The notes under the pieces: model-generated
Databases searched by the model: none
The model's input: only the letters and a program-made list of their open reading frames with translations
Told to the model about the DNA's origin: nothing
In this document: piece by piece, positions 1-64,000 of the stretch
Numbering within the stretch: the first letter of the stretch is position 1
Layout: every line of letters begins with the position of its first letter
Program-made: the position numbers and the translations under genes
Source of the DNA: a virus
Lineage: Duplodnaviria; Caudoviricetes
Strand: one strand, 5' to 3'
Length of the DNA stretch: 64,000 nucleotides
Virus record (IMG/VR): IMGVR_UViG_3300014059_000005
Location: 75,666-139,665 of that record

Positions 1-157
1 TCTGACGTGGGAATCGATTCCCTACTCCGTCGATCCGTGGAACAGCGGTAACGGAAGCTACGGCGTCCCGATCTACACGCACACGTTGAGTACCTAGTCT
101 ACCTCCAATATCTCAAATACAGCGTTTACCGCTACCCAGTCACCAGGTCACTACAAC

Positions 158-700
158 ATGCTCCGAAAGTTTGTCAACTGGCTTCACAAGCGGATGAACC
201 GCCTGCCCTACATGGAGTACGACTTCTACTCCCCTATGGAGAGGGTGATCTATTCCTATTTCGATGGGCAGACGGTGGTCCAGGCCGACCCCATGATGCT
301 GTTCCGAAAGCTGGCTGTTCGGCAGCAGGATATGGCTTTGTGGGCCAGGGTTGCCGACTCCCAGTCCAAGGACGCCGTGATGGCAGAGGACAAGTTCTTG
401 GAGCACGTCCGGGCGATCTTCGGGGTCAAGCCGTTCGAGGGAGGAGGTCTGACGGTCCAGGAGACCAAGGACCTCCTGGACCACTTCTACGGGTATTGTG
501 TGCTGCTAAAAAAAAATTCGAGCGGGTCTTCGACAACTGCGGGGGCAACATCGGTGCCTACTGGGCAACCTACGTCGGTGTCGTCCGCAGAGTCCTCGCC
601 TCCCCCTCCTACGAGGAACACTTCGCCTTCTGGGTCCTCCAGCGAAGAACCCTCTACCGACAGTCCTCTGCCGTCGCCTTCGGATGTCGTGTCGCCCTAG
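158..700 (+). CDS. Tail assembly chaperone (gpG-like)
   Basis: Directly upstream of a tape-measure-like gene; contains an A9 slippery run at 508-516; a -1 frame ORF continues to 819. Confidence 0.65.
   Translation: MLRKFVNWLHKRMNRLPYMEYDFYSPMERVIYSYFDGQTVVQADPMMLFRKLAVRQQDMALWARVADSQSKDAVMAEDKFLEHVRAIFGVKPFEGGGLTVQETKDLLDHFYGYCVLLKKNSSGSSTTAGATSVPTGQPTSVSSAESSPPPPTRNTSPSGSSSEEPSTDSPLPSPSDVVSP
508..517 (+). other. Programmed -1 frameshift site (CTA AAA AAA AAT) giving a gpGT-like product ending at 819
   Basis: A AAA AAA heptamer; the -1 frame is open (KKKFERVFD...) to 819, overlapping the next gene start. Confidence 0.7.
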
Positions 701-802
701 GCTTCATCATTCCTGGAAGCGAGTATTACGAATCGATCGCCACGGACGAAGAAGAAGCAAATCTACTACGCCGCCAGGACGACGCCTTGAGGAGGATCTT
801 CG

Positions 803-2269
803 ATGTCCAAAATCATTGACTCCCTGGTGTGGGCGGCGTCCCAGCTCGCTCGCGCGACCAAGGCGATCTATTCTCTTCCTCATGATCTGACCACTGGTCT
901 AACTAGAATTGTTTCGGACTTTGCCTCACAGTCCCAGCAGGATTGGTCGAATTTCAAAAAATGGGCTCAGTCACAGTTCTCCAAGCAGTCTGCTACAGGT
1001 GGCCCAGGACCGATTACCAATGTTGCCCAGTGGTTCAAGGATCTGGGTAATTGGGATGTTGGTGCCTGGGCTACCAAGGCCTGGCAATCGGTTGTTGCCA
1101 AGTCAGTCCCGGTGTGGACGAAATGGACAGCAGCTGGGACCACTCTCAACAACGTCGCAAAGACCTTCCAGGGACTTCTTAGATGGGCTGCTACCTTACT
1201 GTTCAAGATCCCGTTCCACCTTGCCAAGATGGGCTATCAGAGTGCCCGGGGGACCGTAGCTAACCTGTACCGTGAGGGCGTAGGCAAGGAGGACGCCCGC
1301 ACCGAGACCGCCAAGGCTTATCAGGGAGTCAAGGACGCCGAAAGAGCACAACTCCTGGCGCCCTATGACCTGGCCTGGGCAAAGAGAAAAGAGGCGAAAG
1401 CTCTACGAAAATACCAAATAGCGCAGGCGAGCGTCAGTCTGAATCCGACGAATGCATCCCTGAAAAGAAAAGCGGTCGAGGCCCAGGCTAATTATCTGAA
1501 CGCCCAGGCCAGGACATCGGAGGCCGAGGAGGCCCAGGCAGCCGCCCCCGAGAACATGGACAAGGCCCTGGCGAGGCTCAAAGCCGCCCAGAAGGCCCTG
1601 GGACAGACCAAGGGGGTCAGCGGTAAGGTTCTGGGCATCGGCAACGTCCTGGGTACGGCCGGGTCCACGGTGTCCAACGTCATTGGGGGGATCGCGGCCG
1701 GCGGGGCCTCGGGGGGAATCGGCGGAGCCCTGGGTGCTGCTGGGGGCATGATCTCCCGTCTCGGTGGTCCCTGGGGCATGGCCATTGGTGGTGTCATTAC
1801 GATGGGTGCCACTGCCTTCAAGGTCACAGATACTCTAAGACGCTGGGGAGATGAACTCCACCGAAGCAATATGAGCCTCGCCGAATTCTCTGGCCTGATG
1901 GCGGGCGTGCAGGCCAGGAGGACGGTCCAGGAAGTCATCCTCTCCCGGCAGAAGGGCGACTACCTGTCGAAGTCCGCCGGTAGACTATCCGACGCCCAGA
2001 TGGCCTCCGAGAGGGCGTGGGCTCCGGCCAAGGTCAAGTGGGACGAAGCCTGGAACGATGGACTGGCCGGAGTTTACAAGGGCTTGGAGTACCTGGCGGC
2101 TATCCACAACTGGCTGTTCAACATCGATCCGAATTTGCTCAATGGCAACAACAACGCCAATCCCGGCATGTCGTGGCTCGGGAACAACACTTTTGTGGAT
2201 CAGGCCATTGCCCGCTGGGAGCAAGAGTATGGGCGTCCCGATCGGTTCATGAGCAATTACGGCCCGTGA
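803..2269 (+). CDS. Tape-measure-like tail protein
   Basis: Trp-periodic amphipathic N-terminus, Ala/Lys coiled coil, Gly/Ala-rich hydrophobic segment; follows the chaperone. Confidence 0.55.
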   Translation: MSKIIDSLVWAASQLARATKAIYSLPHDLTTGLTRIVSDFASQSQQDWSNFKKWAQSQFSKQSATGGPGPITNVAQWFKDLGNWDVGAWATKAWQSVVAKSVPVWTKWTAAGTTLNNVAKTFQGLLRWAATLLFKIPFHLAKMGYQSARGTVANLYREGVGKEDARTETAKAYQGVKDAERAQLLAPYDLAWAKRKEAKALRKYQIAQASVSLNPTNASLKRKAVEAQANYLNAQARTSEAEEAQAAAPENMDKALARLKAAQKALGQTKGVSGKVLGIGNVLGTAGSTVSNVIGGIAAGGASGGIGGALGAAGGMISRLGGPWGMAIGGVITMGATAFKVTDTLRRWGDELHRSNMSLAEFSGLMAGVQARRTVQEVILSRQKGDYLSKSAGRLSDAQMASERAWAPAKVKWDEAWNDGLAGVYKGLEYLAAIHNWLFNIDPNLLNGNNNANPGMSWLGNNTFVDQAIARWEQEYGRPDRFMSNYGP

Positions 2270-2278
2270 GAACTATCC

Positions 2279-3607
2279 ATGTCCATCCTCAAGTACAACG
2301 ACATCACCCTGCCCTACTCGAACGTGACCCGTTTCTCCCAAGACGCGGTCTACGACGAGCAGGGCAATACCGACTGGTACTGCACGCGGTTCGACATCCA
2401 GGTGACGTGCTACATCAACCTGCAATATATCGAGATGCTGAACCCCAGGTTCGCAACGGTCAACGCAGTATCCGGAGCGGCGGCGGTCATGAAGGCGATC
2501 CGCCAGGATCTCCTCCAGCCCAGAAAGCGTCTGTCCTTCGTCAGCAACGGGGTGGACTTGATCCCATCTCCGCAGGAGAACCCCAACGGCTCCCCCGTGG
2601 TCCGGGGGGTCATCGATGCCAAGAACGGTCCGCAGCCCCAATACTGCACCATCGATCCCGTCACCGACCACACCTTTATCCTCCAATTCGGGATCATCGC
2701 TCACTACTGGGAGACCAACACCAACACCATCACCTCTTCCGGGGTAAGCACGGTCAACCTGCGGGGCTGTCCAGTGCTCTACAACAGATGGTCCGAGACG
2801 GTGGAGATCGACAACTGTCAGTATTCCAAGAGAACCCGCGAGGGGAAGTACATCATCCGATCGGACAACTACGAGGGCAAGACGGTAGACCAGTACCGGG
2901 CACAATTGGCCGTGCTCATGGTGCCCAAGGGGTTCCTGCGAGAGTCCGCCCGGTACACCGTATCCCCAGACGGCCTGGCACTCCAGTACACCATCGTGGA
3001 CAAAGAGCACTATAAGCTGCCCCCGGAGTTCGCCTACGAGGCCCACGGGGAATATACGGGCACGTCGGCCAACGGCGGTGGAAGCCTTACGGGAGAGGTT
3101 CGACTGCGACTCAGGGGTGGCCGCAACCCGAGATTCGGGAATCAGGACGACCTGGTGACCATTGCGGTGGTATTGTGTACCGCCAAACTGATGACGACCG
3201 CCAACGGGCCGGTACAGATCCGAACATTCCGAATCAAAACGGATATGTTCGACAATGCTGTGGATTTGTATATGTGCGCCATGATGAACGTGATCAACTC
3301 CCAGGTAAACGGGGTCGCCAATCTGACCAGCACCTATAACGACAATTTTTTGAACAACATTACCTTCACTCCGTTGGTGGACGACAGCCCGGTCGGGGAG
3401 GACCCACCGACGTACACCGCACGCGGATCAGCACGTCTACTCCTCCAGGCGGCAGCGTATTACGATCCCAATCTAGCCAACGTGCCTGATCTCAAACCCG
3501 GCAAGGTTAGCGTGTCCTACGACGAGGACGTGCCTACCATAGGGTCTCAGCAGAACACGGGTAAGAGGGTTCCCGGCGAAGCCGGGAGATATGGAGAGGA
3601 TAGCTAA
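2279..3607 (+). CDS. Putative tail/virion structural protein
   Basis: 442-aa ORF in tail operon; no motif recognised. Confidence 0.5.
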   Translation: MSILKYNDITLPYSNVTRFSQDAVYDEQGNTDWYCTRFDIQVTCYINLQYIEMLNPRFATVNAVSGAAAVMKAIRQDLLQPRKRLSFVSNGVDLIPSPQENPNGSPVVRGVIDAKNGPQPQYCTIDPVTDHTFILQFGIIAHYWETNTNTITSSGVSTVNLRGCPVLYNRWSETVEIDNCQYSKRTREGKYIIRSDNYEGKTVDQYRAQLAVLMVPKGFLRESARYTVSPDGLALQYTIVDKEHYKLPPEFAYEAHGEYTGTSANGGGSLTGEVRLRLRGGRNPRFGNQDDLVTIAVVLCTAKLMTTANGPVQIRTFRIKTDMFDNAVDLYMCAMMNVINSQVNGVANLTSTYNDNFLNNITFTPLVDDSPVGEDPPTYTARGSARLLLQAAAYYDPNLANVPDLKPGKVSVSYDEDVPTIGSQQNTGKRVPGEAGRYGEDS

Positions 3608-4291
3608 ATGGCTGCACCCCCTCAAAATAACAACGCTACCCAGGCAAACGCCGCCTCGTACTTCAGTGTGGGTACGGGGCCGGTGACCCCCAACGGGGAT
3701 AGCGGGAAGTATGACACCAGCAAGACCCGAAACCCCGGTATCTGGACCGACTGTCAGATCATCAACCGCTACGAATCCGATCGTCGGATCTACATGATGT
3801 CTCTGTGCTTTCCCAGGCCTGGCGGTGAGCGGATTCTCAGTACCGCAGGGGCGGGTGTGTCCCAGCACAGTACAGCCACCATTTCCAACACCTCTTCCTC
3901 CAAGCCATCTGTAGCGTTCGTTCAGTTGGGATCACCGACCCTGTTGTGGATTTGTGACTGGACGGTCTGCCGCACCAGCGCAAAGCCCATCGCTCCCGAT
4001 CCTGATCCTGGGGACTCCAACTGGGTTCTTCTCGACGAGTGGATCGAGCCAGTCAAGATCGTGGTTCTGGACGACGCCCAGACGCCCGTGTACCGCTTGA
4101 GCGGGACCTACTTCTACGGGCACACCAACCCAAGCGCGAACCCCATCGACAACATGAACTTCCCACGACCTCCCTGGCTCCAGAACGCCTTCAGCCGAAA
4201 TATCACCAAGGACATGTTCGATTCTGGGTTATCGAACGACTCAGGAATTGCAGGTGGTGGGGGACATCCTGCACAACCAATCACTCAGTAA
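3608..4291 (+). CDS. Putative tail/virion structural protein
   Basis: 227-aa ORF abutting the upstream stop. Confidence 0.5.
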   Translation: MAAPPQNNNATQANAASYFSVGTGPVTPNGDSGKYDTSKTRNPGIWTDCQIINRYESDRRIYMMSLCFPRPGGERILSTAGAGVSQHSTATISNTSSSKPSVAFVQLGSPTLLWICDWTVCRTSAKPIAPDPDPGDSNWVLLDEWIEPVKIVVLDDAQTPVYRLSGTYFYGHTNPSANPIDNMNFPRPPWLQNAFSRNITKDMFDSGLSNDSGIAGGGGHPAQPITQ

Positions 4292-4326
4292 GGTATCCAC
4301 AAACCACGGAGCAGGGGACATAAGAG

Positions 4327-5730
4327 ATGGCTATCAGTTTTAATAGCGCAACAGGAAACTTGTTTAACCGTCTGGGCTCCGTTGGTGCCCTGATCGCCAA
4401 CGCCCGAACCCACCAGTTGATCCAGTTGACCGCCATGACGAACACCACTACGGGCGTGGTGGCCGAGTACAACTCGGAATCCGACATCCAGGCCATCATG
4501 GGGTCGAGCTACATCAGCATCCTCCAGTCCATCGGTTCGACGGTCAGTTCCACCTGTCAGCAGATAGCCGAACAGACGGTCAATCGCATGGTGTTCCGGG
4601 ATTTCGCCCGGCTCAACCAGAACCTGACCCAGACCAACACCTTGGGTTCTCTGGTGGAGATCATCCGTCAGATGCAAGCTGCTGGAGCCACGGTTCTGGC
4701 CATGACCATTGGAGCATCTTCCACAGCCTTCACCGGAGATGGTAATGGTGTCGTCAACGTCTCCACCAAGAGGCCCTACGATGGCCTGGTCCTGGAGAAT
4801 GCCTTTGCCGAGACCATCACCTATACCTGTAGCGCGGACTCCTACTCAGGTGGTGCTACCGAGGGTGCGGAGGTCTTCTCGGTAAACGGTCAGGGATCCC
4901 AGTCCGATCTATTTGCCTTCGACTGGCCTCTGGGATCCAATGCCCAGACCACGCTCACCGCGATCGATGGAGATTCGGATAACACCAACGGTAATCTTCT
5001 GACCAACTCGGGGTTCGCTTCCTGGACGGGCAATACTCCAGATTACTTCACCATCGAGGTGGGCACAGCTGGGACCAATGTGGTCAAGGAAGCTAGCATC
5101 GTCTACTCCGGTAGTTATTCGATGGCCCTCCCTGGGGATGGAACCACGCAGGTAGACATCCAGCAGGTGTTCGACGATAGCACTGGAACCCTGGGAACAC
5201 TGTCCCCGCAGACCCAGTATTCGTTCAACATCTTCCTGCGACGGGGTGGGACGGAGATCGGTAGCGGTGTCCTCCAGGTGGCCCTGGTAGACGCCGATGG
5301 AGACATCCTCCAGGATGTGGCTGGGGTCAACAATTCCTTCAATATCGATCTGACCAATCTCAACACGGTGTTCACTGCCTACACGGGGGTGTTCCGTACC
5401 GGACAGATCCTGCCAGATACCGTCTACTTGCGATTGCTCCAGACCACTCCCATCCAGTCGAGTCGGACGGTCTACGCTGGCAAGATGAGTCTGGGTATCA
5501 TGTCCCAGTTCTACACCTGTGGTCCATTCCTGGCGATCCACTCGGGGTCAGATCCGTTCCTATTTGGAGATTATGCCTACACCACCATCACCAACAGTAG
5601 AGGATCTGGAGGGACGCTGAACACCTGGCAAACTTGCATGGCGCGTTTGTTCAGTAGTTATGTGTACAGTAATGAACTCTTGTTCCCCTCATCGGCCAGT
5701 CCTACTATCAGCGATTCGCTGATTGCTTAA
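4327..5730 (+). CDS. Virion protein with carbohydrate-binding-module-like beta-sandwich
   Basis: Thr/Ser/Gly-rich; NLLTNSGFASW...SGSYSMAL pattern typical of CBM_4_9-like domains. Confidence 0.5.
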   Translation: MAISFNSATGNLFNRLGSVGALIANARTHQLIQLTAMTNTTTGVVAEYNSESDIQAIMGSSYISILQSIGSTVSSTCQQIAEQTVNRMVFRDFARLNQNLTQTNTLGSLVEIIRQMQAAGATVLAMTIGASSTAFTGDGNGVVNVSTKRPYDGLVLENAFAETITYTCSADSYSGGATEGAEVFSVNGQGSQSDLFAFDWPLGSNAQTTLTAIDGDSDNTNGNLLTNSGFASWTGNTPDYFTIEVGTAGTNVVKEASIVYSGSYSMALPGDGTTQVDIQQVFDDSTGTLGTLSPQTQYSFNIFLRRGGTEIGSGVLQVALVDADGDILQDVAGVNNSFNIDLTNLNTVFTAYTGVFRTGQILPDTVYLRLLQTTPIQSSRTVYAGKMSLGIMSQFYTCGPFLAIHSGSDPFLFGDYAYTTITNSRGSGGTLNTWQTCMARLFSSYVYSNELLFPSSASPTISDSLIA

Positions 5731-5812
5731 AGATATCAATTGTCCGGTATTATCTGCTTGTCGCTGTCTATCCGAGAGACTATCCTAATGGATCCATCGG
5801 ATACAGGACATC

Positions 5813-6664
5813 ATGACGCAAATCGATATCACCATCGTCTATCTGACCCATCGACCCGGTGGGATCGATATGCTGGCAGAATCTCTGCGGCACCAGATCC
5901 CAACTTACGAACTGGTGGTCATCGACGGTTATCCTGGCAGAGTCGAGCGGGGTGTGGCCAGACAGTATCTGCTGGATGCCGGGGTACGACTGGCCCACTA
6001 TGGCAAGCCCAAACCCCGATCCTATCCTGGATCTGCAACTGGGTTCGCCAACGCCATGAACACGGGGGCTCTGTGGGTACGTTCTCCCTACGTCGTATTC
6101 CTGCACGATTTCACCTACATGCTCCCAGGAGCCATTAGTCAGTGGATGGTGTGCCGTAGGTTCCATCCCGCCAGGAGTCTGATCTCTGGCATTGCTTCGA
6201 TGCGTGATGTCCAGCCCCCAGAGAATACCACCGATCTGTCCTTGTGGGGCGACCCCGGCACCTGTCTGCGCAATCTCTACAACGAGACCGAGCGATGGGT
6301 GCCCCGGAAGTTCGAGTTGTTCTACGCAGGATTTCCCATCGATTTCATAACGGCTATCAATGGCTTCGACGAGCGAGCCGATACTGGGCACATCAACTGG
6401 ACCTATGCTTCGGTGATCCATCAAGCTGAAGCCCACGAATACTCCCTCCGAGTCGATCCCCGATTGGAGGTCATCATGGGCAATCACCGCAAATGGGGCG
6501 AATCCGAATCGGACTCCCCAGATTCGGGAAACTCGAAATTGTGGTATCCTGCCAGAGAGCCCGAAGCCAAAGTGAAAAGGCCGGAATGGCTCCCGGCCTC
6601 GCCCAATCCCTACACGTTCAGAAATTTGCGTAAGATGTACAGCGAACTGGAGCGATTGCTCTAA
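5813..6664 (+). CDS. Glycosyltransferase family 2
   Basis: DITIVYLT..R, ELVVIDG, AMNTG, VVFLHD, INGFDE GT-A motifs. Confidence 0.8.
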   Translation: MTQIDITIVYLTHRPGGIDMLAESLRHQIPTYELVVIDGYPGRVERGVARQYLLDAGVRLAHYGKPKPRSYPGSATGFANAMNTGALWVRSPYVVFLHDFTYMLPGAISQWMVCRRFHPARSLISGIASMRDVQPPENTTDLSLWGDPGTCLRNLYNETERWVPRKFELFYAGFPIDFITAINGFDERADTGHINWTYASVIHQAEAHEYSLRVDPRLEVIMGNHRKWGESESDSPDSGNSKLWYPAREPEAKVKRPEWLPASPNPYTFRNLRKMYSELERLL

Positions 6665-6705
6665 TAGATCGGTTGTTCTGACAGGCTGCCCCGACAGGAA
6701 TTCCT

Positions 6706-9567
6706 ATGGCTTTCTCCTACCAGATGACATTCGGCGAGGTTCCGTTTTGCGGAGATACCGCGACGGTCTACCGTATGCCCATGAAGGTCCCCGAGGGTGA
6801 GGAATCGACCAAGGAGGGGATGGCACCCTTCAAGCACCAACCCATGACGGAGTTGCTGGAGGAACTGGATAGGCTCATCCCTTTCCGGAATATCCACGAT
6901 CTGCCTGGTATGGGCTATCTCAGCAAGAACCTGTGCTCGATCGCCCACAAGAACCCTCCCAATGTCGATCCCAGCCACAACGTCCATATCAATGATTTCT
7001 ACTACCCCAACTGCATTACTCGTTGGGGGGTATTCCGGGGCCTGGTGACATCCACCAACGTCAAGGAGATGCTGAAATTGACCAGAGGAACCGATCCTCT
7101 GGAATTCGTGATGAAGTGCATGCCCAGCAGTGCCAGTAACGGCAGCAGCACCGCTGACTACACGATCACCACGGAAATGTACATGCTCCCTCCCCACAAT
7201 CTGGTGGAGCATGGAGGCAGATTCGATGGGCTCTATCTCGTCACCCTGGTGGATGATCGCTACTATCTCCAGGACTATGTAGCAACTTTGCACTATGCTC
7301 AGGACGCCGTCTGGGCAGACCTGCTCGATGATCTAGCAGCGGTCCTCGGTATCACCCTGACCTACGACGATGTGGAGGAGGTCTACTCCCGTCCCGATGG
7401 AGACAGCCAACTCTGGACCACCAATGAGTCGGCCACGGTACTCCTGGATGCAGTAGCATTCAACATCGGCAGGGTCGTGGTACGGAAACTGGACGGGACC
7501 TACGAATTGCAATCGGTCGATGACGCCTACTCCACGGTGCTCCTCAACCGTGGCAGCGTCAATAGCGTGGTCCGAGTGGCAGGCGGTAGCTTCTTCGAGA
7601 ACCCCAACCCCTTTCCCGTGGGGTCCCTGGAGGAAGCCAAGAACTCCGCTGTGCCCTCTCAGGTGCAGGTGAATTTCCCCTACTACGTCACCCAGGATCC
7701 CCAGGGGAACATCCCCCATCTGCTCAACGCCCGCACTACCAACCAGAGACCCTCTACCTGGACCGAGGACGCTCATGGTGGTCTGTTCTCGGTGTTCGTG
7801 CCCATCCGTAGTGGTGGCATCTATGTCTCCGGGAAGGCGGGCACGGGGACAGCACAAATCTACGACACAGCCAAGGCCCTGATCTCGGGAGAAATCCATG
7901 CGGTCAGCGGTCTCGATCCTTACAACGCCTCGGGCCTGACCGCACTGGCCATGAAACTGGCACAGGACAGGTACGGTTTCCTGGCGGCAGCATCCCTGGA
8001 TGAGGTCTATCCCGGTGTCTACAACTGGGAGCCCGATGGTATCCACGACATCGTCTGGACCATCTCCGAGAAACGTCACGGGGCCTTTACCCGGGTCCTG
8101 CGATCGCCCTGGTCGCAATCAATCGACTATTTCCAGCATGCCATGCCAGAGTTGTCTGGGGTCTATACCACGGTCGCGTTCGGGGTAGGGGGCAAATCAG
8201 TCCCTCAGACCGTTCGGGACTCCTACGGGGCCTCTGGGACGTTCGTGGGCATGTCTGGAGCGTCCAGAACGATTCGGGCCAAACTGACGACGAAGTTATT
8301 CTCGGGGGATGCCTACGCCATACTCAATGGTGTGGACTTCTTGCCTACCCAGAACCGCTGGCGGGCACAGATCGTGTCCTCGGGATTCAACCTGTCGGGA
8401 TTACCCTACATCGCCCGCGAGGTGGTCCTGTTCGAGGGTACATCGGGAGGCATGTACTTCATCTCCGTGGGAGGAGCCCCGGTCCTGGTATCCCCTGGAT
8501 ACAGTCCTGGGATCGAGGAGCCACTACCCCGACAGCTAGCAGTCCAGATCGTCCAGCGGGGTGTCGATGGCACATTCATCCCCGAGCAACACAATGTCAG
8601 TGGCGAGGTCTGGGAAGTTCTTCCCGACACGGTGTACGGGGCCAATGTGGTGTCCCACGAGAAGGGACAGTTCAACTTCCACAAGGCGTGGACCTCGGGA
8701 GGAGTACAGGAAGTCAGCATCGTCCCTCAGACCCAGAGCGTGTTCGTCCTCGATGGCTCTGGGGCGATCATCAATCACCGGCTCATGCAGTCGGGAGTGC
8801 TCAATACCTTCGATCCCACAAGAGTGTCCGGACAATGGGTGCTCAACGAGTACGTCTGGGTTACAGAGCGGAATACCAATATCTTCGCCAACTCTGGACT
8901 ACTCCACTCTGGGAATCTGTCGGGGGGAAGTATCTCGGGACAGGTGTCCTACTCGGGTATGTACTTCTCAGGACTCAATCAGAGCGGGCACAACTTCGGC
9001 CCACTCCTGTCTGGATGCCGATTCGACGGCCAGCTAGTTGGGTTCAGTATTCGGGAGTCGGGTAAGGTGTCGGCCCCGGTCTACGCCGTGGACATGGGAG
9101 GAGGTGCCGATGGCACCTTCCTGGCCCAGTTGGTGGAAAAGAACTACTCAGGTAACACCATTCGCTACTACTGGTGGCCAGTCCAGGACGTCATCGCCAC
9201 CACGGAGATCACCGGGGAGCCCTATCTCGACTACGAGATCATCAACGAGAACGACTACTGGAACAACTACCTCGTCAAGCCTCCCTGCTTCCATGAGCAG
9301 AATATCGACCTGCCCGTCTTCCCCCTGCTCCCATTCGAGGTGGGTGGTACGACCTATAGCGGTGGTGGTATCCAACCTTTGAGTATCGTGCGACTACGTC
9401 AGGGAGCCGGAAACTTCTATCTATGCAATCAGAAGCCCTGGGAGGATCTATTCCGCAGGACGTCGGATTCGGATGCTCAGGGGGTCGTAGCCTACCACTA
9501 CTTCTACAACCAGAACACGAGCGCCTTCCAGGACGGGCAGGAAGTGCGTCTGATCGTACCATCTTGA
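6706..9567 (+). CDS. Large tail tip/baseplate-type structural protein
   Basis: 953 aa, beta-rich with many SG dipeptides; position in tail module. Confidence 0.5.
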   Translation: MAFSYQMTFGEVPFCGDTATVYRMPMKVPEGEESTKEGMAPFKHQPMTELLEELDRLIPFRNIHDLPGMGYLSKNLCSIAHKNPPNVDPSHNVHINDFYYPNCITRWGVFRGLVTSTNVKEMLKLTRGTDPLEFVMKCMPSSASNGSSTADYTITTEMYMLPPHNLVEHGGRFDGLYLVTLVDDRYYLQDYVATLHYAQDAVWADLLDDLAAVLGITLTYDDVEEVYSRPDGDSQLWTTNESATVLLDAVAFNIGRVVVRKLDGTYELQSVDDAYSTVLLNRGSVNSVVRVAGGSFFENPNPFPVGSLEEAKNSAVPSQVQVNFPYYVTQDPQGNIPHLLNARTTNQRPSTWTEDAHGGLFSVFVPIRSGGIYVSGKAGTGTAQIYDTAKALISGEIHAVSGLDPYNASGLTALAMKLAQDRYGFLAAASLDEVYPGVYNWEPDGIHDIVWTISEKRHGAFTRVLRSPWSQSIDYFQHAMPELSGVYTTVAFGVGGKSVPQTVRDSYGASGTFVGMSGASRTIRAKLTTKLFSGDAYAILNGVDFLPTQNRWRAQIVSSGFNLSGLPYIAREVVLFEGTSGGMYFISVGGAPVLVSPGYSPGIEEPLPRQLAVQIVQRGVDGTFIPEQHNVSGEVWEVLPDTVYGANVVSHEKGQFNFHKAWTSGGVQEVSIVPQTQSVFVLDGSGAIINHRLMQSGVLNTFDPTRVSGQWVLNEYVWVTERNTNIFANSGLLHSGNLSGGSISGQVSYSGMYFSGLNQSGHNFGPLLSGCRFDGQLVGFSIRESGKVSAPVYAVDMGGGADGTFLAQLVEKNYSGNTIRYYWWPVQDVIATTEITGEPYLDYEIINENDYWNNYLVKPPCFHEQNIDLPVFPLLPFEVGGTTYSGGGIQPLSIVRLRQGAGNFYLCNQKPWEDLFRRTSDSDAQGVVAYHYFYNQNTSAFQDGQEVRLIVPS

Positions 9568-9618
9568 TTCTCAATGTCTTGATTCCAATGTCCTGATTGT
9601 GGTCCACGGGAGAGATCC

Positions 9619-10911
9619 ATGCCTTCGGTGTTCTGGGGCAGACACATTGGCTACACCGAAGTGGAGGTCGATGGTGAGCTTACCGTCGTCCCCCAGGTGG
9701 AGGAATTACCGTTTGGTAACTGTGGCCTGGACAAGAGTTTGATCGGTGGTAGGCATGTCTCCTACACCCCTTATGATCCCGCCTTTATCGTCCCGATGGG
9801 TGTGCCCATTGTCGCTACACCCCTGGACTGTTGCGAGTCGATCTCCAAGGAGGATCCGCAGACCGAATGCTTCCTGGGCCTGGGCACCGCCTACGACAAG
9901 ATGGTGGCGATGACCCTGAACGTGGAGAATTGCTACGAGGCTCAGAGGCAGAGGGTGTCATTCATCTTCAACGGCGGGACATGGCCTCCCTTCGTCATCA
10001 ACCCGGCATGTACCCCGCTCAACTATCCAGGAGCGGGGTACTGGGTGGGTGGTATGACGTTACGCGGTGGCGATGTGACATTCATCATCTCCTGCGAGCC
10101 AGGAGTAGGACCTGAATTCATACCCAACTTCCGTCTGTCCTGGACGGGATGCGATGAGGGTTGTGCAGAGGCCATCCCTGATTGTCTGGACCCACTACTC
10201 ATCAACTTTGGCAACATAACACTCAGCAACTGCTGTGGCTGTCCTGATAGCACTGCCTCGGGGACGATCAACGCCTACATCTCCAGTGGTTGCAAGCAGA
10301 CGGTGTTCGCCCGACACGTCAGTTACAACCGCCAGGGAGTTCCGATCGTTGCCAAGACCAGTAGTTGTCTATACAACGCCGAGCCCGTCGAGAGTTGTAC
10401 GCTGGCCCAGTGTGGTCTGATCGCCACCATCGACTCGTCGGATGAATGTGCCTGCATGAGTGGTATCCATGTCCTGGAGTGGCTGCTCATCCGCTGGGAA
10501 TCCCTTACCACCATGTGCGGTAACTCAGCTACCATCCACCTGGACTGTACCGATCTGGGGATAATCGATCATGTTTCCTATGTGCAACTGGACCTGTCGA
10601 TCGTCTGCGGTGCCGACACCACAGGGGGTGCATCGATGGTGATTCCGGCCCTCGACCTGGTGAACCTGGACGTGACGTTCGAGGATGTTCCCATTTCGGG
10701 TCCGGGGTCTGGGTGCGCAGGGAACTGTCAGTGGCAGTGGGCTGAGATGCCCATGACCTGGTCGCAGATCACCTTTTGCTCTGGTGGCTGCTCCTGTGCC
10801 GAGCCCAGCTTCCCAGGAACGGTGGACGGGCAAATCGCCTACACCAACTGCACAGGTGCTAGCACCGCCTGTTGCAATGGCTATATCGATGTGAGGATCA
10901 CAAGAGAATGA
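9619..10911 (+). CDS. Cysteine-rich putative virion protein
   Basis: 430 aa with >30 Cys; recurring GRH(I/V)(G/S)Y motif. Confidence 0.5.
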   Translation: MPSVFWGRHIGYTEVEVDGELTVVPQVEELPFGNCGLDKSLIGGRHVSYTPYDPAFIVPMGVPIVATPLDCCESISKEDPQTECFLGLGTAYDKMVAMTLNVENCYEAQRQRVSFIFNGGTWPPFVINPACTPLNYPGAGYWVGGMTLRGGDVTFIISCEPGVGPEFIPNFRLSWTGCDEGCAEAIPDCLDPLLINFGNITLSNCCGCPDSTASGTINAYISSGCKQTVFARHVSYNRQGVPIVAKTSSCLYNAEPVESCTLAQCGLIATIDSSDECACMSGIHVLEWLLIRWESLTTMCGNSATIHLDCTDLGIIDHVSYVQLDLSIVCGADTTGGASMVIPALDLVNLDVTFEDVPISGPGSGCAGNCQWQWAEMPMTWSQITFCSGGCSCAEPSFPGTVDGQIAYTNCTGASTACCNGYIDVRITRE

Positions 10912-11534
10912 GCACCAGTAAACAACATGAGGGCCTGGCCAGTCAGCCGAATCACGACTTTCGGCCTGAGCCTCCTTGCGAGTGCCCCGGACCTGGATTC
11001 TGCCAGCGATATCAGATCAAGCAGTTCGACCACCACTGGCGACTGTGCTCGGGTAACTGTCTGCCGGAGCGCCCCTGCACCGAGGCGGTCTCCCAGGCCA
11101 TGCGGCGGCAATGGCGAAAGAAACTGGAGGCCAAACTCAAGGGCACCCCTGGACCCAACATTCTTACCAAGATCGCCAACCTTACCAGGGCTGTCACCCG
11201 GGGCGTGGCCAAGAACGGAGCCAGGGTCTTCCAGAAGGTCCCCCTGGAGGTCTATGAGGAGCGTAGACGGATCTGCGACTCTTGCGATGCCCGGAACCCA
11301 GAGAAAGATATTTGTACTCATCCCAAATGTGGTTGTGGTCTCAAGAGAAGGTTGGTGGCTGGAACATTATCCATGCTCGGCAAGCTAGAGGTATCGACGG
11401 AAAAGTGCCCCATGTTAAAATGGACGGAGTATACGGGACCCACGGAAACGGAGACCTTGCCAGGATCCCTGCCTGTGATCCCAGCCCCACCCAATACCCC
11501 GACCGAAACTCCACCGGAGACAGGACGTGCCTAG
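10908..11534 (+). CDS. Cys-rich metal-binding protein (DUF6171-like C-terminus)
   Basis: ERRRICDSC...CTHPKCGC...KCPMLKW; ATGA-coupled start at 10908. Confidence 0.5.
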   Translation: MSTSKQHEGLASQPNHDFRPEPPCECPGPGFCQRYQIKQFDHHWRLCSGNCLPERPCTEAVSQAMRRQWRKKLEAKLKGTPGPNILTKIANLTRAVTRGVAKNGARVFQKVPLEVYEERRRICDSCDARNPEKDICTHPKCGCGLKRRLVAGTLSMLGKLEVSTEKCPMLKWTEYTGPTETETLPGSLPVIPAPPNTPTETPPETGRA

Positions 11535-11859
11535 CTACAGCGATTTCAGCATGGGGTACGTCGATGGCTCGCTCACCGTGGGCCTGTCTCCCCCGGACAA
11601 TATCCAGGGGTGGTCGATCCGCTTCTCCATGATGAAGCGCAATGGCGGGACACCGTTTCTCTACGCCTATGCCGCTAGTGGCTACAACAACGTCTCCGGT
11701 ATCCAGATCACGAATTTCACAATCGGTACGATGGTGGTCTCTCTACCTCAATCCTCGGTCTCGGGGCAAGATCCCGGGGCCTACTACTATGTCCTGGAAC
11801 GAACCGACTCGGGTAGCGCAGGCCCATTGGTCCAGGGCTATCGGGTGATGTGGCCATGA
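11527..11859 (+). CDS. Small Ig-like (BppU N-terminal-like) protein
   Basis: GWSIRFSM...GTMVVSLP...GAYYYVLE...LVQG pattern. Confidence 0.45.
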   Translation: MPSYSDFSMGYVDGSLTVGLSPPDNIQGWSIRFSMMKRNGGTPFLYAYAASGYNNVSGIQITNFTIGTMVVSLPQSSVSGQDPGAYYYVLERTDSGSAGPLVQGYRVMWP

Positions 11860-12173
11860 CCAGCGATGAATGGATCAGGTCTGGTGACTGGCAGGAGGTC
11901 AAGAGCACCAACGTCAAGGCGTACCGCTACCTTCGCAGGGAACGGATGCTCCAGGTTCAGTTCCTGGGGACCGCCAAGAAGATCCGGGAGCCGGTCTACA
12001 AGGTTCACGATGTCACCGACATGGTAGCCAGGACGTTCTTCCTGGTGGATAGCAAGGGGAAGTTCTATGCTCGGTACATCAAGGATTCCTACCACGTCAC
12101 CGGGCCATTCCACTCACTACTACGAACCCTGGCGATCGATACCCATAAGTTGTTCGAGCAGGAAGATTTCTAG
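11856..12173 (+). CDS. KTSC domain protein
   Basis: VKSTNVKAYRY...LQVQF...DSKGKFYARYIKDSY. Confidence 0.8.
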   Translation: MTSDEWIRSGDWQEVKSTNVKAYRYLRRERMLQVQFLGTAKKIREPVYKVHDVTDMVARTFFLVDSKGKFYARYIKDSYHVTGPFHSLLRTLAIDTHKLFEQEDF

Positions 12174-12202
12174 GAAGGAGAAAGGATCACGGATAGGACT
12201 TT

Positions 12203-12457
12203 TCATGGTGATGTGGGCGTGCTAGATTGTGAGGGGTTGAAAGGGGATAAGGGGCTGGGATCTTCGGGTCCTGGCCCCTTATTATTTGTCTTTCTGAGGA
12301 CAAGACGAAATCCGTAGTAGTCGGAGAGTGCCCTTGACACATTGTAGTTGCGATAGCAAGAGTAGGCGTTCGATGGTTGATAGGATAACGCACCGCCTCG
12401 GAGCAACCGGAACGGTCTCTGAGTGAGAATCGGTTTGGGTCTTGCGATAAGGATCAT
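12203..12457 (-). CDS. CLec/FGE C-terminal variable micro-gene 1 (C-terminally extended)
   Basis: MILIARPKPI...RLLRGG...YGFRLVLRK. Confidence 0.75.
   Translation of the reverse strand: MILIARPKPILTQRPFRLLRGGALSYQPSNAYSCYRNYNVSRALSDYYGFRLVLRKTNNKGPGPEDPSPLSPFNPSQSSTPTSP
12247..12282 (+). terminator. UUCG-capped hairpin, probable terminator at the convergence of the two transcription units
   Basis: ataaggggctgggatc-ttcg-ggtcctggccccttat. Confidence 0.6.
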
Positions 12458-12630
12458 GGTATTCTCTTGCGGAGAATTATCCGGAAGCCCAAGAAGTCGA
12501 TCCGGTCCGTAGGCCCGGCCCAGTCACGGTTCGCCGACCGACAAGATAGACTGCGGTAGTACCAGCCACCGCCCTGTAGCACCCGGTAGGAGCCATCGAT
12601 GATCGGTCTAGATCTAGCAATCAGGATCAT
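12454..12630 (-). CDS. CLec/FGE variable micro-gene 2 (58 aa; not in ORF track)
   Basis: MILIARSRPIIDGSYRVLQGGGWYYRSLSCRSANRDWAGPTDRIDFLGFRIILRKRIP. Confidence 0.8.
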   Translation of the reverse strand: MILIARSRPIIDGSYRVLQGGGWYYRSLSCRSANRDWAGPTDRIDFLGFRIILRKRIP

Positions 12631-12818
12631 TTATCCCTCTTTCTGAGGATTACTCGAAAGCCCAGACCACCACAGCGAAAACTTTCCGGGTTCCAGATTC
12701 TATGCCACGAACTGGATCGCCAGACCATGCTCTGGAAGCCGCCACCTCGGATGGTATGGGAAACACACTGGGAAGCGATCAGGGACACCAGGGTCCCTGA
12801 TCGCTTCACCAGAATCAC
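12627..12818 (-). CDS. CLec/FGE variable micro-gene 3 (divergent), coupled to the FGE-core stop
   Basis: MILVKR...TIRGGGF...GLGFRVILRKRDK. Confidence 0.75.
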   Translation of the reverse strand: MILVKRSGTLVSLIASQCVSHTIRGGGFQSMVWRSSSWHRIWNPESFRCGGLGFRVILRKRDK

Positions 12819-13822
12819 TGGGAGCCTCCGGACTCTCCAGACTCCCGAAGGGCCTTTTCTGCCGCCTCGACTTCCTTTTTGTACCTCTGGGCATCATAGA
12901 GGCAGGCACACCACTCCCAGACGTTGCCGTGCATGTCGTAGAGGCCAAAGGCATTACAGGGATAGGATCCCACCGGGGTGGTCCGGTTGATCTTCTCATC
13001 GAAGTTGGCCATGTCGTGGGTCAGAGTGCTGCCAAAGGTGTAGGCGCTCCGGGTGCCGCCTCGACAGGAATACTCCCACTCGTACTCGGTGGGTAGTTCG
13101 TAGTAGTATCCCTTGGCGATCTCCTCGGGCAGTTCGGAGAGTTTCTTGCAATACTCCTGGGCGTCGTGCCAGGACACATTTTCCACGGGGTGGCCGGGGT
13201 GCTTGAAGGACGTGGATGGATTGGTGCTCATCACCTTCTCCCACTCCCTCTGGGTAACGGGAAAGGTCCCCATGTACAGACCTTCCATCTGCACCAGGTG
13301 CTGGGGACCTTCATCGGAATGACGATGGGGCTCACTGTCCGGAGAGCCCATGACATTGATGCCGGGAGGAGTGACCTTGAATTCCATGCCGATCGAGTTG
13401 ACGATCCTTGGCATGACCACCGGGACCTTTTCCAGGAGCATGGCCTGGATCTGCTTCTCCACCTCGGGATCGTAGGAATCCGGATCGAGTTGGTTCAGGG
13501 TCATCCGTAGGAGTCGTGCGGATTGCTCCCGACCTTCTTCGATCAGGGCATCGGTGAGGGCAAACCACCCCGTGGTGTCATTGGGGTCGATGGTGAGAGC
13601 GTGCAGGATCGAATCGGTGTCGGTGAAGGCCATAGTGGACTTTCCTTGTGTAAGGGACTTACGGAGAACACGAAAACCAAAGAAGTTGTACCAGTTTGCT
13701 GGTTCACAGGCGTTTCGGTACGTCAACCGGCAATACATCGCAAGAGATAGCCAGCAACCACCTCGAAATATCCGATATGGGGAATCGGGGTATGTTGTTC
13801 GCAAGGTAGTGGTGAGAATCAT
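12815..13822 (-). CDS. TIGR02996-like + FGE-sulfatase (SUMF1/CLec) protein lacking the C-terminal RGG...GFR segment; micro-gene 4 fused in frame at the N-terminus (alternative start 13633)
   Basis: NSIGMEF..PPG..MGS, PVTQREW, HPVENVSWHDAQEYC, LPTEYEWEYSCRGG, NAFGLYDMHGNVWEWC, then a stop; N-terminus MILTTT..RIFRGGCW..CRLTYR..FGFRVLRK. Confidence 0.9.
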   Translation of the reverse strand: MILTTTLRTTYPDSPYRIFRGGCWLSLAMYCRLTYRNACEPANWYNFFGFRVLRKSLTQGKSTMAFTDTDSILHALTIDPNDTTGWFALTDALIEEGREQSARLLRMTLNQLDPDSYDPEVEKQIQAMLLEKVPVVMPRIVNSIGMEFKVTPPGINVMGSPDSEPHRHSDEGPQHLVQMEGLYMGTFPVTQREWEKVMSTNPSTSFKHPGHPVENVSWHDAQEYCKKLSELPEEIAKGYYYELPTEYEWEYSCRGGTRSAYTFGSTLTHDMANFDEKINRTTPVGSYPCNAFGLYDMHGNVWEWCACLYDAQRYKKEVEAAEKALRESGESGGSQ

Positions 13823-13998
13823 TTCTCTTTTTTCTTTCTGAGAGCAACCCGGAAGCCCATGTCGTTGTATCGTAATGTTGGTCTGTACCCGATGCGGTAC
13901 GACGACCTGTAGTTCCGGCCGACGCAGCCCCAGCAACCACCCCGGCTCATCCAGAGGGAACCCTGAATGATCGGCCCAGGTTTAGCAATGAGGATCAT
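13819..13998 (-). CDS. CLec/FGE variable micro-gene 5
   Basis: MILIAKPGPIIQGSLWMSRGGCWGCVGRNYRSSYRIGYRPTLRYNDMGFRVALRKKKEK. Confidence 0.8.
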   Translation of the reverse strand: MILIAKPGPIIQGSLWMSRGGCWGCVGRNYRSSYRIGYRPTLRYNDMGFRVALRKKKEK

Positions 13999-14171
13999 CA
14001 GCCCCTCTTTCTGAGGATTGCCCGGAAGCCCAGGAGGTTGTCCCGGAGCATCGGCACGAGCCTGAGGCAGCGTGCCGACCGGCAGTTCTGGCCGGGGCTG
14101 TACCAGCAGCCGCCCCGGATCACCTGGAAGGAGCCCTGGAGGATCGGTCCAGGTCTAGCGATCAGGATCAT
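13998..14171 (-). CDS. CLec/FGE variable micro-gene 6
   Basis: MILIARPGPILQGSFQVIRGGCWYSPGQNCRSARCLRLVPMLRDNLLGFRAILRKRG. Confidence 0.8.
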   Translation of the reverse strand: MILIARPGPILQGSFQVIRGGCWYSPGQNCRSARCLRLVPMLRDNLLGFRAILRKRG

Positions 14172-14344
14172 CTCGACCTCTTTCTCAGGATCACCCGGAA
14201 GCCCAGATCGTGGTCCCGTTTCGGCGGCACGACCCTGCGGCGGTCCGCCGACCGGCAGTACAGGCCGTGACCGTTCCAGCAGCCGCCCCGGAACACCCGG
14301 TAGGAGCCCTGAATAATTGATTTAGGTTTAGCAATCAGGATCAT
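14168..14344 (-). CDS. CLec/FGE variable micro-gene 7
   Basis: MILIAKPKSIIQGSYRVFRGGCWNGHGLYCRSADRRRVVPPKRDHDLGFRVILRKRSR. Confidence 0.8.
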   Translation of the reverse strand: MILIAKPKSIIQGSYRVFRGGCWNGHGLYCRSADRRRVVPPKRDHDLGFRVILRKRSR

Positions 14345-14526
14345 TTCGATCTCTTTCTGAGGATTGCTCGGAATCCCAGGCCGTTTTCCCGATACGTTGG
14401 TGTATACCTGTGGCGGTACACCGACCGGCAGAACTGGCCGATGTTGACCCAGCAACCACCCCGGATCGTCTGGAACACCCGGTAGGAGCCCAGGGTGATT
14501 GATCCAGGTTTAGCAATCCGGATCAT
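14341..14526 (-). CDS. CLec/FGE variable micro-gene 8
   Basis: MIRIAKPGSITLGSYRVFQTIRGGCW...CRSVYR...LGFRAILRKRSK. Confidence 0.8.
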   Translation of the reverse strand: MIRIAKPGSITLGSYRVFQTIRGGCWVNIGQFCRSVYRHRYTPTYRENGLGFRAILRKRSK

Positions 14527-14708
14527 TAGCCTCTCTTTCTGAGGATTACCCGGAAGCCCAGATCGTCGTACCGGAACGCTGGTCTGTATCCGATGCGGTA
14601 CGACGACCTATAGTTCTCGCCGACGCAGGCCCAACTACCGCCCCGGATCGCCCAGATCACCCAGTGGGAGCCCAGGGTGATAGGTCTAGGTCTAGCAATC
14701 AGGATCAT
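14526..14708 (-). CDS. CLec/FGE variable micro-gene 9
   Basis: MILIARPRPITLGSHWVIWAIRGGSW...LGFRVILRKRG. Confidence 0.8.
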   Translation of the reverse strand: MILIARPRPITLGSHWVIWAIRGGSWACVGENYRSSYRIGYRPAFRYDDLGFRVILRKRG

Positions 14709-14736
14709 TTGTCTCTCCTCTTTCCTTGCTGTGTCA

Positions 14737-14766
14737 CAACTATGCACCAGGAATTCGGAAAGTCAA
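14737..14766 (-). promoter_or_regulatory. Repeated phage promoter TTGACT-N16-CATAGT upstream of micro-gene cluster 1
   Basis: One of 13 copies with identical 16-nt spacing. Confidence 0.75.
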
Positions 14767-14785
14767 ATGAAAATGAAGAGTTCGG

Positions 14786-15115
14786 CTACAGCTTCCTGCG
14801 GTTGCGAAGTTCCGCATCCCCACCACAGAAGCGGCACAGCTTGTGCTTCGTGGCGCAATTGGTACAGAGCACATCCACACAGGTGTTGCCATAGTGCATC
14901 TCCGTCTTGCACATTCCACACAGGGCTACGGTACACATGGCACCACCGATACGGCCCCGCATGTAGTGGCAAACCCGGCACATGCATTTCTTCTTGCGGA
15001 TCTCCAGATCGGGATCTTCGTAGCACTTTTTGACAGAATCGTAATATGCCTGTGAATAATTCGTCGCTCTCAAAACGGCACAGAGATCCCAGGGTTTGTA
15101 GATTGGCTCTCGCAT
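14786..15115 (-). CDS. Zinc-finger protein
   Basis: CRVC, CGMC, CTNC, CRFC pairs. Confidence 0.6.
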   Translation of the reverse strand: MREPIYKPWDLCAVLRATNYSQAYYDSVKKCYEDPDLEIRKKKCMCRVCHYMRGRIGGAMCTVALCGMCKTEMHYGNTCVDVLCTNCATKHKLCRFCGGDAELRNRRKL

Positions 15116-15717
15116 GATAATAAACTCTTGCGAATCTTGTTCAGGGCGTTGACATGGGACTGACTCACTGCTGATCGGGACACTCCCAGGCCATCGGCAA
15201 TGTCGCACAGCCGTCTACCCTTGAGGTAGTGTTCTTCCAGTACGAATCGCTGATAGGGCTTCAGGACGGACAGGAGGGACTCACAAAGATCGGCATCGTC
15301 CAGGGTTCGCTTCCAGGAGCAATCGATGACAGGGAGGGCCTTGGGGTCATAGGGGACTCGGGTGGGCAATGGATAGACGACCTTGGCCTCGAAACTGCTC
15401 TTGCTCATGGGATGGTGTAGACTGCGAATATATCGCTGTATCTGGTTGCGGACACTCCTCCAGGCGTAAGTGCCGAAGCGGACCCCATGCCTGGAGTCAT
15501 AGTTCCTGGCACATCTCCAGAGTGCCACATCCGCTACCTGGACCAGTTCCTCGTAATCGAAGCACATCCCCAGGAATCTACCGTATTGGAGTGCCTTCTT
15601 GGCCAGGATTCTGGAGACTCCACGGTTCTCGGACCAGAGTAGTTCGATCCGGAGTCTCTCTTCTTCGGCGGACTTGCTCGTGGATTCTTTCGTGGACTTG
15701 CTCGTGGATTTGCTCAT
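15070..15717 (-). CDS. Sigma-70 family RNA polymerase sigma factor
   Basis: EELVQVADVALWRCARNYDSRHGVRFGTYAW (region 2); HTH LCDIADGLGVSRSAVSQ (region 4). Confidence 0.85.
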   Translation of the reverse strand: MSKSTSKSTKESTSKSAEEERLRIELLWSENRGVSRILAKKALQYGRFLGMCFDYEELVQVADVALWRCARNYDSRHGVRFGTYAWRSVRNQIQRYIRSLHHPMSKSSFEAKVVYPLPTRVPYDPKALPVIDCSWKRTLDDADLCESLLSVLKPYQRFVLEEHYLKGRRLCDIADGLGVSRSAVSQSHVNALNKIRKSLLSCESQSTNPGISVPF

Positions 15718-15736
15718 GACCGTGTACCCGAATCCC

Positions 15737-15769
15737 AAAGAGAGGGGGACACAACCGCCCCCTCTCTTT
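15737..15769 (-). terminator. Intrinsic terminator-like hairpin
   Basis: aaagagaggggg-N9-ccccctctcttt. Confidence 0.5.
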
Positions 15770-15777
15770 CGCGAAGG

Positions 15778-15960
15778 TCACTTCTTGCTGGGTTTGGGTG
15801 CCAGTAACTTGGCGAGCAATTCCAGGGCCTTGTGTGTGGGCAATTCGGACAGGATCTTCCAGGATACGGCGTGGACTCGGGACACGTCCGCCACACCGAT
15901 CTTGGTCTTCTCGGTGTCCACCTCGCTGGCCACGGCATTCTTGAACTCGGTCGGGGTCAT
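15778..15960 (-). CDS. Hypothetical protein
   Basis: 60-aa ORF with ATGA coupling. Confidence 0.55.
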   Translation of the reverse strand: MTPTEFKNAVASEVDTEKTKIGVADVSRVHAVSWKILSELPTHKALELLAKLLAPKPSKK

Positions 15961-16607
15961 CGGTCTATCTCGTGAGATTCAGAAGATATCTCCGGGGTCA
16001 CATATTCGGTCCCGGAGTCCACAGGTCGGGTACGGACCACGCTGCCCGTTACCAGCCTACGATTGTGGGTCACGAACAGGATCTGGAGTCCTAATTCTCT
16101 GGAGAGAGTCTCCAGGAGGAACCTCACTCGATCCTGGTATTCCTCGGAGACGAAGCGAAAGGGCTCGTCCAGGGCCAGGAATGTTCGTCTCCTGGTTCTG
16201 GATAATAACAGACAGGCCAGCCTCAGGGCAAAGGCACTGACATCGATTACACCACCTCCACAGGACCCCAAGGGGTCCTCGACCTCTCTACCATGATCGA
16301 GAAGGGTGAGTGTAGCCTCGGTGCGGCCACGCTTGTCCTCGAAATCGATTCGCAGGGAATAGGTATCCTTGCCGAATACTGCTTCCAGGCATCTGGAGGC
16401 TATCTCGGAGACTCTACCGTGGCAGGCCTCCTGAACCTGAACCGCAACTTCCTGGGCGATGGAGAGAGACTTTTTCAGGTGTTCCTGCTCCTGGATCAAT
16501 TCCTGGGATCTGGAGGACTCACTGGAAGTATTCTTGATGGCAACCTGGTATTCCATCAGGAGAGGTCGCAATTGATTCCGATAACGATCCAGGGCGGTAG
16601 GCGTCAT
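15957..16607 (-). CDS. SbcC/Rad50-like ATPase, C-terminal half
   Basis: Signature-like SCGGG, Walker B/D-loop LALDEPF, H-loop FVTH; no Walker A. Confidence 0.85.
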   Translation of the reverse strand: MTPTALDRYRNQLRPLLMEYQVAIKNTSSESSRSQELIQEQEHLKKSLSIAQEVAVQVQEACHGRVSEIASRCLEAVFGKDTYSLRIDFEDKRGRTEATLTLLDHGREVEDPLGSCGGGVIDVSAFALRLACLLLSRTRRRTFLALDEPFRFVSEEYQDRVRFLLETLSRELGLQILFVTHNRRLVTGSVVRTRPVDSGTEYVTPEISSESHEIDR

Positions 16608-16780
16608 GAGGTTTTCTTTCTGAGGATTACCCGGAAGTCCAGATCGCTGAACCGGAACGTCGGCTCGAGCCTGCCACGGTACGCCGACCGGCAGTTCCGG
16701 CCGCTGCTGCTCCAGCCGCCGCCCTGGATCACCCGGCCAGAGCCCTGTAGGATCGGCCTAGGTCTAGCGATGAGGATCAT
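16604..16780 (-). CDS. CLec/FGE variable micro-gene 10
   Basis: MILIARPRPILQGSGRVIQGGGWSSSGRNCRSAYRGRLEPTFRFSDLDFRVILRKKTS. Confidence 0.8.
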   Translation of the reverse strand: MILIARPRPILQGSGRVIQGGGWSSSGRNCRSAYRGRLEPTFRFSDLDFRVILRKKTS

Positions 16781-16953
16781 GGTGTTCTCTTTCTCAGGAT
16801 TACCCGGAAGCCCAGGCCGTGGTTCCGAACCGCCGGCACGTACCTGTGGCAGCGTGCCGACCGGCAGTTCTGGCCGGGGCTGTACCAGCCACCGCCCCGG
16901 AACACTGAGAGGGAGCCCTGGATAATTGATCTAGGCCTAGCAATCAGGATCAT
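16777..16953 (-). CDS. CLec/FGE variable micro-gene 11
   Basis: MILIARPRSIIQGSLSVFRGGGWYSPGQNCRSARCHRYVPAVRNHGLGFRVILRKRTP. Confidence 0.8.
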   Translation of the reverse strand: MILIARPRSIIQGSLSVFRGGGWYSPGQNCRSARCHRYVPAVRNHGLGFRVILRKRTP

Positions 16954-17126
16954 TTGTCTCTCTTTCTGAGGATTACTCGAAAGCCCCGGCTAAGATAGCG
17001 GAACGACGCAAAATATCTATAGCGGCGTGTCAATCCACAGGTCCCATAGCAGCTACGCCAACCACCACCCCGATACACTGGTTCATTTCCTTGAATGCCT
17101 GGTTTGGGTCTAACGATCTGGATCAT
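16950..17126 (-). CDS. CLec/FGE variable micro-gene 12
   Basis: MIQIVRPKPGIQGNEPVYRGGGWRSCYGTCGLTRRYRYFASFRYLSRGFRVILRKRDK. Confidence 0.8.
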   Translation of the reverse strand: MIQIVRPKPGIQGNEPVYRGGGWRSCYGTCGLTRRYRYFASFRYLSRGFRVILRKRDK

Positions 17127-17197
17127 CTGTCTTTCTTTCTGAGGATTGCCCGGAAGGAGCCCCAGACAATCGGTCTGGGTTTGTTGATCCGGATCAT
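17123..17197 (-). CDS. 'Empty' micro-gene 13 (variable core deleted in frame, 24 aa)
   Basis: MIRINKPRPIVWGSFRAILRKKDR; both ATGA overlaps retained. Confidence 0.7.
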   Translation of the reverse strand: MIRINKPRPIVWGSFRAILRKKDR

Positions 17198-17376
17198 TTC
17201 ATATTCTTTTTCAGGATCAACCGCAATCCAAAGTTGTTGAACGTGGTTTGTGGAATGTACCCAACACGCCTGGCCGCTCGGCAGGGCCATTCATAGTTGA
17301 ACCAGCCGGCCCCCCGAACCATGAGTTCTCGGCCCCGAAAGATCGGTCTAGGTCTAGCGATCAGGATCACGATCAT
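17194..17376 (-). CDS. CLec/FGE variable micro-gene 14
   Basis: MIVILIARPRPIFRGRELMVRGAGW...CRAARR...FGLRLILKK. Confidence 0.8.
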   Translation of the reverse strand: MIVILIARPRPIFRGRELMVRGAGWFNYEWPCRAARRVGYIPQTTFNNFGLRLILKKNMK

Positions 17377-17765
17377 TTCCCCCGAAGTCTGGGTCCATAT
17401 TCTTCCTCGAACCTCTGATATTCATCATCGATCGAATCTTGCTGATGTCGTAATTGCGCAGCAAGTCTCGTCAATTCCTCCCGGGCGTCCTCCAGGGAGT
17501 TACAACCGAACTGAGTTTTCAATCTACGAAGGACTTCCTGGAGGGCTCCCTGGACCCGATCTCTTTGTCGGGTTACGGTCTCTAGTTGCTCCTGGATAGC
17601 ACGGTACTCCTCTACCGTGATCCGCTTCGTGGAGACCCCCGGTCGATCGCCGTCAGGAGGATCTCCTCCACCCTGGGGTCTTCCGGTTGGATTCGCAGTC
17701 TTTGTCTCACGGCCTCCTGATACGACGGTGGTGCGTCGGGAGCCCTTTTCAGTGTTTCCAGACAT
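17373..17765 (-). CDS. Small coiled-coil protein (true start probably near 17620)
   Basis: Heptad-rich C-terminal ~80 aa; located between SbcD and SbcC-C. Confidence 0.5.
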   Translation of the reverse strand: MSGNTEKGSRRTTVVSGGRETKTANPTGRPQGGGDPPDGDRPGVSTKRITVEEYRAIQEQLETVTRQRDRVQGALQEVLRRLKTQFGCNSLEDAREELTRLAAQLRHQQDSIDDEYQRFEEEYGPRLRGK

Positions 17766-18580
17766 AGATCGATCTCACCCCCCAGAACCTTCTTTGGTTT
17801 TCTGTGATCCTCGGTCAGTACATCCCTGGAGCAATCCAGGTAGTGCGGTTCTATGGAATCATCAGAATGATAGATCCACACCCTGGGCTCGTGATCCTTC
17901 TGGTCCACGGCCAGCCGCATGAGCGAGCCGCAGTTGACCACTGGGGGGACCTTCTTCCTGGCGGCAAAGGGTATATGATTGTCCCCCACGAACACCGCGT
18001 TGTAGCCCTGGACCATACTCCGCAAGGCATCGAGGGAGTGGGACTCTGGGGCATCCTTGTATCCCGTACTGTATCCAGCAGTCCTGGTCCAGGTGTAGCG
18101 ATGTACCACTGCTACTTCCTGGAGCAAGGACACCCCGCCTGTCAGTGGTTCCGGGTCCTGCCTCCAGGGGAATCCCCAGAGCCTCAGAGGGTGTGCCCCG
18201 GGAATTTCCACTGGTTGTCCAAAATGCAGAGGGATGACCCTACCAGACAGCACCAGAGTGTGAAACGACGATCTGTGGATTTGTGCGTAACTATGATTGG
18301 GTAGGTCGTGATTACCCGCCACGGAGTAGAGTGTCGGCAGGTACTCCAGGGCGAAGTTCACCAATTCCGGGGGCGAAATGGGAATATCGAATATATCCCC
18401 ACAGCAGATTACTGGCACCCGGAGAGTGTCAGCAAGGTTGCGAACCTGGAGGAGAACTCTCTTCTGAGCCTCGTACCAGCTGGGCTCCGACTGTCTGCAC
18501 ACAGGAGGCGTATGCGACAGATGGATATCGGCCAGGAATATCGCCACCGGAACTACAGGGTAGACCGGCAGAGCGGACAT
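17612..18580 (-). CDS. SbcD/Mre11-like metallophosphoesterase nuclease
   Basis: ADIHLS, CGDIFD, AGNHD, VGDNH, NCGSLMR motifs. Confidence 0.9.
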   Translation of the reverse strand: MSALPVYPVVPVAIFLADIHLSHTPPVCRQSEPSWYEAQKRVLLQVRNLADTLRVPVICCGDIFDIPISPPELVNFALEYLPTLYSVAGNHDLPNHSYAQIHRSSFHTLVLSGRVIPLHFGQPVEIPGAHPLRLWGFPWRQDPEPLTGGVSLLQEVAVVHRYTWTRTAGYSTGYKDAPESHSLDALRSMVQGYNAVFVGDNHIPFAARKKVPPVVNCGSLMRLAVDQKDHEPRVWIYHSDDSIEPHYLDCSRDVLTEDHRKPKKVLGGEIDLCLETLKRAPDAPPSYQEAVRQRLRIQPEDPRVEEILLTAIDRGSPRSGSR

Positions 18581-27095: not shown

Positions 27096-27566
27096 TCAAC
27101 GGGTGCGGTTGCGACGGAACGCCTGTTCCGTCTTCAGTCGCTCGATATGGTCTGCCGCCTGGCGATCCTTGGGGATCTTGGGATCGGCGTAGTAGCCCGC
27201 CAGGAATAGCTGGAGTATGCCTTCGATCGAGCCCTTGCGCTGGCGGTAGGATTCCACGGACCCCGCCAGGAGTTCTGCCTTGTACTCGGCCTCGACCACG
27301 GCTTGCTGGACTTCCTGGTACTTTACGGACATCTCCAGGGCATCGTCCACCGAGGACTCCGTCGCCTTGGTAATCCCAAAAGCCTCTGGGTTCTGTCGGA
27401 TCGCCTTGCGGATCTTGGCCTTGGTCAGCTTGAGCAAGTTCTTGGCTTCGGCCACCTCCTTGCGAGCTTCCGCCAGGGATCCAGATTCCTTGCGATACAG
27501 CTTGGGCTGCTGGATGAGTTCGGTGTCGAGGTTGAACGGGTCGATCTCGACGAAATCCTCGGTCAT
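27096..27566 (-). CDS. UvsY-like recombination mediator
   Basis: Helical 156 aa; LDTELIQQPKLY...KATESSV...YRQRK pattern. Confidence 0.55.
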   Translation of the reverse strand: MTEDFVEIDPFNLDTELIQQPKLYRKESGSLAEARKEVAEAKNLLKLTKAKIRKAIRQNPEAFGITKATESSVDDALEMSVKYQEVQQAVVEAEYKAELLAGSVESYRQRKGSIEGILQLFLAGYYADPKIPKDRQAADHIERLKTEQAFRRNRTR

Positions 27567-27617
27567 GAGTTGCTCCTTCGCCGGGGGTTTGGATCATCGA
27601 TCCGGGCCGGCATCAAG

Positions 27618-27645
27618 AGTATGCCACAAAAAAACAAGAAGTCAA
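27618..27645 (-). promoter_or_regulatory. Repeated promoter TTGACT-N16-CATACT
   Basis: Motif copy upstream of uvsY-ssb-arrays-recA. Confidence 0.7.
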
Positions 27646-27687
27646 ACCGAGTAACGGAATTTTTTGGTGAATTTCTTTACAGGTAGT

Positions 27688-28644
27688 TTAGGTGTTCCTG
27701 GAGGTACAATTGAAGGCTGCCTTGGCCAGAGAGGCCAGACCCGCCTTGCCATCGGGGTAGGGTAGGCCCTCGAACTCGGAGATCACGTCGGCTGCCCGTG
27801 CCGCCAGACCTGGGGACTCCAGGAGCGCCTTACAGGCATTGGCCAGGACGATTCTTCGGACTTCTTCCCAGGAAGTGCTCTCCGAGAGCGACCGCAGGAT
27901 CTCGGAGACCTTGGCCCACTTGAATCGCTGCCAGACCAGGGCTCGGGCCACGTCCATCGACACACGCATGGTTTCTGGTTCTTCGATGGCGGCTAGTTGT
28001 TCGGAATCGGGCAGTCCCGAGACGCGCTCCAGTTCCTTGAGGGCGATCCTGGCAGAGCCATTGGCGATCTCGGAGAGTTTCTGGAGGACTTCCTGCTGGA
28101 TGGGTTTATCCAGTTTGGAAGAAACTCTCTCCAGGATCTTGAGCACACTGTGCTGGGTCAGGGTCTGTAGCTTGATCTCGGTGCAACGAGATCGGAGAGT
28201 GGCTAGCAATTTGTGGGGATCGGTCGTGGCCAAAATGAAGAACACATGGGACGGAGGTTCTTCCGTGGTCTTGAGGAGTGATTGCTGGGCGTCTCGGGTC
28301 AGAGAAGCTACCTCGTCCAGGTAGTATATCTTGCAGGTGCCACCCCAGGGCTTGTGATCCAGGGTCTTCTGGATCGCCCGGATGGTATCGATTCCACGAG
28401 AGGAGGCGGCGTTGATCTCCTTGAAGTTCCGTCCCTGGCACCCCAGAGACTGGGCGACGATCCGAGCCATAGTGGTCTTGCCGACCCCCGAGGGTCCGAT
28501 CAGCAGAGAGACCTGGGGGAAACGATTGGCTTCCAGCATCTCGGAGATGGATTTGACGGCAGCATCCTGTCCGATGATATTGGATAGTTTACGGGGGCGG
28601 AATGTAGTATGGAACTCGACGATCTGTCCTTGAGTGTCATCCAT
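27688..28644 (-). CDS. Clamp loader, DnaX (gamma/tau)-like AAA+ ATPase
   Basis: FRPRKLSNIIGQ, GPSGVGKTT, EINAASSRGID, LDE, LLKTTEEPP, LRSRC. Confidence 0.9.
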   Translation of the reverse strand: MDDTQGQIVEFHTTFRPRKLSNIIGQDAAVKSISEMLEANRFPQVSLLIGPSGVGKTTMARIVAQSLGCQGRNFKEINAASSRGIDTIRAIQKTLDHKPWGGTCKIYYLDEVASLTRDAQQSLLKTTEEPPSHVFFILATTDPHKLLATLRSRCTEIKLQTLTQHSVLKILERVSSKLDKPIQQEVLQKLSEIANGSARIALKELERVSGLPDSEQLAAIEEPETMRVSMDVARALVWQRFKWAKVSEILRSLSESTSWEEVRRIVLANACKALLESPGLAARAADVISEFEGLPYPDGKAGLASLAKAAFNCTSRNT

Positions 28645-28671
28645 TTGGCTATCTCCAGACGGGTCACAACG

Positions 28672-29346
28672 TCATACAGCAACTTTTGTGGGTTTGGATA
28701 CACGCTGGCCGCAGCCCATTTCCTCTCTGAGCTTCTTGCGTGCATTGTCCAGCAATGTTCGCACGTTGTAGTATCCAAGACCCATCGCGAGTGCGGCCTC
28801 CTGGTAGGTCATCCCTTGTAAATAGCACAACTGAACTGCTCTCAGTTGCTGTGCCGTCAGGCATCGTTTTGCGATGGAAAGAACCCAGGTGTACTCCTCA
28901 TCCTGGTCCAGGTGTGGTGTCTCGGTGTAGTGTGGGTGCTGGGCGTCCGGAGGCATTGGCTCGATCTGGGTTCTCATGCGTGCCTGCCGCTTCTCCTCAC
29001 CTTTTATGTTGTAGGGGAGGCGTATCACCCCCCTGACCCGCACCAGTTCACGCCACACCTTCTGACGGATCCAGTCGCTGGCGTAACTTGCGAATGTTCC
29101 CAGCGAGGGATCCCACGACTCCGCAGCCCGGAGCAGTCCCAGAAATGCTGCTTGCCGTAGATCCTCGAATAGATCCTGGTCGTGGCGGACAGCATTCTTT
29201 GCGTACCTCGATACTCCCCATGCGGCCAGCCGCTGGTTCTCCTCGACGAGTTTGTTCCGCTCCTCAGTTGACCTCACGGACCTCCTCTCATGTGGGTCCT
29301 GGGCCACTTCTTCCAGGCGGGCCATCGCATCATGCAGTGCTGACAT
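28672..29346 (-). CDS. Sigma-70 family sigma factor
   Basis: EDLRQAAFLGLLRAAESWDPSLGTFASYASDWIRQ; C-terminal HTH. Confidence 0.85.
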   Translation of the reverse strand: MSALHDAMARLEEVAQDPHERRSVRSTEERNKLVEENQRLAAWGVSRYAKNAVRHDQDLFEDLRQAAFLGLLRAAESWDPSLGTFASYASDWIRQKVWRELVRVRGVIRLPYNIKGEEKRQARMRTQIEPMPPDAQHPHYTETPHLDQDEEYTWVLSIAKRCLTAQQLRAVQLCYLQGMTYQEAALAMGLGYYNVRTLLDNARKKLREEMGCGQRVSKPTKVAV

Positions 29347-29842
29347 CGGATGTCTCTTCCGACTTCGGTAGCCAGACCGATCCCCGGTTCACTCTGGGTA
29401 TCCCCAATGGCCAGCTGTAGGACACCGTCTCCATGTAGTTCGGGGTCGCCTTGTTCCTGGCGATCAGGAGCCACAGCGACAGATGGATGATCGTTTCCTG
29501 AGTAGGTGCCATGAAGACTTCCAGCACCTGGATGTCCTCACATCCAGGGCCGAATCTGGTCATGCTGGCGTAGGAGATCCCGGCCTTCCCTCCATCCCAG
29601 GATTCGTGGAGGACCACGCGGATTGCTCGCTTCTGGGCTGGGCACCAGGCTGAGAAGATCGGATCGCCGTCTCGTAATGGCGTACCATCCACGGCGATGG
29701 TGTTGAGCCAGGGATAGACCCAGGTGTCTTCCTGGCAAACGGAAACCGACTCCACGTCCTTCCAGAGATCGACGAGTAGATTCTCGGCTTGCTGGTATTC
29801 ATTTGCATCGGTCAGGAAATTCGGGAATAGCAAGGCATCCAT
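29330..29842 (-). CDS. Hypothetical protein
   Basis: 170-aa ORF. Confidence 0.55.
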   Translation of the reverse strand: MDALLFPNFLTDANEYQQAENLLVDLWKDVESVSVCQEDTWVYPWLNTIAVDGTPLRDGDPIFSAWCPAQKRAIRVVLHESWDGGKAGISYASMTRFGPGCEDIQVLEVFMAPTQETIIHLSLWLLIARNKATPNYMETVSYSWPLGIPRVNRGSVWLPKSEETSDVSTA

Positions 29843-29848
29843 ATCTTT

Positions 29849-30097
29849 CTACTTCACCTCTTCGTAGACCTCGGTAAAGACACTCTGCCTGACTGCCGAC
29901 AGACATTCTGGGCGGTAGATGTCCTTGGGATGGTACAGGATCAGTGCCTCGTACTCATCAGGACAGATGGCGTATCCGTGAATCCGGACCACATCCAGGA
30001 CACTCCCAGCCGGAATCCGCTTCCTCCATAGAGTGTTGGTATCGGGCCTGGGGACCGGATCGAACGCAGTCTCTCGCAGTGGGATATCGTTGCTCAT
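29849..30097 (-). CDS. Small DUF1653-like protein
   Basis: Similar layout to the adjacent ORF (LWR...V..A...E.L..Y/F...F.E.Y/FE). Confidence 0.4.
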   Translation of the reverse strand: MSNDIPLRETAFDPVPRPDTNTLWRKRIPAGSVLDVVRIHGYAICPDEYEALILYHPKDIYRPECLSAVRQSVFTEVYEEVK

Positions 30098-30372
30098 TTC
30101 TTTCCTTTCTTGGGTTCTGGGGATTCCTCGAACATCTCGAACTGTTCCAGGAACTCTTTCTGAGTGATAACCCAGCGCAGGGCGGAATCTGGACGGTTGA
30201 GCCAGCGAGTATGGAATACCACCAGGGGCTCCAGATCGGACTCTCTCAGAGCAAGTTCACAGATGCGGTAGACCTTACTACAGACATTACCATCTCTGGA
30301 TTTCTCCCTCCAGAGCCTACCTCTGGGAATCTGATTCTGGAGATTCAGAAGTTCTTCTACGGTTTCTGGCAT
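30094..30372 (-). CDS. Small DUF1653-like protein
   Basis: YRICELALRESDLEPLVVF...WVITQKEFLEQFE. Confidence 0.45.
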   Translation of the reverse strand: MPETVEELLNLQNQIPRGRLWREKSRDGNVCSKVYRICELALRESDLEPLVVFHTRWLNRPDSALRWVITQKEFLEQFEMFEESPEPKKGKK

Positions 30373-30554
30373 GGATTCCTAGCCTGTTGTTTTCTCAGGA
30401 TTACCCGGAAGCCCAAGTAGTTGAACCTGTACAACGATACGACCCTATGGCGGTCCGCCGACCGGCAATATTGGCCGAAGTTGAACCAGCTGCCGCCTCG
30501 GAGCACCCGATCAGAGCCTTGAATAATCGGCTTCGGTCTAGCAATCAGGATCAT
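30357..30554 (-). CDS. CLec/FGE variable micro-gene 17
   Basis: MILIARPKPIIQGSDRVLRGGSWFNFGQYCRSADR...YLGFRVILRK. Confidence 0.8.
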   Translation of the reverse strand: MILIARPKPIIQGSDRVLRGGSWFNFGQYCRSADRHRVVSLYRFNYLGFRVILRKQQARNPCQKP

Positions 30555-30727
30555 GTCGTTCTCTTACGAAGGACAAGTCTCAATCCCACAAGGACAGATA
30601 CTCCATCAGGCACAAACCAGCAACGGTACGCCGAACGGGTCCAATCTTCGTTTGATGGGCGGCTACCGCCTCGGAGTATGGGCTCGACTCCCTGTAAGAT
30701 CGGTTTGGGCTTTGTTATCAGGATCAT
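30551..30727 (-). CDS. CLec/FGE variable micro-gene 18
   Basis: MILITKPKPILQGVEPILRGGS...TRSAYR...VGLRLVLRKRTT. Confidence 0.8.
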   Translation of the reverse strand: MILITKPKPILQGVEPILRGGSRPSNEDWTRSAYRCWFVPDGVSVLVGLRLVLRKRTT

Positions 30728-30900
30728 GATACTTTCTTTTTGAGGATTACTCGAAATCCCAGATCGCAGGACGAGGGCAGTGGCTCGTTCCCGTAGCGGA
30801 GCGATGACCGGTAACTCAGAACGAAGTCGTACCAACTACTGCCCCGGATCACCCAGAGGGAGCCTGAGATGATCGGTCTAGGTCTGGCAATGAGGATCAT
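30724..30900 (-). CDS. CLec/FGE variable micro-gene 19
   Basis: MILIARPRPIISGSLWVIRGSSWYDFVLSYRSSLRYGNEPLPSSCDLGFRVILKKKVS. Confidence 0.8.
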   Translation of the reverse strand: MILIARPRPIISGSLWVIRGSSWYDFVLSYRSSLRYGNEPLPSSCDLGFRVILKKKVS

Positions 30901-31079
30901 GGTGTTCTCTTGCGGAGAATGATGCGGAGGCCCAGGAAGAAGCCCGGGCCTGTCGGATCATACCCATAGCGGTCCGCCGATCGGCAGAACCGGCTGTACC
31001 CGTACCAGCTACCGCCCCGGAACACTCGGGACAGATTTTCTGACCCGATCATCTTGTTGATATTGGATATCGTAATCAT
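30897..31079 (-). CDS. CLec/FGE variable micro-gene 20
   Basis: MITISNINK...RVFRGGSWYGYSRFCRSADR...LGLRIILRKRTP. Confidence 0.8.
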   Translation of the reverse strand: MITISNINKMIGSENLSRVFRGGSWYGYSRFCRSADRYGYDPTGPGFFLGLRIILRKRTP

Positions 31080-31089
31080 GTCTATCTTC

Positions 31090-31626
31090 CTAGATATCGG
31101 CTGGGGTCAAGCCCAGAGAAGCAATCATTTGGGATAATTTCTTGCTGGCTTTCCCTGAATAGTATTTGCTCTGGTGGGTGGTAGTTCCCAGAGCCACGGC
31201 GGTGTCCTCACAAGTCATTCCCGATTCATATCGCAACTGGATTACTTCACGCTCGCGATCGGTCAGTGACCCCAGCAGAGTTCGGTAGATTTCCACTATC
31301 CAGCATTGCCTGAATGGATCGATGGCCGTATCGGGAATCAGTAGCAAAGGAGCAGGTCCATCGATTGCTGCCCGATCTCCTGGACGGATAGATCCCATAA
31401 GATTGGAAATCTTCCAGGCTTCCCTCTGGATTGCCCGTAATACCGATGGCCAGGCATAGTTGCGAAATTGCATACCCAGACCAGGGCGATAGGCCAGGGT
31501 GCATCTCCACAAGGACATCCTGCCGGCCTGCTGAAGGTCTTCCAGAGGGCATCGGCGAAAGTTGCGATGGACTCTGGAAGCGATCCGAATCGGGATCCAG
31601 GCGTGCTCACGATAGAGACTTTCCAA
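31090..31626 (-). CDS. Sigma-70 family sigma factor (start uncertain)
   Basis: EDLQQAGRMSLWRCTLAYRPGLGMQFRNYAW; LTDREREVIQLRY HTH; no in-frame ATG, TTG at 31626 assumed. Confidence 0.75.
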   Translation of the reverse strand: MESLYREHAWIPIRIASRVHRNFRRCPLEDLQQAGRMSLWRCTLAYRPGLGMQFRNYAWPSVLRAIQREAWKISNLMGSIRPGDRAAIDGPAPLLLIPDTAIDPFRQCWIVEIYRTLLGSLTDREREVIQLRYESGMTCEDTAVALGTTTHQSKYYSGKASKKLSQMIASLGLTPADI

Positions 31627-31652
31627 TTGATCTCTATCTAGTAGACCATTAC

Positions 31653-32216
31653 CTAGCGGACCACCGCATGGGTCAGGCCGGTTTGATTCTGGTACTTGCC
31701 TGCTTTGTCCGCATAGCTCACCCGGCACATCGAATCCCCTCGCAAGAACAGAGCCTGGAGGATTCCCTCGTTCGCATAGACCCGGACTGGCATGGGTCCG
31801 GAGTTGGAGATTTCCAGAGTGACCTTGCCACGCCACTCCGGCTCCAGAGGCGTGACGTTGACGATGATCCCACACCGTGCGTAGGTGCTCTTCCCCAGGC
31901 AGATCGCGATGATGTCCCGGGGGATTTCCAGATACTCCAGGGTCTCTCCCAGGACGAAGGAGTGGGGCCTGATGATCACGCTGTCCCCCTCGTATTCCTC
32001 CCAGAGTTCGGGATCGTGGACCTTGGGATCCAGTATCTTGTTTCGGTGTTCTGGGGGCAAATCCTCGAAGTCCTTGAGAATCCTGAACTTGCGCCCCAGT
32101 CGCAGGTCATACCCGTAGCTCGACACACCGTAGGAGATAAGACCCTGACCACTAACCGGATGGGACCAGGGAGCGATACGAACCTCACGGGCAATCTGGT
32201 GATCAGCAAGGGCCAT
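31653..32216 (-). CDS. dcd: dCTP deaminase
   Basis: ISYGVSSYGYDLR, CLGKSTYARCGIIVNVTPLEPEWRG, YANEG, YQNQTG. Confidence 0.95.
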   Translation of the reverse strand: MALADHQIAREVRIAPWSHPVSGQGLISYGVSSYGYDLRLGRKFRILKDFEDLPPEHRNKILDPKVHDPELWEEYEGDSVIIRPHSFVLGETLEYLEIPRDIIAICLGKSTYARCGIIVNVTPLEPEWRGKVTLEISNSGPMPVRVYANEGILQALFLRGDSMCRVSYADKAGKYQNQTGLTHAVVR

Positions 32217-32242
32217 GTTACTCTCCAATCTTGGAAAAGAGA

Positions 32243-32431
32243 TCACTGAGGTTGAATTGGATGTTTCTTTCTGAGGGCAATCCGGAAGCCCAGGTTGTAG
32301 AACCGAACTGTCGGCTCGAACCTGTTGCGGTTCGCCGACCGACAGCGTCCACCATAGAAGATCCAGCCGCCGCCCCGGTACACCCGGTCGGTGCCCCGGT
32401 TGATAGGTCTAGGTCTAGCGATGAGGATCAT
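32243..32431 (-). CDS. CLec/FGE variable micro-gene 21
   Basis: MILIARPRPINRGTDRVYRGGGW...CRSANRNRFEPTVRFYNLGFRIALRK. Confidence 0.8.
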   Translation of the reverse strand: MILIARPRPINRGTDRVYRGGGWIFYGGRCRSANRNRFEPTVRFYNLGFRIALRKKHPIQPQ

Positions 32432-32607
32432 TTCAATCTCTTTCTTAGGGCAACCCGGAAGCCCAGATAGTTGTCCCGATTCGACGGCACGAGCCTATCG
32501 CGGTACGCCGACCGGCAGTACCAGTTGTCGTAGCTAGACCAACTGCTGCCCCGGAACATCCGGTAGGAGCCCAAGGTGATAGGTCTAGGTCTAGCGATCA
32601 GGATCAT
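32428..32607 (-). CDS. CLec/FGE variable micro-gene 22
   Basis: MILIARPRPITLGSYRMFRGSSWSSYDNWYCRSAYRDRLVPSNRDNYLGFRVALRKRLK. Confidence 0.8.
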   Translation of the reverse strand: MILIARPRPITLGSYRMFRGSSWSSYDNWYCRSAYRDRLVPSNRDNYLGFRVALRKRLK

Positions 32608-32780
32608 TTATCTCTCTTTCTCAGGACAACACGGAAGCCCAGATCGCTGAACCGGAACATCGGACCATTTCTAACGCGGGGCGACAACCGGCAGTACAGG
32701 TCGCCGCTGACCCAGCCACCGCCCCGAAACACCCGGTAGGGGCTCTAAATGATCGGCTTAGGTTTAGCGATCAGGATCAT
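32604..32780 (-). pseudogene. Micro-gene 23 with an in-frame TAG at codon 12 (32745-32747)
   Basis: MILIAKPKPII*SPYRVFRGGGWVSGDLYCRLSPRVRNGPMFRFSDLGFRVVLRKRDK; many other copies have CAG here. Confidence 0.75.
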
Positions 32781-32791
32781 GTGGATTCCTC

Positions 32792-33394
32792 TCAAGCTCC
32801 CAGACCGGCCCCGTCATGGTATCGGAACAACCCACAGGCAAGCAGTTTGCCCCGTGACGCCTCGATGGTGGCACTGACGGCCTGCGGGGACACCCCCAGC
32901 ACCTTCGCCGTCTCGATCATGGATCCGGTCCCCGTCGGGCCGTAGACGGACCACATGATCTGGTACTGGCGTGGGGTCAGGGTGGCCTCGATCCTTTCCC
33001 ACAACTCTTCCAGTTCGATCTTCGATCCCGGCCTTTCGTTTGCCAGCAACCACCCCAAAGAGTCCCCCTCGATGCTCTGGCAGCTGAGTCTTCGTATCTG
33101 CTCCCGGAGTGACTCCTTGGTGTGCTGCTCCGGGATGTGGATGATCGTTCGCAGTACACTCGCCTCCCTGCGGAGACCCCTTTCCATCCAGACGGTGGCA
33201 TACGTCGAGAAGGCGATTCCCCGCAACGGGTCCCACTTCTCGGCCGCACGGATCAGGAGTAGCGTGGCGATCTGCACCAGGTCGTCCATGTCGTTCTCGT
33301 CCTGGCAAGCCCACCGCCCGAACCTCTGGGCTGCCGCGTGGGCCAGTCCCAGGTTCCCCTCGATCAACCTGTTCCGATGCTCGACGTCGCTCAC
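32792..33394 (-). CDS. Sigma-70 family sigma factor
   Basis: RNRLIEGNLGLA, DDLVQ...AAEKWDPLRGIAFSTYATVW, HTH ETAKVLGVSPQAVS. Confidence 0.85.
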   Translation of the reverse strand: MSDVEHRNRLIEGNLGLAHAAAQRFGRWACQDENDMDDLVQIATLLLIRAAEKWDPLRGIAFSTYATVWMERGLRREASVLRTIIHIPEQHTKESLREQIRRLSCQSIEGDSLGWLLANERPGSKIELEELWERIEATLTPRQYQIMWSVYGPTGTGSMIETAKVLGVSPQAVSATIEASRGKLLACGLFRYHDGAGLGA

Positions 33395-33570
33395 CGCTCC
33401 AGCCTCCGCTTCAGAATCAACCGGAAGCCCCGACCACTACTCAGATATATCGGGGCAACCAATAGACGACTCGCCGATCGAACATACCGGCTATTGTTGC
33501 TCCAGTAACCACCCCGGATCACCTGGTGGGAGCCCCTGAGAATCGGTTGGGGTCTAGGGATCAGGATCAT
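33391..33570 (-). CDS. CLec/FGE variable micro-gene 24
   Basis: MILIPRPQPILRGSHQVIRGGYW...VRSASR...RGFRLILKRRLER. Confidence 0.8.
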   Translation of the reverse strand: MILIPRPQPILRGSHQVIRGGYWSNNSRYVRSASRLLVAPIYLSSGRGFRLILKRRLER

Positions 33571-33703
33571 GGTGTTCGCTTTCTCAGGGCCAGTACCCGT
33601 CGCGGTAGGCGGACCAGAGGATCCCACCGACCCAGCCACCCCGGAGCACCCGAGACGAGGCCCCTACAACGACGATGTTTTTCGGTTTAGATATCAGGAT
33701 CAC
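33567..33703 (-). pseudogene. Micro-gene 25, truncated by an out-of-frame deletion (stop at 33584)
   Basis: VILISKPKNIVVVGASSRVLRGGW...SAYRDGYWP*; the residual CTGAGAAAG tail is out of frame. Confidence 0.65.
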
Positions 33704-33885
33704 GGGACCTTCTTTCTCAGAACCAGCCGGACCCCGTAGTCGCGGACCCGGAAGTCCGGCTCGATCCAGTTGTGGAAGGCGGACCGGCAATACCTTCCGT
33801 AGAGGCAGCTACCGCCCCGGAGCACGCGAGCCGAGGCCCCGACCAGGGTAACGGTTAGCGGTGATCTGACGATGGTAAACTTCAT
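33700..33885 (-). CDS. CLec/FGE variable micro-gene 26
   Basis: MKFTIVRSP...GASARVLRGGSCLYGRYCRSAFH...YGVRLVLRKKVP. Confidence 0.8.
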   Translation of the reverse strand: MKFTIVRSPLTVTLVGASARVLRGGSCLYGRYCRSAFHNWIEPDFRVRDYGVRLVLRKKVP

Positions 33886-34199
33886 GGCAACCCCCCGCTA
33901 TCCCGGCACAGTTCCTCCAGTTCCTCGGGCACGGGGATGCTGTGTTCGGTCAGCAATCGTAGCACGTCCTGGGGCCGGATCCGGTAGTGGGAGGCGTTGC
34001 CCACACGAGTGCCCTTGAGGATCCCACGCTCGATCCACCTGTGGACCGTGCCGATGGACATGGAGGTCAGGCGGGCCACGTCCCCGGTGGTCAGGTTGTT
34101 ACCCAGGGGGCGGTTCTTGCCCTTGGGTTTGTACGTCTTGGGTTTGATCGCCTTGGGCGTGATTGCTTTGGGCGTGGCTGCCTTGGTGTTTTCGCTCAT
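33882..34199 (-). CDS. Excisionase/MerR-like HTH DNA-binding protein
   Basis: LTTGDVARLTSMSIGTVHRWIERGILKGTRV...YRIRPQDV. Confidence 0.8.
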   Translation of the reverse strand: MSENTKAATPKAITPKAIKPKTYKPKGKNRPLGNNLTTGDVARLTSMSIGTVHRWIERGILKGTRVGNASHYRIRPQDVLRLLTEHSIPVPEELEELCRDSGGLP

Positions 34200-35704
34200 G
34201 CCGCTAACTTCACCTTCTTCTTGTGGTGCCAGGACTGGTCGGGCTCACACAACTCGGCCTCGATCTCCAGGGGTACGATGATCCACTTCCAGTGTTCGGG
34301 CAGCTTCTGGGTGATGTAGTACCGGATCTGGTGGATCACGTCCTGTACCTCGTCGGGATGACAGTCCAGGATCATGGAGTCGTGGATCTGCCCCACGATC
34401 CGGGATCGCATCTTCTTCCTCCGGAGCCAAGACTCGGTCCAGATCAGGGCCTGGAGCAGACAGTGGAAACTAGACGATTGTACAGGATAGTTCGTAGCGT
34501 CGTTGCGGGAGAGCAGTCCACCCTTGCCCCAGCGCATGTAGAAGCCGGTGTAGTTATAGAAGCCCTTGTTCTCCAGATAGGCTTCCCACCACTTCTGCTT
34601 CCATCTCTTGTAGACCGAGAAGCGGTTCTCCCAGAAATCATTCTCCACTCTGCGGATATGGTGTTCATAGGTCCCAGGAATCGGTCTGCCCCTGGGATCA
34701 CAGCGACCCAGTTCGGTGATTCCCAGAGATGCCAGGTGCTCCTGGAGCAGAGGCCCAGTGGCTTTCTTGCCATCATCTCCGGGCAGTTTGATCCGTAATT
34801 GCATCTGGCCCAGGGCTTCCCACAGATGGGGAGCACACTGGAAGTAGACAGAGCCATAGAACTGGGGGAAGACGAACTTGTTCTTCGCACAGTAGCGAGA
34901 CTGATCAGATACTTTTTCTATCGGAATTAGATAACATTCTGCCGCCATATCTCGGTGCATGTCGGACTTTGGGTTATGGAGGTACTCCCCCATCACCGGG
35001 TCCTTGTGGTAGCAGTAGGCTATCCGCACCTCGATACCAGAGAGGTCCATCTCCAGGAGTTGGTATCCCGGTCTGGGAACGAAGCAGGACCGCACGATCC
35101 CCGCCATCAGAGGATTGCGCACGGGTAAATTTTGGAAGTTAAGAGATCCTCCAAAGTCTCCTTGGGACTTGTCGCTACCCGAAGAAGATCGGTAGGTAGC
35201 CGCTGTATGCAGATTGAAGGTGGGGTGCAGATAGCCGTCCACCACCTCTCTGCGGATACCCTTCAGGAAGGTTCCCCTGGCCTTCTTCAGGGTGCGGATG
35301 TCGGCGTACTTACGGAGAAAGGGTAGGTCGATCTCCTGGAGTACAGCCTTGTCGGTAGACGCCAGACCTGTCTTCGTGGTTTTCTTGGATTCGTAGCCCA
35401 GGGCAGTGAACAGAATGTGTCGTAGTTGCTCTGGAGAGTCCAGGTTCGTGGACTCTCCATACACACTCTTCCACTGTTTGTAGGTGGTGTCCGATTCTAG
35501 ATCGGTCATTCCTATCCGGATCTGGGCATCGATATCCCCGTCCACCCGCGAGAGGTATTCCTCATCGATACGAATACCGGCATCTTCGACCCTCGACAGG
35601 GCCAGCACACCATCATGGAACAGTTGGTAGGCTTCGGGGAGGGCTGGCTGCAACGCTGCAACTCCTAACGTAACTCCTAACGCAACTACTCCTGACTTGC
35701 CCAC
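34196..35704 (-). CDS. DNA polymerase family A, polymerase domain only
   Basis: NFQNLPVR, motif A DLSGIEVR, motif B R..AKNKFVFPQFYG, NYPVQS, motif C QIHDS. Confidence 0.92.
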   Translation of the reverse strand: MGKSGVVALGVTLGVAALQPALPEAYQLFHDGVLALSRVEDAGIRIDEEYLSRVDGDIDAQIRIGMTDLESDTTYKQWKSVYGESTNLDSPEQLRHILFTALGYESKKTTKTGLASTDKAVLQEIDLPFLRKYADIRTLKKARGTFLKGIRREVVDGYLHPTFNLHTAATYRSSSGSDKSQGDFGGSLNFQNLPVRNPLMAGIVRSCFVPRPGYQLLEMDLSGIEVRIAYCYHKDPVMGEYLHNPKSDMHRDMAAECYLIPIEKVSDQSRYCAKNKFVFPQFYGSVYFQCAPHLWEALGQMQLRIKLPGDDGKKATGPLLQEHLASLGITELGRCDPRGRPIPGTYEHHIRRVENDFWENRFSVYKRWKQKWWEAYLENKGFYNYTGFYMRWGKGGLLSRNDATNYPVQSSSFHCLLQALIWTESWLRRKKMRSRIVGQIHDSMILDCHPDEVQDVIHQIRYYITQKLPEHWKWIIVPLEIEAELCEPDQSWHHKKKVKLAA

Positions 35705-35721
35705 TCCTGGATCATCTGTTC

Positions 35722-35850
35722 CTAGTGGAGCAACTCTTCCCGGACCACGTCCATGCTCCTGGGGGCTCGGATCCCCAGTTTCATCCGCTTGGTGGTGTGA
35801 TAGATCACATCGAGGCGGATCTCGCCATATTCGGTCTGTATGATAACCAT
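35722..35850 (-). CDS. CsrA-like (carbon storage regulator) protein, start uncertain
   Basis: VIIQT..GEIRLDV...KLGIRAPRSMDVVREEL resembles CsrA IGxxAPxxVxVxREE. Confidence 0.5.
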   Translation of the reverse strand: MVIIQTEYGEIRLDVIYHTTKRMKLGIRAPRSMDVVREELLH

Positions 35851-35920
35851 GTCCCGATCATTACACAGGATATCGTGATACCTGGTATTCTTCTCCCTGG
35901 TATTCTGCTCCCTGGTGTCA

Positions 35921-36295
35921 TCATCCGAACTCGGGCACGGCGGTTCCGTCTGGGTGGTAGATGGTGAAGCTCGATTGTCTCTTTGGCTGGTCAAATGCCT
36001 CGACTTGCTGCCCATGTGGTTCCTCGTCTTCCTGGGTTTGGTCGCTCTCGCGTTCGTAAGTACGATCGTTGTCTCGTAGGAGCCTGCCAGGGCCGTACAG
36101 ACGCACCACGGCGTTCTTGCGCAAGAAGGTACGAAAGTAGTCGTAAGAGGCTCTGGCGTCTGTCTCGTTGACGGAAACGATGGGGATCCTGGTGCCCTTG
36201 CGGTAGTCGAAATCGATCTCCACCCGCCACATCGAATCCCCGGTATTCTTGTCTGCTGTCGCATTCTTGTCTGCTGGTGTATTCTTTTCTGACAT
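35921..36295 (-). CDS. Hypothetical protein
   Basis: 124-aa ORF with RBS. Confidence 0.55.
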   Translation of the reverse strand: MSEKNTPADKNATADKNTGDSMWRVEIDFDYRKGTRIPIVSVNETDARASYDYFRTFLRKNAVVRLYGPGRLLRDNDRTYERESDQTQEDEEPHGQQVEAFDQPKRQSSFTIYHPDGTAVPEFG

Positions 36296-36308
36296 CGAAT
36301 TCCTTCCC

Positions 36309-37202
36309 TTACACCTTGCGGTACTCCGTCAGTAACTCGAAGGTCCCATCGGGCAGGGGGACCTTCTGATAGTCTCCAAACAGGTTGGGGGAGTCCTTCA
36401 GGAGCACCTCATAGACCCGGTTGAACAACTTGCGAATCTCGGTCTCCGCGTCTCTGGAACACCGCAGTTCCAGAGCGTTGCGTGCCGCTCTGGCGTTCAG
36501 GGTAACGGAAATCTTGGTTTCCGTCGCGTTGGGAAGTACCGACCTTGCAGCCTGCCGGGCATGCTTGCGAACATCAGTGGGAAGAACTCTCACCGAACCG
36601 CAGACATCACAGAGGATCCTGTTACCATCGATCCGCCATTCGGTGGACTGGCATTGCTTGGGATTGCTAGCAGGGTTGACATTCCCAGGGCATGGTCCAA
36701 CCAGGTTGTGGAGGATCCGATCCACCAGGGCCAGGTAGCAGTTGTGGGAGTGAGCAATAGCTGATTCCCAGATGTCGTGGAGTTCAGGATCGTTGGCGAT
36801 GATGTCAGGCTCGACGTACTCGGCGATCGACTCATCGACGTACCGCTGGGACAGCTGGGAGTAGGCCGCGTGGCGGTGACGGACCAGTTCGTGGGAGCAG
36901 GAGCGGGAGATGCCGGTGAAGAACAGGGTCCAAACCGCATGCTCGGTGACAGACCCGTGCCCGGATTCCAGGATGTGCTGGAGGTATTCCCTGTTGGATT
37001 TCCTACCCCTCTGGTAGGAAAAATAACAAAGGCGTCCCGACATCTCCACCAGTTCCTCGCCGGGGGACCCCGCGTCCTCCTGGGGCCGGCGGAAGGAGTC
37101 GGGGTCCCTCCCCAGTTCCTCCGCACAGAAGTCCGTCCATCCCTGGGCGTCGAAGACCTGCTTGCCGATCAGATAGACCCTGGGCTCACGAATGACCTTC
37201 AT
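36309..37202 (-). CDS. thyX: FAD-dependent thymidylate synthase with Cys4 insertion
   Basis: GRLCY, GHGSVTEH, SRSCSHELVRHR..YSQLSQRY, ARSVLPNATET. Confidence 0.95.
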   Translation of the reverse strand: MKVIREPRVYLIGKQVFDAQGWTDFCAEELGRDPDSFRRPQEDAGSPGEELVEMSGRLCYFSYQRGRKSNREYLQHILESGHGSVTEHAVWTLFFTGISRSCSHELVRHRHAAYSQLSQRYVDESIAEYVEPDIIANDPELHDIWESAIAHSHNCYLALVDRILHNLVGPCPGNVNPASNPKQCQSTEWRIDGNRILCDVCGSVRVLPTDVRKHARQAARSVLPNATETKISVTLNARAARNALELRCSRDAETEIRKLFNRVYEVLLKDSPNLFGDYQKVPLPDGTFELLTEYRKV

Positions 37203-37238
37203 GTGGACTCCGTTGTCTGAAATGGTATCTGGTGGCTT

Positions 37239-38000
37239 TCAGAGAACCTTGGCCGGGGCCTCATTGTTGTCAATTTCTGGTTTGGTACGCGGTGGGTAGA
37301 CCTGGGACAGAAAGTAGCGTTGCATGCTACCGATCTCCAGGCATACACCAATGAGTTCCAATCCGACCTGAGACACCTCATGGCGAACAGGAATGACAGT
37401 AAGGTCCTTGGCCACGAGGGACTCATGGTGATAATAGAACTTCATCGGAGTTACGCCACCAGTCATCCAGTGCCGCAATAGTTTCTCCCGGAAGTCCTTG
37501 ACTCGAATCCTGTAGCGTTCGTGCCGACACTCGTACTCCCATCTGTCTCGCGAGGTCTCCAGTCCCCGCACCTTGGCTTCCAGAGCTTCGATCTTGGCTG
37601 GATCTCCACCCTTACGGGACTTCTCGAATGCCTCGCGGAGACCATCCAGGGCCGTGACGAAACTGGAATCGAAATCCGAGGATGTGGAGAGTTCCTTCAG
37701 ACCGCACTCGGGAACCGGCATCGGGGTCTGTTCGGTCTTCTCTCCTTGTTTCTCCAGGTGCTCCCAGAGCCTGGGCCAGTATTCCAGGTTCTCCTTACGA
37801 CACAGGTAGCCGATGCTCTTGATATTGTCCGTGTTCATGGAGACATCGGTGTTGATGGTACTGGCCACGCCTCGGGGGCAGTTCTGGAGAAACTTACCGT
37901 CCCCGATCAGAACGATGAAGTCCCGCCCATCGATCCACCGCACCATGTAGAGCCCCGGACGCAAACGCCTTACCTTTTCGGAGTCCATAACGAAGTCCAT
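37239..38000 (-). CDS. Hypothetical protein
   Basis: 253-aa ORF. Confidence 0.55.
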   Translation of the reverse strand: MDFVMDSEKVRRLRPGLYMVRWIDGRDFIVLIGDGKFLQNCPRGVASTINTDVSMNTDNIKSIGYLCRKENLEYWPRLWEHLEKQGEKTEQTPMPVPECGLKELSTSSDFDSSFVTALDGLREAFEKSRKGGDPAKIEALEAKVRGLETSRDRWEYECRHERYRIRVKDFREKLLRHWMTGGVTPMKFYYHHESLVAKDLTVIPVRHEVSQVGLELIGVCLEIGSMQRYFLSQVYPPRTKPEIDNNEAPAKVL

Positions 38001-38012
38001 AGCGCCCTCCGA

Positions 38013-38279
38013 CTACTGTTTACCACCAAGGGTATATGCCACCACCGCGTAGAGACACAAAACCAGGATCGCCGCCAGGACTGCGTGCAGTCCTTCTACC
38101 CACAAGGACTCCGCATGGGGTGTCCATTCCGGATCCCACTCAGCATCGATTCTTACCACCATGCGATCTCCCTCGTGGTGTTCCTCATGGTGTCCCTTTC
38201 GAGTGGACTCGACGTGATCCAGACACCTATCACCGCAACGCCCGTTCGTGTTGTCTTTGCACATGATGGGAGTATGCAC
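38013..38279 (-). CDS. Small membrane protein
   Basis: C-terminal hydrophobic helix. Confidence 0.4.
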   Translation of the reverse strand: MHTPIMCKDNTNGRCGDRCLDHVESTRKGHHEEHHEGDRMVVRIDAEWDPEWTPHAESLWVEGLHAVLAAILVLCLYAVVAYTLGGKQ

Positions 38280-38321
38280 TCTGAATCGGATTTGTCAAAC
38301 GGAAATCTTTGGAAAGTATGA

Positions 38322-39536
38322 CTAGACCAGGCCCAGTTGATGCATCTGATGACTGCAAATCTTGTGCTCCAGCAGAGAATCCAGACCACAGTAGAGCAAC
38401 AGGGGCTCCCAGCCATGACGCCGAACGAAGTCCCGTAGTCTGTTGGCGGTGTTGCCGCCGCTGGCCTTCATGTAGGGCTTGACGGTATGGTCATAGGCGT
38501 CCATCCCCAGAAGGGCGAATGCCTGGAATTTGAGCCCCGTAACCCCCTGGCGATTATCCAGAATGTGGGCGGCGATCATACCATCGAGCCCGGCGTCCCA
38601 GTTGTTCACCTCTACCCCGTAGAGGGTACGAACCCAGGTGGTCTCGAACTTGATATTATAACCTAGTTTGGGAGTATTCGACTCCAGAAAGTCCAGAGTA
38701 GCCTCCTGGGTCTTCCTGGTCCAGGGGTAGGCTATGGACTCCCTACCGTCACTGAGTGAACAACAGAGGATCTCGGCGTCCCTGGGGTAGGGTTTGAGCA
38801 TGTTGGTTTCCAGATCCCACGCCACTGGACGGGATCCGATCATACTATGGATGCACGAGACGGCCTCCCCATCATCCAGAATCGTCCGGACCCGCTTGCG
38901 GTAGTCGGGGACGGTCTGGTAGGGGGGAGATCCCACCAGGGCGATGGCGTCGGCCAGGACATCCTGGAACACCGACAGATAGGGATCTGGCCCACCATTT
39001 CTGGGCTCGTTGCGAAGGACATGAGCGGGGTGAAAGTTGGGTACGATCCAGCAGTTGAGTTGTTGATGGGGGATAGTCCAGCCTACCCACTTGTTGATAC
39101 CTCCTGGGTCCTCCTTCCAGACCCAGCCAAGGACGCTGCGGACGGCAGCACCGCCCAGGAGGATCATGACCTCGGGTTTCAGTTCCCGAACCTTCTGGAC
39201 GACCAGGGGACGGCAGTAATCGACTGCTTTCTCGGGGAGTAGGTTACGTGGAGGGTGACAGGATAGAGCATTGGTGATCCAGCAATCCTGACGCATGTCG
39301 ATACCGAGACGGAGAAGGGTCCTGGCCAGAAGGTCTCCGGATCGACCACAGAAGGGCCTGCCCTGGAGATCCTCGTTGTCGCCAGGTGCCTCACCAACGA
39401 TGAGGATTTTCTTCTGGCCCTTGCCCGAGAGCGGCATCTTGGGAGTGCGACATTGCTTGAGAAGACCACACTTGCCACAGTTGGGGAGCAGGGGGATTTC
39501 GATCCGTTTGTGATCGCTGACACCAAAGAATCCCAT
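38322..39536 (-). CDS. Family-4 uracil-DNA glycosylase domain fused to a 3'-5' exonuclease (N-terminal part of a split SPO1-type PolA)
   Basis: CGKCGL..C, VGEAPG..ED..GRPF.G.SG, TNALSC.P, FHPAHVLR; ExoI WDLET, ExoII GYNIKFE, ExoIII YCGLD. Confidence 0.9.
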   Translation of the reverse strand: MGFFGVSDHKRIEIPLLPNCGKCGLLKQCRTPKMPLSGKGQKKILIVGEAPGDNEDLQGRPFCGRSGDLLARTLLRLGIDMRQDCWITNALSCHPPRNLLPEKAVDYCRPLVVQKVRELKPEVMILLGGAAVRSVLGWVWKEDPGGINKWVGWTIPHQQLNCWIVPNFHPAHVLRNEPRNGGPDPYLSVFQDVLADAIALVGSPPYQTVPDYRKRVRTILDDGEAVSCIHSMIGSRPVAWDLETNMLKPYPRDAEILCCSLSDGRESIAYPWTRKTQEATLDFLESNTPKLGYNIKFETTWVRTLYGVEVNNWDAGLDGMIAAHILDNRQGVTGLKFQAFALLGMDAYDHTVKPYMKASGGNTANRLRDFVRRHGWEPLLLYCGLDSLLEHKICSHQMHQLGLV

Positions 39537-39539
39537 ATG

Positions 39540-39731
39540 TCACCGTGCTGGGGAATTCATTGGAGATTTTCGCAGAGCGATACGGAAGCCCAGGAGGCTG
39601 TACCGGAACGACGGCCCGCTCTTGTCGCGGTACGCCGACCGGCAGTCCCGGCCGAGGCTGCGCCAGCCACCGTTCCGGACCACCCGGTCGGAGCCCCGAA
39701 TAATCGGTCCAGGTTTAGCAATCAGGATCAT
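39540..39731 (-). CDS. CLec/FGE variable micro-gene 27
   Basis: MILIAKPGPIIRGSDRVVRNGGW...CRSAYR...LLGFRIALRK. Confidence 0.8.
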   Translation of the reverse strand: MILIAKPGPIIRGSDRVVRNGGWRSLGRDCRSAYRDKSGPSFRYSLLGFRIALRKSPMNSPAR

Positions 39732-39901
39732 TTGTCTCTCTTTCTGAGGATTACCCGGAAGCCATCATAATACTCTCCACTCCTTGGCCTCTCCCCGTAG
39801 CGATTACTAGAGCGAGTGTTGCCACCACCACGCCAGCCCGTACTCCGAAGCACACGGGTGGTTCCCTGCAAGATCAGTCGAGGCCTGACTATCAGTATCA
39901 T
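39728..39901 (-). CDS. CLec/FGE variable micro-gene 28
   Basis: MILIVRPRLILQGTTRVLRSTGW...DGFRVILRKRDK. Confidence 0.8.
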   Translation of the reverse strand: MILIVRPRLILQGTTRVLRSTGWRGGGNTRSSNRYGERPRSGEYYDGFRVILRKRDK

Positions 39902-40031
39902 GATGCACTCCTGGGAGATAATGCCCCGCTTCACCTACGGGGCGTGAGGAGGAGAACTGATAGATGGGTCGTTACTCCCTCGGTCCTCCAAGTCACAGGC
40001 CCTTGTCGATGACCCGTAATCTCACTATGGA

Positions 40032-41138
40032 TCACTCCAGGCTCACGGGTTCCAGACAGCAGACGAATCGATATCGACCGGCGTCCACCCACAGGTGAGT
40101 CTCCGAGGCGGTACACTCCGAGTAGTTCTCGACCAGATCCTTGAGGATCTGAGGGTCGATCATGAACTCGATCTCGGGACCTTCGTAGCGGACCTTGACC
40201 GGCTCGACATAGGTCCCAGCGGGTCCCTCCCCGATGATTCTGACCTTGTTGTCCGCCAGTCGGACTCGAATCAAGACGTTATCGTCTTCGTCTCCCTCCA
40301 CGACCTCCTCTGCCCGTGTGATGACATCGGTCAGTCCCTTGGGCAGAGTGACGGTCTGTCCGTCCTTGTGGCTCAGGAAGGGCTCCAGATCGTCGTAGAT
40401 ACCATCATCCAGGTAACGGCAGGACATGATCAGTCCTACCCGGTTGCGCAAATGGATCCAGGACTCGGTGACGGAGAACTCGGTCATGCCCAGATGAACC
40501 GCTCCCCGGATCGCCTTGTTGCGAACCAGGATCGACCTATCCAGTCCTGTCTTCAGTTCCCAGCGACACAATTGGATATCATCACAGGCCTCGATCCAAT
40601 CGGGGCAGATATGAACCGAAGTCCTCCTGGGGTCCTCGTCGTCCTCCTTGGTACACTGGCCTGCAGTCTTGAGGGCATCCGCGAAGTCCTCGTGTAGCGG
40701 GGACCAGTCCCCTGTGGTGTCCACGGCATCCAGAGGTAGGGATATCTTGTTTTCGACATTGGCCAGGTATCGCATTCCCTTGCCCTTGAAAACGAGTACA
40801 CCCTCTTTCGCCTCGACGGTGATCTCCTCGTCGTCGATCTTGCCCAGGATATTGCGCAGAGGGTCGGCCTTGACCGCCCCCACGAAGCCCTCTGGGAGCC
40901 CCTGGACGGGCATCCGGCAGCAGGTGTCCTGGTTGAACGTATAGACCCAGCCATCCTTGAAGACGTAGCAGTCGGTCTGTTCCAGGACATCGGTACGGGA
41001 GATTCCCGGGTGGACGGAGTCCAGGGTCTGGACGAAAGCGTCTCTCTGGAGACCGTGGACTCGGGATTTTGCAGATTTTGCTGGGCGTGACTTCGGGGAT
41101 GTACTGGTGGATGTACTGGTGGATGTACTGGTAGACAT
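40032..41138 (-). CDS. DNA sliding clamp (beta-clamp-like)
   Basis: 368 aa, acidic, three-domain beta-clamp-like pattern (ACDDIQL, YEGPEIEFMIDPQIL); a clamp loader is present. Confidence 0.6.
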   Translation of the reverse strand: MSTSTSTSTSTSTSPKSRPAKSAKSRVHGLQRDAFVQTLDSVHPGISRTDVLEQTDCYVFKDGWVYTFNQDTCCRMPVQGLPEGFVGAVKADPLRNILGKIDDEEITVEAKEGVLVFKGKGMRYLANVENKISLPLDAVDTTGDWSPLHEDFADALKTAGQCTKEDDEDPRRTSVHICPDWIEACDDIQLCRWELKTGLDRSILVRNKAIRGAVHLGMTEFSVTESWIHLRNRVGLIMSCRYLDDGIYDDLEPFLSHKDGQTVTLPKGLTDVITRAEEVVEGDEDDNVLIRVRLADNKVRIIGEGPAGTYVEPVKVRYEGPEIEFMIDPQILKDLVENYSECTASETHLWVDAGRYRFVCCLEPVSLE

Positions 41139-41266
41139 GGGTGTTCTCTCGCCTGGTCTGGGTCCATCGAGAATGAATCAGGGTACAAAAGATGAGAGGG
41201 GTATGCACGACACACCCCTCCCATCCCACACCACAGGCATCCGAGAACGCCTGTATCCTAGCAGGA

Positions 41267-42844
41267 TCAGAGCACCTCGGGAAGGGCCTTATCTGGTTTG
41301 TACTGATTGGTCTTGATCACCAGTTCCTTGTCGTTGTCGCGGTAGGCGTTCCATGCCTGGATACAGCGGTACATGACCTCGTTCTCGCTAACGCGGGATT
41401 TGCCCTCACGGGCACCGACCTTGTTCTCCCCCAACCAGCGGAACAGTACCCGCACCGGGGAGTGCGTTGGGTCCTCGGAGTCGTTACAGACCTTGCCCCA
41501 GAAGGCGGTTGCCACCTCGGGATCCTTGGCCCATGTCCGGTGCATGGCGGCGATCACGGCCATACGCAGGACGTGCTTCTTGGGGTTGTCCTTGCTCGTC
41601 ACCGTCAGCATGTTCTTGACCCAGGCGACGAAGCCGTGGGACTCCAGGAGCAGGGTGGCCTGGACCTGGGTGGGCACCCGGCGATACTTGGCACCCCACT
41701 TCTCGAAGGCCAGCCCCGCCGTGACCGTGGACAGCTGTCGGGGGGTCAGCGACGACGCTTCGGTATCGATGCCGGCATAGCCCCGGAGGACGTCACCCTT
41801 GGTTCTGGCGGCATCCTTGTTGTCCATGAGGCTGAACAACCCGGCGGCGTCCTTCATGGTCTTGGTACGGAACTTGCGCACCGTGACCGTGATATCGGGG
41901 ATGTTCTCACGGGCCTCCAGGAGTTCCGACAGGACCAGCGAGGTGTGCTTGCCGTTGATCCGATAGGTCTTGCCGGTCTCCTCGACGTCACACAGGGACC
42001 ACTCAGCGCCGTAGAACCGGCCCTCACGGATCTCGGTCCGTAGTTTCTCCTTGCGGGTCTCGGAGATATGACGGTCCTGGGGGAACCACTCGGCATCCCG
42101 GACCATCTTGGCCAGGGCCAGGGTTACTTTCAGGCACTTGGGCTTCTCGGGCTCCTCGAAGGTGAAGTCCGGAGTCGGAGAGGGTTCTCGTTCCTTGCGG
42201 GGACGGCCACGAGTGGTTTCCTCTTCGGGAACATTACCCTGGGCGTCGGGGACCCAGTCGGAGCCGTGGGCATGAGTACCATTGGTCCCATTCTGGGCAC
42301 TGGTGTTCCCACCCCTGGCACCCTTCTTTGCCACGATGACGATCTGATCGCCCTTCTCGTTGGCAATCAGGATCTCATCGAACAGTCTCTGGTCGTCGGT
42401 ATCGGTCGGGGGTTGGATCTTGTCCTCCTCGACCCAGGTGGGCAGATCCCTGACGGCATCTTCGACCTGATTCAGGTTCCAGGAGTCGGCATCATCATAA
42501 CCCAGGGCCTTGAAAAGTCCCTGGATCCTGTTCTTGTCTAGCTTGACGTGCATTGGTTTTTCCTTTTCGCGGTCCGCATGACCTTCATGCGGTTTGTTGC
42601 CCTCGGATTCTACGCTCGGAGGGCTTCCAGACAACACGGAGTCACCATTTTTTTCTACGAGTTTTCGGAAGAACTCCATGCAGGCAGTTCTACCGCCTCG
42701 GGCGATGGGGCTTCCATCCTTGAGGAGAGTGCAGGTCTCGTGCTCTTTCCCCCTTAGTCGATAAACACTACCTTTGTACTCCGCTACCAGATCGTCCTGG
42801 TGTTCCTGCCAGCTAACTCTGATTCCAGTTCCACTAACGGTCAT
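41267..42844 (-). CDS. ParB-like domain protein (possible internal start at 42553)
   Basis: RHISETR...RINGKHT motif resembling ParB/Srx-like DGQHR cores. Confidence 0.45.
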   Translation of the reverse strand: MTVSGTGIRVSWQEHQDDLVAEYKGSVYRLRGKEHETCTLLKDGSPIARGGRTACMEFFRKLVEKNGDSVLSGSPPSVESEGNKPHEGHADREKEKPMHVKLDKNRIQGLFKALGYDDADSWNLNQVEDAVRDLPTWVEEDKIQPPTDTDDQRLFDEILIANEKGDQIVIVAKKGARGGNTSAQNGTNGTHAHGSDWVPDAQGNVPEEETTRGRPRKEREPSPTPDFTFEEPEKPKCLKVTLALAKMVRDAEWFPQDRHISETRKEKLRTEIREGRFYGAEWSLCDVEETGKTYRINGKHTSLVLSELLEARENIPDITVTVRKFRTKTMKDAAGLFSLMDNKDAARTKGDVLRGYAGIDTEASSLTPRQLSTVTAGLAFEKWGAKYRRVPTQVQATLLLESHGFVAWVKNMLTVTSKDNPKKHVLRMAVIAAMHRTWAKDPEVATAFWGKVCNDSEDPTHSPVRVLFRWLGENKVGAREGKSRVSENEVMYRCIQAWNAYRDNDKELVIKTNQYKPDKALPEVL

Positions 42845-42887
42845 ACCTGGTTTCTCGAATCCTGGGCAAGTGTAATAGCCAACGCAA

Positions 42888-42917
42888 CAACTATGCCACA
42901 CTTTTTGGGGAAGTCAA
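42888..42917 (-). promoter_or_regulatory. Repeated promoter TTGACT-N16-CATAGT
   Basis: Motif copy. Confidence 0.75.
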
Positions 42918-42946
42918 ATTCCTCGTTGTAAGTATTTCTAGAATAC

Positions 42947-43210
42947 TTAGGTGTCCGTATCTCCACTATCTACATATCCGCTACCGCAAGTGGATTTACT
43001 TATTCTCATGTGGTTGTAGGATCTATGGCAAGTATATTGGGAGTCCTGGACGCTGGACTTCCAGGTAAAACTCCCTTCGACGCCAAGCGAGTAGGAGCAC
43101 ATGGTCCAATAATCGTCATCAGAGTAGCATATCGAATCCGAATCCAGAGCATCCTTGTGTATATAGGTGCTCCTACCCATCGAACTCCTTGGATTGTGAA
43201 AGCGTTTCAT
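42947..43210 (-). CDS. MKRF-tag small protein
   Basis: MKRFH start; Ser/Asp/Tyr/Cys-rich. Confidence 0.65.
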   Translation of the reverse strand: MKRFHNPRSSMGRSTYIHKDALDSDSICYSDDDYWTMCSYSLGVEGSFTWKSSVQDSQYTCHRSYNHMRISKSTCGSGYVDSGDTDT

Positions 43211-43218
43211 GGGATCTC

Positions 43219-43650
43219 TCAGTTCTGGAGCATCCGCTGGTCGATCGCTCGCTGAACCTCTTCCAGGATCAGAGGAAAGAGCACTTCTCTGGGGGTTTCG
43301 TCCCAGAAGTTCAGAAGCCAGCGGACCCCAGCGGGTTCCCCGATCCTCTGATCGATCTCATAGCACTTCCTGGCGAAGAATTCCTCAGTTTCTCCCACGG
43401 TCTGGAGACCATCCCCTTGCCAGCCAGCATAGCCTACCAGGCAGGCGCACTCGACAGGCCAGTCCTGGGTACACATGAGGGGTGGAGGAGTCGTCGTCGC
43501 CCCCTGAAGGAGCCTGGGGTCGTTCATGGTCAGGCCCATCTTCAGAGCGATCAGGTGATCGGTACTGAAGGACGGAACCAGACCATCTCGGAACACCTTG
43601 CGCCATGCCTGAATAGGCTCTTGGGTAGGGTTGGTGTTATTAGTGGTCAT
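43219..43650 (-). CDS. Conserved hypothetical protein (planctomycete-type)
   Basis: WRKVFRDG...DPRLLQGATTTPPPL..DWPVECAC..GWQG...EEFFAR. Confidence 0.6.
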   Translation of the reverse strand: MTTNNTNPTQEPIQAWRKVFRDGLVPSFSTDHLIALKMGLTMNDPRLLQGATTTPPPLMCTQDWPVECACLVGYAGWQGDGLQTVGETEEFFARKCYEIDQRIGEPAGVRWLLNFWDETPREVLFPLILEEVQRAIDQRMLQN

Positions 43651-43684
43651 AGTAATCTCTGTGGTGTGTTGGTTTCGGAACACC

Positions 43685-43714
43685 CAACTATTGCACAGAT
43701 TTTCTGAAAGTCAA
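43685..43714 (-). promoter_or_regulatory. Repeated promoter TTGACT-N16-AATAGT
   Basis: Motif copy. Confidence 0.75.
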
Positions 43715-43732
43715 ATCGGCCATGCTAATTTT

Positions 43733-44020
43733 CTAGTAGTAGCATGTGGAGCAATTAGTAACGCATTCGTCCATACTAGACAACAACGACGACGTACAGA
43801 TTCCATATATGCCAATTCCGTTGTACCCAGAAAACCCATCCGCCGTGTCAGGAGCAGTTCCCATCATGGACATGGTGTCCATGCAATGTCCCATTTCGGA
43901 TACGATGTCTCCAGATCCAGACCTGGACAGGCACTCCGGGGTGCCGGCTTCGTCCATGAAGTCGCCATTGGAAGGCTCGTCGCTGCGGAGCCAGTAGTTC
44001 AGACGAAAGCGTTTCATCAC
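43733..44020 (-). CDS. MKRF-tag small protein
   Basis: MMKRFR start. Confidence 0.65.
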   Translation of the reverse strand: MMKRFRLNYWLRSDEPSNGDFMDEAGTPECLSRSGSGDIVSEMGHCMDTMSMMGTAPDTADGFSGYNGIGIYGICTSSLLSSMDECVTNCSTCYY

Positions 44021-44418
44021 CCGCCCCCGGTCTCATGCTGCAAGGCATTGTCGTCCCCGGACCATTGACCGCTCAGGCAATCCATCCTGGAAATCATAAT
44101 GGAGTGCTCCTGCCAGGATTGGGAACCAGAGAAGTAAATCCCCCGAACAGAGACAGAATTATCATCACCCGAGGCCGACCATGAGCTATTCACTGCAGGC
44201 CTTCCCATGTCGTCGTCCATACACGAAGCATAATAGCCCGTGCGGGTAAGGGTGAACCTTCTGGCTATCGTATGAAAGCGTTTCATGGCATTTTCCGATA
44301 ATATTTCATAATTGGGTTCTGGCGTCGTTGTAATCGTCCCCTGACAAGGACTGTGATATCCGTACAGCTGGACTCCCAGGTTGGCTCTGTAGCCGTAGGG
44401 GACACGGAATCGTTTCAT
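44017..44418 (-). CDS. Two MKRF-tag units fused in frame (second start at 44286)
   Basis: MKRFRV...ENAMKRFHT. Confidence 0.65.
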   Translation of the reverse strand: MKRFRVPYGYRANLGVQLYGYHSPCQGTITTTPEPNYEILSENAMKRFHTIARRFTLTRTGYYASCMDDDMGRPAVNSSWSASGDDNSVSVRGIYFSGSQSWQEHSIMISRMDCLSGQWSGDDNALQHETGGG

Positions 44419-44660
44419 ATTTCTTCCCCTATACCATAGTAAAACGACTCCCGGACATGGTCGATCGAGGACACCGTTCCCAGGGCCTCGTCCGTTCCAC
44501 TGGCATTGACACTGCGACTTCCAGTACCCAGAGTATCCGAGCAGGCTGATACCTTGGGGCGTTTCTCGCCATCGTTACTGCTGTAGCAGTAGACGGATCC
44601 GCTCTGAAAGGCACTTCCAGGACACTGCCTGCGTCCTGGAAAGATACGGAAGCGTTTCAT
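44415..44660 (-). CDS. MKRF-tag small protein
   Basis: MKRFR start. Confidence 0.65.
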   Translation of the reverse strand: MKRFRIFPGRRQCPGSAFQSGSVYCYSSNDGEKRPKVSACSDTLGTGSRSVNASGTDEALGTVSSIDHVRESFYYGIGEEI

Positions 44661-44668
44661 GAAACCCT

Positions 44669-44968
44669 CTAGTCGTAATCATCATCATCATCGCAGCAGT
44701 AGGAACTATTGGTAGTATCCCCCGGCCCCGATGCCAGATATGATGTTGCGGTCTGGGTAGCGTAATCTAGGGTCATTGGACCGGACTTCGTATGACTATA
44801 GTGATCGGAATCGTGCAACCCATACCCCAGATGGGACATGACTCCATTGTAGAAATCATCAGAAGTCGAGGATCTTGCCCTTGGGTAGGCTTGACACCTT
44901 CGCCCACTTTCTAGGAAACTCTTCTGGAACTGCTGCTCCTTGGGAATGCTGGAATTGAATCGCTTCAT
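44669..44968 (-). CDS. MKRF-tag small protein
   Basis: MKRFN start; acidic tail. Confidence 0.65.
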   Translation of the reverse strand: MKRFNSSIPKEQQFQKSFLESGRRCQAYPRARSSTSDDFYNGVMSHLGYGLHDSDHYSHTKSGPMTLDYATQTATSYLASGPGDTTNSSYCCDDDDDYD

Positions 44969-45066
44969 GATCCCTCCATAGTGGAGATCGTGGTAGCGGT
45001 CAGAGATCCAGCATCCGTACCGGATGACGGCCTCGATCTCGATATCTTCCTACTGAATCGTTTCAT
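44965..45066 (-). CDS. MKRF-tag peptide (33 aa, probably leaderless; not in ORF track)
   Basis: MKRFSRKISRSRPSSGTDAGSLTATTISTMEGS; ATG lies 6 nt after the -10 box. Confidence 0.6.
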   Translation of the reverse strand: MKRFSRKISRSRPSSGTDAGSLTATTISTMEGS

Positions 45067-45070
45067 CTTG

Positions 45071-45100
45071 CAACTATGCCCCAGGAATCAGAAAAGTCAA
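45071..45100 (-). promoter_or_regulatory. Repeated promoter TTGACT-N16-CATAGT
   Basis: Motif copy heading the MKRF cluster. Confidence 0.75.
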
Positions 45101-45198
45101 ATTTCCTGGGTGGTATCTCTCTTAGTGAACAGTTATATACCTATATCTAGAATCGCACAGGATGCCCCTAGAAGGCTTCCAAATGGGTCGAGCCAGCC

Positions 45199-46710
45199 CT
45201 AACCCTTACTAAAGGGTCTGGAACGCCTCCTGGGGCCAATTCCGGCGTTCCTTTGGCCTTGTGGGGTGTTTCCTGGATCTCCTTCTGGCGGGTTGTCGGC
45301 CAATTTGTACTCCACGCCGCGATCGTCGTAGTAGGTAACGACCGCAGGATCGGCGATCGACAAGCAGGTGGCGCAGTGGAGTTGCTTGAACGGATTGGCC
45401 TCTTCCTCGCGGCAGACGATCCATCCCAACCGAACGATGCCAAACTGTTTCTCCAGGGGCGAGGTGTTGATGGCGATCATGCCGTTGACGTGGGCCAGTT
45501 TCCGTTTGTCCTCGGACAGGTGCTCCATCGTGATGTTGGCCACGTTGTAACTGGCGCGGTTGGTCTGGGTGGCGGTGACGATCAGGCAGTGTCTGGCCAT
45601 CGACAGGCCCCGGAGACGGGACCAGGTGTCGTCGATCTGATCGCGCTTGTCGGATCTGGGATTTTTCGGAGCTAGAATATCTGCATAATCGATGATAACG
45701 ATATCGGCGAGGAAGTCCTCCTCGCGTTCCAGACGGTCCAGGGAAGTGCGGATCCCGTCCACGGTGATGGACATGGCTGGATGGACTTCCAGGTAGAAGT
45801 GCGACTTCCTGGATTTGACCTTTCGGGTCATCAACTCCTGGCACTTGGGCCATGCTTCGTGGAAGTCCAGGAAGTCATCGAAGCGGATCTCGTCGAACTT
45901 GACCGAGCCCGGACTGATCGAGAGTGGGTAGTGGATGGTGCGGGGTCCCCAGGGTCGTCGAGAGACCCGAGCCATGAACCGCCTTTCGATCTGACGACGG
46001 GAGAGGTCTCCCACGCAGAAGTAGGCCACGCGCTTGTGCAGGAGGAGTGCCCGATAGGCCAGGTGCTGGAGCAAGTACGACTTGCCACGCTTCTCGGGAG
46101 CGGCAAAGGACAGGAAGGTATCCCGAGCCAGGGTGTCCTGGAAGAACTTGCCATCGTCTTCGGGAAGACGGAGGAGCAGTTCGGAGTCCCTGGAGGCAAA
46201 CAGTTCGCGGATCTCGGCCTCGTCTGTGAACAGATGTGTTCCTGGGGAGATCCCCTGGATGGAGGGATTGAACCCCGAGACCTTCTGGACGGCTTCCTGG
46301 AGTCGGCCACGAGCCCGGAGAGCCTGGGCTTCCTCCAGGAGTCGATCGAGTCGGGTCTGGAGGAAGACATCGTGGGCCAGGTCCGCCAGGTAGTCTGGGT
46401 TCTGCTCGGAGGCGATCCGGTCGTACTCCCCCGAGAGGGAGGATAGTAATTCCTCGCCGAGTTTCAGGGAATCGGGATCGAGTTGGTGCTCGGAGGCCCA
46501 GGAGCGGAACAGGGGCTCGATATCGGCTCCAGGGGCTCTGCCGTAACTGGAGGCATACTCGAAACAGAGCTTGGCGATGACATTGCTGGTCCGATCGGGA
46601 AAGCCATCACCGCCCCAGAGCCGATGGATCCGGTTCAGAGTATCGGTGCTGGTGATGGTAGCAATCAGAACTCTACGGGCATCGGATCCGTGGTACTCCG
46701 TTACCTTCAT
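45199..46710 (-). CDS. Replicative DnaB-like helicase
   Basis: Walker A APEKRGKS, IVIIDYADIL, IVTATQTNR, LSEDKRK. Confidence 0.85.
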   Translation of the reverse strand: MKVTEYHGSDARRVLIATITSTDTLNRIHRLWGGDGFPDRTSNVIAKLCFEYASSYGRAPGADIEPLFRSWASEHQLDPDSLKLGEELLSSLSGEYDRIASEQNPDYLADLAHDVFLQTRLDRLLEEAQALRARGRLQEAVQKVSGFNPSIQGISPGTHLFTDEAEIRELFASRDSELLLRLPEDDGKFFQDTLARDTFLSFAAPEKRGKSYLLQHLAYRALLLHKRVAYFCVGDLSRRQIERRFMARVSRRPWGPRTIHYPLSISPGSVKFDEIRFDDFLDFHEAWPKCQELMTRKVKSRKSHFYLEVHPAMSITVDGIRTSLDRLEREEDFLADIVIIDYADILAPKNPRSDKRDQIDDTWSRLRGLSMARHCLIVTATQTNRASYNVANITMEHLSEDKRKLAHVNGMIAINTSPLEKQFGIVRLGWIVCREEEANPFKQLHCATCLSIADPAVVTYYDDRGVEYKLADNPPEGDPGNTPQGQRNAGIGPRRRSRPFSKG

Positions 46711-46711
46711 G

Positions 46712-47443
46712 CTAGCCTCGGGGTGGTGTAGGTGTGTGGGGTGCCGTTTCGATCACGTCGAAGGAGACCGAGAGGATACGGCCCTCGCGGACGATGTGGA
46801 CGTGCGGACTGGTTTCCACATAGGCGATATCTTCCATCGCCAGAGATTCCACCCGGAGCAAGTTGGCAACGGTGAACTTCTCGGGGTGGTTGAGGATCGG
46901 TAGATCGAAATTGGCCAGGTTCTCGGAATACCAGGCCAGGAGAGATCGCATACGAGACCAGTCGCGGTTCAGAGATCGGCAGACTTCACGGATAGCGGCC
47001 TTCCAGAGTTTGCGGTTGCCGAAGACCTTGACCCTCTTATGAGAGATTAGAGACCTTTTTAGGGTAAAGACACACGTCTCCATATCTTTGCCCACTGAAT
47101 TCCTTGGTATTCTATCTTTTTTGTCTTTTTTGGCGGGTAAGTTCTTTTTTAGTGGCAATTGCCCAGGCCCAGGTATGTCTTCTTTGTGTTGGTGATTATT
47201 TGTATAGTATTTTTTTGTATAGGGCGCCGGTATGCGCTGCGCGATGGACTCCTCCAGGCCCAGGGTATCCTTACTCCCCTCTTCGTCTTTTTCTAGGCCT
47301 TCGGATAGGCCCCTGTTGCGCGCGCCATGTGGTGGACTCTCCGGGGTGTTCGCTGTGGTTCTCCGGTATGTCGGTTGCCGATCTCTCTCTAGGTCTTCCA
47401 TGTGGTCTCCGGGTGGTTTTCTTGCGCAGCGCGCTGTCTTCAT
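46712..47443 (-). CDS. Putative replication initiator/loader-associated protein
   Basis: Between the iterons and DnaB; disordered N-half and helical C-domain. Confidence 0.4.
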   Translation of the reverse strand: MKTARCARKPPGDHMEDLERDRQPTYRRTTANTPESPPHGARNRGLSEGLEKDEEGSKDTLGLEESIAQRIPAPYTKKYYTNNHQHKEDIPGPGQLPLKKNLPAKKDKKDRIPRNSVGKDMETCVFTLKRSLISHKRVKVFGNRKLWKAAIREVCRSLNRDWSRMRSLLAWYSENLANFDLPILNHPEKFTVANLLRVESLAMEDIAYVETSPHVHIVREGRILSVSFDVIETAPHTPTPPRG

Positions 47444-47446
47444 ATT

Positions 47447-47637
47447 AGGTTGTTTTCCAGACTAGTCGGCGCACTTTCTTTCTTCTTCTTCTCATTTGAT
47501 GTTATTACAGAGTAATAAGAGTCAGGTTGTTTTCCAGACTAGTCAGTCAGGTTGTTTTCCAGACTAGTCGAATGCCCAAAAAGGGCCTATCAGGTTGTTT
47601 TCCAGACTAGTCAGTCAGGTTGTTTTCCAGACTAGTC
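47447..47637. repeat. Five identical 21-bp repeats AGGTTGTTTTCCAGACTAGTC; probable replication-origin iterons
   Basis: Copies at 47447, 47524, 47549, 47592 and 47617; AT-rich stretch between copies 1 and 2. Confidence 0.8.
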
Positions 47638-48447
47638 GAACTCCGAATCGTCTCCTAGCAACCTTCCTAGTTCCAGCAGGTTTATTCTCAGATGACGGGT
47701 TGCTGGATCACCCTTTTTGGAGACTTCCAGGAGGCGGTGTGGGTCTCTGGAAAGGGACCGCAAAGCCCTTCGTTGCTCGGTTGGAGTCCATCCCATCGAG
47801 GCATTGGTATCCGAAAGAAAATAGGAAGAGCATTGGAAGGGAGTGATCCAGTCCCTGGGACCTTTGCGGTCCTTCTGGCAGCGGATGTTGCACAGATCGA
47901 GTAGGAATAGGATGTCCAGTTTTGGCATTGTGTCCCCCAGATCCAGGAGGCAAGAGAACCATCTCCCGAGGTCGGTCATGTCCTTCTGCGCATCGATTCG
48001 ATGGACTTTTTTGATGGATTCCACGCAGATATTTGGTGGGGGAGGAGTCCAGTTATTTGTGGGTTGGATCAGGTTCCAGACCCTTCGCATATCAATGCAG
48101 ATGTGCCTTTTGGAATGCTTCTTGGGATAGAAGGCATCGATCAGTTGGAGAGGGGGCGAGGACAGCTTTTGTAGGTGTCGCATCTGCTCGTCCCTGGACC
48201 AACCCAGGGACTGTTTGGAAGACTTCAGGAGGGCGACAGAACACTCGAAGAACACGCGATTGTCCAGGATGATCGCCTGCGTACCTGTCAGTCGTCGCAG
48301 GTGTAGCAGATTGCACAGGAATAGAGATTCCAGCTTGGACATGTGCCCAACCAGGGGGCGGAAGACGGGGAAGACACGCCCCCTGGCAGGGTGAACGATG
48401 TGCTCGTACATGTCCTGGAAGCCCAGGGGGAGGTGTTCTCTTGCCAT
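47632..48447 (-). CDS. Replication-initiator-like protein with two tandem wHTH domains
   Basis: Duplicated F.CS......GW...EQ.R.L..L motif. Confidence 0.55.
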   Translation of the reverse strand: MAREHLPLGFQDMYEHIVHPARGRVFPVFRPLVGHMSKLESLFLCNLLHLRRLTGTQAIILDNRVFFECSVALLKSSKQSLGWSRDEQMRHLQKLSSPPLQLIDAFYPKKHSKRHICIDMRRVWNLIQPTNNWTPPPPNICVESIKKVHRIDAQKDMTDLGRWFSCLLDLGDTMPKLDILFLLDLCNIRCQKDRKGPRDWITPFQCSSYFLSDTNASMGWTPTEQRRALRSLSRDPHRLLEVSKKGDPATRHLRINLLELGRLLGDDSEFD

Positions 48448-48490
48448 GTGGTGTTCCTTTCGCTGTAAAAGAGGATCTGGCGATCATGGA

Positions 48491-48889
48491 TCAGGACTTC
48501 TTGCTCATCCGTAGCAACTGCTCCAGGCGGTCCATATCGATGTGGATACACCGTTTGCCGGGTTTGCCGGCGCGGGCGAGGGTGAGGATGCCGATGTCCT
48601 TGTTGGTCAGGGCCTGGAAGTGTCTGGCCTGTTCGTCGTAGGTCCAGCCCAGGGAAAGAGGGGACTCCGAAAGGACCTCGACGGAACAGAAGTAGAACAT
48701 CCGGCCATCGAGGTCGATTGCCTGGGTATTCTCATGGCACAGGATGTCCAGGAGGTTGGACAGAAAGAGAGTGGTCGTTTTGGACATGTAGCAAGCCAGT
48801 GAGCCCAGGGATGGGAATGTGGCGTACTTGTGGACGATTTGCGACATGCGGCACTTGTTCACGGTGCTGTCGAGCAACTTCTTGGCCAT
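48491..48889 (-). CDS. Single-domain paralogue of the initiator-like wHTH protein
   Basis: FCSVEVL...LGWTYDEQARHFQAL...GKPGKRCIHID. Confidence 0.55.
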   Translation of the reverse strand: MAKKLLDSTVNKCRMSQIVHKYATFPSLGSLACYMSKTTTLFLSNLLDILCHENTQAIDLDGRMFYFCSVEVLSESPLSLGWTYDEQARHFQALTNKDIGILTLARAGKPGKRCIHIDMDRLEQLLRMSKKS

Positions 48890-48923
48890 TTTAGCTCCAA
48901 GGTGTCTTGCGGTCTATTGAATA

Positions 48924-49448
48924 TTATTTACCCAGGGATTCCCCGGCCAGATCCAGATACTTCCTGGCCTCCAGGCCACAGAGAGCGTCACAGCGACAGT
49001 TCCAGGCTGATACAGGTCTGCCACCCTTACCGATCCCAGCAAGGAGTTGGGCCTGGGTGGGATGTCCCGAGAGTAGCACCACTTCGTAGTGTCTCGGTGT
49101 GCGGACATCGAGACACCGCTGGACTAACTCCTCGGGAACTCCGGCAAAGGACAGACTGGTGGTGATCCGCAGGAGCGTCACCTGGGAATCGGTGTAAAGT
49201 GTTCCACGCCAATCCCTTGGGACGGACTCCAGAGCACGGACTGCTGCTTCCAGTTCCGCTACGTTGTTGCTGATCCTCTCCCCGTAACCGTCCTTGTTGG
49301 CGTGGAGTATGCCGGATTCCTCACGGAGGGAGTTACCCTCCTCGTCCACCCAGATCCAGGCCCAGGTGCCTCCCTCGGGGGAGGGGTTGATCCGGATCAC
49401 GCCACCATCGCAAAAGATCGATGTGGGTTCGTTCTCTCTAGGTCTCAT
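48924..49448 (-). CDS. Ribonuclease H
   Basis: IFCDGG...NP, SNNVAELEA, YTDSQ, GH...WN..CDALC. Confidence 0.88.
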   Translation of the reverse strand: MRPRENEPTSIFCDGGVIRINPSPEGGTWAWIWVDEEGNSLREESGILHANKDGYGERISNNVAELEAAVRALESVPRDWRGTLYTDSQVTLLRITTSLSFAGVPEELVQRCLDVRTPRHYEVVLLSGHPTQAQLLAGIGKGGRPVSAWNCRCDALCGLEARKYLDLAGESLGK

Positions 49449-49848
49449 TGGGACTCCTATTCAGGTGTTGGAGGATGGCCGTGACCAGTGTAGTCATGGC
49501 ACTTTTCAAGTCACTGTGAGAAACCGAAGTCAGGGGTGGATTGCGGAACCACCGCATCAGTTGCGTGGGAAGCATGGCTCTGCGGATCTCGAATGGGATC
49601 TCCAGGGATTGGGAGGCGTAGACCGCCGATAAGCCCTGGCTATCGTAGAAGACATAGAATCCCTCCTCGGGTCCCTTTTTGTTCTCAGAGAAATATTGGT
49701 AGGGGTGGTATCCTGCCTTGGCGATCAACCTCCAGGCCTGGGACTCTTTCTCTCTTCCTTGATCCTCCAGCCAGTCGGCATAGGCCATGCGATCGAAAGC
49801 AGTCCCCTCACAGGCGATGGATAGCCATTGCTCGTCGGTTATGCTCAT
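49438..49848 (-). CDS. TIGR02996-like domain protein
   Basis: DRMAYADWLEDQGRE. Confidence 0.6.
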   Translation of the reverse strand: MSITDEQWLSIACEGTAFDRMAYADWLEDQGREKESQAWRLIAKAGYHPYQYFSENKKGPEEGFYVFYDSQGLSAVYASQSLEIPFEIRRAMLPTQLMRWFRNPPLTSVSHSDLKSAMTTLVTAILQHLNRSPNET

Positions 49849-49858
49849 AGCATCTCTC

Positions 49859-50728
49859 TCATAGCATCTCTCTCAGGAACTCCAGTTCTTCCTCGGTAGC
49901 CTCGCCAGGGTCCTTGCTGTCCAGTTCCACCACCCTGGTGATTCCTGGGTAGGCGGATAGTTCTCTGGCCAGTCTCCTGGCCTGGCTCTGGGCGTTATCT
50001 CCCTGATCGAAACAGATGACCCGGTTGGGGATCCGACTCAGTTGCAGAACCTGGGCTCGGGTATAGGAAGTCCCCATTGTGGCCACGGCACCGGGTCCTA
50101 TCTTCATGGCGTCCATTGGTCCCTCGACGATCACCGCTGAGGTCTTGACCAGATCGATGCCGAAGACACAACTCTTTATCGGAACCTCCTCCTGCTCGGG
50201 TTTGCTACTCCAGTATCTACTGCCACCGGGCAGGATCGACCGTGTGGTCCAGGCTATCTCCCTACCGTTCAGGATCAGGGGCAGGTAGAGTCTCCACGCC
50301 AGTTCGCTCTGGTGGCCGATTCCCTGGACCCTCCAGAGGTGCTCGGCCTGGGTGGGATCGATCCCACGACCTCGGAGGTAGCGTCTGTGAGGCTCCTGGA
50401 GACTCTCCACGCCCACGGGACGTACCAGACGGCCCTTGCCTCTGAGTGCCGGCTCCGGGCTCCAGGAACGCACCAGGCCCGTGGAGAGGGCCTTGACCTT
50501 TTGGTAGGACAGTCCCGAGGCTTCTTGGAGGGCCTTGCCCAAGGGGTGGGCACCACAGTGCCAGCAGGAAGCGTAGTGCTTCTCGATGTGGATACCCAGG
50601 CGGAAGCGACCGCTCCCCGGGGAGCAGAAGGGACAGTCGATCGAGACGTGGTTGGGTGTCGTGTGGTGGTGGTCGCCGTAGCCCCGGTACTCGATCTGGA
50701 GTTCACAGAGCAGGTCGGTGATGTTCAT
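49859..50728 (-). CDS. DNA primase
   Basis: Zinc finger CPFC...CWHCG, YLRGRGI, TOPRIM IVEGPMDA, ICFD, KDPGE. Confidence 0.9.
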   Translation of the reverse strand: MNITDLLCELQIEYRGYGDHHHTTPNHVSIDCPFCSPGSGRFRLGIHIEKHYASCWHCGAHPLGKALQEASGLSYQKVKALSTGLVRSWSPEPALRGKGRLVRPVGVESLQEPHRRYLRGRGIDPTQAEHLWRVQGIGHQSELAWRLYLPLILNGREIAWTTRSILPGGSRYWSSKPEQEEVPIKSCVFGIDLVKTSAVIVEGPMDAMKIGPGAVATMGTSYTRAQVLQLSRIPNRVICFDQGDNAQSQARRLARELSAYPGITRVVELDSKDPGEATEEELEFLREML

Positions 50729-50751
50729 GGGTCTCCTCTTCTGGAGGGGTC

Positions 50752-52131
50752 TTATCTCAACTCCTGGAGTAGCGCATCGTAGACATTCAACTCTCCCTCC
50801 AGGAACTCCCCGTCGATCGCCGCCGAGATGGTCTCCTGTTTACTTTGTAATACCCTGGCCAGGGTCTCCTCGATCGTTCCTTTGGCTACCAGGTAATAGC
50901 AGGTGACGGGGTGCTTGGTGCCGATCCTGTGGGGACGCTTCTCGGCCTGGAGGTGGATTCCAGGGCACCAGTCCATCTCCACGAAGGCTACGGTGTTGGC
51001 AGCGGTTAGGGTGATGCCAGCCGATGCTGCGCGGATATTACCAATGAACATGCGGATACCAACATCGTTCTGGAATCTGTGGACGGCGTTCTTTCTGGCC
51101 TTCTCGGAAGAAGAACCGTCCAGGGTGACACAGATGTCCTTGTAGTTCTCCTCCAGGGTGCGCAATATCTTTCTGTGGGCGGTGAAGAGGATGATCTTGC
51201 CGGTGTTGTCGATCCTTGGATCTTCAGCCAGAACCTCGTCGATCCAGTCCATCGCGTACTGGATCTTGAGTTGGGAGGCCAGGCGTTTCAGGTGTCCCAG
51301 TTGTACCAGGGCGTTGGCCCGGTCCAGGGACTCTCCACAGGCCCCCTGAGCCTTGAGCCAGGTGCGGAAGTCCCTGACGGCCAGGGTGTACTCTTTGGCT
51401 CTTTCGATCTCCAGTGGGACCACGACTCGTCTCTTGGGCGGGAGATCGTGGAGTACGTCCTGGGAGCGGATGCGGAGCATGCAGGTGGAGGTCAACTCCT
51501 GGTGCAGGTCGATCAGGTTGGTGGCACCCCGATCGTCCCAGCCGTAGGCTGTGCGCTTGAGTCCACAGTAGCGGTAGGCAAACGGGAAGTAGTGTTTGTA
51601 CCTCTTGGGGTGGAGCATCTTCAGACTGGGGTAGATGTCCGCAGGTCGATTGGTGATCGGCGTCCCTGACAGGAATAGCAGGTGCTCCACGTCGCGACAC
51701 AGGTGCTGCATGGCCCTGGTCCGCCGGGAGTTTTGACTTGCGGTGTAGTGGATCTCGTCACCGATGACCAGCTGGGGTTTCAGGTCCAGGAGTAGATCGA
51801 CCCATGCGTGGAGGATGTCGTAGTTCACCACCAGGATCTTGCCGGCACGGGCTCCTGCCTTCAGCTTGCATTTCTTGGGGGATACTCCTGATAGTACCGT
51901 GCAGCGGCCCCCGAAGTGCTGCCAGAGTTGCTCCTCCCAGACCTGTTTGATGGTGGCGGGGCAGACCACGATCACGGGACGGAGGTGGGAGTGCCTCTGG
52001 GCGTAGAGTAAGGAGACGAAGGTCTTGCCCAGGCCCATATCCATCGACACCAGGCACCTACCGTCGAAGTCCTGGATCCGTCGCAGGGCGTCCTCCTGGA
52101 AGGGGTAGGGTGTGGTGGTGGGTTTCCGCAT
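50752..52131 (-). CDS. SNF2-family (HARP-like) helicase
   Basis: DMGLGKT, DEIH, LSGTPITNRP, GITLTAA, QAEKRPHRIG. Confidence 0.92.
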   Translation of the reverse strand: MRKPTTTPYPFQEDALRRIQDFDGRCLVSMDMGLGKTFVSLLYAQRHSHLRPVIVVCPATIKQVWEEQLWQHFGGRCTVLSGVSPKKCKLKAGARAGKILVVNYDILHAWVDLLLDLKPQLVIGDEIHYTASQNSRRTRAMQHLCRDVEHLLFLSGTPITNRPADIYPSLKMLHPKRYKHYFPFAYRYCGLKRTAYGWDDRGATNLIDLHQELTSTCMLRIRSQDVLHDLPPKRRVVVPLEIERAKEYTLAVRDFRTWLKAQGACGESLDRANALVQLGHLKRLASQLKIQYAMDWIDEVLAEDPRIDNTGKIILFTAHRKILRTLEENYKDICVTLDGSSSEKARKNAVHRFQNDVGIRMFIGNIRAASAGITLTAANTVAFVEMDWCPGIHLQAEKRPHRIGTKHPVTCYYLVAKGTIEETLARVLQSKQETISAAIDGEFLEGELNVYDALLQELR

Positions 52132-52158
52132 GTCGATCTCCGGGTGATGCCAAGTGGC

Positions 52159-52196
52159 AAAAGAGAAGGAAGGGATCGATCCCTTCCTTCTCTTTT
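52159..52196. terminator. Perfect 38-bp palindrome, probable bidirectional terminator
   Basis: aaaagagaaggaagggatc|gatcccttccttctctttt. Confidence 0.65.
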
Positions 52197-52573
52197 TAGA
52201 ACTGGATGTCCGAAAGGGGTTCTGGAAGGGATTCTGGGGCTGTGGGTATATCAGACATTGTGGGTAGAAGTGGTCCGTAAAGACCCTTGCGGATCCTGCG
52301 GATCTTGCCCTTTTTCAGTAGGTAGTCGAGTGCCTGGTTGATCGCCAATCGTCTGCCGAAAGCCGCCAATTCGTCCAGGGAGTGGCTTCGGGACACTCCC
52401 GACTTGTTCTTCCTGGCATACCACTTCTTCGTGTTACGGCCGTAACTGCCTGCACGGGTGACGCTGATGTATCTACCCACAGCCGCCAGAACCTGGAGGT
52501 TCGTCACCCCGACGAGAGGGTCCTGTTGACTGATGAACTCCAGGACCCTCTTGTTGATGGAAGTGGCAGACAT
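52196..52573 (-). CDS. Basic putative DNA-binding protein
   Basis: wHTH-like end: LDYLLKKGKIRRIRKGLY. Confidence 0.5.
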   Translation of the reverse strand: MSATSINKRVLEFISQQDPLVGVTNLQVLAAVGRYISVTRAGSYGRNTKKWYARKNKSGVSRSHSLDELAAFGRRLAINQALDYLLKKGKIRRIRKGLYGPLLPTMSDIPTAPESLPEPLSDIQF

Positions 52574-52574
52574 C

Positions 52575-53582
52575 TCAGGCGGTCTCCTTGGTGGGTTCCT
52601 TGGTAGTATCCCTGGATGGGATGGAGCCCAGTCCGAACATGCGAATCAGACGTTCCACCACGTCTGCCGCCATCTCTCGCGTGGGTTTGAATTCGGCCGG
52701 GACTGGTTTCAAGGCGTCTGGTGGATAGTCGTCGGTGAGGTTGCGCAGCAGGCGGATTAGCTGGACATACTTGTCCCGGGGGGAGTCCTTGCGGTTCTTG
52801 ACCGTGCCGCCCTTGGTCTGCGCCTTTCTGTCCCTTGCCAGGTCCGAATTGATGAAGTCGTCGATGACCTTGGTCTTGCCTTCGAGCGTCGCTGCCTTCT
52901 TCACCGAGCGGACCAGGTCTTCTGCGTCATCCCGGTTGGCTCCGCTCATGGATACCGCCTGGACGGCCTTGACGAAGACATCGTCCCCGATGGTTCGCAG
53001 CGGCACCATGTCGCGGATGATCTCGTCGGTCACGGTAGGGTTGATGCGGATGTTGTGCTGCTTCAGGCAGTCTCTGGCGTCGTGGATGCGAATCTGGACG
53101 CTCAGGGACTGCTCGTGCAAGCCCCACTCCTTCGCTGCTACCTTTGTCGTCACGCCGTAGCGACGGACGTAGTCGATAGCGTGCTGGACGATCTCGGTAC
53201 GGCTCAGGAGTTTGCCGTTGACCCGGTTGTTGAATGTCCCTTTGAGCCGGTCGATCACCATCGGGTCGGTGTTCTCGACCAGGTAGGCATCCGTTACCGT
53301 GCCGTGGTTCTTGAGGATGGCCTCGCGGCGATGGTTGCCATCGAGGGTGATGAACTTGCTCTTGGGACCAGTGCGGTAGACGACGATGGCGGGGAATTCA
53401 TATCCCTCCTTCATCGACGCCGCGTAGCGGTCCACCAGTTCGGTGGAAATGGGCTCGTCGAGACGCACCTGATTGCTCAGAGACCGAGTGCGGTCGATCG
53501 AGTCGATGGTGATGGATTCGACGTAGCACCACTTGACGCCCTGCTTCTCCAGGGCTTGCTCGTACAGGGGATTGCGTGCCAT
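52575..53582 (-). CDS. ParB N-terminal domain + HTH protein
   Basis: VDRYAASMKEGYEFPAIVV...LDGNHRREA; HTH TKVAAKEWGLHEQSLS. Confidence 0.75.
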   Translation of the reverse strand: MARNPLYEQALEKQGVKWCYVESITIDSIDRTRSLSNQVRLDEPISTELVDRYAASMKEGYEFPAIVVYRTGPKSKFITLDGNHRREAILKNHGTVTDAYLVENTDPMVIDRLKGTFNNRVNGKLLSRTEIVQHAIDYVRRYGVTTKVAAKEWGLHEQSLSVQIRIHDARDCLKQHNIRINPTVTDEIIRDMVPLRTIGDDVFVKAVQAVSMSGANRDDAEDLVRSVKKAATLEGKTKVIDDFINSDLARDRKAQTKGGTVKNRKDSPRDKYVQLIRLLRNLTDDYPPDALKPVPAEFKPTREMAADVVERLIRMFGLGSIPSRDTTKEPTKETA

Positions 53583-53864
53583 AGCTCGGAAAACTCTCAC
53601 AAAGACTTCAGGGTTAGGAATATACACCGAAGCAGGGAATACGCGTCGCCCAGTTCCTGCTTCATCGCTGCCAGGGAACATTCGGGTAGTCGGGCACCAT
53701 GCTTGAAGCTTCCCAGACTACTCTCTGCCCTCTTGTAGGCGAAGAACACCAACCACGAATAGACCGGATACAGTGCGCGGATCGTCTTGATCACTCTGCC
53801 CTCCCTGGTTCGCCACGGGTTATTTCTTGTTGGGCTTCCTCCTAATCGTCATCTTCATGCCTTT

Positions 53865-54140
53865 CTAGTTCTCGGCTGCCGTCAATCGAGTACCTGGACC
53901 GGAGTAGGTACGGATCGAGGGAACCAGACCGAACCAGGCTGGTAGCATTCCCCGGACATTGATGTTACCGCTCTCTTCCAACCAGTCGTGTACTGCCATG
54001 AAGCCCGTGTAGTCGGTGTCATAGCAGTACGCCGCCTGGAGGATGTAGTTGGGGGCCTTGATGTAGGCCAGGGCCGAGAGAAGCCACATAGTTTCGTTCC
54101 TTGTCTCGTTCCTTGTCGAATTCGTCTCGGGAACACACAA
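53865..54140 (-). CDS. Small TIGR02996-like protein (start possibly 54089)
   Basis: DYTGFMAVHDWLEESG. Confidence 0.45.
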   Translation of the reverse strand: MCVPETNSTRNETRNETMWLLSALAYIKAPNYILQAAYCYDTDYTGFMAVHDWLEESGNINVRGMLPAWFGLVPSIRTYSGPGTRLTAAEN

Positions 54141-54167
54141 CTATTGCACGCGAAAACCAAAAGTCAA
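54138..54167 (-). promoter_or_regulatory. Repeated promoter TTGACT-N16-AATAGT
   Basis: Motif copy. Confidence 0.75.
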
Positions 54168-54211
54168 ACAACATTCTGTGCCTTTTCGGAATACCTTCTA
54201 GCCTCTAGCTT

Positions 54212-54520
54212 CTAACCTACATCGGTGAGGCTCGTGATGAAATCTGGATCGTCGTAGAATGAGCAGACTCCGCAAGCGTCCAGGATTCCAGGTCCACTCA
54301 TGGACCAGCTACAGAGGTTGGTGGTCCCCATGTCGGACTCGTGCAGACTGTGTACTGCCGCGTGTGCCCGAGAAGGCTCCCCCGAGAAGGAACTCCAGCG
54401 ATATTCTTCTGGGTCATTGGTATAGGTGGAGATCACCGATCCAGGTGGGGTGTTCGCGGACAGGGATCGGGAGTAGCTGTGCATGTCCCGGACCTCGGTA
54501 TGGAGTCTATGGCGTTTCAT
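54212..54520 (-). CDS. MKRF-like (MKRH) small protein
   Basis: MKRHR start; Ser-rich. Confidence 0.6.
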   Translation of the reverse strand: MKRHRLHTEVRDMHSYSRSLSANTPPGSVISTYTNDPEEYRWSSFSGEPSRAHAAVHSLHESDMGTTNLCSWSMSGPGILDACGVCSFYDDPDFITSLTDVG

Positions 54521-54525
54521 GATAA

Positions 54526-54807
54526 TTACCTCTCGACCGTCTGACTGCAATTGTGAGATTGTACGATGGCGTAGTAGCAGTGACGTGCCTGGTATTCTGT
54601 TGGTGGATTGCTTCCTGTTCCACTCTCGAACATGCTGACCTGCTGGCTTGTGCGAGTGGGTTCGTTACCGCTTTCCAGGATTACGGGATCAACTGCGAAC
54701 TCGTAATCCGAGTAGCGGACATCTCCGTATTCTGTGGGATCTCCCGAACCGAATACCGAGTAGGCGTTGTAGTGGCGGTGGGATCGGAGCATGTGAAATC
54801 GTTTCAT
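54526..54807 (-). CDS. MKRF-tag small protein
   Basis: MKRFH start. Confidence 0.65.
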   Translation of the reverse strand: MKRFHMLRSHRHYNAYSVFGSGDPTEYGDVRYSDYEFAVDPVILESGNEPTRTSQQVSMFESGTGSNPPTEYQARHCYYAIVQSHNCSQTVER

Positions 54808-55091
54808 AGGGAGTTTTCCTCCTCCCCCAGATGGGAGAACTGATGATGGTATCTCTCGTGTCCGAAGATGCCGCTATCGCCACATCTGATGATGCCTGCT
54901 GCCGATCCTGAGCAAGAGGAAGAGTTCCAGCTGTCGCGGTAGTTGCATCCCTCGCTCATGGACCGAGAAAGCATGGTACTATGCTCACTGTCGTCACAGC
55001 TAGATACGTTGTTTGAGGTGATTTCATCTGGGTTGATGGCGTACAAGAATGCCATGATACGTCGTCTGTTCCTTCTGTGAAATCGTTTCAT
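54804..55091 (-). CDS. MKRF-tag small protein
   Basis: MKRFHRR start at 55091. Confidence 0.65.
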   Translation of the reverse strand: MKRFHRRNRRRIMAFLYAINPDEITSNNVSSCDDSEHSTMLSRSMSEGCNYRDSWNSSSCSGSAAGIIRCGDSGIFGHERYHHQFSHLGEEENSL

Positions 55092-55117
55092 GTTGGATCT
55101 CTGGATTTGCTCTAATG

Positions 55118-55150
55118 AAAAACAGGAGGGTGGACCAATCCACCCTCCTG
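55118..55150 (-). terminator. Intrinsic terminator
   Basis: 12-bp stem caggagggtgga/tccaccctcctg followed by a U5 tract on the - strand. Confidence 0.65.
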
Positions 55151-55194
55151 CTACGCGATCCCCATCCGATCGCGTTGCCCCCAATCTGTGACGA

Positions 55195-55503
55195 TTACTG
55201 GATCGATTCGGTGGGTAGGTTGCCTTCCCACGGATAGTGACAGACAAAGGACTGGATATACAGGGTCACGGTGCCCACCAGTTCGGTTCGAGCCTTTCTC
55301 GAACCGTGTGTCTGGTTGAAATCCTGGCTGGCCATCAGGCTCGATAGCCGCCCGGTCCAGTGGACCCAGGACGCCTCGGTCAGAGTTACCCAGCCAAATC
55401 CGATGGTCTTGACTCGACCCACGAAATACAGGGTATCCGTGCAGATGAACACTTTTTCCCCCACGTCGAATGGGGTTCCCATCTCGCTTGCACTACTGCT
55501 CAT
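55195..55503 (-). CDS. Hypothetical protein (Sm/SH3-like)
   Basis: VGEKVFICTDTLYFVGRV...LTEASW; has its own promoter. Confidence 0.55.
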   Translation of the reverse strand: MSSSASEMGTPFDVGEKVFICTDTLYFVGRVKTIGFGWVTLTEASWVHWTGRLSSLMASQDFNQTHGSRKARTELVGTVTLYIQSFVCHYPWEGNLPTESIQ

Positions 55504-55536
55504 AAGTTTCCCTCAGAAGTCTAGATACCGAATCAA

Positions 55537-55566
55537 CAACTATTGCACAGGTTTCGCCAAAGTCAA
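55537..55566 (-). promoter_or_regulatory. Repeated promoter TTGACT-N16-AATAGT
   Basis: Motif copy. Confidence 0.75.
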
Positions 55567-55579
55567 ATCAAAATTCACA

Positions 55580-55834
55580 TCAGCCCCTATGGCCCTCGTA
55601 GAAAGAGTGGTAGCTATCGACCGTATTTATTGCGAAGCTCCCACTCAGGCACAGAGAACGTCCTCGGAAAGATGACAGCATTTCGGGCGGAGCATTGCAG
55701 GATCGGGGCAGCGGTGTGGGATCCATCCCAGATCCGTCCTGGGATAGTGAGGAATGATCGGAATGGGTAGCGTCCTGAGATGTGCTCAGAAAGGCCATGC
55801 GATCGGAGTATGTTTTGGTGTTGAAGCGTTTCAT
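55580..55834 (-). CDS. MKRF-tag small protein
   Basis: MKRFN start. Confidence 0.65.
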   Translation of the reverse strand: MKRFNTKTYSDRMAFLSTSQDATHSDHSSLSQDGSGMDPTPLPRSCNAPPEMLSSFRGRSLCLSGSFAINTVDSYHSFYEGHRG

Positions 55835-55853
55835 GGTACTCCACGAGAAGGAC

Positions 55854-56081
55854 TCATCTGGGATAGATCAGGGTTTCGTAGCCCATGTCGTCGAGTTCGA
55901 CCACTTCCTGATCCATCTCTATCGCCATCTCACAGGCTCGCTTGATTGCTGTGTCACGATTCTTGGTGGCGAACAGAGTTCGGTCGCTCTGCATGTCGTC
56001 CAGGGAGACGACCCAGAGACCCTCTTCTTCGGATTCCGATACGTCGTCATACCAGACACACAATCGAGTCTTGACTTTCAT
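55854..56081 (-). CDS. Small acidic hypothetical protein
   Basis: MKVKTRL start with an AAGGA RBS. Confidence 0.5.
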   Translation of the reverse strand: MKVKTRLCVWYDDVSESEEEGLWVVSLDDMQSDRTLFATKNRDTAIKRACEMAIEMDQEVVELDDMGYETLIYPR

Positions 56082-56097
56082 GGATGTCCTTTCGTGA

Positions 56098-56346
56098 TTA
56101 GATGGTTTCACTGTAAGCATCGGGATTTCCAGGTCCGCTATCCATGTAGGATCGGTGTGGCTCACTGGTCAGTATCAGGTCGGGGCAGTTATTGGTGATG
56201 TGCATACCACTGTCGGCGTCATGCCAGGTGAGGTCATTGCCAGATCCCAGGGAGGACCCTCGGAGGTTATCGATTACGAATATGGCGAATTCTCCGTCTC
56301 CAGAAGTTAGATGGGACCTGGGGATAGTGGTGTTGAATCGCTTCAT
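56098..56346 (-). CDS. MKRF-tag small protein
   Basis: MKRFNT start at 56346. Confidence 0.65.
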   Translation of the reverse strand: MKRFNTTIPRSHLTSGDGEFAIFVIDNLRGSSLGSGNDLTWHDADSGMHITNNCPDLILTSEPHRSYMDSGPGNPDAYSETI

Positions 56347-56353
56347 GAGATTT

Positions 56354-56632
56354 CTACTTCCAGATACACCATTCGGTGATGCTAATGCCTTCAGCCCGGA
56401 ACCGCAGGACGAAGAAGATATCCCCTGGCTCTCGCATGCAGTTGTGCCGGATGCGGGTCCACTTGATGTCGTTCTCGCGTAGCCAGGCATTCATCTCCCT
56501 GGAGGGAGGAGGCGATAGCACCAGATCCCCTGAGAATGTCCGTAACCTATCCAGGTCTACTGATCTCCTGGATAGGTTACAGGGATTGGGGAACATGATG
56601 TCTTCGGGCAATCGATCGCTGAGATAGATCAT
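56354..56632 (-). CDS. Hypothetical protein
   Basis: MIYLSDR start. Confidence 0.45.
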   Translation of the reverse strand: MIYLSDRLPEDIMFPNPCNLSRRSVDLDRLRTFSGDLVLSPPPSREMNAWLRENDIKWTRIRHNCMREPGDIFFVLRFRAEGISITEWCIWK

Positions 56633-56645
56633 GAGCTTCTTACAC

Positions 56646-56867
56646 TCAAGTGGGTGCCGATGTGCCACAGTCCGCGATGGTTTCATCCAGGAAGGACAGA
56701 TACCCAAGTACGCCGACTTCGTCCAGGAAGGATATTTGTCCAGGTGAGCCAGGTCTGCTCGGTGAGCCGCCACTACTCATATAGGATGTATCCGGTATGG
56801 CTACGTCTTCGATGTGAGAGCAATTTACATCGTCTCGACGGTATGGGTGCAAATGGAATCGTCTCAT
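56646..56867 (-). CDS. MKRF-like (MRRF) small protein
   Basis: MRRFH start. Confidence 0.6.
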   Translation of the reverse strand: MRRFHLHPYRRDDVNCSHIEDVAIPDTSYMSSGGSPSRPGSPGQISFLDEVGVLGYLSFLDETIADCGTSAPT

Positions 56868-57154
56868 TCACCATCTCCAAAGCCGCCCAGGTCCCAGAAG
56901 CCCTCTTCACCATCTCCAATGTCGTCATCACCCTCCAGATCGTCTTCCAGGGGCACCAGGAAGCCCTCGGTGCCGTTGAGGCTACGGAACCCGTCTGGGA
57001 CATAGGTTGCCCTCTGGAACGATCCTATGCGATTGTAGGTATCCTTCTTGCATTCCTCGGAGTGCTCCAGTTTCCACTCATCGCCGTTGGTGTCGCGAAG
57101 TCGCTCGATCCTGCCAAATAGAACCTGGATAACGAATGCTCGGAGGTTGCGCAT
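56864..57154 (-). CDS. Acidic hypothetical protein
   Basis: Strong AAGGAG RBS. Confidence 0.55.
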   Translation of the reverse strand: MRNLRAFVIQVLFGRIERLRDTNGDEWKLEHSEECKKDTYNRIGSFQRATYVPDGFRSLNGTEGFLVPLEDDLEGDDDIGDGEEGFWDLGGFGDGE

Positions 57155-57163
57155 GGTTACTCC

Positions 57164-57439
57164 TTATGTTGATTGGGACTGATAGCCGGTCATGCACATT
57201 TGTTCAGAATCCCCGGATAGGTTGCAGGATGGGTATTCGACCTCCATATCGTCGTAATCGATTTTGCTCGTGGTGTTGGATAGTTCCGATCCATCGGTGT
57301 ACGAGCAGTACCCACTGCCGTTGCGGTTACATACGGAAACTCGTTCCTGGCGGTGTTGACCGAGTGTTCCCGAACCACTGCCACAGTAGGAGGCAGAGTC
57401 CAAGTCCCGTAGATATTCCTTGACCTGGAATCGTTTCAT
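57164..57439 (-). CDS. MKRF-tag small protein
   Basis: MKRFQ start. Confidence 0.65.
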   Translation of the reverse strand: MKRFQVKEYLRDLDSASYCGSGSGTLGQHRQERVSVCNRNGSGYCSYTDGSELSNTTSKIDYDDMEVEYPSCNLSGDSEQMCMTGYQSQST

Positions 57440-57753
57440 GTTGGATCCTCTATATCTTCCAGGTCTTCCAGGTCGATGGCGTCGTCAGTTCCGCTTTCGT
57501 AGTGGGAGATACTTCCGTAGTCGAGGTCGTCGCTGTCGTCTTCTGGGACTCCTATGATGGATATGAACGTCGGCGGAAAGGTTGCATTTATCCCGTTGGA
57601 TACGCAGTCGGTATCCGTGTGGGAAAGGTAGTCGTATCTGAGGTACAGGTTGTTGTGCTGCACCCTGGTCGCCATTGTTATGGATATTCCGAAGGTCAGA
57701 TCTCCAGAAGCGAAATACCCACGTCCGGTTATGTGATGCTGGAATCGTTTCAT
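57436..57753 (-). CDS. MKRF-tag small protein
   Basis: MKRFQH start at 57753. Confidence 0.65.
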   Translation of the reverse strand: MKRFQHHITGRGYFASGDLTFGISITMATRVQHNNLYLRYDYLSHTDTDCVSNGINATFPPTFISIIGVPEDDSDDLDYGSISHYESGTDDAIDLEDLEDIEDPT

Positions 57754-57761
57754 GAGGTCTA

Positions 57762-58295
57762 TCACTCCAGGCCAAATACCGCGAGTATGGTAGATAGCCC
57801 AGGATCCACCAACTCTAGGGGTGATTGGAGGGTAGACCCACCTCGGATCTTCTCCGTCGTCGGTTTGTGTTTGTGGTAGTATTCCCCCACGAACAGGTAG
57901 GCATCCCTATCCCAGGAGATATCGAACGATCTTCCGACCAGGATCCAACGATCCAACGACGACGATGCTTTCGCACTACCGCTGAGGTAGTGCGGGGTGA
58001 TCTTGCCGTAGACCTCCTCGTAGGGTTGCCCACCGAGGGAGCAGTCTAACTCGGCCAGGGTCAGGGCTGGTTCGATATTGGGATGCTCGCCGTATGCCAG
58101 TCCGCATGGCGAACATGCCCCTTCTCCGGGTTTGGCCAGGTACACGACTCGTAATCCGCCCCCACTGCGGAATGCGTGCAGTCTGCATTTCCCCGTTTTC
58201 AATTGATCGTCGAGATGGGGATAGGTCCTCAATTCGAGAGGTGGGTTCAATGCCGATTTGGACCATCTGGTCTCGTTATTTATGCTTTGTTCCAT
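57762..58295 (-). CDS. Hypothetical protein
   Basis: AAGGAG RBS, 177 aa. Confidence 0.6.
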   Translation of the reverse strand: MEQSINNETRWSKSALNPPLELRTYPHLDDQLKTGKCRLHAFRSGGGLRVVYLAKPGEGACSPCGLAYGEHPNIEPALTLAELDCSLGGQPYEEVYGKITPHYLSGSAKASSSLDRWILVGRSFDISWDRDAYLFVGEYYHKHKPTTEKIRGGSTLQSPLELVDPGLSTILAVFGLE

Positions 58296-58329
58296 CGTTT
58301 TCTCCTTGGAGGTTTGCGGAATCGCGAAC

Positions 58330-58635
58330 TCAGTTGCCGTTCTTCGGGGTCAGCAGGGATGCCCATCTGTCTCTGTCCTCACCCTCCGGGACCAGGATCG
58401 CTAGGATGGAGGTCGGAGGTAGATACAGTATGCACGGACCTCCATATATGATTTGTTGTGGGGGACCCTTCGCCAAGTCCACGAAGCAGGTGAAGCCTTC
58501 CGCAGTCCCCAGGCTAGCCGGAAGGATCTGGATGCCAGGGTCCAGTTTCCACACCGACTCCCTTGCTAGGAACTCCGCCCTCCCCGCGAAAAAGGTATGG
58601 TGGGTGGTCAGGATGATGCTCACTTGTGGTTCCAT
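58330..58635 (-). CDS. Hypothetical protein
   Basis: AAGGAG RBS; same 5' leader as the 58295 gene. Confidence 0.55.
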   Translation of the reverse strand: MEPQVSIILTTHHTFFAGRAEFLARESVWKLDPGIQILPASLGTAEGFTCFVDLAKGPPQQIIYGGPCILYLPPTSILAILVPEGEDRDRWASLLTPKNGN

Positions 58636-58668
58636 CGTTTTCTCCTTGGGTTGTGTTCGGTTACGAGA

Positions 58669-58698
58669 CAACCATGCAACACGTTTCGTGGAAGTCAA
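58669..58698 (-). promoter_or_regulatory. Repeated promoter TTGACT-N16-CATGGT
   Basis: Motif copy. Confidence 0.65.
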
Positions 58699-58699
58699 A

Positions 58700-58888
58700 T
58701 CATTTCTTCCGTAGGATTAGCCGGAATCCCTGGAATTCATGCTGAGAATCCTGGTGGTCGCTTAACCGTAGGGAGGATCTGGGGATGCGTAGGGGAGGCG
58801 CGATATCCGTCCAGGCGGATCCACGAATACTAGACGTGGATTCTGCACAGACAACGACCAGAGGTTTGGGCCTGGCAATGAGAATCAA
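58700..58888 (-). CDS. CLec/FGE variable micro-gene 29 (divergent, TTG start)
   Basis: LILIARPKPL...IRGSAW...QGFRLILRKK. Confidence 0.7.
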   Translation of the reverse strand: MILIARPKPLVVVCAESTSSIRGSAWTDIAPPLRIPRSSLRLSDHQDSQHEFQGFRLILRKK

Positions 58889-59061
58889 GGTGTTCTCTTT
58901 CTGAGGATGACTCGAAAACCCAAACAACTGAGGTAGAAAGTATCGCTGGTCCAGTAGCGGAATGACGCTCTACAGTTGAAATCAGTACTGAACCAGCAAC
59001 CGTTACGGATGATCCTTTCGTAGCCCTGGAGAATTGGTTTAGGCTCGATGACCAGGATCAT
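58885..59061 (-). CDS. CLec/FGE variable micro-gene 30
   Basis: MILVIEPKPILQGYERIIRNGCWFSTDFNCRASFRYWTSDTFYLSCLGFRVILRKRTP. Confidence 0.8.
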   Translation of the reverse strand: MILVIEPKPILQGYERIIRNGCWFSTDFNCRASFRYWTSDTFYLSCLGFRVILRKRTP

Positions 59062-59687
59062 ACCGTCTCCAGTGCTCCCTGGCAGATGCGGGCATTGGCA
59101 AACCGACCCGTTTCTCGTACAGAGTCGATGTTGTGGAATCCACCTCGGTTGCGGTCTGCCCTGATGCTGTAGATGCCTTCCTTCTGCATGAGGTCAGCCA
59201 GGGCGAACCAGTTGATCGCCCTTTCTGGATGGCCGATCAGTTCGTGAACCAGGGGTTGGAATTGCTTGGGTAGGGCCTTGTAATCCTTGACCAGGATGGA
59301 GAACTCCAGATCGGGATAGATGTTCTGGATCAGATGCTTCTGGAGTTTGGCTCCTCGAACTGTTTTCCCGTGGCATCGAACCCGATCGGCAAGGATCCGA
59401 CAGTGGAGCACTCCACCCATGTCCGTCCAGCAGAATACGTCCAGGACCGTGGAGGTGGCCTGATAGCCGTATCGATTGGCTACCCCGCCTCCGTTGATGT
59501 GGTAGTGCCCATGCCCTTCCTGGACCATACTGGTCAGGAACTCCTGGCTGACCTCGGAAGGTCGGACCAACCGACTCCGTTGCTGGCGGTTGGCCCCGTC
59601 CAGGCCGATCTTGACCGCTGTGGTAAGGACGTGCAGGGACTCCACTTTGTTCGTGGATACGAAGGAATAGTCGTACTTGTGGTTCAT
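59058..59687 (-). CDS. Hypothetical protein with C-terminal TIGR02996-like motif
   Basis: LIGHPERAINWFALADLMQKEG resembles the WFALTDALIEEG segment of the FGE protein. Confidence 0.55.
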   Translation of the reverse strand: MNHKYDYSFVSTNKVESLHVLTTAVKIGLDGANRQQRSRLVRPSEVSQEFLTSMVQEGHGHYHINGGGVANRYGYQATSTVLDVFCWTDMGGVLHCRILADRVRCHGKTVRGAKLQKHLIQNIYPDLEFSILVKDYKALPKQFQPLVHELIGHPERAINWFALADLMQKEGIYSIRADRNRGGFHNIDSVRETGRFANARICQGALETV

Positions 59688-59747
59688 GCGTTACTCTTGC
59701 GGGTTGAGGGTGGGAATTCACTTGCCAACATCCGTAGATCCGGACTG

Positions 59748-59942
59748 TTATGAGTTTGAATCCTTTGCCAGCAGCCGTTCGGCGTACCTTTTGCAATCGT
59801 CTAGCCGACGAAACCTATACCTTTGACTGTTGCCATTATTGTCCTTGATGGCTCGATCGAACAATTGCCACTCGTCGGCCCGTGGTGCTTTGTAGCACCA
59901 GAAACGCCCACAAGTCGATTTGTGATCCCGGGTCCATTTCAT
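59748..59942 (-). CDS. Small hypothetical protein
   Basis: GAGGTG RBS downstream of a promoter. Confidence 0.55.
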   Translation of the reverse strand: MKWTRDHKSTCGRFWCYKAPRADEWQLFDRAIKDNNGNSQRYRFRRLDDCKRYAERLLAKDSNS

Positions 59943-59961
59943 CTTTCACCTCTCTTCGGAA

Positions 59962-60046
59962 GGCAGGGGGGCGAGCCTGCCCGTGAGTTGATTGGGCGAA
60001 CAAACAACTATTGCATACTTTCCGAGGTTGTCAAATCCGAACGACT
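59962..60046 (-). promoter_or_regulatory. ~85-bp promoter-leader module, copy 1 (TTGACA-N16-AATAGT plus GGCAGG/CCTGCC hairpin)
   Basis: Closely similar to 60600-60683. Confidence 0.75.
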
Positions 60047-60050
60047 TATG

Positions 60051-60356
60051 TCATTCCTGTGGGTTGTGATTGTTCAGGATCTTGGACATGCCGCCCATCT
60101 GGATGATCTTTTCCAGGTCTTCGTTGGTCAGGGAGGATACCCCGGAGTCCTCTTCCAATCGACGCCTTTGGATGCAGGTGTCGTGCTTCTCCTCTATCTT
60201 TCGTGTCCTCTCAGCGGATTGTCTTCTTTGCTCCAGGGCGATTTCTTGTAACCTTACCGGATCGTGTTGCCAGCAATAGTGCTTACCGTCCCGCACAACG
60301 GTGGGACGCCTTTCGCAGTGTCCCATGAACCGGAGTCTTCCCTGGCATTGATCCAT
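60051..60356 (-). CDS. Hypothetical protein with C-C-C-H zinc finger
   Basis: CQG...HC...YCWQHDP. Confidence 0.55.
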   Translation of the reverse strand: MDQCQGRLRFMGHCERRPTVVRDGKHYCWQHDPVRLQEIALEQRRQSAERTRKIEEKHDTCIQRRRLEEDSGVSSLTNEDLEKIIQMGGMSKILNNHNPQE

Positions 60357-60580
60357 TACTCGACCTCCAGTCCACAGAAGAAAAGCATGGCGTTTCGCAA
60401 CTCCAGCATTTTCTCTGGAGTGGTGCTACCGTCTCGACCTATCAGGGTGAAGAGTACCCTCTCAGCGATGATGGCCCTCTTGATCTGGTCTCCTAGGTGT
60501 TTCCACCCGTTGCCCCATTCACTCTTGATCTGGTCGAACATGATCTTGCACATCGTCTGGGTGTGATCCTTGGTCTTCAT
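60356..60580 (-). CDS. Small hypothetical protein
   Basis: Downstream of a promoter module. Confidence 0.55.
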   Translation of the reverse strand: MKTKDHTQTMCKIMFDQIKSEWGNGWKHLGDQIKRAIIAERVLFTLIGRDGSTTPEKMLELRNAMLFFCGLEVE

Positions 60581-60599
60581 CCCTCATCTCCACAGTGAG

Positions 60600-60683
60600 G
60601 GCAGGGGGCGAGCCTGCCCAGGGATTGGTTGGGCGAACGAACAACTATTGCACACTTTCCGAACTTGTCAAATCCGAACGACT
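60600..60683 (-). promoter_or_regulatory. ~85-bp promoter-leader module, copy 2
   Basis: Closely similar to 59962-60046. Confidence 0.75.
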
Positions 60684-61083
60684 ACCGGACCATCAGGTTC
60701 TCGAACACTGGCTGCATGTCGAATCCTTCCGCTAGGTCTTTGCACCTCTGGTACAGGTTCTGGATGGCGTTCCCGTAGCCCTCGAAGTGCAGGTTGCCCT
60801 GGGCCGATGCGATTCGCAGACAACCATTGTGGTACAGAGACTCTGCAATCTGCGAAAAGGCGTCCCATTTTGCCATATCGTAGGAGTGCCATTCCGGGTA
60901 TTCCCCGGACTCGATCAACTCTTCACACGACTCTCGGACGCCCTGCACACCGTTCCAGATGCCGTCGATCTCTGGCACCAGTGCGGTCAACTGGGGCAAC
61001 CCCATTATCGTTTCCAGATGCTGGTATGCTGAACACTCGACGAATTCACCGTTTGGCAGCAACCAACCGTATACGCCCTTCAT
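60682..61083 (-). CDS. Hypothetical protein
   Basis: GWLLPNGEFVEC..YQH; has RBS. Confidence 0.55.
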   Translation of the reverse strand: MKGVYGWLLPNGEFVECSAYQHLETIMGLPQLTALVPEIDGIWNGVQGVRESCEELIESGEYPEWHSYDMAKWDAFSQIAESLYHNGCLRIASAQGNLHFEGYGNAIQNLYQRCKDLAEGFDMQPVFENLMVR

Positions 61084-61092
61084 AACCCTCTC

Positions 61093-61923
61093 CTAATCAA
61101 CAGGTTCCGTCTCCAGGATGTAGCCACCATGTGGACTACTCGACCGTGTTACTCGTACCTGTCCATGCCCCACGGGCAGGGGAACCTCCAGCTTGCGGAA
61201 GATGGCCGCTTTGGCATCCACCAGAGGGGCGACGATGCTACCGTACTCCCCCACCAGCAAACCGCCCACGATGCCCGAGGTATTGAGTTGGCTCAGATTG
61301 TCCACCAACCAGTTACGCTGGGCCTGAGATACCCAGAACAGATCCCCAGATAGGTTACTGTTGATGGCTCCAATAGCATCCCGTATCTGCCGCATCTGGG
61401 ATAGTGTGGAGGACAGAACTTCCGACTCTCGATACACCCGGAGAAGTTCGTCCAGGTTCAGTAGTTGCTGCTCCAGGGTTTCCCTCTTGCGCATCTCCTG
61501 TGGGCTCAGTTCTGCCAGATCCAGGAGATCGGCAGGAGAGGGAACATTCCGGACGACTGCCGGGGTTGGGGCCACCGGCTCTGGTGTAGGGATGTTCAGA
61601 GGCACTTGCGGGATGCGAGCCCGGATATCTTCCTTGATCTCCTCTACCACGGGGGCAGGAGGTTGCCCCATGATGGCGTAGTAGTGTTCCTGGATCTCCT
61701 GTTTTTCCTGCTCCGTTCTGGCATCCCGCATCTTGCTGTACTTGCGGGACCGTAACAGGAAGATATCGACCTCTGCGATGGGATCCAGGCCGAAGAACCG
61801 TTTGGCGGCTACGCAAGCGTCTTCTCCATCCACCCGCTGGAAGGTGGATGGGGTCGTTGCCATCCCCTCCTGGACCTTCCTGCGGGGGATGTGGCCGTAG
61901 TAGTGGCGATCGCGGTCGATCAT
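61093..61923 (-). CDS. Hypothetical protein
   Basis: 276 aa, ATGA-coupled to micro-gene 31. Confidence 0.6.
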   Translation of the reverse strand: MIDRDRHYYGHIPRRKVQEGMATTPSTFQRVDGEDACVAAKRFFGLDPIAEVDIFLLRSRKYSKMRDARTEQEKQEIQEHYYAIMGQPPAPVVEEIKEDIRARIPQVPLNIPTPEPVAPTPAVVRNVPSPADLLDLAELSPQEMRKRETLEQQLLNLDELLRVYRESEVLSSTLSQMRQIRDAIGAINSNLSGDLFWVSQAQRNWLVDNLSQLNTSGIVGGLLVGEYGSIVAPLVDAKAAIFRKLEVPLPVGHGQVRVTRSSSPHGGYILETEPVD

Positions 61924-62102
61924 GTACTGATCCTCTTACGAAGAATGATGCGGAATCCTCGATCATCGTCCCGGGATCTGGGACCGAAGGCACTACGGAA
62001 ATAGGCTTGTCGGGGATAACTGGTCAAAACGAACCATCCATCCCCTCGGGTTACTCGGTAGCTACCCAGGATAATCGGTTTGGGCTTTGCTATCAGGATC
62101 AT
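61920..62102 (-). CDS. CLec/FGE variable micro-gene 31
   Basis: MILIAKPKPIILGSYRVTRGDGW...RGFRIILRKRIST; first gene after a promoter. Confidence 0.8.
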   Translation of the reverse strand: MILIAKPKPIILGSYRVTRGDGWFVLTSYPRQAYFRSAFGPRSRDDDRGFRIILRKRIST

Positions 62103-62126
62103 GTGTCTCTACCTTCCAGGGCTCCA

Positions 62127-62156
62127 CAACTATGACACATGATCCTGAGAAGTCAA
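62127..62156 (-). promoter_or_regulatory. Repeated promoter TTGACT-N16-CATAGT
   Basis: Motif copy. Confidence 0.75.
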
Positions 62157-62163
62157 ATCGGAA

Positions 62164-63069
62164 TCAGGACTGCTTTTCCTCGATCGCTTTCCGCAGAGCG
62201 ACCTTGTATCCTTCCTTGAGTGATTCCCAACCTCCCTGATCGCTGACACCCTTCTCGATTTCCTCCAGGGTCTTCAACTGCTGAGCGAGGGTCGCCAGAC
62301 GATTTTTGGTGTCCTGGATACTCTCCTGGAGTCTGGATTCCCAGTCTTCTGGGTTCTTCCCCAGGTTGGCCTTGCTGCCGTGGATCCAGTCCGGTTCGTC
62401 GGACTGGATCACACGTTCTGTGCTCGTCAGGATGCCCGTCTTCTGGAGATACCAGAGCAAATTCTGACCGTACAGGGTCTCGAACTTTTCTCGCTCCAGG
62501 GTCTCCCTGACGTACTCCTCCAGAGAATCACTGGAGATGCAGACCTCGGAATCGATGAAGACGTAGCGGCTGTCCCGCCTACGCTTCTCCGTCTCCAGAG
62601 TTTCGACCATCTTCCGAACGACAACCCCGACTGAAGACGTGTCGGTGATGCTTTTCGGACCGACGGCGATGTGGTCGGACCCTCCCCATTTGAAAGTGGC
62701 CGACTCGTAGACGTACCATTTGTACAGATCGGGATTCTCCAGGACGAACTTCTTCTGCCCCTCCGTCAGGAAGTTGAACCGGATCAGGGGGTGCTTCCCT
62801 TCCTTGTTCCAGTCCTTGCGGGACCCGTTCCACAAGTCCGACAGGGTTACTGGCTCGGACTTCAATTCGTCCCAGACCTTGTTGGTGATCTCGTAATACC
62901 CCTCCAGGTCTGAGAGCTTCACATACCCGGATTCGATCAGTTCCCGCACGGCCTTCTTCCTCTTTCGCGTGTCGGATTCGATCTCGGACGCCACCATCGT
63001 GCGGGGAAGTCCGTAGGCGACGGCCCGGATGCACCTGTTGAGCAGGGTTTCGTGGAGGGAGGAACTCAT
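62164..63069 (-). CDS. Hypothetical protein with N-terminal wHTH-like region
   Basis: AVRELIESGYVK...YYEIT; C-terminal coiled coil. Confidence 0.55.
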   Translation of the reverse strand: MSSSLHETLLNRCIRAVAYGLPRTMVASEIESDTRKRKKAVRELIESGYVKLSDLEGYYEITNKVWDELKSEPVTLSDLWNGSRKDWNKEGKHPLIRFNFLTEGQKKFVLENPDLYKWYVYESATFKWGGSDHIAVGPKSITDTSSVGVVVRKMVETLETEKRRRDSRYVFIDSEVCISSDSLEEYVRETLEREKFETLYGQNLLWYLQKTGILTSTERVIQSDEPDWIHGSKANLGKNPEDWESRLQESIQDTKNRLATLAQQLKTLEEIEKGVSDQGGWESLKEGYKVALRKAIEEKQS

Positions 63070-63112
63070 ACTTGATTTTCCGTTTGCTTGTTTGTTCGTT
63101 CCGACTACACTG

Positions 63113-63142
63113 CAACTATGCACTACGTTTTCCAGGAGTCAA
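63113..63142 (-). promoter_or_regulatory. Repeated promoter TTGACT-N16-CATAGT (leftward)
   Basis: Motif copy. Confidence 0.75.
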
Positions 63143-63145
63143 ACC

Positions 63146-63174
63146 GATTTATGGAAAATTATCCATAAATCCCC
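63146..63174. promoter_or_regulatory. Palindromic operator-like site, copy 1
   Basis: gatttatgga-N6-tccataaatc; repeated at 63565-63598. Confidence 0.6.
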
Positions 63175-63243
63175 AGACGCCAGAAAATCATCGGAAAATC
63201 GACCACTTACCAATTTCTACAGGAAAATACTGAGGAGATCACT

Positions 63244-63477
63244 GTGCAAGTCAAGATCGAGCCTACTCTGGACCCACGATTCCATGTTGTCGTGGTCCTG
63301 GAATCCGACAATCTGGGGCGCATAGTCCACCATGGAACTCTGGAGGAATGCCGGGATGCGCAGGATAGGTTCGAGCACTTCCTGGAGGCCTTGCAGACTC
63401 TAAAGGGTCTGACCTCTCCCACCCTGGAATCCGACTGCAAGTGGATCCTGGAAGCAACCTTTCGGGAATCCGTTTGA
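63244..63477 (+). CDS. Small hypothetical protein
   Basis: GAGGAG RBS with GTG start. Confidence 0.5.
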   Translation: MQVKIEPTLDPRFHVVVVLESDNLGRIVHHGTLEECRDAQDRFEHFLEALQTLKGLTSPTLESDCKWILEATFRESV

Positions 63478-63503
63478 CTTTCCAGATACCTATGGCATAG
63501 TTG
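63474..63503 (+). promoter_or_regulatory. Repeated promoter TTGACT-N16-CATAGT (rightward)
   Basis: The only + strand copy seen. Confidence 0.7.
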
Positions 63504-63564
63504 GGGCATCCGAGATGCGATAGATGCCAACCGGATACGGGAGATAGCCATGTGACCTATATTC

Positions 63565-63598
63565 AGGGGATTTATGGAAAGTTATCCATAAATCCCCT
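63565..63598. promoter_or_regulatory. Palindromic operator-like site, copy 2
   Basis: aggggatttatgga-aagtta-tccataaatcccct, perfect 14-bp arms. Confidence 0.6.
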
Positions 63599-63608
63599 TT
63601 CTCTTCCC

Positions 63609-63730
63609 AAGATGCGTGAGATACGCGGGTTAGATAGATACTAAGATGTTGGTAAGATAGCACTTAGGAAGATGCGCGGAGATGCGCGAGATACATGAGA
63701 TGCGCAGGATAGATGCGCAAGATGCGCGCA
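63609..63730 (+). repeat. Cluster of short AGATGCGC/AGATA repeats
   Basis: About 13 AGAT-initiated units in ~120 bp of non-coding DNA. Confidence 0.6.
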
Positions 63731-64000
63731 TGTTACACGCCTGTATCACTCCTTATGCGGGGAGATACGAACTATACCATAACACCAACCCAGGGAGCTA
63801 CGGATGGCCGAGAACAGCGAAACAGTGACGAAGGCTAGCCCGACCAGTACCCGGAGGATTCGGGTGCATGCCTTTCTGTACCATCCCGACTGGCTGAAGT
63901 TCGAGAAGTGGTATCATCTTCCCTTGCAGTTGCTCCTGGAACTCTACCGGGGCACCTACAGTTGCGAGGACACCCCGCAGGGGATCCAGAGGTTACGCGA

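What the first reader, a model, noticed from the sequence alone, without database searches (positions are those of the whole stretch)
12203..62102. Genome-wide library of ~31 micro-genes encoding only the hypervariable tip of a C-type-lectin (FGE) fold
Seen: 31 copies of a ~177-bp ORF at 9 loci (12203-14708 x9, 16604-17376 x5, 22939-23303 x2, 30357-31079 x4, 32243-32780 x3, 33391-33885 x3, 39540-39901 x2, 58700-59061 x2, 61920-62102 x1). Many are below the ORF-track cutoff. Consensus is MILIARPRPIxxGSxRVxRGGxWxxxxxxCRSAxRxxxxPxxRxxxLGFRVILRKR, and no two copies are identical. Known: RVxRGGSW...CRSAxR...GFR is the C-terminal ligand-binding segment of FGE-sulfatase/SUMF1-type CLec domains and the segment diversified in FGE-type DGR targets. 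It normally ends a 250-aa or larger domain and is not a free peptide. Inference: the phage encodes a repertoire of interchangeable specificity peptides simultaneously, rather than one variable gene. They sit in early/replication operons, not the tail module, so an intracellular role (e.g. binding or decoying host defence or signalling proteins) is more likely than receptor binding.
Basis: partly seen in the sequence, partly recalled or inferred. Interest (0 to 1): 0.95.

Follow-up and report, generated by a model that had tools for sequence, protein, structure and literature searches.

The report
Split phage lectin, forty tip micro-genes
A 140-kb wastewater phage keeps a lectin-like binding domain in two parts, one gene for the constant body and about 40 tiny, all-different genes for the missing variable end-piece, which looks like a hard-wired library of interchangeable binding tips and has not been described in the papers I could search.

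Summary
All 31 micro-ORFs are at the stated coordinates. Nine more lie outside the window, giving 40 in the 139,665-bp phage genome. A profile of them matches the last ~45 residues of the FGE-sulfatase/C-type-lectin fold; the best solved match is the variable end of Treponema TvpA. Scaffold residues are kept through many synonymous changes and loop residues vary freely, so these are selected genes.

The genome has exactly one FGE-domain gene (12815-13633), and it stops just after the WEW strand, lacking exactly the piece the micro-genes encode. The same split (tail-less body plus tail-only genes or N-terminally fused tails) recurs in at least five other phage lineages.

My best reading, at confidence 0.55, is a split lectin completed in trans by alternative tips.

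I found no sign of an active DGR:
- The genome has no reverse transcriptase.
- The copies are old paralogs (closest pair 84% identical).
- Substitutions are ordinary.
- Consensus sequences are stable across 2015-2025 metagenomes.

This scan has noted the same kind of system on other phage DNA, where its agents attributed it to host DGRs. Eight literature searches found nothing. What the assembled binder binds is unknown.

The parts
12815..13633 (-). Scaffold ('body') gene, 272 aa: a weak TIGR02996-like N-terminal domain plus the FGE/CLec core, ending about 30 aa after the WEWC strand with no tail
   Evidence: PF03781 positions 7-207 of 255, E 7e-43. It is the only FGE core in the genome. Bacterial homologues carry the tail and this gene does not. 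TIGR02996 scores 18.5 bits, below the 29.05 cut-off. An AAGGAAAG tract precedes the ATG at 13633.
13634..13822 (-). Tail copy fused in frame to the N-terminus of the body (ORF 12815-13822)
   Evidence: HMM score 42. There is no stop between it and the body. N-terminal tail-body fusions recur in L018, L035, L082, L078 and L091.
12627..12818 (-). Divergent tail directly after the body. Its GTG start overlaps the body's TGA, and a GGAGG tract lies inside the last body codons.
   Evidence: The same position is occupied in the related phage L005 (10858-11043).
12454..12630 (-). Tail micro-gene (array A)
   Evidence: HMM score 100. PF03781 positions 211-254, E 5.8e-5.
12203..12457 (-). Last tail of array A, with a 28-aa C-terminal extension
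   Evidence: HMM score 76
13819..13998 (-). Tail micro-gene (array A)
   Evidence: HMM score 96
13998..14171 (-). Tail micro-gene (array A)
   Evidence: HMM score 101
14168..14344 (-). Tail micro-gene (array A)
   Evidence: HMM score 102
14341..14526 (-). Tail micro-gene (array A)
   Evidence: HMM score 90
14526..14708 (-). First tail of array A, with its own purine-rich tract upstream
   Evidence: HMM score 97
16604..16780 (-). Tail micro-gene (array B). Its stop overlaps the start of the SbcC-C-like gene 15957-16607.
   Evidence: HMM score 103
16777..16953 (-). Tail micro-gene (array B)
   Evidence: HMM score 105.5
16950..17126 (-). Tail micro-gene (array B)
   Evidence: HMM score 86
17123..17197 (-). 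Relic tail of 24 aa with the core deleted (array B)
17194..17376 (-). First tail of array B. Its start overlaps the stop of gene 17373-17765.
   Evidence: HMM score 65
22939..23118 (-). Tail with the GxW loop deleted (array C)
23118..23303 (-). Tail micro-gene (array C). It overlaps the end of the RecA-like gene 23296-24408.
30357..30554 (-). Tail micro-gene (array D). It is the best match to the family profile and was the partner chain in the complex model.
   Evidence: HMM score 109.5
30551..30727 (-). Tail micro-gene (array D)
   Evidence: HMM score 62
30724..30900 (-). Tail micro-gene (array D)
   Evidence: HMM score 91
30897..31079 (-). First tail of array D, just downstream of sigma factor gene 31090-31875
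32243..32431 (-). Tail micro-gene (array E)
   Evidence: HMM score 97
32428..32607 (-). Tail micro-gene (array E)
   Evidence: HMM score 99.6
32604..32780 (-). Tail interrupted by an in-frame TAG at codon 12 (array E)
33391..33570 (-). Tail micro-gene (array F). Its stop overlaps the start of sigma factor gene 32792-33394.
33584..33703 (-). Truncated tail that lacks the GFR strand (array F)
33700..33885 (-). First tail of array F, with a divergent N-terminus
39540..39731 (-). Tail micro-gene (array G), upstream of the UDG/exonuclease gene 38322-39536
39728..39901 (-). Tail micro-gene (array G)
58700..58888 (-). Divergent tail with a TTG start (array H)
58885..59061 (-). Tail micro-gene (array H). 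It overlaps the stop of gene 59058-59687.
61920..62102 (-). Single tail micro-gene (locus I). Its stop overlaps the start of gene 61093-61923.

Best explanation
This is a split FGE-type C-type-lectin binding module. One gene makes the constant scaffold: a weak TIGR02996-like N-domain plus the FGE core up to the WEW strand. About 36 intact micro-genes of roughly 58 aa each make one version of the missing C-terminal segment, that is the RGGxW strand, the variable loops and the closing GFR strand. They are translated by stop/start coupling inside early, replication and transcription operons.

Shown here: the parts are exactly complementary, the micro-genes are selected as proteins, and the split is conserved across phage lineages.

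Inferred: a tail docks non-covalently into the open scaffold, as in RNase S or split GFP, and completes the fold. One body would then yield dozens of binders that differ only at the surface DGRs normally diversify.

The diversity here is germline. The copies are old paralogs kept different, not products of ongoing hypermutation.

The ligand and the site of action are unknown. The gene neighbourhood points to an intracellular role during infection.
For: 1. Complementarity. The body matches PF03781 positions 7-207 and the tails match 211-254 of 255. The genome has one body and 40 tails. Planctomycete TIGR02996-FGE homologues, 41-48% identical, carry the tail in cis, while the phage body and its 64%-identical orthologue stop after WEWC.
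2. Recurrence. Eight further contig sets were examined: L005, L001/L002, L003/L004, L078, L091, L092, L093 and L094. In each, tail-only ORFs lie within about 1.5 kb of an FGE core. In seven of them that core ends 2 to 28 residues after the WEW strand. In L094 the WEW motif is not recognisable, but the 156-aa core likewise has no tail. L018, L035 and L082, and also L091 and L078, carry 1 to 4 tails fused N-terminally to a tail-less core.
3. Selection. Invariant R, G and L columns use 4 to 6 synonymous codons. Scaffold codons have pS 0.59 and pN 0.23. Loop codons have pS 0.70 and pN 0.58. 36 of 40 copies are intact.
4. Coupling. The body's last codons contain GGAGG and its TGA overlaps the GTG of the next tail.
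5. Complex model of body plus tail. The score is 0.96 and the best of 3 controls is 0.00. That mark was reached by 58 of 80 solved complexes and 2 of 110 mismatched pairs. The runs agree in at least 98% of contacts and the partner's pLDDT is at least 73. The tail's GFR strand pairs with the body's VWEW strand. These are halves of a fold with many solved structures, so the pass may come from likeness. It shows that the tail fits the slot, not that it binds.
6. The tail alone, modelled with its alignment, has pLDDT 58 and no secondary structure.
Against: No experiment shows translation or binding. The stoichiometry is odd: about 36 tails for one body, with tails spread over 11 loci and probably different promoters. 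In the marine lineage 2 to 4 tails share one polypeptide, which simple 1:1 complementation does not need. The conserved N-terminus (MILIARPxPI) lies outside the confident modelled interface and is unexplained. The complex score is expected for any split FGE domain. The scaffold/variable split used for pN/pS was defined by amino-acid conservation, so only the high pS at scaffold codons is independent evidence.
Confidence: 0.55

Rival explanations
1. The tails work without the phage body. As free peptides they bind or poison other proteins. One example would be to compete for, or strand-swap into, host FGE/CLec-domain proteins, which in multicellular bacteria and planctomycetes are proposed antigen sensors of conflict systems. 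Another would be to modulate the adjacent phage sigma factors.
For: Tails vastly outnumber the body and sit in early/replication operons beside four sigma-factor genes. Host-type FGE domains are proposed invader sensors (PMC7159879; PMC10907252). The body's closest relatives are abundant planctomycete paralogues.
Against: Host FGE proteins have their own tail in cis, so an intruding peptide has no open slot. A tail-less core accompanies the tails in every lineage examined. The tail alone is predicted to be unstructured. The scaffold residues under selection are those that contact the body in the model.
Confidence: 0.2
2. The micro-genes are a self-propagating, nearly neutral 'plug-in' cassette. 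It derived from the tail of the phage's FGE gene, spreads by recombination, and is tolerated because its built-in start/stop overlap and purine-rich end keep operons translated.
For: The copies are dispersed to 11 loci, always in the sense of the host operon, with ATGA overlaps on both sides. Four decayed copies indicate birth and death. The nearest relative of a copy is usually in another array, in 33 of 36 cases. Array B lies between the halves of an SbcC-like gene.
Against: Protein-level purifying selection acts on fold-forming residues despite near-saturated synonymous divergence. The copies are linked to a tail-less core across distant lineages. There is no conserved flank or target sequence upstream of the arrays, and no recent copies (maximum 84% identity).
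Confidence: 0.08
3. The tails are variable regions currently being written by a diversity-generating retroelement supplied by the host, as earlier agents of this scan proposed for similar phages.
For: The variable columns coincide with the segment DGRs diversify; the best PDB hit is the TvpA C-terminus. Variable codons end in C or T in 70% of cases against 48% at scaffold codons, and K, E, Q, M and W make up only 10.6% there. This is an NNY bias that could be a faded DGR footprint. The notes are e1-5652593 and e1-5321497.
Against: The complete phage genome has no RT and no template-like copy: the closest pair is 84% identical, with mismatches at all three codon positions and mostly transitions. 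Third-position entropy in variable codons equals that in scaffold codons. The majority base at variable sites is T, G or C as often as A. A scan of 185,579 species' genomes with a tail found only 3 weak hits. Contig consensus sequences from three other studies (2025) differ from this record by 0 to 3 bases per 1.1-1.5 kb across tails.
Confidence: 0.07
4. Body and tails are joined covalently, either by programmed frameshifting or hopping at the ATGA junctions, or by DNA cassette exchange as in pilin or shufflon switching.
For: The body's stop overlaps the start of a tail in the -1 frame. One tail is already fused in frame, at the N-terminus.
Against: The junction has no slippery heptamer. In the marine lineages every tail lies upstream of the body. 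The other forward frames of the tails are closed. No recombinase-type flanks are seen. Joints between arrays in the contigs have short sides and are what assembly across repeats produces.
Confidence: 0.03

Closest known systems
DGR variable proteins of the FGE-type C-type-lectin fold: Treponema denticola TvpA (PDB 2Y3C); Bordetella phage BPP-1 Mtd as prototype
   Same: The fold is the same. The tail profile aligns to TvpA residues 251-291 of 294 (E 1.2e-8) and the body profile aligns to TvpA (E 3.8e-44). The varying positions lie in the same C-terminal segment that forms the ligand-binding surface in those proteins (established knowledge; PMC5006420 and PMC6328139 were listed but not read).
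   Different: Those are single chains with one variable region rewritten by an RT from a template. Here the chain is cut after the WEW strand and the variable segment exists as about 40 separate, anciently diverged germline genes. There is no RT, no template and no adenine-specific pattern.
Bacterial TIGR02996-FGE proteins of Planctomycetota/Gemmataceae (for example P0137, P0144, P0205)
   Same: They are 41-48% identical over the whole body, including the N-terminal domain. They are the likely source of the phage gene and a hint to the host.
   Different: They are about 325-340 aa long with the tail in cis. The phage body is 272 aa and tail-less.
FGS/CLec sensor domains of NTPase-centred conflict systems in multicellular bacteria (Kaur et al. 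2020, PMC7159879; Dore et al. 2024, PMC10907252)
   Same: They are hypervariable, non-enzymatic FGE-fold binders used in virus-host conflict. Planctomycetes are among the carriers.
   Different: Those are host proteins, fused C-terminally to NTPase, vWA or adaptor domains and diversified by DGRs. This one is phage-encoded, split and germline.
Split FGE/CLec scaffold plus mini-gene arrays noted earlier by this scan in other phages (e1-5321497, e1-5652593, e1-5666340 and others; unchecked AI notes)
   Same: The architecture is the same: one tail-less core plus stand-alone variable-end genes. I saw it myself in L005, L001-L004, L018, L035, L078, L082 and L091-L094.
   Different: Several of those notes report tips matching a bacterial DGR template except at adenines. 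This genome shows no such signature. It also has the largest library seen here, 40 copies, and they are dispersed over 11 loci rather than clustered in one.
Protein-fragment complementation (RNase S, split GFP); natural two-gene split enzymes
   Same: This is how I propose it works: a short terminal fragment docks non-covalently and completes a fold (general knowledge).
   Different: Those have one fragment per scaffold. Here many alternative fragments would compete for one scaffold to change its specificity.

Membership tests
Pfam PF03781 FGE-sulfatase domain (FGE-type CLec fold) | Core of the domain (profile positions ~1-207) | tested here: met
   The body 12815-13633 scores E 7.4e-43 over positions 7-207 of 255. 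Profile hits to PvdO, TvpA and FGE structures reach E 1e-45 to 1e-42.
Pfam PF03781 FGE-sulfatase domain (FGE-type CLec fold) | C-terminal segment (positions ~208-255: RGGSW strand, loops, GFR strand) | tested here: met
   The micro-ORFs align to positions 211-254 (single copies score at or below the 23.3-bit cut-off). The family profile hits the C-termini of 26 solved FGE-fold chains, best E 1.2e-8.
Pfam PF03781 FGE-sulfatase domain (FGE-type CLec fold) | Whole domain on one polypeptide, in canonical order | tested here: not met
   No ORF in the genome has a core followed by a tail. The only fusion places a tail N-terminal to the core.
Diversity-generating retroelement (DGR) target | Reverse transcriptase in the element or genome | tested here: not met
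   PF00078 has no match at E <= 1 in the phage record, which CheckV rates 100% complete.
Diversity-generating retroelement (DGR) target | A template repeat that matches the variable region except at adenines | tested here: not met
   Within the phage the closest pair of copies is 84% identical, with mismatches at all bases and all codon positions. A scan of the species-representative genomes with one tail gave 3 weak hits; that method is of limited sensitivity.
Diversity-generating retroelement (DGR) target | Variation confined to adenine-templated sites, with ongoing heterogeneity | tested here: not met
   Entropy is high at all three positions of variable codons. The majority base at variable sites is A in 15 columns, T in 13, G in 6 and C in 3 (my tally). 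The between-sample spectrum is dominated by transitions and tail consensus sequences are stable. A weak NNY bias remains.
Formylglycine-generating enzyme (catalytic FGE/SUMF1) | Catalytic cysteine pair and copper site in the C-terminal segment | not tested
   By eye the loop that carries the cysteine pair in human FGE is the hypervariable one here. That placement is from memory and was not checked against a structure.
TIGR02996 (Gemmata repeat-companion domain) | N-terminal ~45-residue domain scoring above the curated cut-off | tested here: inconclusive
   Body residues 6-46 score 18.5 bits against a cut-off of 29.05, E 0.0013. JGI names many full-length homologues as TIGR02996 family.
Mobile cassette (MITE-, integron- or homing-type) | Conserved terminal repeats or target site, and a recombinase | tested here: inconclusive
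   There is no shared sequence upstream of the first copy of each array. Conservation at the copy ends is at the protein level, with synonymous variation. I did not search the genome for recombinases.

The most novel reading that the evidence does not exclude
Phages have evolved a germline, combinatorial binder system: a single lectin-fold scaffold completed non-covalently by any one of dozens of separately translated tips. A 140-kb virus would then carry an antibody-like repertoire of about 36 specificities without any hypermutation machinery, expressed from its early and replication operons, presumably to meet variable host defence or signalling proteins.
Probability: 0.45. Interest if true: 0.9.

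Novelty: new variant of a known kind. Interest (0 to 1): 0.8.

Why it matters
Hypervariable FGE/C-type-lectin domains are known as single chains diversified by retroelements. Here the same surface is diversified in another way: the domain is cut at a fixed point and many versions of the variable piece are stored as tiny genes.

If the pieces do assemble, this would be:
- a natural case of fragment complementation used to switch specificity;
- a new route to protein diversity in viruses;
- a ready-made scaffold-plus-tip design for engineered binders.

It also bears on annotation. More than 2,000 tail-only small proteins exist in public metagenomes. They are mostly called hypothetical or mislabelled as formylglycine-generating enzyme, and most of the copies here fall below usual gene-calling lengths.

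Finally, it makes testable whether phages of planctomycete-like hosts counter the hosts' own lectin-type sensors with a mirror-image repertoire.

Tried and rejected
I used single proteins instead.
- Natural tail-TIGR02996-body fusion ORF. AlphaFold2 without an alignment gave pLDDT 36, which is unusable. Whether the fused tail docks in cis therefore remains open.
- P0161, a 194-aa 'tail-less' homologue on a 191-kb contig. This is a bacterial gene with a frameshifted tail right behind it, among other fragmented genes. It is likely an assembly error or pseudogene, not a split system.
- Active or recent DGR. Rejected for this genome. Only a weak NNY codon bias is left.
- Frameshift fusion of body and tail. 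There is no slippery site.
- TGA read as sense. This would run into the closed +1/+2 frames.
- Expression. No RNA holder is listed. Two wastewater runs labelled RNA-Seq hold a small share of the stretch, and one 300-nt contig covers 14667-14966. The label is a guess, and contigs cannot show transcription.
- Array copy-number variants suggested by contig joints (for example 14171 to 14534). The sides are short and cross repeats, so I do not count them.
- Stem-loop arrays at 24433-25789 as a possible guide for cassette insertion. By eye their loops do not resemble the tail ends. Not pursued.
- Eight literature searches found no description of split FGE domains or tail-only micro-genes.

Full report
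**Setting.** The window is bases 75666-139665 of a 139,665-bp IMG/VR virus record that CheckV rates as complete. Positions 1-12,000 carry + strand genes, one with a weak tape-measure match. From about 12,200 onward the genes are on the - strand and form a replication, recombination and transcription module:
- a RecA-like gene, a clamp-loader ATPase, and DNA polymerase A in pieces;
- ThyX, a UDG plus 3'-5' exonuclease gene, a DnaB-like helicase, a primase and an SNF2 helicase;
- an Mre11-like phosphoesterase and an SbcC-like ATPase;
- four sigma-70/ECF-type factors.

No tRNA genes were found.

**The observation.** ORF listing shows chains of roughly 58-codon ORFs that begin MILIA(R/K)P and end GFRVILRK. 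An HMM built from them and run over all stop-to-stop segments of the genome gives 40 copies. Nine more lie at genome 10668-13624 on the + strand.

Within arrays the period is about 173-176 nt. Of the 22 junctions, 18 are ATGA-type 4-nt overlaps, so consecutive ORFs are in different frames and cannot form one repeat protein. Arrays also overlap the neighbouring ordinary genes by 4 nt, for example 17373-17765 upstream and 15957-16607 downstream of array B.

Thirty-six copies are full-length and open. The other two forward frames over the same segments are open in 0 and 2 of 36. Four in-window copies are decayed. The closest pair is 84% identical in DNA and the median is 54%.

**Homology.** Single copies align to Pfam PF03781 positions 211-254 of 255, with a best E of 5.8e-5, exactly at the gathering score. 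The profile of 28 copies hits the C-termini of 26 solved FGE-fold chains. The best is Treponema denticola variable protein TvpA (2Y3C), residues 251-291 of 294, at E 1.2e-8.

**Selection.** Columns with invariant or nearly invariant residues use many synonymous codons: Arg before the last strand uses 5 codons, the invariant Leu 4, the Gly of GFR 4. By Nei-Gojobori counting, scaffold codons have median pS 0.59 and pN 0.23, and loop codons have pS 0.70 and pN 0.58. The classes were defined by amino-acid conservation, so the contrast in pN is partly circular. The near-saturated pS at scaffold codons is not circular. It shows old copies held by purifying selection on the protein, while the loops are free or diversifying.

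**The missing partner.** The genome contains exactly one FGE core, at 12815-13633 inside the largest array. It matches PF03781 positions 7-207 (E 7e-43) and ends about 30 residues after the WEWC strand.

Its database relatives are mostly 320-340-aa proteins that JGI names TIGR02996 family and NCBI assigns to Planctomycetota or Gemmataceae. They are 41-48% identical and all continue into the canonical RVLRGGSW...CRSAxR...GFRV tail. The phage protein and its 64%-identical orthologue P0124 do not. The TIGR02996 match of the phage protein itself is below threshold.

A tail copy (13634-13822) is fused in frame to the N-terminus of the body, and the body also has its own ATG preceded by AAGGAAAG. 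The body's last codons contain GGAGG, and its TGA overlaps the GTG of a divergent tail (12627-12818). This is a layout for coupled translation. There is no slippery sequence.

**Recurrence elsewhere.** A search of 5.8 billion proteins with the tail profile gave 2,312 proteins of 30-147 aa at E <= 1e-3. These fall into two groups. One is the close MILIA-type relatives. The other is a wider class in which 2 to 4 tails share one small ORF.

The contexts are as follows:
- Related phage contig L005 has the orthologous body flanked by about 24 tails.
- Marine contigs L001-L004 and L092 have 13-19 tails next to a 152-153-aa core that ends LVWEWTSSEH, beside Mre11/SbcC genes.
- L093 and L094 are further lineages, each with a short tail-less core next to two-tail ORFs.
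- L091, L018, L035 and L082 fuse 2-4 tails N-terminally to a tail-less core. L078 has one such fusion plus six separate tails.

Most other viral FGE genes found with the body are ordinary full-length genes, so the split is a distinct minority state and not a search artefact. One apparent bacterial case (P0161) is a frameshifted normal gene.

The ESM Atlas look-up returned mostly clusters of 50-63-aa proteins carrying PF03781.

**Modelling.** The complex of body (43-row alignment) and tail (28-row alignment) scored 0.96, against 0.00 for the best of three controls. That mark was reached by 58 of 80 solved complexes and 2 of 110 mismatched pairs. The runs agree in at least 98% of contacts and the partner's pLDDT is at least 73. 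The GFR strand of the tail pairs with the body's VWEW strand, and tail residues 12-56 are in contact.

Many FGE-fold structures are solved and these are two halves of that fold. The pass may therefore reflect likeness: it shows that the tail fits the vacant slot, not that binding occurs. The tail alone, with its alignment, is predicted without secondary structure at pLDDT 58. The natural fusion ORF folded without an alignment gave nothing usable.

**Is a DGR at work?** Other first-stage notes on this genome, and follow-up reports on other phages, propose it. For this genome I find the opposite:
- The genome has no reverse transcriptase.
- No pair of copies looks like template and target.
- Mismatches between the closest pairs fall on all three codon positions and are mostly transitions.
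- Third-position entropy is the same in variable and scaffold codons, 1.33 against 1.23.
- The majority base at variable sites is T, G or C as often as A.
- A scan of one genome per 185,579 species with a tail gave three weak hits.

The phage occurs in runs of 8 studies from 2015 to 2025, from wastewater, aquaculture and aquatic samples. Long contig pieces from three of them cover tails with 0-3 differences per 1.1-1.5 kb and a transition-dominated spectrum. Contigs hide rare variants, so low-level mutagenesis is not excluded.

A residual bias remains: 70% of variable codons end in C or T against 48% at scaffold codons, and K, E, Q, M and W make up 10.6%. This fits either descent from a DGR-type variable region or selection for Tyr/Ser/Asp/Asn/Gly-rich binding loops.

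**Dispersal.** A copy's nearest relative lies in its own array in only 3 of 36 cases. One short copy inflates this figure somewhat. There is no shared sequence upstream of the arrays. The arrays are therefore not recent local duplications. How copies moved is unknown.

**Interpretation.** The best-supported reading is a split lectin-fold binder with a germline library of tips. I put 0.55 on trans-complementation of the phage's own body. Lower weights go to tails acting on other targets (0.2), a tolerated selfish cassette (0.08), an active host-supplied DGR (0.07) and covalent joining (0.03).

Several things remain unexplained:
- the conserved MILIARPxPI N-terminus, which lies outside the confident modelled interface;
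- the large excess of tails over bodies;
- the multi-tail polypeptides of the other lineages, which might cross-link several bodies.

The ligand is unknown. Papers on host FGE/CLec sensors (PMC7159879, PMC10907252) make a host-defence target attractive, but it is untested.

**Novelty.** Eight full-text searches found no description of tail-less FGE cores with tail-only genes. This scan has met the same architecture on other phage DNA. This genome adds the largest and most dispersed library seen so far, and a clear case in which the diversity is inherited rather than retroelement-written.

Noticed in passing
window 15957-19623 (- strand): The SbcC/Rad50-like ATPase appears to be in pieces. In order there is an N-terminal part (18553-19623, PHROG exonuclease/SbcC), an Mre11-like phosphoesterase (17612-18670), a 130-aa coiled-coil ORF (17373-17765), the five-copy tail array B, and then a C-terminal part with signature and Walker B motifs (15957-16607). 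In the marine lineage the SbcC gene is one 710-aa ORF.
   Followed up: partly
window 15070-15738, 28672-29346, 31090-31875, 32792-33394 (- strand): There are four sigma-70/ECF-type factor genes. Three have a tail array directly upstream or downstream (arrays D, E and F). Array A follows the fourth after a Cys-rich 140-aa ORF (14786-15208, phrog_15241). In L005 a sigma gene is also followed by a tail with a 4-nt overlap.
   Followed up: partly
window 24433-24648 and 25518-25789: Two intergenic sets of GGGAC...GTCCC-type stem-loops flank ORF 24654-25535, which has no NCBIfam match at E <= 0.01; Pfam was not run on it. Other first-stage notes call them guide-RNA-like arrays. By eye the loops do not resemble the tail ends.
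   Followed up: no
window 34196-39536 (- strand): DNA polymerase A is split. UDG plus 3'-5' exonuclease lies at 38322-39536 and the polymerase domain at 34196-35704. ThyX (36309-37202) and other ORFs lie between them. Tail array G lies just upstream of the exonuclease gene.
   Followed up: no
L018:6668-7861, L035:9503-10546, L082:9749-10606, L091:10528-11409: Single ORFs in other phage contigs carry 2-4 tails in tandem in front of a tail-less FGE core. This is effectively a circular permutation with spare tails. Either one tail at a time fills the slot, or chains swap tails.
   Followed up: partly
L001, L003, L004, L092 (marine and other metagenome contigs): An unrelated-looking phage lineage keeps 13-19 tails, packed 2-4 per ORF, beside a 152-153-aa tail-less core. 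The array is always next to Mre11/SbcC genes, as array B is in the window.
   Followed up: partly
window 26239-26246: A 12-nt insertion polymorphism, at slightly different registers in two studies, lies inside ORF 25861-27597 (578 aa, no Pfam match).
   Followed up: no
window 12000-31999, whole phage: Near-identical DNA of this phage is held by runs of 8 studies from 2015-2025 (wastewater, aquaculture, aquatic). It is a widespread and stable lineage.
   Followed up: partly
L005:602-4312: The related phage encodes a 1236-aa protein with a faint intein-splicing hit, just upstream of its first tail array.
   Followed up: no

Follow-up and report, generated by a model that had tools for sequence, protein, structure and literature searches.

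A DGR-type adenine signature in about 40 micro-genes of a phage without detectable DGR machinery

Diversity-generating retroelements (DGRs) are known as live diversifiers, in which one template serves one or a few targets and the reverse transcriptase (RT) is encoded next door. The described targets closest to the genes analyzed here are FGE/C-type-lectin proteins, such as TvpA of Treponema denticola (PDB 2y3c), which vary in the segment RGGSW ... CRSAxR ... GFR and in which variable NNC codons derive from AAC in the template. Another kind of diversity, which may be considered by analogy, is that of the pilS or vls silent cassettes and the lamprey VLR or V gene segments, where many stored variants of one binding segment share constant ends; cassettes of the pilS, vls and VLR type are silent, and recombination copies their content into a single expression site. 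The phage micro-genes described below vary in the same segment as the FGE/C-type-lectin DGR proteins, at the same columns and with the same codon logic.

The micro-genes were analyzed in a 64-kb stretch of DNA (hereafter, the window) belonging to a closed phage genome of 139,665 bp (~140 kb), which is circular, with ends that overlap by ~98 nt and are bridged by four foreign contigs. A profile search identified ~31 copies, all on the minus strand of the window, and, in the remaining half of the genome, nine further copies on the plus strand, for a total of ~40 genes of 56-58 aa each. They lie within the early/replication module, and each codes for no more than the variable tip of a binding protein that resembles lectins. 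The 3' purine tract of a micro-gene doubles as the ribosome-binding site of the next gene, and in the first array listed here the stop codon overlaps the following ATG. The features of the window are as follows.

12287..12818, minus strand: array of 3 micro-genes (12287-12457, 12463-12630, 12636-12818), profile matches E 3e-16 to 7e-29, the outer two degenerate
12815..13633, minus strand: truncated FGE/C-type-lectin scaffold, 272 aa, Pfam PF03781 E 7e-43, profile positions 7-207 of 255
13655..13822, minus strand: degenerate micro-gene that has lost its stop and runs in frame into the scaffold ORF, profile match E 3e-16 within a 388-aa open frame
13831..14708, minus strand: array of 5 micro-genes (13831-13998, 14004-14171, 14177-14344, 14350-14526, 14532-14708), profile matches E 1e-26 to 4e-30
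16613..17370, minus strand: array of 4 micro-genes (16613-16780, 16786-16953, 16959-17126, 17203-17370) and a 20-aa remnant (17138-17197), profile search
22975..23291, minus strand: 2 micro-genes (22975-23118, with an 8-codon deletion; 23124-23291), profile search, directly downstream of a RecA-like gene
30387..31079, minus strand: array of 4 micro-genes (30387-30554, 30560-30727, 30733-30900, 30906-31079), profile search, PF03781 positions 211-254, E 0.002
32264..32744, minus strand: array of 3 micro-genes (32264-32431, 32437-32607, 32613-32744, the last without the N-terminal constant part), profile search, PF03781 positions 211-254, E 5e-4
33403..33876, minus strand: 3 copies (33403-33570, truncated 33587-33703, 33709-33876), profile search, upstream of a family A DNA polymerase gene
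39564..39901, minus strand: 2 micro-genes (39564-39731, 39737-39901), profile search
58703..59061, minus strand: 2 micro-genes (58703-58888, 58894-59061), profile search, in a block 95.9% identical to relatives, against 99.3-99.7% for its flanks
61932..62102, minus strand: single micro-gene, profile search, L006 orthologue identical in protein

The two copies spelled out in the initial annotation (16613-16780 and 39564-39731) agree letter for letter with the sequence. The range that it gave, 12454-39731, missed the copies at 58.7-62.1 kb and the nine beyond the window.

Given that the units are very short, are arranged in tandem with a 173-nt period and include a few copies that are truncated or devoid of a start codon, they could be a DNA or RNA repeat, or silent recombination-donor cassettes, rather than protein-coding genes. 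This is exceedingly improbable in view of the purifying selection on the constant columns (dN/dS 0.20, with synonymous sites near saturation at dS ~1.1) and the comparison with the relative L011, in which none of 134 constant first and second positions but 3 of 67 third positions have changed. Moreover, nearly all copies possess an ATG, an upstream purine tract and their own stop, and profile and Pfam searches of the genome detected no full-length acceptor gene bearing the variable segment.

The genome has a single scaffold, encoded at 12815-13633. It consists of a helical N-terminus with a weak resemblance to TIGR02996 (18 bits, below the cut-off) and an FGE core that matches PF03781 with 147.5 bits (gathering cut-off 23.3) and hence belongs to this domain family, but it ends ~20 aa past the WEWC motif, without the variable C-terminal segment. 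The micro-proteins, with 12.7-20.1 bits, stay below the same cut-off and cover only positions 211-254 of 255; they are fragments of the FGE-sulfatase domain, not whole members. The scaffold core is modelled by AF2 with pLDDT >90, and its Foldseek matches include PvdO (5hha), FGE (1y1h) and TvpA (2y3c).

Folded alone, a micro-protein reaches a pLDDT of 49, compared with 90 when modelled with the scaffold, and the predicted complex has an ipSAE of 0.95, against 0.04 for the best control, with at least 98% of contacts common to the runs. The ipSAE mark used is reached by 58 of 80 solved complexes and by 2 of 110 mismatched pairs. Passing it may reflect the resemblance of the two partners to solved FGE structures, as halves of a known fold, rather than binding. 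The scaffold-fused copy (13655-13822), a fusion also present in the relative L010, was not placed by AF2 (pLDDT 22-40). Because both the micro-proteins and the scaffold have an N-terminus resembling a first strand, a simple two-piece complementation may be too simple a model.

We then asked how the variation is distributed among sites. An independent set of 64 template repeats (TRs) from bacteria and phages, of the lectin class to which the micro-genes belong, served to define the columns for this analysis, and 35 of these TRs are validated by a cognate variable region (VR) with mismatches at TR adenines; in the real TR/VR pairs of this sample, 80-100% of the 7-25 mismatches fall on adenines. 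The initial annotation had claimed a DGR-type adenine signature and suggested a test for enrichment of variability at inferred template adenines. The claim was borne out: with 34 validated TRs, hypervariability in the micro-genes affects 22 of 24 TR-adenine sites, compared with 3 of 39 other sites (Fisher p 1e-11, AUC 0.97), and after removal of the columns forced by the search pattern, the counts are 16 of 18 and 3 of 29 (p 8e-8). The template that it had reconstructed represents a real, widespread TR class, with near-identical TRs in Planctomycetota, Verrucomicrobiota, cyanobacteria and a phage. Within the variable span, conserved sites number 0 of 14 where adenine is the plurality base and 24 of 64 elsewhere (p 0.004). 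However, the hypervariable columns coincide with the positions at which the fold binds its ligand, so that plain diversifying selection would also produce agreement with TRs at the level of columns, and only asymmetries within codons point specifically to adenine mutagenesis.

Such asymmetries were observed. Real TRs have AAC at 11 columns, and there the micro-gene codons are NNC or NNT (NNY) in 89% of cases, whereas third-position Y in the genome is 56% (p 3e-48). Amino acid choice cannot explain this excess, since four-fold boxes at these columns end in C or T in 86% of cases, compared with 57.5% genome-wide and 50.5% in the remainder of the micro-genes (p 4e-11); a first test, with columns defined by entropy, had given a weak four-fold signal (68% versus 60%, p 0.04). 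Positions 1 and 2 of the same codons are randomized (purine 49% and 65%). Where a codon holds just one template adenine, variation is restricted to that base (AGG/TGG/GGG, AGC/GGC/TGC, GNG, CNG). Arginine is encoded by CGN within the variable span and by AGR in the flanks, a contrast partly confounded by the role of the 3' purine tract as a ribosome-binding site. Overall, the DGR footprint, that is, A-to-N variation with other bases kept, is found at the level of the family and is blurred by later drift.

These patterns bear on the possibility that no DGR ever acted on the micro-genes. One ancestral gene, having descended from a DGR-type lectin, would have carried NNC codons at the binding positions; after duplication, the copies would have diverged by point mutation and diversifying selection, with third positions lagging. 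The copies are indeed old paralogues, as their dS indicates, the drift at third positions of hypervariable codons is comparable to that at other synonymous sites (R/Y class retained in 86% and 81%, respectively), and this scenario, too, places the variation at ligand-binding positions. Recent comparisons show a rate at old adenine sites that exceeds the synonymous rate only 1.4-2.4-fold, along with changes at non-adenine sites. We nevertheless consider the scenario unlikely. With positions 1 and 2 saturated, amino acid-changing third-position transversions at AAC columns amount to 9.8%, half of the neutral 19.2% at constant four-fold sites (p 8e-4), and the historic excess at positions 1-2 is, by a rough estimate, more than 6-fold over neutral transversions, above the recent rate ratio. 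K, E, Q, M and W are scarce at AAC columns (22 of 413), and W, E and Q are frequent at codons where a single template adenine gives access to them but infrequent where they require a third-position change. The confinement of variation to the adenine in single-adenine codons argues in the same direction, and the RT-less phage L081 demonstrates that arrays of mini-genes do get written with non-adenine sites left identical.

A complete DGR cassette is lacking in this phage. No RT was detected in the closed genome with PF00078, a search that recovers the RT beside the TR of phage L079 at E 1e-20, and no RT-like motif was found; nor did the genome contain a PF05635 (Avd) match or, in six frames, an N-rich or extra copy that could represent a TR. 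The earlier observation that an all-AAC copy, a TR, RT and Avd are absent from the window thus extends to the entire genome. As a template for any other copy, every micro-gene copy leaves at least 10 non-adenine mismatches, and even the best of the 64 sampled external TRs differs from the copies at 10 or more non-adenine sites in 99 nt. As no cognate TR or RT was found, we infer the DGR step from its footprint only.

A DGR of the host or of a co-infecting element could still act in trans on some or all micro-genes: the phage has targets without an RT or TR, and TRs of the same class are abundant in bacterial genomes, many Planctomycetota among them. In L081 (43 kb, CheckV 100%), a similar array appears freshly mutagenized, and the record contains neither RT nor TR; the 6 modules are identical at 73 of 106 columns, with only 3 of the invariant bases adenine. 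For the phage studied here, we regard current mutagenesis in trans as highly unlikely. Homing would reset non-adenine sites to the TR, whereas the copies are strongly diverged from one another at synonymous as well as non-adenine sites, and from all sampled TRs as described. The 3' constant region is conserved as protein and contains conserved adenines, with no GC-only tract seen, but its synonymous sites drift, which suggests that IMH-like conservation at the nucleotide level is lacking. Between orthologues whose flanks diverge by 4%, the variable regions show no change, and two assemblies of a sister phage (L001 and L002) are identical across all their copies (13 micro-genes). More generally, in relatives with 2-7% flank divergence, orthologous copies either keep their variable regions, as do the L010 orthologues of the last two genes in the array 13831-14708, or change at adenine and non-adenine sites alike. 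The copies now evolve by ordinary substitution, with purifying selection on the constant ends and a ~2-fold acceleration at old adenine sites; they also recombine with one another, and entire units of 173 nt are gained or lost.

Taken together, the micro-genes probably represent a library, hard-wired in the germline, of variants of one segment, the C-terminal variable region of a DGR target with an FGE-type C-type-lectin fold. Their diversity would have been written in the past by DGR adenine mutagenesis from a template of the widespread class with AAC variable codons, A changing to N and thus AAC to NNC, and the products would then have been fixed as ~40 separate, translationally coupled genes. 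Of the two alternatives originally proposed, the archiving of DGR products as separate genes fits the data best, whereas a single DGR acting in trans on all targets at present finds no support, considering the circular genome without RT, TR or Avd, the dS of ~1.1, the non-adenine mismatches and the stability of orthologues. In the structural models, a micro-protein, predicted to be disordered alone, docks on the single truncated scaffold that misses exactly this segment, which would restore a lectin fold and give it one of ~40 alternative surfaces for binding. The location within the early/replication module makes an intracellular target likelier than a tail receptor.

A more tentative extension is that RT-less phages of several lineages follow a two-stage strategy, with mini-gene arrays first written by a DGR in trans, from the host or a co-resident element, and then kept as a permanent germline library whose members plug singly into one truncated scaffold. 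L081, whose copies still agree at non-adenine sites, resembles the first stage, and the present phage, with ~40 drifted copies, the second. If true, the combination would amount to a split binder system of combinatorial type, in which an adaptive diversifier has given rise to an innate repertoire; its expression would accompany that of the replication genes, and its targets might be intracellular proteins of the host.

The results suggest that the footprint of DGR chemistry is preserved in ~40 separate micro-genes of a phage whose DGR machinery has been lost or never existed, and that the output of a DGR can be stored as a repertoire that is inherited. The NNY excess in four-fold boxes at template-adenine columns provides a sequence-only marker of former DGR targets. 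The data also point to a possible assembly at the protein level, from one scaffold and many alternative binding tips, and the layout recurs in several unrelated RT-less phages. If confirmed, this would be a new means by which viruses deploy many binding specificities simultaneously, and a natural model for the engineering of split binders.

Comparison with known systems delineates what is distinct about this locus. In phage L079, a real DGR combines an adjoining RT with a TR of the micro-gene class, of whose 22 mismatches 18 fall on adenines, whereas the present phage has no RT, TR or Avd. In DGR targets the variable segment is the C-terminus of the protein; here, it is excised as ~40 free-standing genes alongside one scaffold without it, and unlike FGE/C-type-lectin DGR variable proteins and their TRs, the copies have drifted at non-adenine sites. 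Multi-target DGRs similarly have several variable regions from one template class, but here there are ~40 units, none currently template-matched, that are segments rather than whole target genes. The scaffold-plus-array layout recurs in the diverged phages L001/L002, L010 and L081. In L021, L085, L081 and L004/L005, among which no RT was found in the complete records tested, variable modules likewise precede or adjoin a core without the C-terminal segment. Their modules, however, are fused in tandem to the core or paired in 90-aa genes, and carry a fresher NNC signature (95-100% NNY, mostly C), whereas those of the present phage are free-standing, older and far more numerous. Finally, in contrast to pilS, vls and VLR cassettes, each micro-gene has its own start, stop and ribosome-binding site and is under purifying selection as a protein, and assembly of the variants would take place at the protein level.

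The 139,665-bp virus record is labelled linear, yet its genome is complete, and circular or terminally redundant: some 98 nt are repeated at the two ends, and the four contigs L006-L009, which come from other samples, span the junction, so that the genome is closed. The window corresponds to bases 75666-139665 of the record. With a profile built from four micro-gene copies and then iterated, about 31 copies encoding 56-58 aa were detected in the window (minus strand); a further nine, on the plus strand, fall between 10.6 and 13.6 kb of the genome. The two copies quoted in the initial annotation match the DNA exactly. The micro-proteins begin with a constant segment (MILIARPxPI..GS), continue into a variable middle with the framing motifs RGGxW, CRSAxR and P..R, and end with the constant LGFRVILRKR. 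The arrays have a period of 173 nt, with each stop codon overlapping the ATG of the next gene (ATGA), and the purine-rich final codons occupy the expected position of the ribosome-binding site for that gene. We rejected the possibility that an array encodes a single long repeat protein in another genetic code, given the different frames of successive genes, the 173-nt period and the ATGA overlap. The arrays are dispersed across the replication module, which includes a sigma factor, an SbcCD-like pair, RecA, two polymerases and helicases.

The initial annotation proposed that variation among the micro-genes carries the adenine-mutagenesis signature of a diversity-generating retroelement (DGR). 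When variable columns were chosen by their own entropy, four-fold families ended in C or T in 68% of cases compared to 60% in the genome (p 0.04), a suggestive result only. Because columns defined by entropy make the test circular, columns were taken from external template repeats (TRs). Bacterial genomes were scanned for the motif implied by the proposed template, yielding at least 120 matches, of which 80 were taken as loci; from these, 64 N-rich template-like sequences were retained, among the matches listed. For 35 of the 64, BLAST identified a cognate variable region (VR) in the same locus, with 80-100% of the 7-25 mismatches falling at template adenines, and these sequences are therefore real TRs. 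Among viral contigs, the sole matches to TR-like patterns were L079 and L080; in L079, a phage, the reverse transcriptase (RT) gene adjoins the TR.

Hypervariability in the micro-genes is predicted by the adenines of 34 validated TRs (among the matches listed): of 24 TR-adenine sites, 22 are hypervariable, whereas this is true of only 3 among the 39 other sites (p 1e-11, AUC 0.97, Spearman 0.80), and removal of the columns fixed by the search pattern leaves 16 of 18 against 3 of 29 (p 8e-8). Across the 11 AAC columns of the TRs, positions 1 and 2 of the micro-gene codons are randomised, 89% of the 413 codons are NNC or NNT (NNY), and 19 copies are NNY throughout. Four-fold boxes, whose third base is silent, end in C or T at these columns in 86% of cases; the genome-wide figure is 57.5%, and that for the rest of the micro-genes 50.5% (p 4e-11). 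Codons with a single template adenine vary solely at that base (AGG/TGG/GGG, AGC/GGC/TGC, GNG, CNG), and none of the adenine-plurality sites in the variable span is conserved, whereas the flanks contain many conserved adenines. Plain diversifying selection at binding-site positions, as an alternative source of the diversity, predicts amino-acid-changing transversions at third positions above the neutral level; at the AAC columns, they were found below it (9.8% versus 19.2% at neutral four-fold sites in constant columns, p 8e-4). We downgraded the contrast between CGN and AGR arginine codons as evidence, since the purine tract at the 3' end has a second role as ribosome-binding site of the next gene. 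The footprint in the codons thus provides good support for the view that DGR-type mutagenesis, specific for adenines, produced most of the micro-gene diversity, and the observation on micro-gene variation in the initial annotation is confirmed.

Whether such mutagenesis operates today is a separate matter. The closed genome contains no RT, no RT-like motif, no accessory protein (Avd) and no template-like micro-gene copy; the same RT search detects the RT of L079, used as a positive control. The initial remark that no all-AAC copy, RT or Avd was seen accordingly holds for the whole closed genome and not only for the window. One proposal was that a single DGR acts in trans on the micro-genes. 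A DGR homing event returns all non-adenine bases to the template sequence. The micro-gene copies have not been reset in this manner: they differ widely at non-adenine bases, with dS of about 1.1 and dN/dS of 0.20 in constant columns. The best of the 64 external TRs, among the matches listed, mismatches the copies at 10 or more non-adenine positions over 99 nt, and none of the micro-gene copies can template another.

Comparison with related phage contigs points in the same direction. Relative to L011, with flanks 98.5% identical, changes affect 9.7% of the old adenine sites, about 4% of silent sites and none of the constant first and second positions, and some fall at non-adenine sites. In L010, with flanks about 96% identical, the orthologues of the copies at 14350-14526 and 14532-14708 retain their variable regions, and the remaining slots carry different or mosaic cassettes. 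The orthologue of window 14350-14526, at L010:2117-2299, combines the same variable region with the N-terminal constant part of the neighbour at 14177-14344, indicating recombination between adjacent cassettes. L001 and L002, two assemblies of one sister phage, are identical except for one whole-unit indel and two substitutions. Given the drift at non-adenine bases, the lack of a fitting TR among the 64 and the comparisons with L010, L011 and L001/L002, a DGR now mutating these 40 copies in trans is unlikely. Present-day change in the micro-genes comes down to ordinary substitution under mild positive selection, to copies recombining with one another, and to gain or loss of units; any DGR events would be rare. 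The other proposal of the initial annotation, that DGR products were archived as separate genes, is the best reading of the data.

In a separate region, window 58293-61091, which includes two micro-genes, relatives are 95.2-95.9% identical, compared to 99.3-99.7% elsewhere. The same relatives differ by three replaced or deleted stretches, at about 57754-58293, 59445-60047 and 60674-61091.

The micro-proteins match positions 211-254 of the 255 in the Pfam FGE-sulfatase profile, below threshold; the scaffold (window 12815-13633, minus strand), the sole FGE gene of the phage, covers positions 7-207 and ends about 20 residues past the WEWC motif. The scaffold is modelled with a good fold, similar to those of PvdO, human FGE and the DGR target TvpA. 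A micro-protein alone adopts no confident fold in AF2 (pLDDT 49); modelled with the scaffold core, it reaches pLDDT 90 and ipSAE 0.95 (best of three controls, 0.04), and the runs have at least 98% of their contacts in common. Of 80 solved complexes, 58 attain the mark applied to such models, as do 2 of 110 mismatched pairs. The model supports, but does not demonstrate, binding of the micro-protein to the scaffold; the pass may reflect only likeness, because the two are parts of one fold for which many structures have been solved. Upstream of the scaffold, one degenerate micro-gene copy forms an in-frame fusion with it. Complementation in cis is unsupported, because the AF2 model of module plus scaffold leaves the fused module unplaced (pLDDT 22-40). 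The N-terminus of the scaffold (window 13430-13633) weakly matches TIGR02996 (18 bits, cut-off 29), a domain typical of Planctomycetota; this is the sole hint observed for the Planctomycetota host named in the initial annotation.

The micro-protein profile retrieved no relatives from viral contigs; relatives were gathered from the protein database and its contigs. The scaffold-plus-array layout is shared by L010 and by the sister lineage L001/L002, which has at least 26 copies and a scaffold with 68% identity. The layout recurs, with the variable-region modules arranged in other ways, in further phages:

L004:9260-11073, tandem genes of 88-98 aa with two modules each
L005:8834-11015, tandem genes of 88-98 aa with two modules each
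L021:6668-7861, single ORF with four tandem modules before the FGE core
L085:9749-10606, single ORF with two tandem modules before the FGE core
L081:5580-7862, module and FGE core gene lacking the C-terminal segment, then genes starting with a module

L004 and L005 are large phages (136 kb, and a 200,889-bp contig with a record name ending in '_c') in which the paired-module genes adjoin a short FGE gene and an SbcCD pair, the same neighbourhood as in the window. L021 and L085, 98-100% complete by CheckV, yielded no RT match. A 121-kb phage with direct terminal repeats contains nine full-length FGE paralogues (242-272 aa) head to tail (L047:4539-11425), again with no RT match. In four canonical viral FGE targets, a second, differently diversified VR copy precedes the terminal one by about 80-125 nt and can be read in another frame; the template is neither of the two:

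L013:10580-10811, second VR copy
L063:10545-10793, second VR copy
L074:8222-8473, second VR copy
L059:10821-11062, second VR copy

The NNY fraction at AAC columns falls along a series of sources.

NNY codons at AAC columns, by source
L081: 100% (65/66 C)
L004/L005: 98%
L021/L085: 95%
Ordinary viral FGE variable regions: 94%
Phage in the window: 89% (63% C, 26% T)
L001: 74%

L081, at the top of this series, is the record of an unrelated AT-rich phage (43 kb, CheckV 100%). Its module-plus-core gene is followed by five genes of 65-77 aa and another of 160 aa, each beginning with a module. Six modules are identical in 73 of 106 columns, adenine accounts for only 3 of those invariant bases, and all but one of the 66 AAC-column codons end in C. 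The record contains no RT and no extra template copy, and a protein-based search for the missing template retrieved distant relatives only. The array looks like one freshly written by a DGR that the record lacks, and for this reason we keep alive the idea that such phages might rely on a borrowed, trans-acting DGR until the library freezes.

In the literature searched, no account was found of variable-region micro-genes arrayed next to a truncated scaffold in the absence of an RT; a survey paper reports a maximum of eight targets per DGR.

What the first reader, a model, noticed from the sequence alone, without database searches (positions are those of the whole stretch)
12815..13822. Split or circularly permuted FGE scaffold that lacks exactly the segment the micro-genes supply
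Seen: the only FGE-domain gene has all motifs up to GLYDMHGNVWEWC, then a short charged tail and a stop; the RGG...GFR segment is missing. One micro-gene (13634-13822) is fused in frame to its N-terminus, and a second ATG (13633) with an AAGGA RBS would produce the bare TIGR02996+FGE core. The gene is embedded in the largest micro-gene cluster, downstream of the promoter at 14737-14766. Inference: a two-component binder in which a constant core is completed in trans by any of ~28 intact peptides (fragment complementation), with the long isoform as a self-completed circular permutant. Alternatives: recombination or readthrough joins a cassette to the core; the peptides complement or poison host FGE-domain proteins; or MILIAxPxxIxxGS mimics FGE strand 1 (MxLIPxGxFxMGS), giving a stand-alone mini-domain.
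Basis: partly seen in the sequence, partly recalled or inferred. Interest (0 to 1): 0.9.

Follow-up and report, generated by a model that had tools for sequence, protein, structure and literature searches.

The report
Split lectin-fold binder with fragment library
A large phage carries one binding-protein gene that lacks exactly its last, variable ~45 residues, plus about 38 tiny genes that each encode only that missing piece; the same split recurs in unrelated phage-like contigs, which suggests a previously undescribed way to build many binders from one scaffold.

Summary
Gene 12815-13633 (-) is the only FGE/C-type-lectin-fold gene in this 139.7-kb phage genome. It matches Pfam PF03781 only over positions 7-208 of 255. 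The ~58-aa micro-genes (29 in the window, 38 in the genome) match positions 211-254.

The truncation is not an error:
- A 64%-identical and a 92%-identical relative end at the same point and carry the same arrays.
- The core evolves under purifying selection (dN/dS 0.08).
- Micro-genes show silent third-position variation at conserved residues (orthologue dN/dS 0.11-0.15).

Divergent contigs show the same split, with the modules as 1-4-module genes beside a core: L092, L093 and L095 (core truncated) and L096 (core end not seen). Other proteins fuse modules N- or C-terminally to a core (L020/L039, P0121, P0133).

Core plus one micro-protein is predicted to bind: ipSAE 0.93, best control 0.00. 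This may partly reflect the model's memory of intact FGE folds. The micro-protein alone is predicted to be disordered.

The genome has no reverse transcriptase and no serine or tyrosine recombinase, and related contigs show no rearrangement.

Best reading (0.55): one constant scaffold is completed in trans by any of dozens of variable fragments. Self-completion of the 335-aa long isoform is unproven. Earlier scan notes cover this genome only, not other DNA.

The parts
14739..14766 (-). Promoter of the core operon: sigma-70-like -35 and extended -10, one of 23 near-identical copies in the genome
13819..14708 (-). Five chained micro-genes upstream of the core (14526-14708, 14341-14526, 14168-14344, 13998-14171, 13819-13998), joined stop-to-start by ATGA or TGATG overlaps
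13634..13822 (-). Divergent module copy fused in frame to the N-terminus of the core (long isoform, 335 aa). Identical in L089, absent in L001
13643..13647 (-). AAGGA ribosome-binding site 9 nt before the internal ATG 13633
   Evidence: read directly from the sequence
12815..13633 (-). Truncated core gene (272 aa): weak TIGR02996-like helical N-terminus plus FGE/C-type-lectin fold that lacks its last module
12863..13375 (-). Partial FGE-sulfatase domain (Pfam positions 7-208 of 255)
12830..12892 (-). Charged amphipathic tail helix after the WEWC motif. It is conserved in L001, L089 and P0121. Residues 250, 254, 255, 258, 259 and 262 are predicted to touch the micro-protein
12815..12818 (-). 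GTGA overlap of the core stop with the start of the next micro-gene (ATGA in L001), implying translational coupling
12627..12818 (-). Downstream coupled micro-gene of atypical subtype (63 aa, no CRSA motif)
12772..12807 (-). Perfect 15-bp hairpin with a 6-nt loop starting ~8 nt after the core stop (RNA fold z = -5.3)
12203..12630 (-). Last two micro-genes of the operon (12454-12630, 12203-12457). The tail of the last one runs through a 17-bp terminator-like hairpin at 12246-12283
16604..17376 (-). Micro-gene cluster (4 copies)
22939..23303 (-). Micro-gene cluster (2 copies, one with an atypical N-terminus)
30357..31079 (-). Micro-gene cluster (4 copies)
32243..32744 (-). Micro-gene cluster (2 copies plus one N-terminally truncated copy without a start codon)
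33391..33885 (-). Two micro-genes (one atypical)
39540..39901 (-). Micro-gene cluster (2 copies)
58700..59061 (-). Micro-gene cluster (2 copies)
61920..62102 (-). Single micro-gene directly behind a copy of the same promoter motif (62129-62156)

Best explanation
The locus encodes a naturally split, non-enzymatic binding protein of the FGE/C-type-lectin fold.

The 272-aa core supplies the constant ~80% of the domain plus a clade-specific tail helix. Each ~58-aa micro-protein supplies the last ~45 residues. This is the segment that carries the catalytic cysteines in formylglycine-generating enzymes and forms the hypervariable ligand-binding region in targets of diversity-generating retroelements (DGRs).

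A micro-protein is unfolded on its own. It folds onto the core and completes the beta-sheet, so one core gene and 38 module genes could yield up to 38 binders that differ only at the binding surface. This costs about 7 kb of DNA instead of about 38 kb.

The core operon is transcribed from a sigma-70-type promoter shared with 22 other sites in the genome, and its genes are translationally coupled.

Shown here: the anatomy, its conservation, the selection on both parts and the recurrence of the split. Inferred: physical complementation (prediction only), simultaneous expression, and a role as a binder repertoire. The ligands are unknown. I guess host defence or surface molecules, because the nearest intact relatives are a large Planctomycetota/Gemmataceae family of TIGR02996-FGE proteins.
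For: 1. Complementary boundaries. The core matches PF03781 positions 7-208 and the micro-genes match 211-254 of 255. Intact relatives are ~325-335 aa, which equals 272 + 58. Solved FGE, PvdO and TvpA structures align only to the first ~75% of their length.

2. The truncation is conserved and selected. P0002 (64% identity, contig L001) and L089 (92%) stop at the same point with a similar tail. Core dN/dS is 0.08 at dS 0.63.

3. The micro-genes are coding genes. Conserved residues have ~0 entropy at codon positions 1-2 but 0.9-1.7 bits at position 3 across 33 paralogues. Orthologue dN/dS is 0.15 and 0.11. They have start codons, purine-rich sites upstream of the start and chained ATGA overlaps.

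4. Recurrence. L092 has 13 modules in four genes next to a 153-aa core cut after the same motif. In L093 and L095 the truncated core is overlapped by a four-module gene. L096 has nine modules upstream of a core. L020/L039, P0121 and P0133/P0189 fuse 3-11 modules to a core. All four module-only proteins whose DNA I could read lay within ~1.1 kb of a core.

5. Complex prediction of core residues 70-271 with micro-protein 13998-14171 gave a score of 0.93, best of 3 controls 0.00. That mark was reached by 58 of 80 solved complexes and by 2 of 110 mismatched pairs. The runs agree in at least 97% of contacts and the partner pLDDT is at least 87. Because these are halves of a known fold, the pass may come from likeness to solved intact FGE structures.

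6. The micro-protein alone is predicted unfolded (pLDDT 56, pTM 0.14).

7. The core stop overlaps the start of the next micro-gene in both the window and L001.
Against:
- The complex prediction cannot separate true trans-assembly from the model rebuilding a fold it knows.
- Stoichiometry is odd: 38 module genes for one core. Most module genes are scattered among replication genes, far from the core.
- The core alone is modelled confidently without a module, so it may not need completion.
- Several modules are degenerate or lack starts.
- The N-terminal hydrophobic motif that is conserved in this clade has no counterpart in intact domains, and its role is unexplained.
- Proteins made only of tandem modules show that modules can exist without a core in the same chain.
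Confidence: 0.55

Rival explanations
1. The micro-proteins act mainly on host proteins. They mimic the variable C-terminal module of the host's many TIGR02996-FGE (or other lectin-fold sensor) proteins and either poison their folding or serve as decoys. The phage core is itself a decoy that plugs into the host pathway through its TIGR02996-like N-terminus.
For: The nearest intact relatives (45-50% identity) are a very large Planctomycetota/Gemmataceae family; over 7,000 relatives scored E <= 1e-5. Host modules resemble the micro-proteins closely. The operon uses a sigma-70-type promoter shared with the small-gene region at the genome start and lies among non-structural genes. FGE-type domains are proposed invader-binding effectors of bacterial conflict systems (PMC7159879).
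Against: An intact host domain already holds its own module in cis, so a free peptide competes poorly. This model does not explain why a truncated core is kept under strong purifying selection next to module genes in at least four divergent lineages, nor the translational coupling between core and module.
Confidence: 0.15
2. The micro-proteins are autonomous mini-domains: the first strand of the fold joined to its last segment. They work without any core, and the truncated core has an unrelated function or is a remnant.
For: Proteins consisting only of 3-4 tandem modules exist.
Against: AlphaFold2 gives no fold for the micro-protein alone (pLDDT 56, no secondary structure). This is weak evidence for a 57-residue chain with 42 aligned sequences. 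Module-only genes elsewhere lack that N-terminal motif, and every one I could read lies beside a core (truncated in L092, L093 and L095). The core is under purifying selection.
Confidence: 0.1
3. The modules are DNA cassettes. Recombination or gene conversion places one behind the core to make an intact gene, as with pilin or VlsE silent cassettes or shufflons. Alternatively, a frameshift or readthrough at the core stop fuses the downstream module.
For: Close relatives differ by cassette content. L089 has a hybrid of two window cassettes and a different cassette after the core, with homology breaking near the core's 3' end. The downstream module lies in the -1 frame in three lineages, and a strong hairpin follows the stop.
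Against: - Every cassette keeps its own start codon, ribosome-binding site and a selected N-terminus.
- The conserved ends vary freely at third codon positions, so there are no long identical DNA tracts.
- All copies are co-oriented.
- The complete genome has no serine or tyrosine recombinase and no reverse transcriptase.
- Seven contigs of the L001 lineage, from different samples, are collinear with no joined form.
- There is no slippery heptamer at the stop, and in-frame readthrough meets a second stop after two codons.
- A fusion would insert ~58 residues where intact domains have ~30.
Confidence: 0.07
4. The copies are products or templates of a diversity-generating retroelement (variable or template repeats diversified by adenine mutagenesis).
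For: The modules correspond to the segment that DGRs diversify, with the same fixed scaffold residues. Other viral contigs show intact FGE genes with one extra short copy.
Against: There is no reverse transcriptase in a genome that CheckV rates 100% complete. Third positions of conserved codons vary as much as those of variable codons. Differences between orthologues are mostly transitions at all four bases and largely synonymous.
Confidence: 0.03

Closest known systems
Variable proteins of diversity-generating retroelements with the FGE/C-type-lectin fold (e.g. Treponema denticola TvpA, PDB 2Y3C; Bordetella phage Mtd)
   Same: Same fold: 2Y3C matches by sequence (E 1e-13) and by structure (TM 0.41/0.49). 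Diversity is concentrated in the same C-terminal ~45 residues, on the same fixed scaffold residues. Both occur in phages.
   Different: There is no reverse transcriptase, template repeat or adenine signature. The variable segment is a separate polypeptide. Diversity is hard-coded as dozens of genes rather than generated by mutagenesis.
Host-type TIGR02996-FGE proteins of Planctomycetota/Gemmataceae (~330 aa, function unknown)
   Same: 45-50% identity over the whole core. Same N-terminal helical region and same module sequence pattern.
   Different: They are single intact chains. The phage version is cut after the WEWC motif, has gained a charged tail helix, and has its module multiplied 38-fold as separate genes.
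Autonomous glycyl-radical 'spare part' proteins (E. coli GrcA/YfiD, phage T4 Y06I). From my own knowledge; lead from scan note e1-3945226
   Same: A small stand-alone protein homologous to the C-terminal segment of a larger protein is thought to replace that segment in trans.
   Different: There the large protein is intact until damaged, and there is one spare part. Here the core is constitutively truncated and the parts form a variable library.
Shufflons and invertible tail-fibre segments (R64 PilV/Rci, Mu Gin, P1 Cin). From my own knowledge
   Same: One constant N-terminal part is combined with alternative C-terminal segments that change binding specificity.
   Different: Those systems use a site-specific recombinase and inverted repeats and express one form per genome. 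Here there is no recombinase, all copies are co-oriented, and each has its own start.

Membership tests
Pfam PF03781 FGE-sulfatase domain (C-type-lectin-like fold) | Match above the gathering score | tested here: met
   Core scores 132-148 bits against a cut-off of 23.3. Foldseek to PvdO, FGE and TvpA gives probability 1.00.
Pfam PF03781 FGE-sulfatase domain (C-type-lectin-like fold) | Complete domain in one chain | tested here: not met
   The core covers profile positions 7-208 of 255. The micro-genes cover 211-254 at 12-23 bits, at or below the cut-off.
Formylglycine-generating enzymes (catalytic FGE) | Pair of catalytic cysteines in the C-terminal segment (Cys336/Cys341 of human FGE, from my own knowledge) | tested here: not met
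   The core lacks the segment. The 33 aligned micro-proteins conserve only the single Cys of the CRSA motif (21 of 33), with no conserved pair in the loop before it.
Diversity-generating retroelement | Reverse transcriptase in the element | tested here: not met
   No PF00078 match at E <= 10 in the 139,665-bp genome, which CheckV rates 100% complete.
Diversity-generating retroelement | Template/variable repeat pair differing at template adenines | tested here: not met
   Third-position entropy is as high in conserved codons as in variable ones. Orthologue differences are mostly transitions at all bases.
TIGR02996 (repeat-companion domain) family | Match above NCBIfam cut-off | tested here: inconclusive
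   18.1 bits against a cut-off of 29.05. Full-length relatives that align over this region are named TIGR02996 family by JGI.
Shufflon / invertase C-terminal switching | Site-specific recombinase and inverted cassettes | tested here: not met
   No PF00239 or PF00589 match. Within each region all copies share the strand of the flanking genes.
Programmed -1 frameshift fusion | Slippery heptamer before a downstream structure | tested here: not met
   A strong hairpin is present, but there is no X XXY YYZ site before the stop (read directly). L001 shows no such hairpin by eye and was not folded.

The most novel reading that the evidence does not exclude
This is a protein-level combinatorial diversity system. 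A single constant lectin-fold scaffold completes its fold with any one of dozens of genome-encoded variable fragments. That would give a phage an antibody-like repertoire of binders without mutagenesis or DNA rearrangement. In the fused relatives (3-11 tandem modules on one core, before or after it), one chain could fold in alternative registers, each showing a different binding site.
Probability: 0.4. Interest if true: 0.92.

Novelty: categorically new. Interest (0 to 1): 0.85.

Why it matters
If the core and the micro-proteins assemble as predicted, this is a third route to binder diversity on the lectin fold. The known routes are retroelement mutagenesis and DNA cassette switching. Here the variable tip is an exchangeable subunit.

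It would explain a puzzling class of tiny phage genes and of 'partial FGE' tandem-module proteins in metagenomes. It would show how a size-limited genome can encode tens of specificities cheaply.

It would also offer a ready-made natural split scaffold for protein engineering (a constant core with plug-in 45-residue binding modules). The hypothesis is directly testable by simple co-expression.

Tried and rejected
No RNA or read-level test was possible, and read laying was not used.
- Alignment for the N-terminal fused module: MAFFT placed the micro-proteins either on the C-termini of intact relatives or inside the core (A4 and A5). The long-isoform fold therefore ran with only three sequences over that part (A6). 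Its low confidence there is not evidence against docking.
- The genome search could not reach the records of L092 or L001, so core and module counts for those whole contigs are unknown.
- DGR reading: rejected. My attempt to show template/variable pairs in other IMG/VR FGE loci was inconclusive, with an adenine fraction of 0.2-0.63. I therefore do not claim those loci are DGRs.
- Frameshift or readthrough at the core stop: rejected from the sequence.
- Link between the genome's stem-loop family (27-nt loops) and the cassettes: loop 10-mers hit the genome only at chance level and never in micro-genes or the core. The neighbouring ORF has no recombinase match.
- P0039 (194 aa, truncated) lies in a bacterial contig among fragmented genes and looks like a pseudogene, not a member of this system.
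- The word-indexed search with the micro-protein profile found only 9 stand-alone relatives, so single-module micro-genes are rare outside this phage clade.
- Paper searches found no description of such an architecture.

Full report
**What the window is**

The window is bases 75,666-139,665 of a 139,665-bp IMG/VR virus record that CheckV rates 100% complete. It carries phage replication genes: family-A DNA polymerase, DnaB-like helicase, ThyX, a RecA-like protein, a clamp-loader ATPase, an SNF2 helicase, an Mre11-like phosphoesterase and a sigma-70-family factor. It has no tRNAs. The genome has no reverse transcriptase and no serine or tyrosine recombinase.

**The observation**

- The - strand ORF from ATG 13822 to the stop at 12815-12817 encodes 335 aa.
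- Pfam PF03781 (FGE-sulfatase) matches it at 148 bits, but only over profile positions 7-207 of 255. The 272-aa form from ATG 13633 matches positions 7-208.
- The match ends just after the WEWC motif. About 30 mostly charged residues and a stop follow.
- A whole-genome scan finds this single core and otherwise only short matches to profile positions 209/211-254.
- Those short matches are the micro-genes of about 58 codons. They have a conserved hydrophobic N-terminus, the RGG-W, CRSA-R and GFR scaffold motifs, and a basic C-terminus.
- I count 25 canonical, 3 atypical and 1 fused copy in the window, and 38 in the genome. All run in the direction of the neighbouring genes.
- Core and micro-genes are therefore complementary to within two or three profile positions.
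- Residues 1-63 of the long ORF are a divergent module copy. Its ATG overlaps the stop of the preceding micro-gene.
- ATG 13633 has AAGGA nine bases upstream.

**The truncation is not a private error**

The nearest relative in 5.8 billion proteins, P0002 (64% identity), ends at the same point with a similar charged tail. Intact relatives are 325-335 aa, which equals 272 + 58. Sources name them TIGR02996 family or Gemmataceae/Planctomycetota FGE-family proteins.

P0002 lies on a 17.5-kb contig (L001). That contig also has a sigma factor, a Cys-rich protein and at least 21 micro-genes, and a micro-gene start overlaps the core stop.

A closer relative, L089 (core 92% identical), has the same gene order: ATPase, sigma factor, Cys-rich protein, four micro-genes, the 335-aa fusion, then further modules.

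Between the window and L089 the core has dS 0.63 and dN/dS 0.08, like the sigma factor (0.08). The truncated core is a selected gene.

**The micro-genes are real genes**

- Across 33 paralogues, the conserved residues have almost no variation at codon positions 1 and 2 but 0.9-1.7 bits at position 3. Variable columns vary at all three positions. This is the signature of selection on the protein. It also means the conserved ends are not long identical DNA tracts.
- Orthologous pairs give dN/dS of 0.15 (window against L089) and 0.11 (L001 against L005). The differences are mostly transitions at all four bases.
- The basic C-terminal codons double as the purine-rich ribosome-binding site of the next gene.
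- Cassette content does change over evolutionary time. L089 carries a hybrid of two adjacent window cassettes and a different cassette after the core, and L005 is a mosaic of L001.
- Seven contigs of the L001 lineage, from different samples, are collinear with no joined core-cassette form.

**The split recurs in divergent lineages**

An exhaustive profile search with the micro-gene alignment mostly hit the C-termini of ordinary FGE domains. It also hit proteins built of tandem modules. Reading their contigs gave the following:

| Contig or protein | Arrangement |
|---|---|
| L092 (86-kb contig with Mre11/SbcC-like genes) | 13 modules in four genes of 3-4 modules, then a 153-aa core cut just after the same motif |
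| L093 | Core ends shortly after the motif and is overlapped by the start of a four-module gene |
| L095 | 162-aa divergent truncated core overlaps a four-module gene; neighbours are DUF3987 and SNF2 |
| L096 | Nine modules in five ORFs upstream of a core |
| P0133, P0189 | One core followed by 8-11 modules in a single chain |
| P0121 | Four modules, a core with a similar charged tail, then five modules |
| L020, L039 (IMG/VR) | One ORF with four or three tandem modules in front of a core that stops exactly at the module boundary; only ~10 residues link the last module to the first strand of the core |

By contrast, 101 of 121 FGE ORFs in the IMG/VR loci I fetched are intact. Multi-copy modules linked to a core that lacks its own module are therefore a rare but recurrent architecture. 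It is not an accident of one phage.

**Structure predictions**

Complex prediction of core residues 70-271 (60-row alignment) with micro-protein 13998-14171 (42-row alignment) gave a score of 0.93, best of 3 controls 0.00. That mark was reached by 58 of 80 solved complexes and 2 of 110 mismatched pairs. The runs agree in at least 97% of contacts and the partner pLDDT is at least 87.

- About 258 contacts involve nearly the whole peptide.
- The closest pairs put the GFR phenylalanine and the strand before RGG against the WEW strand.
- Tail residues 250, 254, 255, 258, 259 and 262 also touch the peptide. That spacing fits one face of a helix.
- The core's invariant Cys190 and micro-protein residues 30-38 are both in the interface. 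From my own knowledge, Cys190 is the equivalent of human FGE Cys235, and the CRSA cysteine of the micro-protein is the equivalent of its disulfide partner Cys346.

Caveat: these are two halves of a known fold, so the pass may reflect likeness to solved intact FGE structures rather than evidence that the two chains assemble.

AlphaFold2 on the micro-protein alone gave pLDDT 56, pTM 0.14 and no secondary structure. This fits folding upon binding, but it is weak evidence for so short a chain.

AlphaFold2 on the 335-aa isoform modelled the core well (pLDDT above 90 over most of it) with a long tail helix. It left the fused module (residues 1-59) below pLDDT 50 and undocked. Only three sequences covered that part, because MAFFT would not align the micro-proteins there.

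Foldseek and phmmer place the core with PvdO, FGE, pFGE and the DGR protein TvpA, aligning to about three quarters of each.

**Expression context**

The site at 14739-14766 is one of 23 copies of a strongly conserved promoter motif: a sigma-70-like -35 element, 16-17 nt, then an extended -10. The copies are oriented with the genes and are densest in the small-gene region at the genome start. Copies sit directly upstream of at least four micro-gene clusters.

The operon runs from this promoter through five micro-genes, the fusion/core and three more micro-genes to a 17-bp terminator-like hairpin at 12246-12283. I infer transcription by host RNA polymerase together with non-structural genes, which fits an intracellular role better than a virion role. 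This is inference only.

**Rivals**

- Action on host FGE-family proteins (poisoning or decoy) remains possible. It does not explain the selected, coupled, truncated core.
- A stand-alone mini-domain is disfavoured by the fold prediction and by the co-occurrence of cores with module-only genes.
- DNA cassette switching is disfavoured by the start codons, the selected N-termini, the absence of identical DNA tracts, the absence of a recombinase and the absence of joined forms.
- Frameshift or readthrough fusion is disfavoured by the absence of a slippery site and by a second in-frame stop.
- A DGR is excluded as far as a complete genome without a reverse transcriptase allows.

**Comparison with what is known**

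The system works on the same fold and the same variable segment as DGR targets. It resembles shufflons in combining a constant part with alternative C-terminal parts. It resembles the GrcA/YfiD spare-part proteins in trans replacement of a C-terminal segment.

It fails the defining tests for each of those. Neither the papers I could search nor the scan's notes on other genomes describe it. All earlier scan notes on this feature are first-reader notes on overlapping windows of this same genome, and none had been followed up.

**Verdict**

The main interpretation is supported as far as computation allows (confidence 0.55). The circular-permutant reading of the long isoform is open. The architecture itself is new.

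Noticed in passing
window 14739-14766, 42890-42917, 43687-43714, 45073-45100, 54140-54167, 55539-55566, 60007-60034, 60644-60671, 62129-62156, 63115-63142, 63474-63501; twelve more upstream of the window: There are 23 copies of one highly conserved promoter-like motif (TTGAC[TA], 16-17 nt, [CA]ATAGT, with conserved flanks), all oriented with the downstream genes. Seven of them lie in the first 3.3 kb of the genome. This is probably the phage's host-polymerase promoter class.
   Followed up: partly
window 12772-12807; L089:3664-3725; genome 10599-10657 and 12833-12887 (outside the window); window 24596-24648 and 25518-25789: A family of stem-loops closes with GGAC...GTCC around loops of exactly 27 nt. 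Two units sit directly upstream of micro-gene clusters. A 15-bp hairpin with the same closing bases but a 6-nt loop follows the core stop, and L089 has a 15-bp stem with a 33-nt loop at the same place. Loop 10-mers have no non-chance targets in the genome.
   Followed up: partly
window 14786-15208 (-); L001:6214-6579; L089:1435-1857: A Cys-rich protein with many CxxC pairs, probably a zinc ribbon, has no Pfam assignment that I tested. It keeps its place between the phage sigma factor and the micro-gene array in all three related phages.
   Followed up: no
L089:2117-2302 compared with window 14168-14526: L089 has one cassette that joins the N-terminal part of window micro-gene 14168-14344 to the rest of 14341-14526. 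This is an unequal-crossover product that removes one cassette. L089 also has a different cassette after the core.
   Followed up: partly
L020:6668-7861 and L039:9503-10546 (IMG/VR contigs of 65 and 38 kb): Single ORFs carry four or three tandem modules in front of an FGE core that stops exactly at the module boundary. They look like naturally circularly permuted multi-module forms, in a different FGE subfamily.
   Followed up: partly
window 12203-12457 (-): The last micro-gene of the operon has a 26-residue Pro/Ser-rich extension. Its coding sequence runs through the bidirectional terminator-like hairpin at 12246-12283.
   Followed up: no
window 13634-13998 compared with L089:2472-2836: The fused module and the micro-gene before it differ by 0-1 base between the two phages, while the adjacent core has dS 0.63. 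This indicates a recent recombinational exchange of that segment.
   Followed up: no
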